NCBI GenBank assembly: GCA_048213135.1 | Contig: PS015381.1 | Span: forward strand, 4,229 to 52,425 | Reading direction: 5' to 3' | DNA: 48,197 bases | Origin: Reclinomonas americana ATCC 50394 | Lineage: Eukaryota | Shown here: positions 1 through 48,197 of the stretch, one piece after another | Numbering within the stretch: the stretch's first letter is position 1 | Layout of the letters: each line of letters begins with the position of its first letter | Translations under genes and position numbers: made by a program | Notes under the pieces: generated by a model | Databases searched by the model: none | The model's input: only the letters and a program-made list of their open reading frames with translations | What the model was told of the DNA's origin: nothing

Positions 1-69
1 GTTGATGGCGTGATTTCGTTTGGAGAAGGAGGGATCGGTGGCATCGACTCCGGGCGCGTAGATCTCCAT
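1..69 (-). CDS. Possible 5' end of a gene leaving the window (MEIYAPGVDATDPSFSKRNHAIN...)
   Basis: Open frame from an ATG at 69, with TATAAA (about 189-194) and CCAAT-like boxes (about 322 and 421) upstream on the minus strand. Too short to identify. Confidence 0.3.
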   Translation of the reverse strand, partial: MEIYAPGVDATDPSFSKRNHAIN

Positions 70-647
70 GTGTCTCGACTGTGAGACGAGCGAGTTGGTC
101 GGGCGAGTCAGCAGGGTGCACACGGCGATGCGGTGGCCTGCAAAGGGGAGTGAGTAATTTGAGATTCAGAGATTCGACGATGCGTGACTTTATAGACACG
201 TTGTGGTGAAGAGCAGGGAGTGAGGGAGGCGTGAGAAAGAGAGAGGGGAGAGGGAAGAGAGATAGTGTGTGTGAGTGTGTGTGGGAGAGAGAGATACAGA
301 GAAATCGACCGTTGAAAAACGATTGGGCGCGAATTGAGTGTGTGTGCGCACGTGAATGAGAGTGAGAGAGCGAGTGGAGGAGGGCGTGACGTACCGCGAT
401 AGATGAGCCAACGGCACATGATTGGCGGTGTGAGAGAGAAACGAGGAGAGGGTGAATTGGATTGACCGATTTTGGTTTCTCGCAGCGAATGTTCGAATCC
501 GCAACTTTCCAACAAACGAAGTTACTCTTACAGCTGCTGACATGGACGCTTGCGGCCTGCAGAATATGACACTCAGACCACCTGAGCTGCATCTGCAAAC
601 CACAGACTCGGCGTTGGCACAAGTGTTTACATTGACGTTCTATAGTT

Positions 648-3557
648 CTATATTACATAAACAACACGGCTGTCTCGCAACCGCGACAGTCTATCAACAA
701 CGCAGTCTATCAACAACGCGGCTGCACAAAGACGGTGAGACACACAAAACCACCAACACGGCGAGCAGCAGCGATTTGCACGTACCATTGAATGGCTGAG
801 ATACACCACAGCTCGTAGACCAGATCGGATGAGCTCGTCGGCCGCCGCCTTCCGCGTGACGGCGTCCTCGTGCCTGTCGAAATTTGTGAAAGCGAGTTGG
901 CCCACTGGCAGCTCGCCCTCCACCCGCTCGGTGAGCTTGGAATGTGCCCAACGCTGTTCCTCGTCAATATCCACAGCGAGTTGTCGCCCCTCTCGGCGGC
1001 GAGCCTCACACAGGCGGACTTCAGGTGTCTCGTGCCAGAAGCTGAGTTGTTCGTGGTCGTCCATCGGCGAGTGCGCCATATAGCTGAACACCCAACCGAG
1101 AGTGTCCATCGCGCGTCGAAGGCCATTGATGTTGCGCGACAGCCATTGACGGGCATCAGCGCTAGTCGCTCCGTCAGCGGGCTCCACCCAGCCAAGGAAG
1201 GCGGCCAAGCGCTTCGTTTTGAGACCGTCGTTGCCATAGGCCAAGGGAACACGACTGTGCCGACATAGCCAGATAAATCGCTCAGCCTCAGCCACTGTCC
1301 CCAACACCCGCAACGCCGGAAGCTGCGGGCATTCCTCTGGCAGGTCGACAATCAGAACCGCCGGCGTCTCGGCATCACACGCCACACCGGCGTTGCGGCA
1401 GCGTTCCTTCCTAAGCATTTCCCTTCCCCGGGCATGCCAGCAGGCACGAGAAAAAGTCTCAAAGAAGTAGAACGCCTCCTGCGGCGACAAGTCACTGTTG
1501 GGCCAGGATCGGTAGTCGGTAACGTTTTCGTCTCGAAGGATCATCTTGGCAACAGATCCGATACACCCGTGATACCATCGCTTGTAGCCGACAGCAGGTG
1601 CCTTGAGTTTGGCTTCCGTCAACAGTCGTCCGACAATGTCCGAGTCTGTCGAGGCAAAGTTGCGAGGAACCACGGTGGCACACACGAGAACGCCGGAGAC
1701 TGTACTCGGGAAGTCTACACGCTGGCAACCTCCCAGTGGCCCTCGACGGCGCGCCTTGTCAACTGCTTGATCGATAGTCGCCTGCTCTGATGCGTACACT
1801 CGCAGTCCATAGGCGGTGCCGACGTACGTCGCCAGCCAATCAGTCACGTCGTCCTCGCTCGGAGTGCGCTCTGCGTACCGTAAATCCTCAAGCCAACTCA
1901 TGAAAGCTCGTCGAGCGGACACTTCAAGGCACTCGAGTGACTGCCCGGGGTCGCGAGAAGGAAAACGTGACGCGACCGACCACAGTAGTCCAGGCAAGTA
2001 CTCCGATACAAAACGAGCTGCACCAATGCGATACAGTTCGATACATGTTGGCGAGCCCGGAGTCACCAGCCGCAACGCCTCCGCTGGAGACAACCCACAA
2101 AGGCAGAGCTCGTCCAGTAACGATGCATACAACACGGTATGCTGCTCGCCAAGCCAGTACATGCAAGTCCAGTAATCGCGGCAAGACGAAGAGAGAATTG
2201 TTGAACGGAAAGCTTCTCGCGCCACTGCGTCACACTCGGGAGACGCCAACGACATGAGTCGCAGTGCAGGAGATTGCGTAAGGCCACACTCCTTCGCACC
2301 AAAGTCGGCAAGCCGCCGGAAGACCGTGCATGACAGTGCAGCGATCATTTTCCGCACGTCACCTGCATTGATATCCAAATCTCGTCCGTCGTCAGTAAAC
2401 AGACCAATCATACTGGTGAAGATCGCCGCCACCAGTGCATCCTCATCCACATTCTGGCCGAGCGGAAACACGCTGTTGAGCATGCGGATGACGACATCGC
2501 AGGTGACACGATCTCGGCAGCGAAAGTTGATGTTCCGGTACGCCGTAAGTAGCGCCACTGCTGACCGTACATCGTGGTGCGATGTGCTGGAGGTGACGAG
2601 GGCGACAATACACTCCACCGCACCGCGCTCTCGAAACTCGGCTTGTAGACGTTCCGAGTCAAACGTGACGTTGCCGATGAAGGTGGCACAGTACTCCAAC
2701 TCGAGTCGACGGGCACTGGACACCTCGAGCTCGCGCTGAAGGACGCCCATGGCACAGTCAATGAACGGTGCGGCTGCATCGTCGTGGTTGGGGTGGTTGT
2801 GAAACCACACTCCGAGAAGATGGTACACGCGGCCGCGGAGGCCGGGGCAATCAACGTCGCTGCGAAGCACATCCAGCAGCACGCGCAAGCAGTCGTCGTC
2901 GCTGCGCAGCAGCTCAAGGATGGCATCGTCACCGTCAGGGATATCGTCAACGGCGGCCGCGAATGCGGAGGGAACGGCTAACACCTCGTCAACTGCAGAC
3001 GAGAACTGTGAACGGATGCAGACGCCCAGCAGCAGCTCAACCAGCGCAGCAAACGAATGAGAGTCCTCGTCAGTAATCACAGAATCGTCAACCGTCGTCG
3101 TTGAGAGAGGAGGTCGAGGTGAACACCGACGCAGTCGATCAAGCGCGGCGGAAGCAATCGCCAGACGCACTGGACGATCGCGGAACACCGACGCTCTTGT
3201 GAGAAATGGCTGCAGCAGCAGGATCGCCAGCACTCCGACCACGCCATGTTGGTAGTCCTCTGCTCGACTCAACATGCCGAGAGTGGCCTCGCACAACTCC
3301 ACCAGCATGTCGTCAACACGATTGCCTCTCTCCAACCGGCCGTCCTGCCTCTCGATCATCACATCGTCACAAACAGTCGCCGCGTGCACGAGTCGCCGAG
3401 TGGCCGATTCGGCGAGCTTCAGATGGAGCACGGCGCTTTCCGCGAACTCTTGTTGTAGTTGTGCCTCGGCATCCTGCAGGCCTCTCAAGGCGAGCCGGAG
3501 CTCATCCTCGGTCTTGTCGTGTTGCATATCGACGACCACTGTATCAGATGACAACAT
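648..3557 (-). CDS. 969-aa protein: N-terminal helical/ARM-like region plus C-terminal ADP-ribosyltransferase-fold (DUF3990-like) domain
   Basis: Uninterrupted 2.9-kb ORF. The Leu/Ala-rich helical N-half has ARM-like segments (CATFIGNVTFDSERLQAEFRERGAVECIVALV). The C-terminal part shows WYHG...SDLS..AFYF...A..HA...PAVLIVDL...QLAF, the motif order of ART-fold/DUF3990-like domains. A possible intron at ATG|GTACGT (about 783) could alter the extreme C-terminus. Confidence 0.6.
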   Translation of the reverse strand: MLSSDTVVVDMQHDKTEDELRLALRGLQDAEAQLQQEFAESAVLHLKLAESATRRLVHAATVCDDVMIERQDGRLERGNRVDDMLVELCEATLGMLSRAEDYQHGVVGVLAILLLQPFLTRASVFRDRPVRLAIASAALDRLRRCSPRPPLSTTTVDDSVITDEDSHSFAALVELLLGVCIRSQFSSAVDEVLAVPSAFAAAVDDIPDGDDAILELLRSDDDCLRVLLDVLRSDVDCPGLRGRVYHLLGVWFHNHPNHDDAAAPFIDCAMGVLQRELEVSSARRLELEYCATFIGNVTFDSERLQAEFRERGAVECIVALVTSSTSHHDVRSAVALLTAYRNINFRCRDRVTCDVVIRMLNSVFPLGQNVDEDALVAAIFTSMIGLFTDDGRDLDINAGDVRKMIAALSCTVFRRLADFGAKECGLTQSPALRLMSLASPECDAVAREAFRSTILSSSCRDYWTCMYWLGEQHTVLYASLLDELCLCGLSPAEALRLVTPGSPTCIELYRIGAARFVSEYLPGLLWSVASRFPSRDPGQSLECLEVSARRAFMSWLEDLRYAERTPSEDDVTDWLATYVGTAYGLRVYASEQATIDQAVDKARRRGPLGGCQRVDFPSTVSGVLVCATVVPRNFASTDSDIVGRLLTEAKLKAPAVGYKRWYHGCIGSVAKMILRDENVTDYRSWPNSDLSPQEAFYFFETFSRACWHARGREMLRKERCRNAGVACDAETPAVLIVDLPEECPQLPALRVLGTVAEAERFIWLCRHSRVPLAYGNDGLKTKRLAAFLGWVEPADGATSADARQWLSRNINGLRRAMDTLGWVFSYMAHSPMDDHEQLSFWHETPEVRLCEARRREGRQLAVDIDEEQRWAHSKLTERVEGELPVGQLAFTNFDRHEDAVTRKAAADELIRSGLRAVVYLSHSMVRANRCCSPCWWFCVSHRLCAAALLIDCVVDRLSRLRDSRVVYVI

Positions 3558-4140
3558 TTACACAACAACAACAACAGCAACAACAACAAGTGACATGGGT
3601 GGAGCTTGCAAGCAGAGCGGTGTTGGGCGGAAGGCCCCACAACGCCACAACCATGGCCAGGAAGGAAGGAAACAGCATAGATGCGGCGGCAGACTCACGA
3701 TCGATTGCCACTGTGCCCATAATTAGACTCACATGCGCAGATCTGGCAAGCTACTGCGCGCGTGCCTGCTGTGGAAGCAGTCGTCGCGCGGAGCCCAGAT
3801 GCGTCGTCGTATCACGCGATCGTCAGACGACAGAGAGACTGCGTGACAAGTCGAACGAGTGTCACACGCAGTGGTGCGAGAAGGCCGCCGACTGCACAAC
3901 AGAGTGGCACAAACCGCAGTCAAGCAGCAGAGTGAAACGCACCTCGCTCTTGTCTTCACGAATAGAATAGAAACGCGACAACAGTCGATTGGTTGGTTGC
4001 AACTCCGTTCACGCCTCACTNNNNNNNNNNNNNNNNNNNNNNNNNNNNNNNNNNNNNNNNNNNNNNNNNNNNNNNNNNNNNNNNNNNNNNNNNNNNNNNN
4101 NNNNNNNNNNNNNNNNNNNNNNNNNNNNNNNCGACAACAA

Positions 4141-4157
4141 CACACACACACACACAC

Positions 4158-4215
<58 letters not shown>

Positions 4216-4258
4216 CGGAAAAATGCAGCTGACATGCATGCACACACACACACACACA
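4141..4258 (+). repeat. (CA)n microsatellite
   Basis: Directly visible next to an assembly gap. Confidence 0.95.
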
Positions 4259-4259
4259 G

Positions 4260-7200
4260 CCAACTGCCGGTGAATGCAGTGGCACTCGCAACGTCGACGA
4301 GGAGGAGCGCGAGGCAATGCACGTGGAAGAGGTATGCACACATTGTCTCTCTTTATATTCTCTCTGTCACATTGAAATGTGTGCAGGTTGCCGCCGACGC
4401 CTCCTCTCCTGTTGTTTCCTCACTCACTCGCCCCGACGGAGTGGCCGTGCTGACCATCAACAACCCGCCAGTCAACTCGCTCACTGAGCGCGTGTTCAAG
4501 GAGCTGTTTGAGTTGCGTTTACCTTCTTCTTGTCTTTGCATGAAAAAATGTTGATCTCATCATCGTGCATGGTTAGAGGGTACGCGCGTGCGGTGGCCGA
4601 CAAGGCCGTCAAGGCGATTGTCGTGCAGGGCGCCGGCAATGTCTTTGTGGCCGGTGCCGATATCAAGATGCTGCAGCGTCAGCAGCGTGAGAGTTCTGTT
4701 TCCCCCCGCCTTCTCTGTCTCATTTCCCTCTCTGTCTCTCCCTCATCCCTTCATCGTGTGTCTTTCTTTGTTCGTCAGTCGGTCCCGTGCTCCCTTTCTC
4801 TTCTCTCGCCTCCCGTCGCTCCCCTCTATCTCCCTCTCTTGGCTGTCTGTCCCTCCCTCATCCCTTCATTCTGTGTCTTTGTTCAGGCGGTCCCGTTCGC
4901 CCTTTCTCTTCACTCTCTTCCCGTCGCTCTCCTCTACCTCTCTTGTTTGCTTCGCTGTCTGTCTCTCTCTCATCCCTTCATCGTGTGTCTTTCTTTGTTC
5001 ATCAGTCGGTCCCGTTCTCCCTTTCTCTTCTCTCTCCTCCCGTCGCCCTCCTCTACCTCTCTTGTTTGCTTCGCTGTTTGTCTCTCCCTCCTCCCCTCAC
5101 CCTGTGTCTTTGTTCATCAGTCGGTCCCGTTCTCCCAGGCCCTTTCTCTTCTCTCTCCTCCCGTCGCCCTCCTCTATCTCCCTTTCTTGGCTGTCTGTCT
5201 CTCCCTCATCCCTTCACCCTGACAGTCTCTCCCCCTTCGCCCTCTCTCTCTATCTTTCTCCCTTTGTGGTTGTTTGTCTGTCTGTCAGTCCCTCTCTCTC
5301 TCCCCTTCTCCCTCCCATCCTCCCTCCCTTCTTCCCTTCCCCCCTTTCTCCTCGTCTCTCCCCTTTGTGTTTGTCCTTCTGTCTTCTGCAGTTCTGTCTC
5401 TCTGTCTTTCTCTCTCCACCCTTCGCCCTCTTCTATCTCCCCCGTGTGTGTGCTCTTGTGATCCGGTCCTCTCTCGCTTTGTTTGCTGTCTCAGTGTCTG
5501 TTCCTCCCTGCGCCCACTCTCGTGTTGCACCCTGCCTTCGCCTTCTTTTTCTCTCCCTCTCTCTTTGTCTGTCTCTAACAGTGACCCCTTTCCCCCCTTG
5601 GCATTCCTTCCCCACCCTCCCTTCCTTCTCCCCCTTCCCCTTCCCCTCTCTTCCCCCCTCAGACGTCAACATGGCGCAGTTCCTCGACGGCGTGAACGAG
5701 AAGCTCAACCAGCTCGAGTCTGGCCCGAAGCCGGTGGTGGCCGCCATCAAGTCGCTGGCCCTCGGCGGCGGCCTGGAGATCGCCATGGGCTGCCACGCGC
5801 GCATCTGCACCGCCGACTCCAAGCTTGGTCTGCCCGAGTTGCAGGTCTGTGTGTGTGCACCTTGTTTCTACTTGCAGCCGAGTCAACTCACTCTCTCGCG
5901 TGTTTGTCAGCTTGGCATTATTCCGGGCAATGGGTTAGTGCATTCTTCTCCTTTCTTCCATCTACAATCCTCTCACCCGCGTCGCGCACAGTGGCACGCA
6001 GCGTCTGCCGCGTCTGGTGGGCGTGCAAAAGGCCCTCGAGATGATGCTGGTGCGACACTCTCTTCCCCCTTGCCCCTTACCTTTCTTTACTGACGTTTGT
6101 CGGGCATGCAGCTGAGCAAGCAAATCAAGGCCGAGGAGGCCAAGAAACTCGGCCTGGTCGACGAGGTGGTGCCGAATGCCGCCGGTCTGCTGGATGCGGC
6201 TGCGGAGTACGCGCTGAAGCTGGCCTCCGGCACCATCAAGCGCCGCGAGGCGCTCACCTACACGCGCAAGCTGGAGGCATCGCTGATGGTGTCGATGATT
6301 TGCGCCGAGGCTCGCCGCCGTGCCAAGAAGCAAAATCCGCACGTGAACCACACAATCGAGTGCATCGATGTGGTCGAGGTCGGCGTCTCCAAGGGCGGTG
6401 CCGCCGGCTTGAAGGCTGTTGAGTCAGCGCGCATATGCCTCCCTCTCTCTTTCATGTGACTCATTCCACCCGCAGGAAGCGGAGGCGTTTGCTCGCTGCC
6501 AGCTGTCGGACGTGGGTCGCGCGCTCGTCTCGTTCTTCTTGGCCACTCGCGCCACGTCGCATGTGCCGGGAGTGACGGACACGGGGGCCAAGCCGCGCAA
6601 GATTCGCAGGTGGGTGGGGGGAGGAGAAGGGGGGGAAGGGGAAGAGAGAAGCAAATGGAATCATCGTCGGTCACCACTTTCTGCCTTGGTGTGTTTGTGG
6701 GGAGGCACTGTGTGATTTGACCTTTGATTTGATATTGTTCTTGTGGCGTTGTTTTTGTTTGATTGTGTGCTTGAGAGCAAGAGAGTTCTATTCTGTGTCT
6801 GCATGCGAGTCTTCCTCTCCATCTTTGCGCTTGTGTGGAGACTCCTCTCACCTCTCTCTCCTCCTCAGTATGGCCGTCGTCGGTGGCGGCTTGATGGGCA
6901 GCGGCATTGCCGGTAATGCTCTTCTCCGTGGCCTGCGCGTGATTGTCAAGGAGGTGAACCAGCAGGCACTCGACGGCGCCATTGCTCGTGTGCACGGTTT
7001 GCTTGTTCGCCTTCCTGTGCTATCGCACTCCGGTGTCACACTCATGAGGATTGCAGCCATTCTGGATTCGCGCCTGAAGAAGAAGCGCATGACCAAGGAG
7101 CAGTACGACGCCTGCAAGGCCAACTTTGTTCCGCAAACCGACTTTGCCGGCTTCAACCAGGTTGACCTGGTCATTGAGGCGGCCATTGAGAATGTGGAGC

Positions 7201-10200
7201 TGAAGCAGCGCATCTTTGCCGATCTCGAGCGCGAATGCAGCAAGACGGTGCGCCTCTCTTCACTTTCAGTCTGGGTGTGTTGGGCGATTGACCGAGTGGC
7301 CTTTCTATGTTGCAGTGCATTCTGGCCACCAACACCAGCACCATCGACCTCGACATTGTCGGCGCCAAGACGAGTGCCTCGGATCGCATTGTTGGTCTGC
7401 ACTACTTTTCGTTGCGTCCCTGTCACGTGTGTGCTGTGTGGCGCATGAGCGATCGCCTGACGACTACTGGCGGCAGACCGGCGCACGTCATGCCGCTGCT
7501 GGAGATCATTCGCGGCAAGGCGACCTCTGCGCAGGTGATGATCGGCGTGTGTCAGTGTGTCAGCGGGATTTCTCGCTCTTGATCGTTTGACGCTGTGTTC
7601 GTTGTTCAGGTGATTGTCGACTCTCTCGGCTTCTCGAAGCAAGTCACCAAGACACCGATCGTCGTCGGCAACTGCCCAGGTGTGTGCTGCGTTGGTGGGC
7701 ATTGTTGCTTGCTGAGTGATTGCTGACACGCGCGCACGCAGGCTTCATGATCAACCGGTAACGTGGTGGTGGTACATGGAGTCGTTTTCGTGCCGCATTT
7801 CGTTCTCACCTTATTTGTTTTGATCTTGGGACGTGATGCAGCATCTTCTTCCCCATGTTGCGTGAATGTGGTTTCTTGTTGTCGTGAGCTTGTTTCAGTG
7901 CTGACTTGTCGATCATTTCTGCGTGACTAGGTCGTTGCGTAGCTTGGTGTGCGCTTCCTGTTCTCACACAGTAGCTCACACCTCGCGGCAGAGCGAGTCT
8001 GCAGTTCCTGGTGGAGCGCGGCATGGATCCGTACGCCATCGACAAGATCATGCAGGACTTTGGCATGGCTCTCGGCCCCTTCCGCACTGGCGGTCTGTGA
8101 TATGGGTGAAAATCGCCCTGTGTACCTTCCTGCTGCTTGTGATATCTTCTCTCCTCTTTTCGTGATGTGCACCGCAGCATATCCTCTGAGCAGCGCGCTG
8201 TGGAGTTTCTCTCATTTCTGTCAGCTGCATACGTACTGCACAAGTCATCTGTCTGGTTGCTTCTCGTGGATGGCGCTGCATATCTACCGAATGTGTTTTC
8301 CCTGTCGTCACTCCTTCTCTGATGTTTACGCTTTGATCCATCTGCTCCGTTGCCACAAATATCAGTGTGGTTGCTGCTTCTCGTGCAGTTGCCCATCTCC
8401 CTCGTTCCTCACACCGACCTGTCTCCGTTCCTCCCGTCTCTGTCCTTCCTTCGCTCTCCATCTGTCTCCCCCTTTCTCCCGTGTCCCCTCACCACCTCTC
8501 CCCTTCCTCCCTTCCTCCCTTCCTCCCTGTCCTGCGACAGACTTGGCCGGCCTCGACGTCCTCGTGTACGCCCACGCGCTGATGGCGCAGTACTACGGCG
8601 ACCGCACCACCGGCATTGAGATCGTCAAGCAAATGGTCGCCGATGGCCGCCTCGGACAAAAGACAGGCGCCGGCTACTACTCGTACGCCAAGGGATCGCG
8701 CGAGGCCAAGCCGGATGCGCGTGGCATTGCCAAGTACATTGAGGCCGCGCGCCGTGGCAGCAAGGTGTGCTCGTGTCTGGGCGTCTCTGCAGACTCTCTC
8801 GTGTCTCTTCCTTGGTGTTCACTCTGTGTTGTTTTCTGGCGATGCGTTCTCTTCACTGTCCCTTTCGTGCTGTGCGCGCCTCTTCAGGGCGACGCGTTCT
8901 CTCGCCCATCTCGTTCTTCCATCCTCTCCGCAACCGCTCCTCACTCTTTGTTCCTTCCCCCCATTCCTTCCCCGTGTTTCTTCCCGCCTGTTCCTTCCCC
9001 CTCACGTTCCCCCATCACTTCCCCCTCTCCCTTCCCCGTTCCTTTCCCTCTTCTTTTCCCCCTCTTCCTTCACCCTGNNNNNNNNNNNNNNNNNNNNNNN
9101 NNNNNNNNNNNNNNNNNNNNNNNNNNNNNNNNNNNNNNNNNNNNNNNNNNNNNNNNNNNNNNNNNNNNNNNNNNNNNNNNNNNNNNNNNNNNNNNNNNNN
9201 NNNNNNNNNNNNNNNNNNNNNNNNNNNNNNNNNNNNNNNNNNNNNNNNNNNNNNNNNNNNNNNNNNNNNNNNNNNNNNNNNNNNNNNNNNNNNNNNNNNN
9301 NNNNNNNNNNNNNNNNNNNNNNNNNNNNNNNNNNNNNNNNNNNNNNNNNNNNNNNNNNNNNNNNNNNNNNNNNNNNNNNNNNNNNNNNNNNNNNNNNNNN
9401 NNNNNNNNNNNNNNNNNNNNNNNNNNNNNNNNNNNNNNNNNNNNNNNNNNNNNNNNNNNNNNNNNNNNNNNNNNNNNNNNNNNNNNNNNNNNNNNNNNNN
9501 NNNNNNNNNNNNNNNNNNNNNNNNNNNNNNNNNNNNNNNNNNNNNNNNNNNNNNNNNNNNNNNNNNNNNNNNNNNNNNNNNNNNNNNNNNNNNNNNNNNN
9601 NNNNNNNNNNNNNNNNNNNNNNNNNNNNNNNNNNNNNNNNNNNNNNNNNNNNNNNNNNNNNNNNNNNNNNNNNNNNNNNNNNNNNNNNNNNNNNNNNNNN
9701 NNNNNNNNNNNNNNNNNNNNNNNNNNNNNNNNNNNNNNNNNNNNNNNNNNNNNNNNNNNNNNNNNNNNNNNNNNNNNNNNNNNNNNNNNNNNNNNNNNNN
9801 NNNNNNNNNNNNNNNGGCACGAAGATGTTTCTTCTCTTGCGTGTAACTCACCTGCCTGCCACAGATCGTGCTCTTCCCGATCGTGAACGAGGCCTGCCGC
9901 ACCCTCGACGACGGCATTGTCATTCGCGCTTCCGACATTGACGTGGGCACAGTTGCGTCCGCTTTCTCCCTCCCTCTACTCCTTTGCCCCCTCTCCCTCT
10001 CTCATCATCTCTCAAACAGGTCATGGGTATGGGCTTCCCACCGCACCGCGGCGGCCTCATGTGCTGGGCTGACACCCTCGGCTCCCGCTACATCTTCGAC
10101 CGCCTGAACGAGTGGAGCCGCACCAATGCCTCGCACGCCGCGCTCTTCCGTCCCTCGCCGTTCCTCGAGGCTCGCGCCCGCGACAACAAGCCGCTCAGCA

Positions 10201-10205
10201 AGTGA
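4260..10205 (+). CDS. Peroxisomal fatty-acid beta-oxidation multifunctional protein (enoyl-CoA hydratase + 3-hydroxyacyl-CoA dehydrogenase), plant MFP2/AIM1-like; about 20 exons, true 5' end probably in the gap at 4021-4131
   Basis: Spliced peptides [140 protein letters not shown] and GMGFPPHRGG are joined in frame by GT-AG introns. A gap at 9078-9815 lies inside the gene. Confidence 0.93.
4742..5220 (+). repeat. Degenerate CT-rich minisatellite of about 115 bp (about 4 units) inside an MFP intron
   Basis: The unit ctcatcccttcatcgtgtgtctttctttgttc..cagtcggtcccgtt..cccgtcgc restarts at about 4742, 4857, 4969, 5088 and 5205. Confidence 0.75.
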
Positions 10206-10523
10206 GCCACCACTGATGTGCACGCGCGCTTGTTACATCCTCTTTATCCGTTCAGAGTGTACGACGAAGGATGATGGGCTGCGGAAGTGGGGCTTGGTGT
10301 TCAGATACAGGGGTGAGCGCAAAATCGGTCATTATTGCCCGTGTACTTGTCCGTGTTTCTTCTCATGCCAGCGGACGAAACTCTGGATGGTGAACGTGAT
10401 CACGTTGTGGCAAGAATGCGACCCAGTGCAGCACACGGTAAGGCGGTGCTAATTCCGAACAGGCAGTGACAAAAGCATACTGTCTTTTCGCACTTTTTTC
10501 GTCGTCGTCACCGAGAACACACC

Positions 10524-11181
10524 ATGTCCAACGCTGCCACCGGTGTCTCTCTTCGTGGGTACTTTGTTGCTGCTGCAGGCAACGTGGAGGCCATGAAGGT
10601 GTGTGCAGTCGTGCGTGTGTCAGGGTGCACGGAATAATTACATCACAAACTTGTGCTTTGCACTTGCAGGCACTTGCCGACGAGGCTGTGAGCATCGTGC
10701 GTGCTGTTGGTGCGGAGAGTGGCTGCCGCAAGTTCGGCTAGTTGCGTTTTTTGTGTGAAGGAATCAACGCGCGCGTGCTCACCCGTCAACTCACACTCCC
10801 TTGTCTCTTGCAACACGTAGTTCCATGTCTCCGGGTGCGCTGGGGAGCGTCACGTTTACTTTCATCGGTTCGCCTCTCTTGTCGTTGAGCGCACAACAGC
10901 GCCCTGTGTTGCTCATTGTACACTGTGGCAGACGAGCATGACAGTGCGGAATCAGTGTTGGCGCACTTGGCGCGCGTGCACGGACCACTGAGTGGCACCG
11001 TCAATGTGTCAGCCTTGACGCGTTTCGAGGTGAGCAAAACAGCATGATGCTCTGCGCTGCGGCTGGCCATGGTGCTGACCTGCGAGCGCAGGTCATTGGC
11101 CCGAAGGCCGAACTGGACAAGCTGCGCGCGGCCCCGGAGGTTCTCGCGCTGCAGCCGGTCTTCTTTGAGCTGCAGGAGTGA
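10524..11181 (+). CDS. Small ABM-like (dimeric alpha+beta barrel) protein, tandem copy 1, 5 exons
   Basis: Splices to MSNAATGVSLRGYFVAAAGNVEAMKALADEAVSIVRAVGAESGCRKFGYSMSPGALGSVTFTFIDEHDSAESVLAHLARVHGPLSGTVNVSALTRFEVIGPKAELDKLRAAPEVLALQPVFFELQE. It has ABM-type ExGC..F.Y and ..AHL patterns, and intron positions are shared by all three copies. Confidence 0.75.
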
Positions 11182-11478
11182 GAGCACGCTGCGTGAGTGC
11201 CACGGCGCAGCGCAGCGGACGCCGATATTGTTTAGCATGCGCGCGCGCTCTGCGCATCTAGATCTGCAGTACGAGTGAAGCTGCTGTCGGTGGCGATGCT
11301 CCCACGTGCGCAACAGAGTGCTTCGGAAAAACGCCAACCCCTTCCTGCCATTCGGCTCTGCTACTGCCTGCACATGTCGCACCCGCGCTGTGCCATCGTC
11401 CGCAGCGCTTCACTGCCTCGTCGACGTTATTACCCCGTCCCACACTTGTTTTTTCGCCGCTATCGCCGAGCACATACC

Positions 11479-12154
11479 ATGTCCAACGCTGCCACCGGTG
11501 TCTCTCTTCGCGCGTACTTTGTTGCAGCTGCAAACAATGTGGAGGCCCTGAAGGTGCGCAGCAGTCGAGTGTGCGAGAGAGAGAGACACACACAGGGAAT
11601 AATGCATCGATTTCTCCTTTCCACATACAGGCACTTGCCGACGAGGGTGTGAGCATTGTGCGCGCTGCGGGTGCAGAGAGCGGCTGCCGCAGATTCGGCT
11701 AGTTGCGTGTGAATGCACAGAGTCGTCGTCATTCACAAGAAGCCAGTGCGCGCGCTCACTCTGTGTTCACAGCTCCATTTCCCCGGGTGCGCTGGGAAGT
11801 GCCACCCTTGCGTTCATTGGTTCGCCTCTCTCTCTCTCTCTCTCGTCGCTGAGCATGCAACCAACGTAGCTGCTCAATGTTGTGACTTGTGTGTGTTTGC
11901 AGACGACCATGATAATGCCGAATCGGTGGTGGCGAACTTGCAGCGTTTGCGCGGACCGCTGAGTGGCAGTGTCAATGTGACTGCCGTGACGCGTTTCGAG
12001 GTGAGCAAGCTGGTTCAGTGCATTCGTTTTCCCTGCATCTCTGACCTCTCCGTGCATGTCACAGGTCATTGGCCCGAAGGCCGAGCTGGATAAGCTTCGC
12101 GAGGCCCCGGAGGTGCTCATGCTGCAACCGGTCTTCTTTGAGCTGCAGGAGTGA
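11479..12154 (+). CDS. Small ABM-like protein, tandem copy 2, 5 exons
   Basis: Same exon structure as copy 1, MSNAATGVSLRAYF...VFFELQE*, with an intact frame. Confidence 0.75.
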
Positions 12155-12627
12155 GAGCATGTCGACATGGTCAGAGAGTCTTGCTACGGACGCCGTTTTG
12201 GATCATCGTCCGTGGCCAGTGAATAGAGTGTCACCAGATATTTGCATGGCAGCGCGCAGCGGAGCGGAGGTGGTAGTATGATGAATTCGGATCTGCTTGC
12301 ACGCCGCACCACATGGCGCAAACATGCAATATGCAAGGCCTCCAGCAACCACCGCCTCCACAGCAACCCGGACAGGTGACTACGTCGGCGTGTACTTCTG
12401 TGTGGGAGAAGCGGGAGACTCGCGACGGCGGGGTGTATCATGGTGAGTTGCGTTCTGCGGCAGCTTCTGCAACATGCCCTTTTTTTCACACACAGGCTGC
12501 TCCCTGTCGCCACGCGGCTCTGGTCGTCGTCCACCCGAGCGGCAGCTGCCTCGACGCTCAGGCACAGCGTTTCGGGACCGGAGTTACCCATCAATTTAAT
12601 TTGCGTCCGCCACGCACACACACGACC

Positions 12628-14052
12628 ATGTCCAACGCTCCCACCGGTGTCNNNNNNNNNNNNNNNNNNNNNNNNNNNNNNNNNNNNNNNNNNNNNNNNN
12701 NNNNNNNNNNNNNNNNNNNNNNNNNNNNNNNNNNNNNNNNNNNNNNNNNNNNNNNNNNNNNNNNNNNNNNNNNNNNNNNNNNNNNNNNNNNNNNNNNNNN
12801 NNNNNNNNNNNNNNNNNNNNNNNNNNNNNNNNNNNNNNNNNNNNNNNNNNNNNNNNNNNNNNNNNNNNNNNNNNNNNNNNNNNNNNNNNNNNNNNNNNNN
12901 NNNNNNNNNNNNNNNNNNNNNNNNNNNNNNNNNNNNNNNNNNNNNNNNNNNNNNNNNNNNNNNNNNNNNNNNNNNNNNNNNNNNNNNNNNNNNNNNNNNN
13001 NNNNNNNNNNNNNNNNNNNNNNNNNNNNNNNNNNNNNNNNNNNNNNNNNNNNNNNNNNNNNNNNNNNNNNNNNNNNNNNNNNNNNNNNNNNNNNNNNNNN
13101 NNNNNNNNNNNNNNNNNNNNNNNNNNNNNNNNNNNNNNNNNNNNNNNNNNNNNNNNNNNNNNNNNNNNNNNNNNNNNNNNNNNNNNNNNNNNNNNNNNNN
13201 NNNNNNNNNNNNNNNNNNNNNNNNNNNNNNNNNNNNNNNNNNNNNNNNNNNNNNNNNNNNNNNNNNNNNNNNNNNNNNNNNNNNNNNNNNNNNNNNNNNN
13301 NNNNNNNNNNNNNNNNNNNNNNNNNNNNNNNNNNNNNNNNNNNNNNNNNNNNNNNNNNTTCATTCGCGGATACTTTGCCGCTGGAGGCAGCAACGTGGAG
13401 GCCTTCAAGGTGTGCGCGCGAACAGAGCGCGCGGAAAAACCACTCAACATTGTCTGTCATCTCGCATATATCTAACGAACGATTATACTAAACTTGGCAG
13501 GCACTTTCTGATGAGGCTGTGAGCATTACGCGCGCTGCTGGTCCGGAGAGCGGCGTCCGCAAGTTTGGATAGTTGCGTGTACACAACACTGTGAGGAATT
13601 GATGACATCATTGACATTCATCAATCCGCTCTCTCTCTCTCTCTCGCTTCTCCTCTCACGCATTGCTTTCTGAATCACTCGCAGCTCCACCAGCACGGGT
13701 TCGCTGGGGTGCACTCAGTTCGCGTTCGTCGGTTCGTCTCTCTCTCTCTCATACAGTATCTCTTGCTCTGCTGATCTTGTTTGCTGCACTGCAGAGGAGC
13801 ACGAAAATGCCGAGTCTGTGCTGGCGCACTTGGTGCGAGTGCATGCGCCGCTGAGTGGCTCCATCCATGTGGCCGTCATGACGCGTTGCGATGTGAGCCA
13901 CGCTGTGCTATTCTTTTACCAGTTGACTTGTAGTCGTTGCGCACGCTGACCTCCAAGTACAGATCATTGGCTCCAAGGCGGACCTCGACAAGCTCCGCGC
14001 GGCCCCGGAGGTTCTCCCTCTGCAGGCGACGTTCTATGAGCTGCAGGAGTGA
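12628..14052 (+). CDS. Small ABM-like protein, tandem copy 3 (exon 1 split by an N gap)
   Basis: MSNAPTGV before the gap continues as FIRGYFAAGGSNVEAFK after it. The same four introns are present and it ends TFYELQE*. Confidence 0.7.
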
Positions 14053-14395
14053 TTCAGAGCAGCAATTGTGGCGCCGTCCACTGCATTGTTGCAGTCACTT
14101 CCAATGAACACATATGCAGTGGTGCCTCTTGCCAGAATGTTGCATACAAAGTGGTGGGGAAGGCCACAATAACGTTGCATGCGCAGTGACAACTGTGTCT
14201 CTTAGCAATTTCGTTTGTCCTCGAGTGATTGTTGTTTTCGTTGTGAGTGTGTTTCGCTGCGAGCAGACTGTGTGTGAGGTGAGTTCTCATTCAAGCGCTA
14301 CACTGAGAGCATCGCCTTGCTGCATGCCTCCCTCACGAACTCATTGTTATTTCTCCGACCTGTGTCTCTCTCTTTCTCTCTCTCTGTGAAGAAGA

Positions 14396-14565
14396 ATGTC
14401 GCTGTCGAGTGTGTGCGTGCGTGTGCAAACTCAAGGTGGCGATCGCAAGAGCATTGTCACCGTCNNNNNNNNNNNNNNNNNNNNNNNNNNNNNNNNNNNN
14501 NNNNNNNNNNNNNNNNNNNNNNNNNNNNNNNNNNNNNNNNNNNNNNNNNNNNNNNNNNNNNNAGC

Positions 14566-14643
<78 letters not shown>

Positions 14644-16177
14644 TACATACATACATACATACATACATACACACGCACACATGTGAGAGAGAGAGCAGTG
14701 TGATCCGTTTCTTTGCATGATCACATCTTTGCTCTTGCACTCTCTGTGCCCTCGCCTTCTCACTCGCTCGTTCCTCTCTTGTGCTCTTCTCCCCATCGCC
14801 CTCTCTTCTTCTCACTCACTGCAGTTACGTGCTGCGCCACTTCTGTTCTCTCTGTGATCTCCTCTCCTCTTTCGTTGCTCTCTTCCCTTCTCACTCGCTC
14901 GTCCTCACCCTTGCTCTCCCTCGTCGTGCTCTCCTTCTCTCACTCATTCCCCTCTTCCCTTCTCTCTGTCTCCCTCCCATTGCCCTCTCCTCTTCTCGCC
15001 ACTCGCTTTTTTTCGCGTGCTGTGCCCCCCATCACCCACCTTGCAGTCAGTTCTGGTCGCACTCAGTGGCCTTCTCGTTCTCTCCCGCTCGTCCTCACCC
15101 TCGTTCTCCCCCGATGCCCTCTCCTCCTCTCACTCCTTCCCCTCTCCTCCAACGCACTCGCTCCTTCCACTCTCGATGCACCCCTTCTCACTCCCAGTTG
15201 CTGTCACTTGCATTCAGTCTCCTACTTTCATTCATTCCCCCTTTCCCTTTACACTCACTCGTCGTTCCTCACCCTTATCCTCCCTCCTCTTCTCACTCCC
15301 CTTCTTCTCCATTGCCTTCTCCTATTCTCCCCCAGTTCCCTGCACACTGGCAACTGCCGACGGCGGCTTTGAGGTGCACGCCGACGAGCGTGTGCACGAT
15401 GTGGCCAGTGTGCTGACCAGTGGAGAAGGCGTGGTGCTGCGTGTGTGTGCTGCGCAACTCGCGGCCATCGGTGCGCGTGTGCCTGTGTGTGAGAGAGAGC
15501 TGTCTCCTCTCCGCTCACGTTGTTTTTTCCTTCCTGTCAAGAACCCGTGTTCCGTGTTCCGACTCTGCGTGGCGTCGAGTCACCAGAGGTCATCAGTGAG
15601 GAGGAGTGGGCGGTGCGCGTGGATCTGGCCGCGGTGTATCGCCTGATTGCGAAGCTTGGATGGTTTGCGCGAGTGATGACACCTTGTGCATCATTGTTTC
15701 TCTCTTTAAAGACTTCAAGCCAGGGATGACTTGATTTACGGGCATGCCACAGCACGAGTGCCGGGTCATGAAGAGCACTTCCTCATCAACCCGTTTGGCA
15801 TGCACTTTTCCGAGGTATGTTTGTGCTCACCATCTTGTCTATTCTATTTCTCGCTCTCGTATGGTGTTGCTTTCTCTCGTCTCTCTTTCTCTCTCGTCGT
15901 CGCATGCCAATCAACCTCTGCCTCTCTCTTCTCATCTTCTTCTCATCTCTCAGTTTCTCTCACCTTCCCGTCAATTCCCTCCCCCTCCATGTCTTCTGTC
16001 TTTCACTTTCTTTCGTATGTTGCTTCTCGTGCCCGTATCTCAGTGTTTCCTCTCACTTTTCACTCGGTGCACAATCGCTCCCACGCTCGTCTCTCGCGTC
16101 CATCTCTTGCCTCCCGCCCCTTTCGTTCTCGTGTATTGCAGCTCTTGTTATTCTCTCTCTCTCTCTCTCTCTCTCTG

Positions 16178-16238
<61 letters not shown>

Positions 16239-17044
16239 GTCTGTCTGTCTGCCTGCCTGTGCTCTCATCCCTCACTCCCTTTCACTCCGTCTCTTCCTCT
16301 CCTTCGTTCTCGTATTATCTTTCGTCTGTTCCCTCTTCCCCCTCTCGATATATTGTCTTCAAGACAGCTGTTGCTTGTTTGTTGGTGAATGAATTTGTTG
16401 TTGTCTTCTTCTCCATTCCCTCTCTTCCTTTCCCTCTCATTCTCACCTCCCTTCCCCCTCGCAAGATCACCGCCTCCAGCCTGGTCAAAATCGACATCCA
16501 CGGCGACATTGTGCACCCGGGCAACTCGCGCTTCGGCATCAACCGCGCCGGCTTTGTGCTGCACTCGGCGGTGCATGCGTCGCGCGAGGAACTGCGCTGC
16601 GTGATTCACACGCACTACCTGCCGGCGGCCGCCGTGGCCTGCTCGGAGCGTGGATTCGTGCCGACGCTGTCGCAGACGAGCATGTCGATCGGGCACGTGG
16701 CCACTCACGAGTACGAGGGCGTGGCGGTGGACGAGAGCGAGCGAGAGCGCTTGGTAGCCGATTTCGGCGACCAGTCCACCACGTGCATGATTCTCAAGAA
16801 TCACGGCATTCTGGCGTGCGGTCGAACCGTGGCCGAGGCGTACTACAAGCTTCACTTTTTCCACGAGGCGTGCCGCATTCAGGTCACCATGGCCGGTCTC
16901 GGTGCCCCACATCCACCCGCCGAGGGCGTGATGGAAAAGGTGATTCACGTCTCCAACACCTTCAATGCGGAGGGTGTGGGAGTGAAAGAGCTGGCGGCCA
17001 TGAAGCGAGTACTGGCCAAGGAGAGCACCGAGTGGATGTTGTGA
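14396..17044 (+). CDS. Class II aldolase/adducin-head domain protein with a possible ubiquitin-like N-terminal extension
   Basis: EEWAVRVDLAAVYRLIAKLGWDDLIYGHATARVPG, HFLINPFGMHFSEITASSLVKID, GFVLHSAVH, CVIHTH and ILKNHG (Zn-binding His pattern). Core exons 15336-15470, 15542-15662, 15724-15814 and 16466-17044 are solid. The 5' exons from 14396 are tentative. Confidence 0.85.
14567..14672 (+). repeat. (CA)n followed by (CATA)n microsatellite
   Basis: Directly visible. Confidence 0.95.
16152..16260 (+). repeat. (CT)n/(TGTC)n microsatellite in an intron
   Basis: Directly visible. Confidence 0.95.
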
Positions 17045-18838
17045 GGTGGGGAATGAAGGGCTGCACGCGAGGAGGACAAGGGTTGCACAGAAGGAGAGTC
17101 TAAACTGCTCGGAGAGGGAGTCTGTAGATTCGTATAACAAGGTGACGACACACGGGCGCCAAAAAAAAAACGAGTAGACACAACAAAGGCGCGGAAAGAG
17201 TGAAATAATGGCAATTAGAAATCATGACACGGATTCTCTCACCACAGCGGTGCTATGGGTATTAAGTTCAAGCCCACGACAAGGATTGTGCAGAGCAACA
17301 CTGTCCTGCTCTTCGCGCCATCACGACAACACACTCAGTCTTGTCTGTTTGTCTGTTTGTCTGTGTGTATGTATGTATGTACGCGTGTGTGTCTTTCTCT
17401 CGCTGTCGTTCTCTGTGACTGGCTGTCACTCTCGCAGTCTGTCTGCCAGACTGTCTGTTGTGCGTATGTGTTCTTTCTCCTTTTCTTTTCCATTCTCTCT
17501 TCCCTTCTCTCGTCTCCCCCATTGCCATCCTGTGATCCCCCATCGCATCATCGCAGCGTAGGCATACATCCTGCTCTGTATTGGCAACTAGCTCACGCAG
17601 AAACCTGCTTCAGGACAACCTTCTCTTGTACATGCACTACAGAAAGTAAGGACACAAGGGAAAATGGAATGGATACATGGATTGGGTGTGGTGGGGGGAG
17701 GTGGCTGGCGCGAGGCAGCAGTCGATGCAGTCAGTCGTTCAGAGACCTGTGCCGAGGATGCGGTTGGTGAGACAGCCGACGTGGAGAGAGAGATACAGAT
17801 TCCAAATAGGGTACGAAACGCTCTGGCGCTGGCGATTCGTCGGCCTCAACCTCGTCTGGTCGCTCCCTCACATGCTCCTCCACATCACGCGGTGACGGCT
17901 GAACACATACACGCACATCGTCGTCAGGTGGTGATGGATGACACAGATGCACAGCGCTGCGACGAAACCTGTGGCGAGGCAGATGGGGAAGCGGAGGGTG
18001 ACACACGTTCGAAAGCCGATGGGCGCGCTGCAATGTCCCTCGGGTCCTGCTTTCAGTGGGCATGTTGGGTCAGCGCGNNNNNNNNNNNNNNNNNNNNNNN
18101 NNNNNNNNNNNNNNNNNNNNNNNNNNNNNNNNNNNNNNNNNNNNNNNNNNNNNNNNNNNNNNNNNNNNNNNNNNNNNNNNNNNNNNNNNNNNNNNNNNNN
18201 NNNNNNNNNNNNNNNNNNNNNNNNNNNNNNNNNNNNNNNNNNNNNNNNNNNNNNNNNNNNNNNNNNNNNNNNNNNNNNNNNNNNNNNNNNNNNNNNNNNN
18301 NNNNNNNNNNNNNNNNNNNNNNNNNNNNNNNNNNNNNNNNNNNNNNNNNNNNNNNNNNNNNNNNNNNNNNNNNNNNNNNNNNNNNNNNNNNNNNNNNNNN
18401 NNNNNNNNNNNNNNNNNNNNNNNNNNNNNNNNNNNNNNNNNNNNNNNNNNNNNNNNNNNNNNNNNNNNNNNNNNNNNNNNNNNNNNNNNNNNNNNNNNNN
18501 NNNNNNNNNNNNNNNNNNNNNNNNNNNNNNNNNNNNNNNNNNNNNNNNNNNNNNNNNNNNNNNNNNNNNNNNNNNNNNNNNNNNNNNNNNNNNNNNNNNN
18601 NNNNNNNNNNNNNNNNNNNNNNNNNNNNNNNNNNNNNNNNNNNNNNNNNNNNNNNNNNNNNNNNNNNNNNNNNNNNNNNNNNNNNNNNNNNNNNNNNNNN
18701 NNNNNNNNNNNNNNNNNNNNNNNNNNNNNNNNNNNNNNNNNNNNNNNNNNNNNNNNNNNNNNNNNNNNNNNNNNNNNNNNNNNNNNNNNNNNNNNNNNNN
18801 NNNNNNNNNNNNNNNNNNNNNCTCGCTCGTACACTTCT

Positions 18839-18890
<52 letters not shown>

Positions 18891-19641
18891 TCTCCCTCTC
18901 TCTCGTCCATCGACTGTCAAATCTTTCCTATAGCACGCGCGTCACGATGCACTCTCTGCTCACTGACTCATTCTCGCGCGTGCACCCTTTGCAGTCTCAC
19001 TGCTACGCAGGTCTCTGCAGAGGCGCTCTTTTGTCTCTCTCTCCAAACTCCGTTTATGACTGATTCTGTCTGTGTGCACACACCCTCTGCTCCCTGTGAT
19101 CTGCGCAGAGGAGGAGAAGGAGGAGGAGTAGGCAAGGAAGAAGAAGAAGAAGAAGGAGAAAGGAAGCACAACAACAACAGCAACAAGAAGACGGAAAGTC
19201 ACATTGTCGACACACGAACAACACACTCTCTCTCTCTCTCTCTTTCTTGCTCTATGCGTGCTCACTCTCTGTTCTCCTCCTCCCTGCTTTCCCTTGCCTT
19301 TCCCCCTCGCCCCTTCCCCTTGCCGNNNNNNNNNNNNNNNNNNNNNNNNNNNNNNNNNNNNNNNNNNNNNNNNNNNNNNNNNNNNNNNNNNNNNNNNNNN
19401 NNNNNNNNNNNNNNNNNNNNNNNNNNNNNNNNNNNNNNNNNNNNNNNNNNNNNNNNNNNNNNNNNNNNNNNNNNNNNNNNNNNNNNNNNNNNNNNNNNNN
19501 NNNNNNNNNNNNNNNNNNNNNNNNNNNNNNNNNNNNNNNNNNNNNNNNNNNNNNNNNNNNNNNNNNNNNNNNNNNNNNNNNNNNNNNNNNNNNNNNNNNN
19601 NNNNNNNNNNNNNNNNNNNNACACACACACACTCACACACG

Positions 19642-19678
<37 letters not shown>

Positions 19679-20399
19679 CAACAAGATAGTACGTGCGAGT
19701 GCGTGCGTGTCTGAGTGATTGAGAACGAAATGCTGCTCGTCAATAGAGAAGGTGATCTGTGTAAAAGAGAGGTGTGCACAGACACACTCAGAGGCTGCTG
19801 AAAAGCAAGAGACAAGCGACTCTGTGTGCTCTGGTGTGTCTGAGTGTTGAGAACGAATGAGTTAAATGAATGATGACTGAGGCTGGGTGAGCGATAACAA
19901 GAGAGAGGCACACACACACAGACACACACAGACACAACGCACAGAGAGAGACAAGCGACGATGACGAACAACATGGCGCGCAAAACACACACTCTCTCTC
20001 TCTGTCTCGCTCTCTCTCTCACTCACACACACCGCCTCTCTGACGAACAGCACACATTATCATCTCTCTCATCTCTCTGTGCGAGCACACAGGCACCAAA
20101 AAAAGATCTTCGCAGAGCCCTCTTTTTTCGTGTCCGAGTGTGTGTACGTTCAATGATGCGCGCTTGTGTGTAGCACGAGAGAAAGAAGAATAAGAAGATA
20201 GACAAAGGTTAACACACCGATGCGCCGCCCTTCTCGCTCATGATTCGCAAATGTTGTGTGTCGACGTTAAGGTCCAGTCCCACAGGACCGTTGTTGTTGA
20301 GGCCGGCCGGTGAAGAGACGGAGAGACCGCCTGTGTGGCATGCACTCGGGATGCACGCTCTTCATACGCACCGCGAGATCCGGCATGCATGCGCTGTAT

Positions 20400-21230
20400 T
20401 TCATGGGGAGACAAGAAAGCTCGCGACGACCCACATGCACCGCTGCGTATGTTGATACACTCGGTGTATTCGTGCGCCCAGCTCATCCATGGCCATCGCC
20501 ACCGCGGACACCTCTGCGCGCCCGCCCGTAAACGGTGGTGGTAGCGGCAGTGTCGATGACGACGGCGGCGGGAGTGCTGGCATGCATATGGGCGGAAAAG
20601 AGATGGCTGCTCGGTGGTGCGACGGCTTCGCTGGCGTCCTCCGTGAACGGGAGCACGCGACGTGCCGCTGAACGTGAGACTTCTCATGCTCGAAGCACGA
20701 CGCGATCCCCGATGTCGTGCAGCGTCCACCTCGGCCTCGCTTGCACGCGCAGGCGGTGACTGTAGCGGTGGCAGCGGTGGCAACGGAGGAAGCAGCGCAG
20801 CAGCAGCAGCAGCAGCAGCAGCAGGCTTCGCCGGCGACTGCATCATCGTCACCTCCACTCGTCGCATGATCGTCCTCGTCATAGAACTGATCACGATCGC
20901 GCACTCCCACATAGGCCGCCGCCACATACCCACTGGCATCGTCCTCCACACGAGGCACCTCTTCCTCCCGTCGCTTCCTCTACCACCATCACCTGCATCC
21001 TCTCTTTGCTGCTCATCACTACATTCACGCACGATGGCTGCGTCAGAACGCGATCGCGATCCAGAGCCGATACCGTCACGGCGATCGAATTCTTCCGCAT
21101 CGGCGATGAGACACACACATCATCCCATCCAGTCATTCAATACTCCACACTAGTACTCTCCTTTGCGAGTCTCTGCCTTCTCCTCGTGTTGCGACAGCAG
21201 TAGAGCATTGTTTTCGAGGCATGGTGTCAA
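20400..21230 (-). pseudogene. Frameshifted partial duplicate of the 5' half of CDT1
   Basis: High similarity to about 24730-25680 (PRVEDDASGYVAAA.VGVRDRDQFYDEDDHATS; PPARASEAEVDAARHRGSRRASSM; PPPFTGGRAEVSAVA). The homologous peptides fall in different frames (2-nt deletion at agtgtggagg to agtggagg) and the conserved C-terminal domains are missing. Confidence 0.8.
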
Positions 21231-21677
21231 AGAATGGCGCCGTCTTGGCAATGGTACCCGATTGGCGCCGGAGTACCTCGCTGTACCTGCCGTCGCTTCA
21301 TTGTCTATGTGATCGTTAAATGCGCATGCTGCAAGCGGCCGGGGAAGTCCGCTGCGCTGCGCGCATACAACACATGTGCATGCATGATTCGCGATCGCGT
21401 CGGAAAAACTCGAACACTCAAACACTGCTCTTCTTTCACAGCATGCACAGTACACTCGCGCGTGTCCTCAGTTTTTTGCATCTCCCTCGCCCTCTCCTCT
21501 CACATTTCGCCCTCGACCTCCCACCATTTTTGGAAGCGTTAGCCCGGCGCGATCGACCCAAGAATGACCATGTCGGCCAAGCATTGCATTGAAGGTGCGG
21601 GCGAGATACGCGGCGGCTCTCTCGTTTTCCTTTCCTTCCCGCACTCAGAGAGCACACAACCCACACACACACACACA

Positions 21678-22711
21678 ATGATCCGTCCAATCGTTTTGAC
21701 TCTCGCCGCCCTGCTGGTGGTCATTCAGCTCGCCAGTTTTGCGCAAGCACAAGGCGGCTGTTCCGTACATGCATTGTAGCGTAATCCACGCGTACCCTCG
21801 GGCTCACCCGACTCTCCCTCTCCTTCTCCCTCCCTCTCTCTCCCTCTCTCTCCCTCTCTCTCCCTCCATCAGCCTGCGCGGCCAACGCTGGTGTCTGCAA
21901 CCCGAACGGCTACTGCGACAGCAACAAGAAGTGCCAGTGCCACGACGGCTGCATCAACGTCGGCGGCAACAAGAACGTCTGCGAGAAGTGGTCTGGTCCC
22001 TTCTGCCAGTGCCACCGCGCCGGCACCTGCAACAACCACGGCAGCTGCATTGCGGAGAACGGCTCGTGCCTGTGCGATCCGGGTTGGGCGGGCCTGAACT
22101 GCGAGGCGAATTCGCCCGTGTCGGCCGCCGACGCGATCACCTGGCTCAAGGCCGGCAATGCACGCTTTGTTAGCGACTCGTCGCTGCACCCGAATAACGA
22201 CTTCGTGCGCCGAGTGCAGGTGGCCACTGGCCAGCACCCCTACGCGGCCATTCTGTCGTGCGTCGACTCGCGCGCGGCGCCTGAGCTGCTGTTCGATGCC
22301 GGCCTCGGAGATTTGTTTGTCGAGCGTGCCGCCGGCAACGTGTTCGACGAGCTGTACCTGGCGGCGTCGCTGGAGTACGCCATTATCAAGCTGAACGTGA
22401 AGCTGATTGTGGTGCTCGGCCACACCAAGTGCGGTGCCGTCAGCGAGGCGCTGGAGGCGGTCGAGACAAACACGGTCAACATGCTGCCTGGCCACTTGCC
22501 GCTGCTGGTGGAGGCCATTCGCCCGGCTGTGGAGCAGGCCGAGCACGACCATGCCGACCATGCCACTGTCGACGACGTCGTCTACGAGAACGTGCGCTAC
22601 CAGTTGAGCCTGGTCAAGGCCAACGCGGTGTACCAGCAGAACCAGGGCAACAACCTGCAGGCGGTGGGCGCCGTGTACTCGCTGGAGACTGGTGTGGTCA
22701 CCTGGCTGTAA
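21678..22711 (+). CDS. Secreted beta-class carbonic anhydrase with N-terminal EGF-like Cys-rich repeats; exons 21678-21759 and 21873-22711
   Basis: Signal peptide MIRPIVLTLAALLVVIQLASFAQA. EGF-like segments CNPNGYC..CQC and CNNHGSC..CLCDPGWAGLNCE. Beta-CA motifs LKAGNARF, GQHPYAAILSCVDSR, GLGDLFVERAAGN and VVLGHTKCGAV (Zn ligands C/H/C). Confidence 0.92.
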
Positions 22712-22902
22712 AAAACGCCACCGCCACCTCCTCGACTGGCGATGGAAAAACGCCCGCGCTTCTTTCTAATATGCAAAGGAAAAATGAAGTGCGGTGCGTG
22801 GTGAATGTCAAAAGCGATGCGAAGTAGTGTGCGTGTTGTACAAACATACAAGGCTTTGTGCATGTGACGCCACATCACCCTCCTTCCACACATCCCTCAC
22901 AT

Positions 22903-25837
22903 TCACTCAATGTGATCCTTCCACCTGGTGACCAGCTCCTTCACCGCACGAATGTCGTGTTCGGGTCCACGGCCAAACGTGAAGAACTGCTTGCTGGGCC
23001 CGCTCGTGCGCACCGAAATCCACCGCGGAGCCGCTTTCGCCAGCAGTGTCAGCGCCCGACGCGCCGTGTCGCGATTGAGGTTCTTGCGAGGACACGAGGC
23101 CTCAAGAGCCACGGCAAGTGATTCCACCTCGAAAGTGTTCTTCTGCGAGCTGCGACAGTGTCTGGGGAGGGAGGAGAACGACAGTGAGGTGCACTGGCGG
23201 AAGGAGGAGGAAGGGAAGAAGGTGGGGGATTCTCGACGCACGCGACAATCATGTCAATGACTTCGATGAGCCGAGCGCGCACTGGTTCGTCCGGATCCTG
23301 CGAGGCCTGCGCCGCGGCATTCTGCTCCTTGGTCTGCTGCTTCTGCAACAATTTTTGCTGGAAGCTGGCCGACAGGAAGCGAAGCGGTAAGGCCGCCGAA
23401 ATGTCGTCGCCCTGTATCACTTCATGTCAGTCACCTTGGAGTCAAGGAAAGCAACATGAGGAGAGGCAAGGGGCGCAACTATTGATTCACTTGGTGCTGG
23501 AGGAGGAGGAGGAGGAGGAGGAGGCGGTGGCGGTGAAAGAGGCGACTGCGCACGCAACGATTGCTCTGTGAGTTGCATGACCTCGCCAACACAAATAACT
23601 GCAAAAACGCACTGCTGTTGCCGAAGTCGTCGTCGTTCCCAGTTGACTCTGACTGGGTGGTGTCCTTTGTGTCGCAGTAGTGGTGGTGGTGGTGCTTGAG
23701 GCACTAATGGCGGTGGCCGGCGTGCCAGACAGCAGTCGACTGACGGCACTGGCCACTTGCTGCGCGCATGCGACAGCCCCAGGTGAGAGACAGCAATCCA
23801 CCGTTCGTCACACACATGCCGCACTCACCACCGCCCTCTCCGACGTGGCCTTTTTGCTGCGCAGAATCTTCTCCATTGTCTGCCTCGTGAGAGGCTGTGG
23901 TGGTCCTTGCACGGGGAGCGGATGCAACGGAATGTCGGGCACACTCTCCAGCGAGAAGCCCGGACACCACGCGCGCAGCTCCGGTGAGACGGTGGCAAAC
24001 CGCCGATGAAAATTATCACGAGTGTCCTCGTCCAGTGTTTCCAGAAAACGCTGCAGCAGCAAGAGACGCACAGTGAGCAGCATCGCACGTGTGCAGGTCG
24101 GTCCCCCGCTTCGCCTCACCTCGTGCTCCTCATTGACACGCATCACGAGTCGGCCGAGAAAGTCGCGTTTCCACGCAAGGATCTGCGTGTTGGTGAACAC
24201 GGTCACTGCGAGAGAACGTGTCGTCAGCGAGTGCATGCAGTGCAGGCGGAAGGCAGAATGCAAAGGTACCATTGACAGTCTTTGGCGGAGTTCGTGGTGG
24301 TGATATCGGCGGCAGTGCGTCGAGAGCGGCCGCCAGTTCCGAGCCGTACGCTTCGCGCTCCTCGGCCGACATACCCTCCCGTCGGTGGCGCACAGACTCC
24401 TCATCGCGCGCCACCAGACGAATGGCAATGTCGAATTCTTTGGTGCCAGGTCGCTTGTGCGGCATCAGCTCCATGCACTCGGGGTACACGGTCTTCATTC
24501 GCGCCAAGTGGTCCAGCGAGAACGCACTGCATTTCGACGATCGATGATAGTGAGACACTCGGCCAACAGGAAAGATCACGCACTTTTCCCCACGCACCGA
24601 TTGTCTGTCAACACCTCCACCGCCCGCTTGACGCTACTGAACAGCAACAGCTCGCGGCGGCCCACATGCACCATCAGCAGCGCTCCGAATTGTTGATACA
24701 GCGTGATGAATCGGTGCGGCAGCAGTCGCTGCATTCGCGCGCCCAGCTCATCAATGGCCGTCGCCACCGCGGACACCTCTGCGCGCCCGCCCGTAAACGG
24801 TGGTGGTAGCGGTCGCGGCGGGTGCAGCGACAGCGACGACGACGACGGCGGCGGGAGTGCTGGCATGGGCGGAAAGAGATGGCTGCTCGGTGGTGCGACG
24901 GCCTCGCTGGCGTCCTCCGTGAACGGGAGCACGCGACGTGCCGCATGCGGTGGTCGTGTGTACGTGAGACCCGTCAGCGCTGCCGTTCGTGCATTGGCCG
25001 TGCTGCTCATGCTCGAAGCACGACGCGATCCCCGATGCCGTGCAGCGTCCACCTCTGCCTCGCTTGCACGCGCAGGCGGTGCCGATGGCGGTGGCAATGG
25101 TTGCAACATTGGCGGCAGTGGAGGCAGTGGTGGCAAGGGAGGAAGCACCGCCGCAGCAGCAGCAGCAACAGGCTTCGCCGGCGACTGCATCATTGTCACC
25201 TCCACACTCGTCGCATGATCGTCCTCGTCATAGAACTGATCGCGATCGCGCACTCCCACATCGGCCGCTGCCACATACCCACTGGCATCGTCCTCCACAC
25301 GAGGCACCTCCTCCTCGGCAAACACTCCCGTTGCTTCCTCTGCTGCCACTGCACCCTTCTCACCGTCGTCGCCGTCGTCGCCATCGTCGTCATCTCTTTC
25401 AAAGCGATCCACATCCTCGAATCGCTCATCGCCTGCATCCTCCTCTTGCTGCTCATCACTACGCACGATGCGCTGCGTCAGAAAGCGATCCAGGGTCGAT
25501 GCTCGCGATCGCGATCGCTTCCGCGGAGGCGATGATCCTGCGACGCACTCGCACGTCAGCAACAATCGCTCTCATCGCCAGTCCCCCCACGCTCCACGCA
25601 CCCTTACGAGTCCCTGCCTCCTCCTCCTCCTCCTGCTGCTGCTGTTGCTGCTGCGACAGAAGAAGCGCGTTCTTCTCGCCGACACCAGCTTGCGCCTAAA
25701 AAGCATGGCACGCGTTTGTTCGAATCAGTCACCATGCGCACACATACTCCACGTCTCTCGCCCTCCCACAAGCAAGCACTCACCTGCGATCGCTTGCGCT
25801 GCGGCAACAAGGCCGTCAGTCGCCCGCGCGCTGACAT
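22903..25837 (-). CDS. CDT1: DNA replication licensing factor Cdt1
   Basis: Disordered N-terminus with a PIP-like TLDRFL, followed by LPHRFITLYQQF...LLFSSVKRAVEVLTDNRAFSLDHLARMKTVYPE (first winged helix), RDFLGRLVMRVNEEHERFL...RAWCPGFSLESVPDIP, and a C-terminal winged helix ARRALTLLAKAAPRWISV. Some internal junctions near 23420-23620 are unresolved. Confidence 0.85.
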
Positions 25838-25899
25838 TTTCAACAAAAGAAACTGGTCTCGATCCACCGCCCATTCCACTCAACGGAATTCGGGATTTT

Positions 25900-27436
25900 A
25901 TGGCGCTCTCGGCGAATGCACTCTTCTCTGTGTGCGGCTTTGGTGGAGCTGTCCTCGGCTCCATGTATGGTCACCAGCATCAGCAGGAGCAAGCAGATGC
26001 ACTTGTCCGCACAGCTATTGATCGAGGTCTTCAGCTGTTGTCTCACATGCAATCGCACTTTTCTCCCTCTCTCTCTCTTTCTCTCTCTGCTCTGCTCTGC
26101 TCTGCTCTGTGCTTTCTTCTCCTCTTATCTCAACTCTCGTTCACTCTCTCTCTCTCTCTCTCTCTGCTCTGCTCTGCTCTGTGCTCTCTTCTCCTCTTCT
26201 CCTTCTCTCTCTCTCTCTCTCTCTTCTCCTTCACCCTTCCCCTCCCCCTCACCCCTTCCCTTCGTACAGGCGTGACGTACATTGACGTGGCACCCTACTA
26301 CGGGCAGGGCAAGAGCGAGACCGTGCTCGGACAGTGTTTGGCCGGCCTCCCGCGCGATTCATTCGTTGTCTCCACCAAGGTATGCCGTGCATCGCGCAGG
26401 AGCCTGCACCCTCACTCTGCTCACCACTGCTTCTGTCGGGTAGACAGGGCGATATGGTCCACCATCGTTGCGGATGCATTCTCTTGCGCGGACTCTGCCT
26501 GCGGTTGATGGTGTTGAACGATGATGCATTGTGCAGGGCGTCGGTGTTTGACTTCTCAGCGGAGCGCGTGCACTCGTCCATCGAGGAATCGCTGCAGCGA
26601 CTCGGCCTCACTCACGTGGATCTGTTCATTGCGCACGACGTGGAGTTCGCTGTGGATCTGGAGCAGGTGATTCGTGAGACGCTGCCGGCCATGTATGAAC
26701 TGAAGAGGGCCGGCAAGATCGGTCTGGTGGGTATCTCCGGGTTCCCCGTTGAGACACTGCGGTACGAGGCAACTCTCTTCGCGGTCGGCCCTCCCCGGCT
26801 CGCTGAGCTGTCCTTGTTGGTTTGCTGTCTGCAGGTACATCTGGCAGCACGCCCCCGTGGACGTGGTGTTGTCGTATTGCCACTTGAACATGGCGAATGA
26901 TCGTCTGCAGAGCTGGTTGGACGACCTCGGTCCGCTGCCGGCCGACGACGAGCCGCTGCCACTGATTCCTTCCGTGGCCAATCCGCGCGTGCAGTTTGTC
27001 AACGCCTCCACCCTGCACATGAATCTGCTGGTCAATGGGCCGGCTGCCATTCCGCCACCGGCATGGCATCCGGCGCCCGAGACGCTCAGAGTTGCGCAGT
27101 TGTGACGGTTGGCTGCTGCTGTTGCCATGTTGCTTACCCAATACACGCAAACAGCGTGCGTGTCAAGAGGCCGCCGCCTACTGTGACTCGTGTGGAGTCT
27201 CACTCGCTCGGATCGCCGCTCGTTTTGCCATGGAGCGAGCGTACCGGTCGGGTGGACGCGTTGTTAGCACGCTCGTCGGTATTGCATCGGATGCGGAACT
27301 GGAAGATGCTCTGGCGGCCAGTCGTGTCGCCACCGATCCACTGACCGAGGTCGAAGCAGAGGCGCAGAAGCGTGTGATTGAGATTCTGTCCGCGGCGCAC
27401 AACTTGGAGTGGCCGAGTGGCGTGCAGCGAGATTAG
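25900..27436 (+). CDS. Aldo-keto reductase, L-galactose dehydrogenase / D-threo-aldose 1-dehydrogenase-like; 6 exons
   Basis: GFGGAVLG, YIDVAPYYGQGKSETVLG, VVSTKTGRYG, FDFSAERV..SIEESLQRLG..VDL..AHDVEF, DVVLSYCH, STLVGI and WPSG. The D/Y/K/H catalytic tetrad is present. Confidence 0.9.
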
Positions 27437-27862
27437 ACAGAGCGAGCGAGGCGGCAATGTATCACGCCGCCCTGTTCGCCCTTGCTTCACGCCACACCCC
27501 ATCGAGAGAATGAGAGAGTTATAGAGTGAGCTTCTATTCTGATCCCTCTCTTGTCTCCCGTTTCTTCTCTTCAGATCTCATCTCTTCCCTTCTATCTCGT
27601 CTTCTCTCCTTTTCACGTCCCTTCCCTTTTTCCTCCTTTGTAACGCTTGCACTTGCCTTCTTTTATCTCCATTCGTGTGCATTCGCCCATCTCGGGTGCA
27701 AGGTGAACTTGTGTTCGGATCTCTTGCTCAGCGTGCAGCGAGTTTTGCGCTCCGCTCCTGTTCTCCTCCCCTCTTCCCTTAGCCCTCCCCCTTGCCTTCC
27801 CCCCCTCGCCAGCACCACGTCTCCTATCTATATTTTCTCTTTCTCGTTTCCTCCCACTCGCA

Positions 27863-30354
27863 TCACCGGCGAATGATTCTTGGCGTCGTCATGGCCGAGG
27901 CCGCCGAGGTCGGAATCGCACCCAGACCGCCGCGCCCACCGCTGCCGAGTTGCCTCTCCAGTGTCTCCTTGCGTGCCGGCGTCTGTGGCGAGAACAGCGC
28001 GCCAGGGTCGCGCGAGGCTGTTTGCGCAAAGAGGTACGTGTCGTGCGGCGACGGTGCTCCCTGCGAGCCGGCAACCGGTGTGCGAGGAGTGCCGCCGGTC
28101 GCACGGTGTCGGAGCTGTGGCGGCGTCGTGGCAAAGTTGTACGGCGTGCTCACTTGCGGCATCTCCAGAGTGGAGCGCGCCGGTGACGCGCCACCTGGTG
28201 CAGGCACAGGCACCACTGGCACACCGGGGCCGGGGCGAACGACTCTGTTTTCCAGCGTCGACATGTTGTGAGTGCCCACTATGTGCAAATGAACAACATC
28301 GGGAAAGACAGAAACGCACCGAGGTCCCCGCAGTCGCAGGTACGTAATGTAGATAATGTAGAGCAGCACGAGTACAAGGACCACCTGCCACCAGCTGATG
28401 CCTGCGAGTGTGTCACAAACACACAGTGTGAGTCGATAGAGAGTTGGCTGCGGAGAAGCTCGTCAACAAACCGGCCCAGGATGTCGCCGACGTTCCGTTG
28501 CTCTCCATCCGCACATGCACCGTCACCGGCACCTGCTGGTGGGTCACCGCGTGCTCCAGAATCACCGTCGCATCAAAGCTGCTGGCGTCACGCTCCTTGC
28601 TCATACTCCAGATCCCCTGCGAGCTTCGGTACGCGATGCGAACCGCACCTCCGGTTTCCGACGTCGACTCGTAGTCGACCTGCAACAGAGAGGCGTGCTC
28701 CGACTCCACATGCCACCGCAGCGGCGGCTGGCGCATCGAATACACGGGGAGACGCACGGCTGGTTGAGTGGTGGTCAGTGTTGCCTGTGCGAGGAAGATA
28801 AAGAAAATGTAAGTTAGTGACGGGACGCAAGCGTGTAACACCAGTGAGCAGAGCACTCACCGAGTCGGTCTGCACGGTGAAGCGCGGATAGAACGGAACC
28901 GCGACCGTGTCGTGAACACGACGAGTGCTCACTGGATCAGAGTATGTCACTTCCACTGAGAATTGTGCCGGCGGCAGGTGCGACAAGAGCACTGCCGACT
29001 CCTTGATGCGGATCGGGCATGCCAGATCGCCGGCCACGTTGCTCGTCTTCTCCAGCCATCGCTCGCTCTCCTTGTCGGCCGGCGAGCACACCAAGTGACC
29101 ATTCGTGTGGAACAGCGAAGCTTCCTGCATAGTACACGCACACACTGCGTCAGCTAGTCGAGCTCGACTCAACCCTCGTGCAGAAGAAGTCGCCGCACCT
29201 GTTTCTCCACGGCGGAGGTCACGGTGGAGGCCAGTGGTGCCGAGGCAGTAGAGGTCTGCACAATAACAAAAAAATGAGCGAAAAAAAGGCGAGAGCAAGT
29301 CAAGTATGCGTGCTGCAAGACCTCGCCGATTGGTGGCTGGGCGGTGGCGTAGCCGTAATGAATGGCCCCGTTCCTGTCCAGCGGACGCACATGGATGCTG
29401 CCGCGACAATGCAAACAAATAAGATGCACTGTCACCAATACAAAGGAGGCGAGGGCGACGCACAGAGAGACAACACCAGGCACGTCGGTCACAAACGGAG
29501 GCGGGAAGCTCATCACAGCGTCGGCACGAACGACAAAAATCTGTGGAAAACAACGATGACGGGACAGTTAGTTTGATGTTGGTGTCGGTGAGATGTACAA
29601 TGAGTGCCACTCGCCGTTGTCTTGGCGGTGACGGAACCCACTGCACGGACGACCGCCTCGCCTTCCTGCTCTGCCGTCGCAACGCCGCTGACAGGATCCA
29701 CCCTAGCGAATACAAAGCCGTGAGTGGCATGTGAGTGGCAGGAAAATGCACATGATATCAAGAGAATATGAGCGCAACTTGACCACGTGGGGACGGTCGC
29801 TAAACCAGGTGACCGGTCCGGTTGAGTCTGCAAAAAGGGAGGCGTGAGCACCAACGGTCTCTCTTTCTGGCCCTCTATCTCTGGCAGTCACATTCACAGA
29901 GAAGAAAAGAATACACACACTCATTCACTCCCGCCTCTCTCTTTTTTTTGCCATCTCTCTCTCCATCTCTCTCCTCCCTCTCTCTTTCTCTCTTTTTTTC
30001 TCTTCCTCTCTCTGTCTCTAGCTCTTCTTTTCGCTTCCTCTCTCTATCCCCCCTTACCCCCTTCCCCCTCCCCCTTTGCCCCCTTTCCGCCGCAACTGGC
30101 CAGCATCCGCAGCTGAACAGAATCGCCAACCAGCACCGACGCACTGTGCGGCGCCACACCATCAACGACTCGAACCATCACAAAATCACGAGCCTCGGGG
30201 TACTGCCGTGAGGCCACCGAGAGCATCATGATGCCTTTCTCGTGAGCGCGCAGCGTGATACGGTGGCCGACTGGCGTCACCTGCACCACGTCTCGGCGAT
30301 TGTACTGCGCACAATAGAAGGTCAAGAGCCGCAAAGGCATTTTTTTGCATGCGT

Positions 30355-30419
<65 letters not shown>

Positions 30420-33400
30420 ACCACACACACACGACNNNNNNNNNNNNNNNNNNNNNNNNNNNNNNNNNNNNNNNNNNNNNNNNNNNNNNNNNNNNNNNNN
30501 NNNNNNNNNNNNNNNNNNNNNNCACACCTCCACATCAACGACGCACTCGTCACACGATGAGAACGGCAGCGCGTGTTCCGACAAGAACGTCGGTTCCACA
30601 TCGAGGGTGCTGCCGAGCGGCATGTCCAAGAACGGTCGAACGAAAGCACCGTGCATGTTCCACACATTGATTTTCACGGTCTCGTCCAAGTGGGTCTGGG
30701 CGTCCGTCACCAGCACGCCAGAAGTACCGAGCGCCTGCCAGTGAACGCAAAAAAAGTGAGTCGGATGGTGCCAGCAGCAAAAGCTGCTGTGAATGCAATG
30801 CGCACCTTGGTCTGAATCACACCCTCGGGCGACAGAACCACTACTGAACTCTTGCAGTCGGCACTCGACAGTTCGTACAGCACTGACGCTTGCTGCTTGC
30901 AGAAATCTACGTGAGGCACAATGCGCACAATTAAAAACAACTGCATGTTTTTGACGCACCGAACTGGGCGACAGCGCGAATGTGACGTTGGGAGGCAACA
31001 CAATGTTGTACAGCGTTCCAAGTCCAATAGGAGGCACCACCGAAATCTGTGCGAACCAGTGAGACAAGCTCCGATGAAACCCAAGGACCACTAACAGCAT
31101 CCGCACCGTGGTGGTAGCCTCCAAGGAATAACCTGGATTTCCGCGGAGCGTCATGACTACCTTGATCGGCAGCTCGCCGGCATGCGTGCCAGTCACGAGG
31201 ACACTGCTGCCGTACAGCGACGGCGACAGTGGGAACTCTGCATCACGCCAATCAGTGAACTGTCACAGCTGGCCAAAGCATCGACGTTGCGCACCATCGG
31301 GCACACGCTGCACAACGTGGCCGAATGTACTCGAAAAGTGCCACTCAAACGTGGAGTAGGAGCCGTAGAAGGAGAGTGGAGTGGCCAGCAGCTCGCCGGC
31401 ACCGTACACAGAGGCCGGCGCCGACTGACCAATCACCAGCTGCGGCACGGAGACGATGCGAATACCGGTCTCCTTCAAGTCGATCACATGCACGGTGATC
31501 TTGTCGGCGGCAAGGACATTGACACCGGCAGTGGCCTCGTCGGCCGCTTGCTTTCCACCAGCGGCCGCGCGCTGCCGTGCGTTGACGTACAACGTGCTGG
31601 TGCCAACTTGAAGCGCTGCGATAACGCCGTGCTGGTCAACGTGTGCCACAGTCTCGTTGCTGAGTTTGAACGACATCTGCGAGAACGGTGCACGAATGTT
31701 CTCAGTCAACAGGAATACCGAGGCATTGGTGCCGTGCGACGCACCGTCAGGTCGTCGGTGTAGCTGCCGTCGACACCCACTTGGTACAGCCCTCCGGGAA
31801 TGAGAACCAACTTGCGCGGATGCACCAGCAACTTGGCGTACACGCGGACCTGTGTGAAGAGAAGGACGAATAGTGTCGGCGAGGTGTTTCATGCAGGGTC
31901 CCTACTCCGCATCGGTACACCTCCAGCAACGCACCTTGATTTCTTCGGTGCACAATCGCGGCTGTTGGATCGCCTGGTTTCGCGCAATGCAGAAGCGAAG
32001 CGACGTGCGACCGTCACGCAAACCAAGCAGCCTGTGTGGCACAACAGACGAGAGTGAGCGTGCGAGAGTGTAACATGCGCGTGACAACAGAATGTCACCT
32101 GAAGCCGTTGGGTGCAGATGGATCGGCGCTGACGGAGAGAACCGACGGGTCCACCACCGACGCTGTCAAATTCATCAGCAGCAGCCTGCACACACGAACA
32201 CACATACGTGACACACGTGAGCAAAACGGATGTGAGACGACACTCGCATGGGCCCACAACACAACTGGTCGTCGCGGAACGGCAGCTTGTGGCTGCCAAA
32301 CACGGTCACAGTGGAGCGTGATGCAATGCCGGCCACCACCTTGCGCGGAACGTCGGCCTATTATGATTGTGACCACAACGTCAGCATCGTCGATATTGCG
32401 AAGCAATATTCAAAGAAGTGCAGCGCAACGGAGATGGTGGTGGCGAGTGACACGTGATACTCGCCCTGCAGCGCCGGCACAAACGACACACCAGTGTCGT
32501 CGAAGAGCACGGTGGAAGTGCCGATGGAGAGCGGATGCAGCTGCGTGCGCACGGTGAGCACTCGACTCTAATGAGTGCGCGTGCGCAAATGCATTGCCAC
32601 TCTCACCACCACGACATCTGCACTCTGGCGCTCCACGCGCACGTGGGATTCACCGCTGGACTGAGTGACATTGTAGTTGCGCAGGCCAGAGCCGCGGGCG
32701 ATGCGCACAAACAGCGAGGAGTTTGGATGCGCATAGATCTCCGCCTGCGTACACACGTCGTCAATCGACGAGAGACGAATCGGCAAGCAAACACACACTG
32801 TCGCTCACCTGCAGCGGCTCCACGTGCATCGGATGCCACACACGAACATCCAATGTGGCCGACACGCGCTCATAAGCATCCGGAGGCTCCGCCGTGCGCT
32901 TCCTGTTACCGCGGCAATGTGAGTCGGTTGTTAAGCACGCGAGCGACGAGTGCAACGCACCAGCGACGGAGAGCATCGAGATCATATGACGTGACTGCGG
33001 AATTGATGGTGAACGCCCCTTCCGAGTCGCCCGTGTACAGCAGACGGGCACTGGAACCGGCACCGGCAGTGTCCAGCTCCGCGTATTGCTGAAACAAAAC
33101 AAAAAGCAGCGTGCAGTCAGGTCGCAGCAGGTGATCGATGAGATAGCGGTGGGGCGCAACTGTCGAGTCCAGGTCCGTGTCAATGTACAAGGTGGATGCG
33201 TTGACGAATTCGTGGCCGGAGCGGTCGCGCAACACCGAGTGCGTCAGGAAGCGCGAATTGGTGTACACGTTGCACGCGTCGGCACATGTCACTGCGGGTG
33301 AGCGGTGAGCGCGTGCCACAGAGCCACTCATCTCGCCAGTATCGCAGGTCACATACCTGCACCCGTGCTGGCCACCAGGCGGAGGCGCATGCTTACGGGG

Positions 33401-36400
33401 TGAGCACAGACGAAATGCAAAGCAATGGTCTCCACTGTGTCCGCAGCCAGTGCGTCCACCGTCGGCACCTTGTGCACTCGCTGCATGGTGAGTTCCTGGG
33501 ACGCACGACATACGCAAGGTGAACAAATGACCTACACCAGCGCAAGCACTCAACCACACTCGCACGTACCTGGGCGCCGAGTTTCGTGCACGTCACACGA
33601 TAGAGACGCTCTTCGGCCTCGTCGTCGTGCTTGAGGCTGTCAATGGTGGCAATATGGGGGGCGGCATCGACCCGCGCGGCCCACGACAGCGTCTCCTTGA
33701 CCGAGTTGCTGCCGGAGCGCCATTTGGCCAGCGACGACGACGACAAATCCCACGGTTGCACGCCCTTGACCATCTGCAATAGCAGGTGGTGAGGTGGCAC
33801 CACGAGGCGACAATGGCAGAGACCGAGACGCAACCTGCAAGGTGGCTGTCGCGCCATACGACACGACAATGGTGGTGCTGGGCGGCGAAATCATCTGTGC
33901 GCCACACGTCGTGTCAGAAAACAGCAGCTCGTCAGTATTCCCTCCGGTCGGCGACTCACCTCCAGATCGTAGTACGCGCCAATCAGCGTCTCTGCCGTGA
34001 TATCCAATCCGGCAAGCCGATTGTGATATGTTGCCTGCATGTTTGTGCGGCCGTCGTGATCATCAATCGCTTCACCTCTACCACTCGAAATCCCACGTCA
34101 ACGCACCTCGATGACCGACACTCCAACCTCCTTGGCACGCAGATGCACACAGCTGGCGCGGCAGGCACCATCGGCAGTGGTCGATGCACTCTCTGGCGCG
34201 TCGTACACTGTGGTGTTGTGCACACGCCAGGAGACCTGCAGCAGCGTGGCGTTGTGGAACACACGACCCCTGATCAAAGTTTTTCTCCAGTCAGTGACGA
34301 GAATCACACGACATCAGGCTGCCATAGATGCACACAACTCCTTGTCCTCAAACAGCAACTGCAGGGGGAGATGGTGCGAGACGCCGGCTTCGCGCACACC
34401 ACGCGCGAAAAAGGCGCGCTCTGGCGTGTTGACAATCACCTGCAATGAAGAGCTAAATGCATGCACCAAAAGTTGAAGCTCCGTGGATGATCACACCTGA
34501 ATGCGGTCACGATTGAGCGGATTGGCGGCGTCCGAGACCACGATGAATGTCTCGCCCGTTGTCTGTCGAGCACATGAATGAACAGCAGTGGCGCAACAGA
34601 ATACTAGCTAACACGGATATCCACAAACCAGTCCAGTGATCACACCACGATCCACCGACGCCACCGCCGGGTTCATCGACTCCCAAACATAGGAGCCGCT
34701 CCCGCCCAGAGCCTGGCAGACAGACAAACGGCTAGTCAGTCAATCGCTCCTCTTCCACCCACCACCTCCTGCTTCTCTCACCGTCAGTGTGCGCGAGTGC
34801 AGCAAGTGCGTATCATGCGGCAGCACCAGTTGCTTCTCGCCAGTTGCGGCACTGTCGCCATTGACGACAGCACGATCGCTCCACTGAATCTCCACCGGCG
34901 CATCAATGTGGAGAGTGCTGCGCACGGAAAGCTGATGCTTACGTGCCTACAATACACGGGCGTGTGAGTTTGTGGAACAGTTGGGATTCGCACGGAGAGA
35001 GAGAGGGCTCACCGAGGACGCGTCGAGCAGCGACCACGTCACCACTGTCTCGCCCACTTGGCGCGCCACCACGGTGGCCGACGTGCTTCGCGGATGTGCA
35101 CTGATGCTGCGCAGCGAACGCTCGTCCAACTCGACAGAGAAGACCATGTTCTGCAACCAGAGTGCGACATGAGGACCAGACCGCCAAAGTGATACACAAA
35201 TCGGGAGTCCTCTCACACCTCGGTGATAAACACTTCGTTCTTGTCGCTCATGACGTGCACGCGCAGATCGTACGTCTTGCCAGAAATGAGACGAGACGTG
35301 CTCGCAATCTACCGCAGAGCAAGTGAGTGACTCGTCCGCGCAAGTGGTCACATCGCGACGAGCGCAACATTCAGCAGCAGGTTGCGCATGTAGGCTGGGA
35401 ACTCCTCGTGGAAGTGCGGATGAATGGAGATCTTCAGCGAGGTCGGGTTGACCACGAACACGCGACACTGTGCCTCATTCTGCTCAAGACGTGCATCGCG
35501 AAAAAAAGTCAAGGCACAGACGAGCACAAAGAAGTGAATCGATGACGGGGAGCAGTCAAGTGAGAAAAAGGATATTTGGATCGCGAGCAGACACCATCGC
35601 GTCGCCCGGCTTGCGCGCCGTAAAGTGCCCGATGCTGCTGATGGCGCCGACTGCTGCATCACTGACACTCCACTTGAACTGATTGCGCGGATCCGCAGCC
35701 GACAAAACTGATCAACGGCAGCCGTGAGCACGCACGACGAAACACACGTAAAGGCAAAGATGGGCGACCACTAACCACTCGACGTGCCATCCGTGATAAT
35801 GTGCAACGCAAAGGTGAGCTCGGCCGCCGGCGCGAGGTACAGCGGGCCCGGTGGCACGATCTCGATGTTGTCCACCACCGTCAGCGTGACGCTGGCACTC
35901 AGAGTCTGATCGGCCGCCACCGCCGCCGTCACTTCCACCACTCCCGGCTTGGCACCGCGCACCACAATCTCATCGGAGGTGGATCCCTCGTCCTCCGTGT
36001 GCAGCTGTTCCTCGGAGCCCTTGAGACTGGATTCGTGGATGTTGAGCAGTTGCAACACATCGCCGCTGTGACAGGGGGTGTGAGAAGGCGACGACGACGA
36101 CGCGGAATGCACATGTACATGCATGCAGACCTTGTTCGTCGCTGAGATTCGGAAATGTGTTTGGACACTGTCCACTTGAACGGCAGACCATGCAACGTCG
36201 TGAACGCATTCCCTGCACGCCACCTCGGTCACTGTCGAGTTGGACATCCATCGCCGACTGCACGTGCGCACACACACACCTTCACGATCAAAGCCCTGCA
36301 TCGAAAGCGTCTCCATCTCCGACACAAAGAGGCGTCTCGAAGTGGTCAGCACCTGCAGTCGATGAATCTTCGCCACAAACACCTCACAGCGCAATTGCTT

Positions 36401-37126
36401 GCCGTGAGCTGCAAGAAAAAGGGTGAGACCGGCAGCAGAGAGGAAGGAAAAACAAGACACCACGAAACTCTTGTCGCGGGCCGTGACCACCGCCATGGCG
36501 TCCTTGCTCGTACCACTGTTTGCATACACCTGCACCAATGCAACCATGAGGAACCGTTGCCGGCGAGAGAGAGACAACAACAACAACAACAGAGGCGAAA
36601 CTCGAGCCGACGACATGCATGCTGATCCGACAAGCATGTGAGAGACATACACACAACCTCGCGCACAAACATACACACACACACACCAGTGGCTTCTCCC
36701 TCTGCGCCTGCAGCACCAGCAGCAGCACCAGCAGCAGCCAAGGCAATCGGTTCCACATGCACAGTGGACGGGTCCTGTGAGCGCCACTGGAAGCAGCTAT
36801 CGGGCAAGTACTCGGCGCTGAGCACAAACGACACACGCGAGTCCGGCGGCAACAGCACCGACACCTGTGTGTGCGCGCATTCATTCAGTCATGCAAAATG
36901 CGCGCGCACGCATGTGTGACTGTGTGTGCGCGCATGCATGTGGCTCTCTTCTCTCTCCTCTGTTTACTCGACGTGCATGTGCGCATGCATGCGAGTGTGC
37001 GCGTGTGTGTGAAAGAGAGTGTCTGTGCAAATGACTTGCCTCTGAGATCTTTGCAGCTGGTGCAGCCGCCACTGTCACCACCAGCAGCACGACCAGCAGT
37101 GCGAGCACCGACAGAGGCTGCCGCAT
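27863..37126 (-). CDS. NUP210: Nuclear pore membrane glycoprotein gp210, more than 35 exons
   Basis: Signal peptide MRQPLSVLALLVVLLVVTVAAA, then ISEVSVLLPP..CFQWRS, LRCEVFVAKIHRLQVLTTSRRLF, GFDREGNAFTTLHGLPFKW, ALGGSGSYVW and multiple Ig-like segments. It ends in a single C-terminal TM (VVLVLVLLYIIYITYL) and a TP/SP-rich tail. Confidence 0.9.
30356..30432 (+). repeat. (CA)n microsatellite in a NUP210 intron
   Basis: Directly visible next to a gap. Confidence 0.95.
35491..35575 (-). other. U12-type AT-AC intron in NUP210
   Basis: 5' end ATATCCTTTT, branch site TGCCTTGAC, 3' end GCAC. Removal joins ARDP-S-LEQNEAQCRV in frame, whereas read-through hits TGA. Confidence 0.88.
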
Positions 37127-37205
37127 GTTTGCCGCGCGCAAAACACAGTCACGCAAACACACCAAGCGAGCAACAACTGTCTTGTCACACTGTGTCCCGA
37201 GTGCG

Positions 37206-40200
37206 ATGGAGGGTGCGACCGAGGCTGCTGTGGAGGTTGCTGTACTGCGCGGCCATGGCAACACAGTGCGACGGTTTGCGTGAACGCGTGTGTGTGAGCG
37301 AGCGAGCGATGTGTGAGCACGATATTGATCACCACGCGCACATACACAACAGAGTGTTGTATCATCCTCGCGCAAACGAGGTCTTGTCGGCGTCACTAGA
37401 CGGCACGCTGAGAGTTGCGTGCATCATGCGCTCTGTCTCTCTCACTGTGAACGCCGATTGTCATTGTTTATGTCGTAACGATCAACAGCTGTGGGACCCG
37501 AGTGCGTGGGAAGGAGCGGCGACGATGCCTGTGGTGGTGCCGCAGGCGGCTGGTGTGCTGGCCATGCACTCGGATCAGGTGTGGAGCGTGGCGTATCGAC
37601 CGGATGGACGGGAGTTTGTGTCGGCCGGCTGGGATCAAACGCTGCGAGTGTGGCGAGTGCGAGTGCCCACGGCTGCTCCAGCTGCCGCCACACCGCAGCT
37701 GACGCCCAATGAGATGTTGTTTGGGACCTCGGCTGGTGAGTCGTGCGATTGCGCGAGTGTGTGTGTGGGGTGTGAGTTGTCTCTCATGTTGACGCGCAGG
37801 ACCATCGACTGCGGTGCCGTCTTCGGTTCAACCTGCCGGCACTCCGCCCTCGTCGGTTCGGCCGTCTGCGGCCCCGTCGCCGGCTCCTGGAGCGCCACCA
37901 GGAGGTGGCACACCGAGAGCATCTGCCGAGCCACCACAGCCAGCTGCAGTCGCTGACGATGATCGGCCGCCGCACGGTGTGCCGGTGTGTGCGCTGCACT
38001 GTGGGGTGGAGCTGGTGGCCACCATTCAGCAACCGTGTGCAGTGTGGGATGTGGCGTACCATCCTGATGGCTCGCAGTTTGCCTCGGCGTCACACGATCG
38101 GCAAGTGCGTCTGTGGAACGCCGAGACGCGAGAGTGCATCACCACTCTGAAGGGCCACACTCATCAGGTGCGGAGATGGCTGTGATGCGCAACAATTGAT
38201 CTCTTACCTGTGTGTTCAAGGTGATGAGCGTGGCCTACCACCCCACTGGAGCCGTGCTGGCCTCTGTGTCCCTCGACTATTCGGTACGCCTGTGGAATCC
38301 ACGCACGTTTGCCTGCTTGTGCGTGCTGGAGAACGCACACACGGATCAAATCTGGTGTGTGGCGTTCCACCCCGGCGGCCAGCAGTTTGCCACCTCGTCT
38401 CTCGACGGCAGCATCAAGGTTTTGTTCGCCGCCACTTCACGCTGCTGTCGCAGCAGAGCAGTGCACTCACATCGACTTCCTCCCCCTCCCCTTCTTCTCC
38501 TTCGTACTAGGTGTGGGAAGTTGTGGAGCAAATCAGCAAATCGGCCGCCAACAAGCGCAGCTCGCCGACTCCGACGCCGTCTGTGTCGGGACGTGCATCG
38601 GCCACCTCACCGAGTCCAGGTGCCTCACGGGCAGTCACGCCTGCCGGTGCCAAGACACCCGTGACGCCTGGCGTGTCGGGTCGAGGCACGCCAGTGCCCT
38701 CGACGACTTCACCGACGCCCGCGCGCAGTCCGAGTGACGCGCCAATGCCAGAAATCACCGAGCCGCTGCATGTGAACTGCGTGTGCACGCTGCAGGGCCA
38801 CACGGGCGAGGTGTACGGTGTGGCGTACCATCCGTTCGGCACGCACTTGGCGTCGGCGTCGGGTGACGGGCGCGTCAAAGTGTGGGACACTCAGTCGCAG
38901 CGCTGTCTGCTCACCGTGTCGGGACATCAGTCGGAGGTGTGGGACGTGGCGTGGCACCCGCGTGGCCGCCACCTGATAAGCTCGTCGGCAGACCGCACCA
39001 TCCGAGTGTGGGAGTTGCCGTCGGCGGTGCCCACTGGCGCACTCCAACTGCAATGTCTGTCCTCGTCGGACTCCACGCTCACGTTGCAGACGGCGAGCAG
39101 TGCGCGCACTGTCGGGTGTGTTCGCATCGTGGAGATGCTGCAAAATATGTTTGACGGCGCAGAGGATGCCATGGCACCGGTGGAGATGCGCGAGAGCACG
39201 GGAAGGAGAGTACGACGGCGACAACTGAAACGCTCGGCGTATGCGGAGGAGGCGAATTTGGACACGGAGAACGATGCCGACGACGATGACGATTCGTGGG
39301 AGCGTGTTGGCGAGTTGGTCGACACCGCCCCGCTGCTCATCACCAACTTGGCGTGCAGCAGCTGGTACGTGTTCCGCGTGGTGGCGTTGCATCCGGAGAA
39401 GTTGACGCCGCTGGTTATTGGTGAGCGACACGCTTTCAAGACCTCGAGCAAGGTCCTGTCGCGTCTTCGCGTCGAGTGCGAGAGCGCAGTGTCGGGCCCA
39501 GGTGCCACTGGTCTCGAGGTGTGTATTGCTAGTGATGATCTCTGTGCACCGAAGTGGAGTGTGCTCACTTAATGTCAGGGTGTGCATGCCATGGAAGAGG
39601 GCGATCAGTTCGAGGGCGGCAAGGTCGTAATTCCGTTCCTGCTGGAGTGGTTCGACGAGTTGCCTGCGGGGTTTGGCGACCACGCGCAGACGGTGCAGCA
39701 GGTGCAGCGACTCGTGAGCTCCCTGACGGCCTACGCGGGCCCATTGACCACCGAAATGTGTGTGCTGACGGAGCTGCTCAAGCGCGATGTGTGGAAGGCG
39801 CACTCGGTCAACCGGCAAGTGTATCCACGGCTGCGCGAGTTCCAACGACTCCTCGAGCACGTGCCAAAGGTCAAGCAGGCGCTGCAGCAGGCGGAGCGAG
39901 GCGATGTTGCGTTTCCTGCCGGTTATTCTTACTCAACCTGTGCCCACCTATTGACGGCTGCGTGCGTGTGTTCAGGACCTGCGTACGCGTCAGGCACTCC
40001 ACGAAGAATACTTGGCGTCACTGAAGAGGCTGGATGAGTTGTGCACGTTCTTTACCTTTGAGGCGCCGTTCCTGCAGCTGCCGCGGCCGACCGAGTCCCA
40101 CACGCTGGCCACGCAGCTGCTGAATGGACGCCTCGAAGTGAAGCAACAGCTGCTGCGCACGGTGGAAACGCGCATGCTGCGCTCGCTGGAATGGATTGCC

Positions 40201-41898
40201 GAGCGCAACGAGGTGGTCGGCGAAGAGATTGCCGAGTTGGAGAAACAGCTGCGAGCAAAGTGCGATGAGCGTGCCGCACTGATTGAGGTTGCGTGTGTAT
40301 TCAGTCCTCTCACCATTTCTTACTCAATTCTCACCAACTCTCTTTCCTTTCTCAGTTGGAGCGCGAGTATCGCAACAAGGACGTGCGGCAGGAGAGAGAC
40401 ACGATTGTGTTTGAGGAGTGGAGGGCGGCACTGGAGGAATTGCGGCAGACAGCGGACGCTTGCTTCTCCGTTCTCGCCAACGACGTGACGCAAATGCAAA
40501 AGGAGATTACTGTGCACGAGGATCTGGCCGCCAAGTCGCACAAGTCGACGCTGGAGGATTTGTTGAAGACGCTGGAGGTGTGTGTGGATAGCAGCTGGTG
40601 GTGGGTTATGTGCATGCACCATTTAACAAATATCGATGCAGACGGACTCGCGCGTGGCCGAGGCGCGCATGCGTACCTTTGAGAAGAAGATCCAGCGCGA
40701 ACTGGAGCTGCTGGAGGACCTCAAACAAGGCAACATGGCGTTCGAGTTGGCCAAGTCGCAACAGCAGATTGCCGAGTGGAATGCCGAGGGTGTGAAGCTC
40801 GACGAGTACCTCGGCAGCAACGAACAGTACGGCCTGCAAGCGCAACAAAAGCTGGCGTCGGTGGAGGCGGAGCGAGAGGCCATGCAGCGTCTCTTCCGAT
40901 TCCCAGACAAGCTGTGCGACGGACAGTTTACGGACGTGCGCATCATGTATCGCAGTGATCACCGAGTGTTGCTGGGCGCCTACGACACCGTGCGCAAGAA
41001 GCTGGTGTGTTTGCGCTTCTACATGGCGCGTGCTCTGCGCGACGACGAGGCGGCGGTGTTGGAGGAGTTGCGATCGCCGTTTGTTGTGGAGCTGTTGGGT
41101 GAGGTCACGTTGGAGGACGAGTCGTCGGCCGACTACACGGCCATGCATCCGTTCTTGTACGGTCTCGTGTTGCAGCGCGGAGTGGAGAGCCTTGGAGACT
41201 CGCCACCAGCGCCGCTGCAGGTTTGTGCCGCCACCCTGCTCTTACATTCTCACTGTGTGTGCTCACACCATCCGCGCCAGCAACTGTACTATGGACGCAG
41301 TGCGTTGCGTGCGTTGCAGTACTTGCACAACTCGGACGCGGTGCACGGCGACCTCAATGTGCACACGCTTGTCAAGTTCATCGACGACGACTGCAATGTG
41401 TCGCTGCGCTTCGGCAGTCTGTCCGGATCGCGACCAGTGGGCACGGTGCTACCGCGTGGCCGTGGGCGACTCGAGTTTAGTGCGCCGGAGCTGTTGAAGG
41501 CCATCCTCGCCGATGGCGAGCTGAAGGCGGTGCCGAGTCTCGACGTGTGGTCCATTGGTCTCGTGCTATTCGAGGTGTTCTTCTACGGCCAGTCGTTGTA
41601 TCGGCGCTTCTTTGTCGACGACCCCGAGGACCGCAACACGCCGTACGAGGAGCGCGTCAAGACCTGGCTACTCAGCAACACCGATCCGGGCATGCAGCTG
41701 CCGCGTGCAGTCAAAGCTCCAGGGCCCGTGCGGCGCCTAATCGAGGCCGCCTTGCAACGCGACCCGAACAAACGACCGACCGCCGCCGACCTGCAATCGC
41801 AGCCGCTGTGGAGTGTGTTTGGTGCTCGTGAAGCTGCGCTGTTTCATGTCGGCGTGGACTTTGCCAGACCACCACCACGATTGTCGCACCCAACGTGA
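37206..41898 (+). CDS. WD40-repeat + FN3-like + coiled-coil + C-terminal pseudokinase protein
   Basis: Repeats such as LRGHGNTVRRVLYHP..SASLDGTLRLWD, LKGHTHQVMSVAYHP..SVSLDYSVRLWN and LQGHTGEVYGVAYHP..SASGDGRVKVWD. FN3-like LLITNLACSSWYVFRVVA. Kinase-like HGDLN, FSAPE, LDVWSIG and DPNKRPTA. All are linked in frame by GT-AG introns. Confidence 0.85.
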
Positions 41899-41955
41899 TG
41901 CGTGTTGTAAAACAAAAACGATAACAGCGATAACAATTTTTAGTTGATGGATTGA

Positions 41956-44900
41956 TTAGAGTAGTGATGATGGTGGCGACTGCGTGCGCTCCAGTGGGTC
42001 GAAAAAGTCGGGAACGCTGGCGGCGGTCGGCGGAACCAGTGGTGGAGCCGATTCCTCGACAGCCGCCGAGGAGAACCACGCACTGGCTGGCGGCACTCGC
42101 GGTTGCGGTCGCCAGCGACTTCTCGCTGTTGTCGATCGCGACGCGGCCACAGCAGCAGCTGAAGACGAGGAGGATGGGTCCATTGTGGCGGCGGCGGTCG
42201 TCTCGAGGTCGCTGCTGTGCGTCATTCTGCGGAGCACAACGGAGGGTTGTGAGCGTCATTTGCAAGAACACGTTCATTGTTGCGTGCGCGTTACCTGCCA
42301 GGTCCGGCCCATATTACTTGGCCACGATCGGTCTGCGCACCCGGCCAGCGGTGTGTTACGGTACGTGTCAGCGGTATATGCACGCCGAGACGGCCACCGA
42401 GCGACAAGGCCATCTCAGATGGGTTTTTCGGTGCCGTCACCGCCAGTCGGCCAACGTCGTGCCTACCGAGAATGGTGACGGCGTTGAGTCGATACTCGCG
42501 CGCAATCAGCTTGGTCTCGAGGAAAGTCGGTGCCTTTCTGTACTGCCTGCACGATCCATACAGGAAGATGACGAAAGGAAGAAGCGAGAGAGCACGAGCA
42601 GCAGTGTCCCTCACCGCTCCTTGGATCGACAGAACGGCAACATGGGCAGGATAACAACAGCCACAATCGACGTCATGTACAGCGCCAGGAGGAGCGGAGG
42701 GATCCAGGAATGCGAACGTGGACCGCCCCAGAACTGTGACACTGAGATTTGAGTGCAGGGAAAGGGGCTGGTGAGGAGCAGCGCAGAGTGCGGACGCAAC
42801 GCGGCCGCTGACGGTGGTATCCGTCACCAGGAAGATGTTCATGATAAATGCCGACAACAACGCCACATCAATAGCCGTCACAAAGCACACTAGATACGCC
42901 AAGTCGGAGAACTGGTGCGAGGGATAAAGTCAGAGAGCGTGCGCACACAAAAAATGTTATCAATGGGAGAGGGCGGACACAACTCGGAGAAAGTGTTTCG
43001 AGGTCAACTTGCGGAAGCACAGACGCACGAGAGCCACAAATGGCAGAATGAGAACATTGAGGCGCGAACGCATCAATTGCGGCAAGCGGCGATAGAACAT
43101 CTGCGCCGTGCGAATGTGAGCAAAGAGACGACCCGGTGCGGGCACTTTCGTTCACACACGCACCACACGGACAGTCGGCACCTCAAAGTTGGCCAACGTG
43201 TACTCGCCGTCCCATCGAATGCCAAACGTGACGTTCCGGTAGTTCTCTCGCGGCGTGTACTGCCCAGAGAATTGCAGCGTTTGCACATTGGTGCCATTCA
43301 CGTCCGCTGCAGGGGCGCCGGTCAGCGACGACGCGCAGCTGGACAAGAGCGACAAGCAGGAGACCTTCAACAAAACGCGCCACTATCGCAAACTTCATCA
43401 ACGACGACATGGTCGTGCGATCGCGCAGACTGAACCAGCCACGAGTGCTGGTGTTCTCGCGTCCACTCACTAGCAGCTTGAACGCATACGTGACATTGGC
43501 CTGCGCGCGGACGCAACGTTGATACGAAGAGAATGAAGACAAAGCAGACGCGCTGCGGAGAACAGGGTACCCGACCTGCAGGTCCACATGATCCGACTGA
43601 AAGTAGTAGTAGCTGACGTAGTTGACGTGCATGCGACGGGCCAACCACATGGCCGCGAAGAGCCAGCTGAAGAAGACCAGCGCCAGCAGAACGAACCCGT
43701 AGGTCCACAGCCGGGCCAACCACACCAGCAGATCGGGATCCGTCATGATCTGCAGTCGGGGAAAGGAAAGAGGCAGATTCGCAGTTGAAAAGGAGCCCGT
43801 GACCTCACCTCATCTCTCTCTCTCTTCCTCCCACTCACTCACCATCCAGTCAATGGTAAACGCGCAGTGTACCGCCAGCGGGCTGTACAGCTGCACGCCG
43901 TCGCAACTGGTACTGCTGGCCACAAACACACTCTGCGCGCAGCCGGACTGTGAAAGAGGGCGCACGTAGTGCGCCGCATCGACACAGGAGGTGGTCGGCA
44001 GAAACTCAAACTGCTGCTGTGCGGCTGTCTGCTGGATGGTGGCGGCAAACAGATCACAATTGCCGACATTGCGGCACGGCTGCTGGTCCACGCTGCTGCC
44101 GCCAAAGTCGACAACGTCGAGCACCACAAACATCTGCAACCCCCGCAGCGATCAACGACTGGTGCACGCAGTGCGACGAAGCAACGAAGCAACGAAACTG
44201 CAGGCAACTCGCCACTTGGACCAAGAGCGAGACGGATCGGGACCGTCAACGTGGTCTGCATTCGATCGACGGGGCCGACCCAGTCCGACTGCAGCTGCCG
44301 AGGGTCCGGCAGAAAGTCCACAAACTCCAGCGCCATCAGCTGCAGTCGCTTGCAAGGTGCCTGCTCGCCGACCTCCACCGGCTGTGTCGCCATTCGTGAG
44401 GAACAGGCCCTCCGCTGCGCCAAGACAAGCACGCAACTCGATACGAGAAGCCCGACGGACACGTTCCATCCACATATAACGTGGTCGCGAGCGCCACACG
44501 CAGCGCCAAGGTATCCGTATACACCGCCTCCGACAGATCCATCAACGACGCCACTCGCATCGTCAACAGAAAGTACTCTCGTGTCTCCGGAAACGCAATC
44601 GTCTGCCCGCTGGCATACGGCTAAAACAACCAAAGCGATATAAGCCATACACTTGAGTCAGTGATCACCAGCAATGAGAATACAAACCTGACTCGGACCC
44701 GACAGCGACCAGAACGGGATGAGAAAGTATGGAACTCCCAGTACCATGGCTGCCACGCCCAGCACCACCAGCAGCACAAACACCAGCTTGCTTCCGTCCT
44801 CCACGCACGAGCAACACTTGCGACTCCACGCGGACTTCTCACCTCTCTCATCGCCACCGACATTGTCGTCTGTGTCATCAGTGAACAGCAAGAGTGGCTG

Positions 44901-44957
44901 CTGCTGCTGCTGTGACTGTGACTGTGACTGCGAGAAGTCGTCGCCACCTTGGCGCAT
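41956..44957 (-). CDS. Uncharacterised multi-pass membrane protein
   Basis: Exons join in frame and give about 5 hydrophobic segments (LVFVLLVVLGVAAMVLGVPYFLI; YGFVLLALVFFSWLFAAMWL; YLVCFVTAIDVALLSAFIMNIFL; LLLALYMTSIVAVVIL; ALSLLPFVIFLY) with a Cys-containing luminal loop. The family is not recognised. Confidence 0.6.
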
Positions 44958-45041
44958 GTGCAACAAGTGATTTGTGAGTGAGTGGATCTCGTTCAACGAA
45001 CGGACTCTTGTCTAGTCTGCGTGAGTCGTGTGTGAGGGGAG

Positions 45042-45145
45042 ATGGCTGCTCCGACGGCCAACGGCACTGACCCGTTCTATGTGGTGCAAGAGTTGCGTGT
45101 GTGTCTCTCGCTGAGTGTGTGACGTGTGTCTCTCACTCTCTTGTT

Positions 45146-45177
<32 letters not shown>

Positions 45178-46454
45178 GCACAGGGAGGTGAAGAAGCAGC
45201 TGGAGTCCATGCGTGTGCTCTACGATCAGCTGCGTGAGGTGTACAAGCCCAAGCAGGCGCAACAGGGACCAGACTTTGAGCAATTGCGCAGTGAGCTGCG
45301 GTCAGTCGACTTTACACACACACACTCACTCACACGCACTCACACGCACACTGAGACAGGCGCACGCACGCACACACACGCATTCCACTCTCCATGTGTG
45401 ATGATTGTGCATTTTTATCTGGTGCATTGATTGCACACACAAGTGTCACTCACTCAGTCATAACACAGTGAGTTGGTCGACGATGTGCTGTGGAGCACTG
45501 GAGAGCTGTCGAAGACTGTGAAAGCCGTGGAGAGGTTCCGCAGCAAGCACCCGGGAGTCACAGACGCTGAGCTGCGGAGACGACGAGGTGCGACAAGGGA
45601 AAGAGAGGGAAGGAGAGCACTCTCTCTCGCGCGCGCGTGGAGGGCTCACTCTGCTGTGTGCGTGTGCGTATGTGCTTGGGGGAGTAGAGTTCATTGCGGA
45701 CTCTGAGCGCGAGACGAATGGAGTGCGCGACTTTATCAACAACCCGTCGGTGTCGCTGGTGACCTCGGCACGCGATGCCAAGATGTCGCTGCGTGGCGAG
45801 ACTCCGTCGCCCGACAGTCAGAGCCGCGCGTCGTCCATGCGCTTTGAGAAGGCGCGACAGGAGATGGAGCAGGATACGCAGCGCTTGTTGGATAATGAGC
45901 GCATGATGCGAGAGGTGTGTGTACGACGGAAACGCAGCAGCAATATGTGATGAGTGCCGGAGCTCATGATCGGGGTGCGCGCGCACAGGTGCGGTATGAG
46001 CACCAGGATGCCAAGGTGTCGGAGATTGGCAAGCAGGTGGCCCGTGCAAGGGAGATTGGTGTGGAGATGGGCACGGTGATCGACAGGCAGAATGCGTTGC
46101 GTTTCATTCATGGAAGAGCGAGTCGTGTCGTGCAGCCCCTCACCCCAGTCACTGGCACAGTGAACTGCGCGAGCTGGAACACAAGACAGGTTTGCTATTC
46201 GTTGGCGCACTGCGTTGCCTTGTTGTGTGCTGAGTCCTTATTCCGCAGACGAGACCAACTCCAAGTTGAAAAACGGCATTCGCAAGCTGCAGGAGCTCTT
46301 GCGGAACTCGAGCGGTTCGTCACCGCCTCCCCATGCACTCACGCACACGATGCCTCACACCGCTTGCTTCCCTCCCGCAGACCGCAAGAAGCTGTGCACG
46401 ATTTGCATTCTCATTGTGATTCTAGTCGTTCTTGTCTCGCTAATCTTTGCCTAA
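45042..46454 (+). CDS. Syntaxin-6/Tlg1/SYP61-like Qc-SNARE; 8 exons
   Basis: N-terminal DPFYVVQEEV and ELRRRREFI (Syntaxin-6_N). SNARE motif HQDAKVSEIGKQV..IGVEMGTVIDRQNAELRELEHKTDETNSKL, then a C-terminal TM ICILIVILVVLVSLIFA*. Confidence 0.88.
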
Positions 46455-46619
46455 AGAGCGGAAAACGGACAGCGCACAATAAGCAACAGACAGAGAGAGG
46501 GTGTGTGTGCGGGGCGGAAGGGGCGACAGTGACGATGATTGTCGTCTGCAGGAAACGAAGATGAGAAGTGAAATTTGAGCGTGTTTTTACTCGTGTGTGT
46601 TGACTGTGTGAGAGAGAGA

Positions 46620-48197
46620 ATGACTGGAGTGGTGCCCTCACAGGCGCCCAACTTCCTCGACCGCTTCCTTGAGAGTTCGCAGACACGCGCACATGCAGAG
46701 GGGTTTCCCGCGCGCACTCACTCACACACCCTTCTCCTGTGCGCAGATGTGCTCTACTTGCCCTCCGACCTGCACAAGACATTGGTGAGAGAAAGAGACG
46801 CACACACACGCAGAGNNNNNNNNNNNNNNNNNNNNNNNNNNNNNNNNNNNNNNNNNNNNNNNNNNNNNNNNNNNNNNNNNNNNNNNNNNNNNNNNNNNNN
46901 NNNNNNNNNNNNNNNNNNNNNNNNNNNNNNNNNNNNNNNNNNNNNNNNNNNNNNNNNNNNNNNNNNNNNNNNNNNNNNNNNNNNNNNNNNNNNNNNNNNN
47001 NNNNNNNNNNNNNNNNNNNNNNNNNNNNNNNNNNNNNNNNNNNNNNNNNNNNNNNNNNNNNNNNNNNNNNNNNNNNNNNNNNNNNNNNNNNNNNNNNNNN
47101 NNNNNNNNNNNNNNNNNNNNNNNNNNNNNNNNNNNNNNNNNNNNNNNNNNNNNNNNNNNNNNNNNNNNNNNNNNNNNNNNNNNNNNNNNNNNNNNNNNNN
47201 NNNNNNNNNNNNNNNNNNNNNNNNNNNNNNNNNNNNNNNNNNNNNNNNNNNNNNNNNNNNNNNNNNNNNNNNNNNNNNNNNNNNNNNNNNNNNNNNNNNN
47301 NNNNNNNNNNNNNNNNNNNNNNNNNNNNNNNNNNNNNNNNNNNNNNNNNNNNNNNNNNNNNNNNNNNNNNNNNNNNNNNNNNNNNNNNNNNNNNNNNNNN
47401 NNNNNNNNNNNNNNNNNNNNNNNNNNNNNNNNNNNNNNNNNNNNNNNNNNNNNNNNNNNNNNNNNNNNNNNNNNNNNNNNNNNNNNNNNNNNNNNNNNNN
47501 NNNNNNNNNNNNNNNNNNNNNNNNNNNNNNNNNNNNNNNNNNNNNNNNNNNNNNNNNNNNNNNNNNNNNNNNNNNNNNNNNNNNNNNNNNNNNNNNNNNN
47601 NNNNNNNNNNNNNNNNNNNNNNNNNNNNNNNNNNNNNNNNNNNNNNNNNNNNNNNNNNNNNNNNNNNNNNNNNNNNNNNNNNNNNNNNNNNNNNNNNNNN
47701 NNNNNNNNNNNNNNNNNNNNNNNNNNNNNNNNNNNNNNNNNNNNNNNNNNNNNNNNNNNNNNNNNNNNNNNNNNNNNNNNNNNNNNNNNNNNNNNNNNNN
47801 NNNNNNACAGAGAGAGAGCCTCCACAGTGTCTGACACGTGTCGCGCGCAGGCACTCATTCGCGAGTTGGATCATTTGTGTGAAGGTTTGCCTGCGCGCAC
47901 ATCTTACACTCTCCTTTCACACACTCTCTCACTCTCTGTGTGTGTGTGTAGCAATCACGACTGCGCTGCAAGAGGACTCGGCCAAGTACCTGCGAAGGGC
48001 ACGCGAGTTCACCAGCACCAGCGATGCACAGGTGCGCGCAGAGGGCGAGCGTCTGTTGGCCTCCATTCGCGAGAAACAGGCGCGCCTACGCGCACTTTCC
48101 GACGAGAAAGTCGAGGCCGCCGAGGGCATTGTGCAGCTGGTCCGTCCCTACGCTCTCTCTCTCTCTCGTCCGCCTTTTCTCTTTCTCATGTTTTGAG
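46620..48197 (+). CDS. Inhibitor of growth (ING) family protein, N-terminal domain, partial
   Basis: FLDRFLENVLYLPSDLHKTL-ALIRELD...LSDEKVEAAEGIVQL matches the ING N-terminal pattern (YLE.YL..IE.LP.ELQR...LMRELD...DEKV.LA). The gene runs off the window and no PHD finger is visible. Confidence 0.8.

Follow-up and report, generated by a model that had tools for sequence, protein, structure and literature searches.

The question raised by this locus is whether introns that follow an exon not ending in G use a donor of their own. The DNA analysed, a gene-dense 48,197-nt stretch of Reclinomonas americana ATCC 50394 (contig PS015381.1), is called here the window, and positions are counted from its first letter. 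A sequence-only reading had proposed that donors after A, C or T mostly read GTTNNG, typically GTTGCG. A donor that lacks the G at -1 usually compensates by matching better in an unchanged register, whereas in the GTTNNG donors (hereafter S-type) the G at +5 is lost and reappears at +6. As far as the available portion of PMC8283771 goes, the exon-end G and the +5 G of canonical donors are interdependent, and the present case is similar in that donors without G at -1 differ on the intron side. A literature search for a GTTGCG/GUUGCG splice class and for shifted registers, whose coverage left out most subscription journals, returned no description of such a class.

We built two intron sets by methods that had no means of linking the base at -1 to the intron sequence after it. 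The first came from the spliced protein-to-DNA alignment of the homolog P0001 on an enoyl-CoA hydratase/dehydrogenase gene, with GT..AG as the sole requirement, and gave 16 introns, 15 of which were used, one across a run of N being left out. This alignment placed S-type donors at 6418, 7411 and 9952, each after a base other than G, and 10 of the 12 remaining donors after G (GTTNNG in 3/5 non-G donors vs 0/10 G donors in this homology-only gene, p 0.022). The second set consisted of 105 introns from a gene-finder whose donor model scored the exon and intron sides independently; its donors agreed with the homology calls in 9 of 10 evaluable cases, and 6 of the 15 homology-supported donors were missed. 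When both sets were pooled, GTTNNG was found at 19/38 non-G exon ends and at 3/69 G ends (Fisher p 5e-8), that is, at 22 of 107 donors or about one in five within the window. The +5 G was present in 13/38 non-G donors and 58/69 G donors, and in the non-G donors it reappeared at +6. The association persisted when a paralogous region was left out (15/29 vs 3/62) and among donors that had no competing GT of the same phase within 18 nt (11/17 vs 2/39). In 2,877 non-donor sense GTs, GTTNNG was uncoupled from the preceding base (4.1% vs 4.2%, p 0.9). Two donor classes exist in the window, the link with the base at -1 is real, their motifs are in position-for-position correspondence, and the S-type introns look ordinary at the 3' end. 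Judged from the sequence, we consider it confirmed that GTTNNG donors after non-G exon ends form a real second donor class within these 48 kb.

The individual sites are given below, a slash marking the cut and "both modes" meaning the gene-finder run with and without a donor model.

4512 to 4576, plus strand: A/GTTGCGT...TAG, frame ..ELFE-E-GYARAVADK; the gene-finder chose 4517-4578, also in frame; plausible, not unique
4687 to 4699, plus strand: ambiguous donor, C/GTGAGA at 4687 or A/GTTCTG at 4693, same frame
6418 to 6475, plus strand: T/GTTGAGT...CAG, P0001 spliced alignment and gene-finder
7411 to 7476, plus strand: C/GTTGCGT...CAG, in frame and stop-free, spliced alignment; missed by the gene-finder
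7857 to 7991, plus strand: T/GTTGCGT...CAG, read from the sequence; the aligner took 7862-7993 with a GAG acceptor; plausible
7934, plus strand: second GTTGCGT, which would require a 3-nt exon at 7931-7933; doubtful
9952 to 10019, plus strand: A/GTTGCGT...CAG, spliced alignment and gene-finder
10741 to 10944, plus strand: A/GTTGCGT, with paralogs at 11702 and 13572, gene-finder
11702 to 11902, plus strand: S-type intron, paralog of 10741, gene-finder
13572 to 13684, plus strand: S-type intron, paralog of 10741, gene-finder
17605 to 17819, minus strand: C/GTTTCGT, gene-finder; weak gene model adjoining a run of N
21760 to 21872, plus strand: T/GTTCCGT, both modes
26467 to 26536, plus strand: C/GTTGCGG after a 23-nt exon (26444/5-26466), reading frames and homolog spacing
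27091 to 27154, plus strand: A/GTTGCGC, gene-finder; upstream exon end WHPAPETL
29703 to 29778, minus strand: A/GTTGCGC...TAG, frames ..TWFSDRPHVV-K-VDPVSGVATAEQEGEAVVRA
29828 to 30096, minus strand: A/GTTGCGG, purine-rich, 269 nt, reading frames
32256 to 32265, minus strand: ambiguous donor, A/GTTGTGT at 32265 or T/GTGTTG at 32262; likewise 34338/34335
32358 to 32429, minus strand: C/GTTGCGC, both modes; no other in-phase GT within 18 nt
33089 to 33160, minus strand: A/GTTGCGC, 72 nt, in frame and stop-free, with a CTGAC branch-like motif, a T run and CAG; not called by the gene-finder
33774 to 33834, minus strand: GTTGCGT after G (exception), both modes
35309 to 35368, minus strand: T/GTTGCGC, both modes
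36409 to 36468, minus strand: A/GTTTCGT, both modes
37414 to 37488, plus strand: A/GTTGCGT...CAG, exon join ..SASLDGTLR/LWD
38419 to 38528, plus strand: GTTTTGT after G, both modes; acceptor uncertain, 38510 or 38528
39906 to 39975, plus strand: T/GTTGCGT, both modes; no in-phase alternative
40288 to 40355, plus strand: GTTGCGT after G (exception), both modes
42734 to 42800, minus strand: C/GTTGCGT, both modes
44134 to 44198, minus strand: A/GTTTCGT, gene-finder
44382 to 44437, minus strand: A/GTTGCGT, both modes
45092 to 45183, plus strand: A/GTTGCGT, gene-finder
46096 to 46160, plus strand: C/GTTGCGT, gene-finder

The dependence of GTTNNG on the base at -1 that the sequence-only reading had claimed therefore holds in two independently built intron sets within the window. 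Its 20 GTTGCG sites are all present, the minus-strand numbers denoting the 5' G, and its variant motifs (GTTCTG, GTTGAG, GTTCCG, GTTGTG and GTTTCG) read as given. Its frequency was somewhat optimistic: it had put GTTNNG at about 28 of 33 donors after a non-G base (85%), and we obtained the same direction with about 50-65%. Of those 28 donors, 16 were reproduced exactly, 4693, 32265, 34338 and 36601 are ambiguous, and 7934 needs the 3-nt exon. Among the exceptions it had named, 13893 and both G/GTTGCG sites (33834 and 40288) were recovered, and 25607 is a GT on the minus strand only (C/GTAAGG). Three GTTNNG donors, at 42800, 17819 and 38419, come in addition to those it had reported.

It might be objected that junctions were misplaced and that a common hexamer was mistaken for a donor. 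GTTGCG is indeed common: it is mildly enriched in the window (60 matches vs 43.5 +/- 6.5 in shuffled sequence, none of 100 shuffles reaching 60), it also occurs in exons and on the antisense strand, with 17 antisense matches inside genes, and at several sites another in-frame donor is available at a distance of 3-6 nt. The donors missed by the gene-finder can be read in the same sense, as can the runs without a donor model, where the link was absent in 50 introns (7/30 after non-G vs 4/20 after G, p 1) and not significant in 65 (11/38 vs 4/27, p 0.24). Under half of the introns in those runs follow G, and they are too noisy for the link to be visible. An ab initio scan for in-frame, stop-free short introns returned none that passed, and the known introns of this kind score just +4 and -0.2 in the sum of donor, acceptor and intron-minus-coding terms. 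Such an artefact is nevertheless very improbable, given that homology placement bound only by GT-AG hits the motif at 6418, 7411 and 9952, that the two junction sources agree on nearly all evaluable donors, and that the longer word GTTGCGT has 20 sense copies within the genes of the window, no antisense copy and one copy outside genes. It is the most strand-asymmetric of its 140 letter permutations, which together count 680 sense to 334 antisense. Unspliced copies of GTTGCGT lie within coding exons at 41304 and 43517.

Protein evidence at single junctions also speaks against misplacement. At 7411, HYFS/PAHVMPLLEII aligned without gaps to the homolog's HFFSPAHVMQLFEII. The spacing between STK and FDFS is 7-11 residues in solved L-galactose dehydrogenases, and it would be 11 in the splice model of 26467 and 33 in a read-through. 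Protein motifs continue across 37414, where SASLDGTLR/LWD is what we take to be the end of a WD40 repeat, and across 29778 and 30096, the protein joined at 29778 presumably following an Ig-like repeat pattern. The exon before 27091 closes with WHPAPETL, which aligns with WHPAPPEL of 8scc_A up to its last residue. For the exon that follows 27154 a PDB search gave no match, so that the 27091 junction is supported by the gene-finder and the upstream exon end. A word-based homolog search with the exons at 31287-31700 and 26836-27090 gave no match, and a full HMMER search with 31287-31700 found generic Ig-like repeat proteins and a 134-aa fragment, P0002, with 54% identity, whose genomic locus was not found in two metagenome scans. 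Protein homology would also fit if both cuts lay one base further on, and it is the GT-AG rule alone that argues otherwise. The first exon base after the S-type AG is unconstrained (G6 A4 C5 T3), so the S-type boundaries are mostly not one-base ambiguous.

The S-type introns themselves appear to be major (U2-type) GT-AG spliceosomal introns. All were called with GT..AG and an unbroken reading frame, their median length is 66.5 nt vs 71 in the other class, CAG acceptors occur in 15/18 vs 67/73 introns, and a branch-like YTNAY lies 13-43 nt upstream of the acceptor in 15/18 vs 59/73 (by motif match only). U12-type introns likewise share genes with the main class and carry a stereotyped donor of their own; they differ in their consensus, with a donor RTATCCTT and a branch TCCTTRAY near the 3' end. 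No S-type donor resembles RTATCCTT, and a U12-type identity was rejected. The sole U12-like motif in the window belongs to a separate AT-AC candidate at 35575. The shared stereotyped start of seven bases could also come from a mobile intron family whose copies carry their own donor sequence, but blastn-short among the S-type introns from +9 to +70 found no similarity at E <= 0.01, and their lengths, acceptors and branch spacing are like those of the other introns. Within the window we rejected this origin, which we regard as hardly credible, as S-type introns share no similarity beyond +8.

We then compared the composition of both classes, counting the paralogous copies at 10741, 11702 and 13572 once. 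The claim that a single motif is used with the cut moved by one nucleotide fits well, as S-type +4 to +7 mirror canonical +3 to +6 (G, C, G, T). In 26 S-type donors we counted G21 at +4, C24 at +5, G26 at +6 and T19 at +7, and GCGT is the commonest canonical +3 to +6; S-type +3 is T, as is canonical +2. The exon-side preferences are displaced together with the intron side. The S-type -1 (A12 C6 G3 T5) is indistinguishable from the canonical -2 (A28 C15 G6 T12; chi-square p 0.99) but not from the background of bases that precede GTT in exons (p 0.005), with A in 12/26 (46%) vs 19% expected (p 0.0013), and the S-type -2 (A7 C7 G9 T3) resembles the canonical -3 (A15 C19 G21 T6). G at -1 is found in 3/26 S-type donors, level with a background of 15%, and in 53/61 canonical ones. 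The S-type motif also varies less than a displaced canonical motif would (C fills +5 in 24/26 donors, and the corresponding canonical +4 in 21/61), and G at +8 (6/26) does not mirror the G at canonical +7 (31/61).

These exon-side counts bear on a bulged register, in which the +1 G would pair with C8 of U1 as usual, one U of +2/+3 would be bulged, GCGU would pair canonically and the exon side would stay unshifted. On the intron side this model is identical to a shift, and the available part of PMC4856993 includes one-nucleotide +2/+3 bulges among the registers of human 5' splice sites, with 68 predicted. Duplex folding gave the +1G-C8 pair in 4/26 sites with the standard U1 and in 5/26 with a hypothetical GC form. 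Since a G at -1 would pair with C9 under a bulge, the model predicts a favoured -1 G, but G there stays at the background level and the position copies the canonical -2, which makes a bulge quite unlikely.

Pair counting to AUACUUACCUG favoured the shifted register over the canonical one in 17/19 GTTNNG donors vs 1/61 GTNNG donors. Nearest-neighbour duplexes with the standard U1 5' end averaged -1.64 kcal/mol for S-type donors vs -6.63 for canonical ones, values for which the host U1 may differ; the S-type duplexes were weak in either register, with none dominant, and the +1 G paired with C9 in just 4/26. Given these feeble energies and the rarity of the +1G-C9 pair, a shift on an ordinary U1 alone is an insufficient explanation. 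The feeble binding would suit a separate reader, whether a second U1 variant, another snRNA or a protein, that recognises UUGCGU, the canonical likeness being partly coincidence; so would the far greater stereotypy of the S-type motif from +4 to +7. However, this model leaves the correspondences on the exon side and at +3 unexplained, and Rfam at gathering thresholds gave 0 matches in the 48-kb window. We regard a separate reader as unlikely.

On balance, the explanation that we find the probable one is that S-type introns are ordinary GT-AG introns in which the (A)G/GUGCGU motif lies one base further into the intron and U1 pairing is shifted accordingly. If the first G of a canonical intron were replaced by U, the former exon-terminal G would make the sole available GU and become the intron +1, giving A/GUUGCGU. 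The reading RNA, presumably the U1 5' end, would then pair one position off its usual register, and the catalytic centre would cut at the GU. The role of U1 as reader, and a shifted instead of a bulged pairing, are inferred. The strictness of GCG and the weak binding of the standard U1 make an adapted U1 5' end, complementary to UGCGU, or a stabilising protein helper plausible, and lend some indirect support to the altered U1/U6/U5 or accessory factor that the sequence-only reading had proposed.

In human genes, shifted-register 5' splice sites were reportedly described by Roca and Krainer in 2009. As in those sites, the intron +1 G would replace the exon-terminal G with the cut still at GU; the human ones are exceptional and rare, and their intron part is rich in A (test oligo ACA/GUCAAGUAUA), according to the accessible text of PMC4856993. 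S-type donors differ in making up about one donor in five here, in their U at +3 and GCGU at +4 to +7, and in being known from sequence alone. They also resemble the human bulge (+2/+3) and asymmetric-loop registers, which combine GUU donors with a strong pairing block one base downstream; these human sites keep exon-side pairing, with -1 G favoured, in the part of PMC4856993 available, whereas the S-type -1 behaves as a canonical -2. The S-type would represent an unusually common use of a device known only as a human rarity.

A single register with a +5 G is built into donor models, gene finders and annotation pipelines, and a single-matrix donor model would misplace or miss roughly one fifth of the introns here; our own gene-finder misplaced or missed such introns until its donor model held both chains. 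To call the pattern a routine rule in the organism, as had been proposed, extrapolates from one window of 48 kb. If the rule were genome-wide, a human curiosity would become a mainstream recognition mode, with testable predictions on the organism's U1 5' end. It is possible, although we hold it only tentatively, that the major spliceosome of this lineage is routinely two-register, its U1 5' end having drifted towards UGCGU (e.g. ..CGCA.. in place of two pseudouridines) and its active site accepting a cut one nucleotide farther from the snRNA helices, with about one fifth of introns depending on it. If true, this would offer a natural system for how the spliceosome measures its cut site and an evolutionary route for the movement of intron boundaries by one base.

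Our analysis draws on the window, one bacterial-type homolog (P0001) and solved structures of homologs. The sequenced parts of the 48,197-base window, which contains eight N runs, have a G+C content of 58%; short introns crowd it (length mode ~64-68 nt), and no Rfam family reached threshold in it. We have defined as S-type the GTTNNG donors (mostly GTTGCG), which the sequence-only reading had placed after exons not ending in G. The motif is present at every coordinate it listed. The hexamer GTTGCG is mildly enriched (60 matches vs 43.5 +/- 6.5 in shuffled sequence) and is also found antisense and within exons. The actual unit is the heptamer GTTGCGT, with 20 sense copies relative to the local gene, none antisense and one outside genes, the highest strand asymmetry among 140 permutations of its letters (combined, about 2:1 sense). 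As had been proposed, it equals G|GTGCGT with a single base substituted and the cut displaced. Two copies, at 41304 (+) and 43517 (-), lie in open coding-looking exons (..ALRALQYLH.. and ..SSYQRCVRAQ..) and apparently are not used as donors, so the heptamer alone is insufficient.

Because the earlier junctions were placed by eye, we made two sets of our own. For the first, a custom protein-to-genome spliced aligner, requiring only GT..AG and using no donor matrix, aligned P0001 to the enoyl-CoA hydratase/3-hydroxyacyl-CoA dehydrogenase gene and gave 16 introns, one of which was excluded as it spans an N run. Three donors were S-type:

S-type donors from the P0001 spliced alignment
6418, + strand: T|GTTGAGT
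7411, + strand: C|GTTGCGT
9952, + strand: A|GTTGCGT

The exon ends in G at ten of the remaining 12 donors, and GTTNNG occurs at 0/10 of these (Fisher p 0.022). The second set came from a custom generalised hidden Markov gene-finder, for which the window served as training data. In its final form the donor model combines a matrix for exon bases -3 to -1 with a first-order chain for intron bases +3 to +8, separated by the fixed GT, and so has no means of coupling -1 to intron bases. With this model we obtained 105 introns. Of the gene-finder donors that could be compared with the homology calls, 9 of 10 agree; 6 of the 15 homology donors were missed, mostly those of stop-free in-frame introns or adjoining very short exons.

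Pooling the homology calls for the dehydrogenase gene with the gene-finder calls elsewhere gave 107 donors, in which the proposed dependence between -1 and +5/+6 is present.

GTTNNG among pooled donors, after non-G vs after G
All 107 donors: 19/38 vs 3/69, Fisher p 5e-8
Tandem-paralog region removed: 15/29 vs 3/62, Fisher p 6.5e-7
No other in-phase GT within 18 nt: 11/17 vs 2/39, Fisher p 5e-6

The +5 G is retained in 58/69 donors after G vs 13/38 after non-G. As a control, GTTNNG makes up 4.1% (after non-G) and 4.2% (after G) of 2,877 sense-strand non-donor GTs. The independent-parts donor model might inflate the number of canonical donors preceded by G; depletion of G before GTTNNG cannot be its product, because -1 G is rewarded in every case. 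With the gene-finder lacking any donor model the link was not significant (7/30 vs 4/20; 11/38 vs 4/27); those calls were too noisy, with less than half after G.

These results confirm the S-type observation. The curated set (n=26: 19 blind calls plus 7 by inspection, paralogs counted once) has T26 at +3, G21 at +4, C24 at +5, G26 at +6 and T19 at +7, and the most frequent canonical +3 to +6 is GCGT. The exon side is displaced together with the intron side. The S-type -1 base (A12 C6 G3 T5) is indistinguishable from the canonical -2 (A28 C15 G6 T12; chi-square p 0.99), so that the terminal G of canonical exons becomes the first base of S-type introns and the old -2 the new -1. This speaks against a simple bulged-U register, in which G would stay favoured at -1. 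The S-type -1 also differs from the base found before GTT in ordinary exon sequence (p 0.005, with A at 46% vs 19%, p 0.0013); +8 lacks the G-richness of canonical +7. The link with exons not ending in G is real, but is better described as the canonical exon-end G turned intron +1. Judged from the sequence, a one-base shift is a well-supported description of these donors. Two GTTTGCG donors, A|GTTTGCGAT at 43393 (-) and G|GTTTGCGCG at 15663 (+), carry the GCG block as if displaced by two bases. Canonical donors are also unusual (+3 G 42/61, A only 4; +4 T/C 44/61, A 16/61).

Our calls matched exactly 16 of the 28 S-type sites in the sequence-only reading, several others being ambiguous (4693, 32265, 34338, 36601) or doubtful, and recovered both G|GTTGCG donors and 13893, listed there as exceptions. 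We put the S-type share of donors after non-G at 50-75%, below the 85% claimed. To the list we added 42800, 17819 and 38419. S-type placement is plausible at 4512 and 7857, each with a competing placement 5 nt off. A second GTTGCGT at 7934 (+) lies within intron 7857-7991, immediately 3' of ..CTAG|GTC; it may mark the 3-nt exon (7931-7933) that donor use requires and the earlier reading assumed, serve as an alternative or recursive donor, or be fortuitous. Inspection supports further listed sites. Splicing from 37414 (+) links ..DGTLR with LWD. The frames joined across 29778 and 30096 (-), read by eye, are presumably Ig-like repeats. Two further sites are:

26467, + strand: S-type donor preceded by a 23-nt exon
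33160, - strand: donor of a 72-nt stop-free intron with branch-like CTGAC, T run and CAG (by inspection)

The gene at 25900-27812 (+) encodes a homolog of L-galactose dehydrogenase (PDB 8scc, 7smi, 7lh6; E to 1e-18). With 26467 spliced, its STK-to-FDFS spacing is 11 residues, vs 33 with read-through; the range in solved L-galactose dehydrogenases is 7-11. The gene also has a TAG acceptor at 26444. At 23241 (C|GTGCGT) and 23612 (A|GTGCGT), donors after non-G appear to be truly canonical.

S-type introns have a median length of 66.5 vs 71 for the others, CAG acceptors in 15/18 vs 67/73 (82/91 acceptors in the window) and similar spacing of branch-like motifs; no common sequence was found past +8. 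The first base 3' of the acceptor is unconstrained (G6 A4 C5 T3), so sliding both boundaries one base alters the mRNA in most cases. A U12-type reading was rejected, as S-type donors bear no resemblance to U12-type donors. Separately, a candidate U12-type AT-AC intron of 85 nt at 35491-35575 (-), |ATATCCTTTTTC ... CCTTGAC, 18 nt, then AC|, keeps the frame (..GDAMVSARDP-S-LEQNEAQCRVFVV..) and holds, at 35575, the sole RTATCCTT in the window; the gene-finder's GT-AG intron there (35594-35480) is probably wrong. This candidate suggests that the organism retains the minor spliceosome.

In tandem paralogous gene units at 10206-14464 (+), the donor A|GTTGCGT recurs (10741, 11702, 13572), as does G|GTGAGCAA (11030, 12001); within this region, TGA|GTTGCGT at 12447 adjoins an N run. 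A C/T-rich tandem repeat at 4724-5221 (119-base unit, 4.3 copies, 82% match) sits within a ~970-base intron starting at 4687/4693. The sense strand of the 269-base intron 29828-30096 (-) is strongly purine-rich (GA/GGGA runs) vs the usual C/T-rich introns. P0002, a 134-residue ORF on a public 1.1-kb contig, has 54% identity to exon 31287-31700 (-), with ETGIRIVSVPQLVIG identical, and continues beyond the exon's end; public read assemblies therefore contain a related organism.

Shifted and bulged registers are documented at human 5' splice sites (PMC4856993). We found no report of a routine second donor class in any organism in a literature of main texts with few subscription journals; the accessible part of a tunicate paper mentions the possibility in its discussion only (PMC13326754). 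Against the standard U1 end, AUACUUACCUG (PMC4856993), pair counts favour the shifted register in 17/19 GTTNNG vs 1/61 GTNNG donors. Nearest-neighbour folding with this end gives S-type donors a mean of -1.64 kcal/mol, with inconsistent register, vs -6.63 for canonical ones. S-type donors also vary less than a shifted canonical copy would (+5 C 24/26 vs canonical +4 C 21/61), and +5 A, which would pair with standard U1, occurs in 1/26. When the U1 end is hypothetically given G-C at positions 5-6, S-type duplexes reach -6.85 kcal/mol, with +1G:C9 pairing in 14/26. From this weak standard pairing, the narrowness of the class and its fit to the hypothetical end, we would predict that S-type donors in this organism are helped either by a U1 with an adapted 5' end or by a factor that stabilises the contact.
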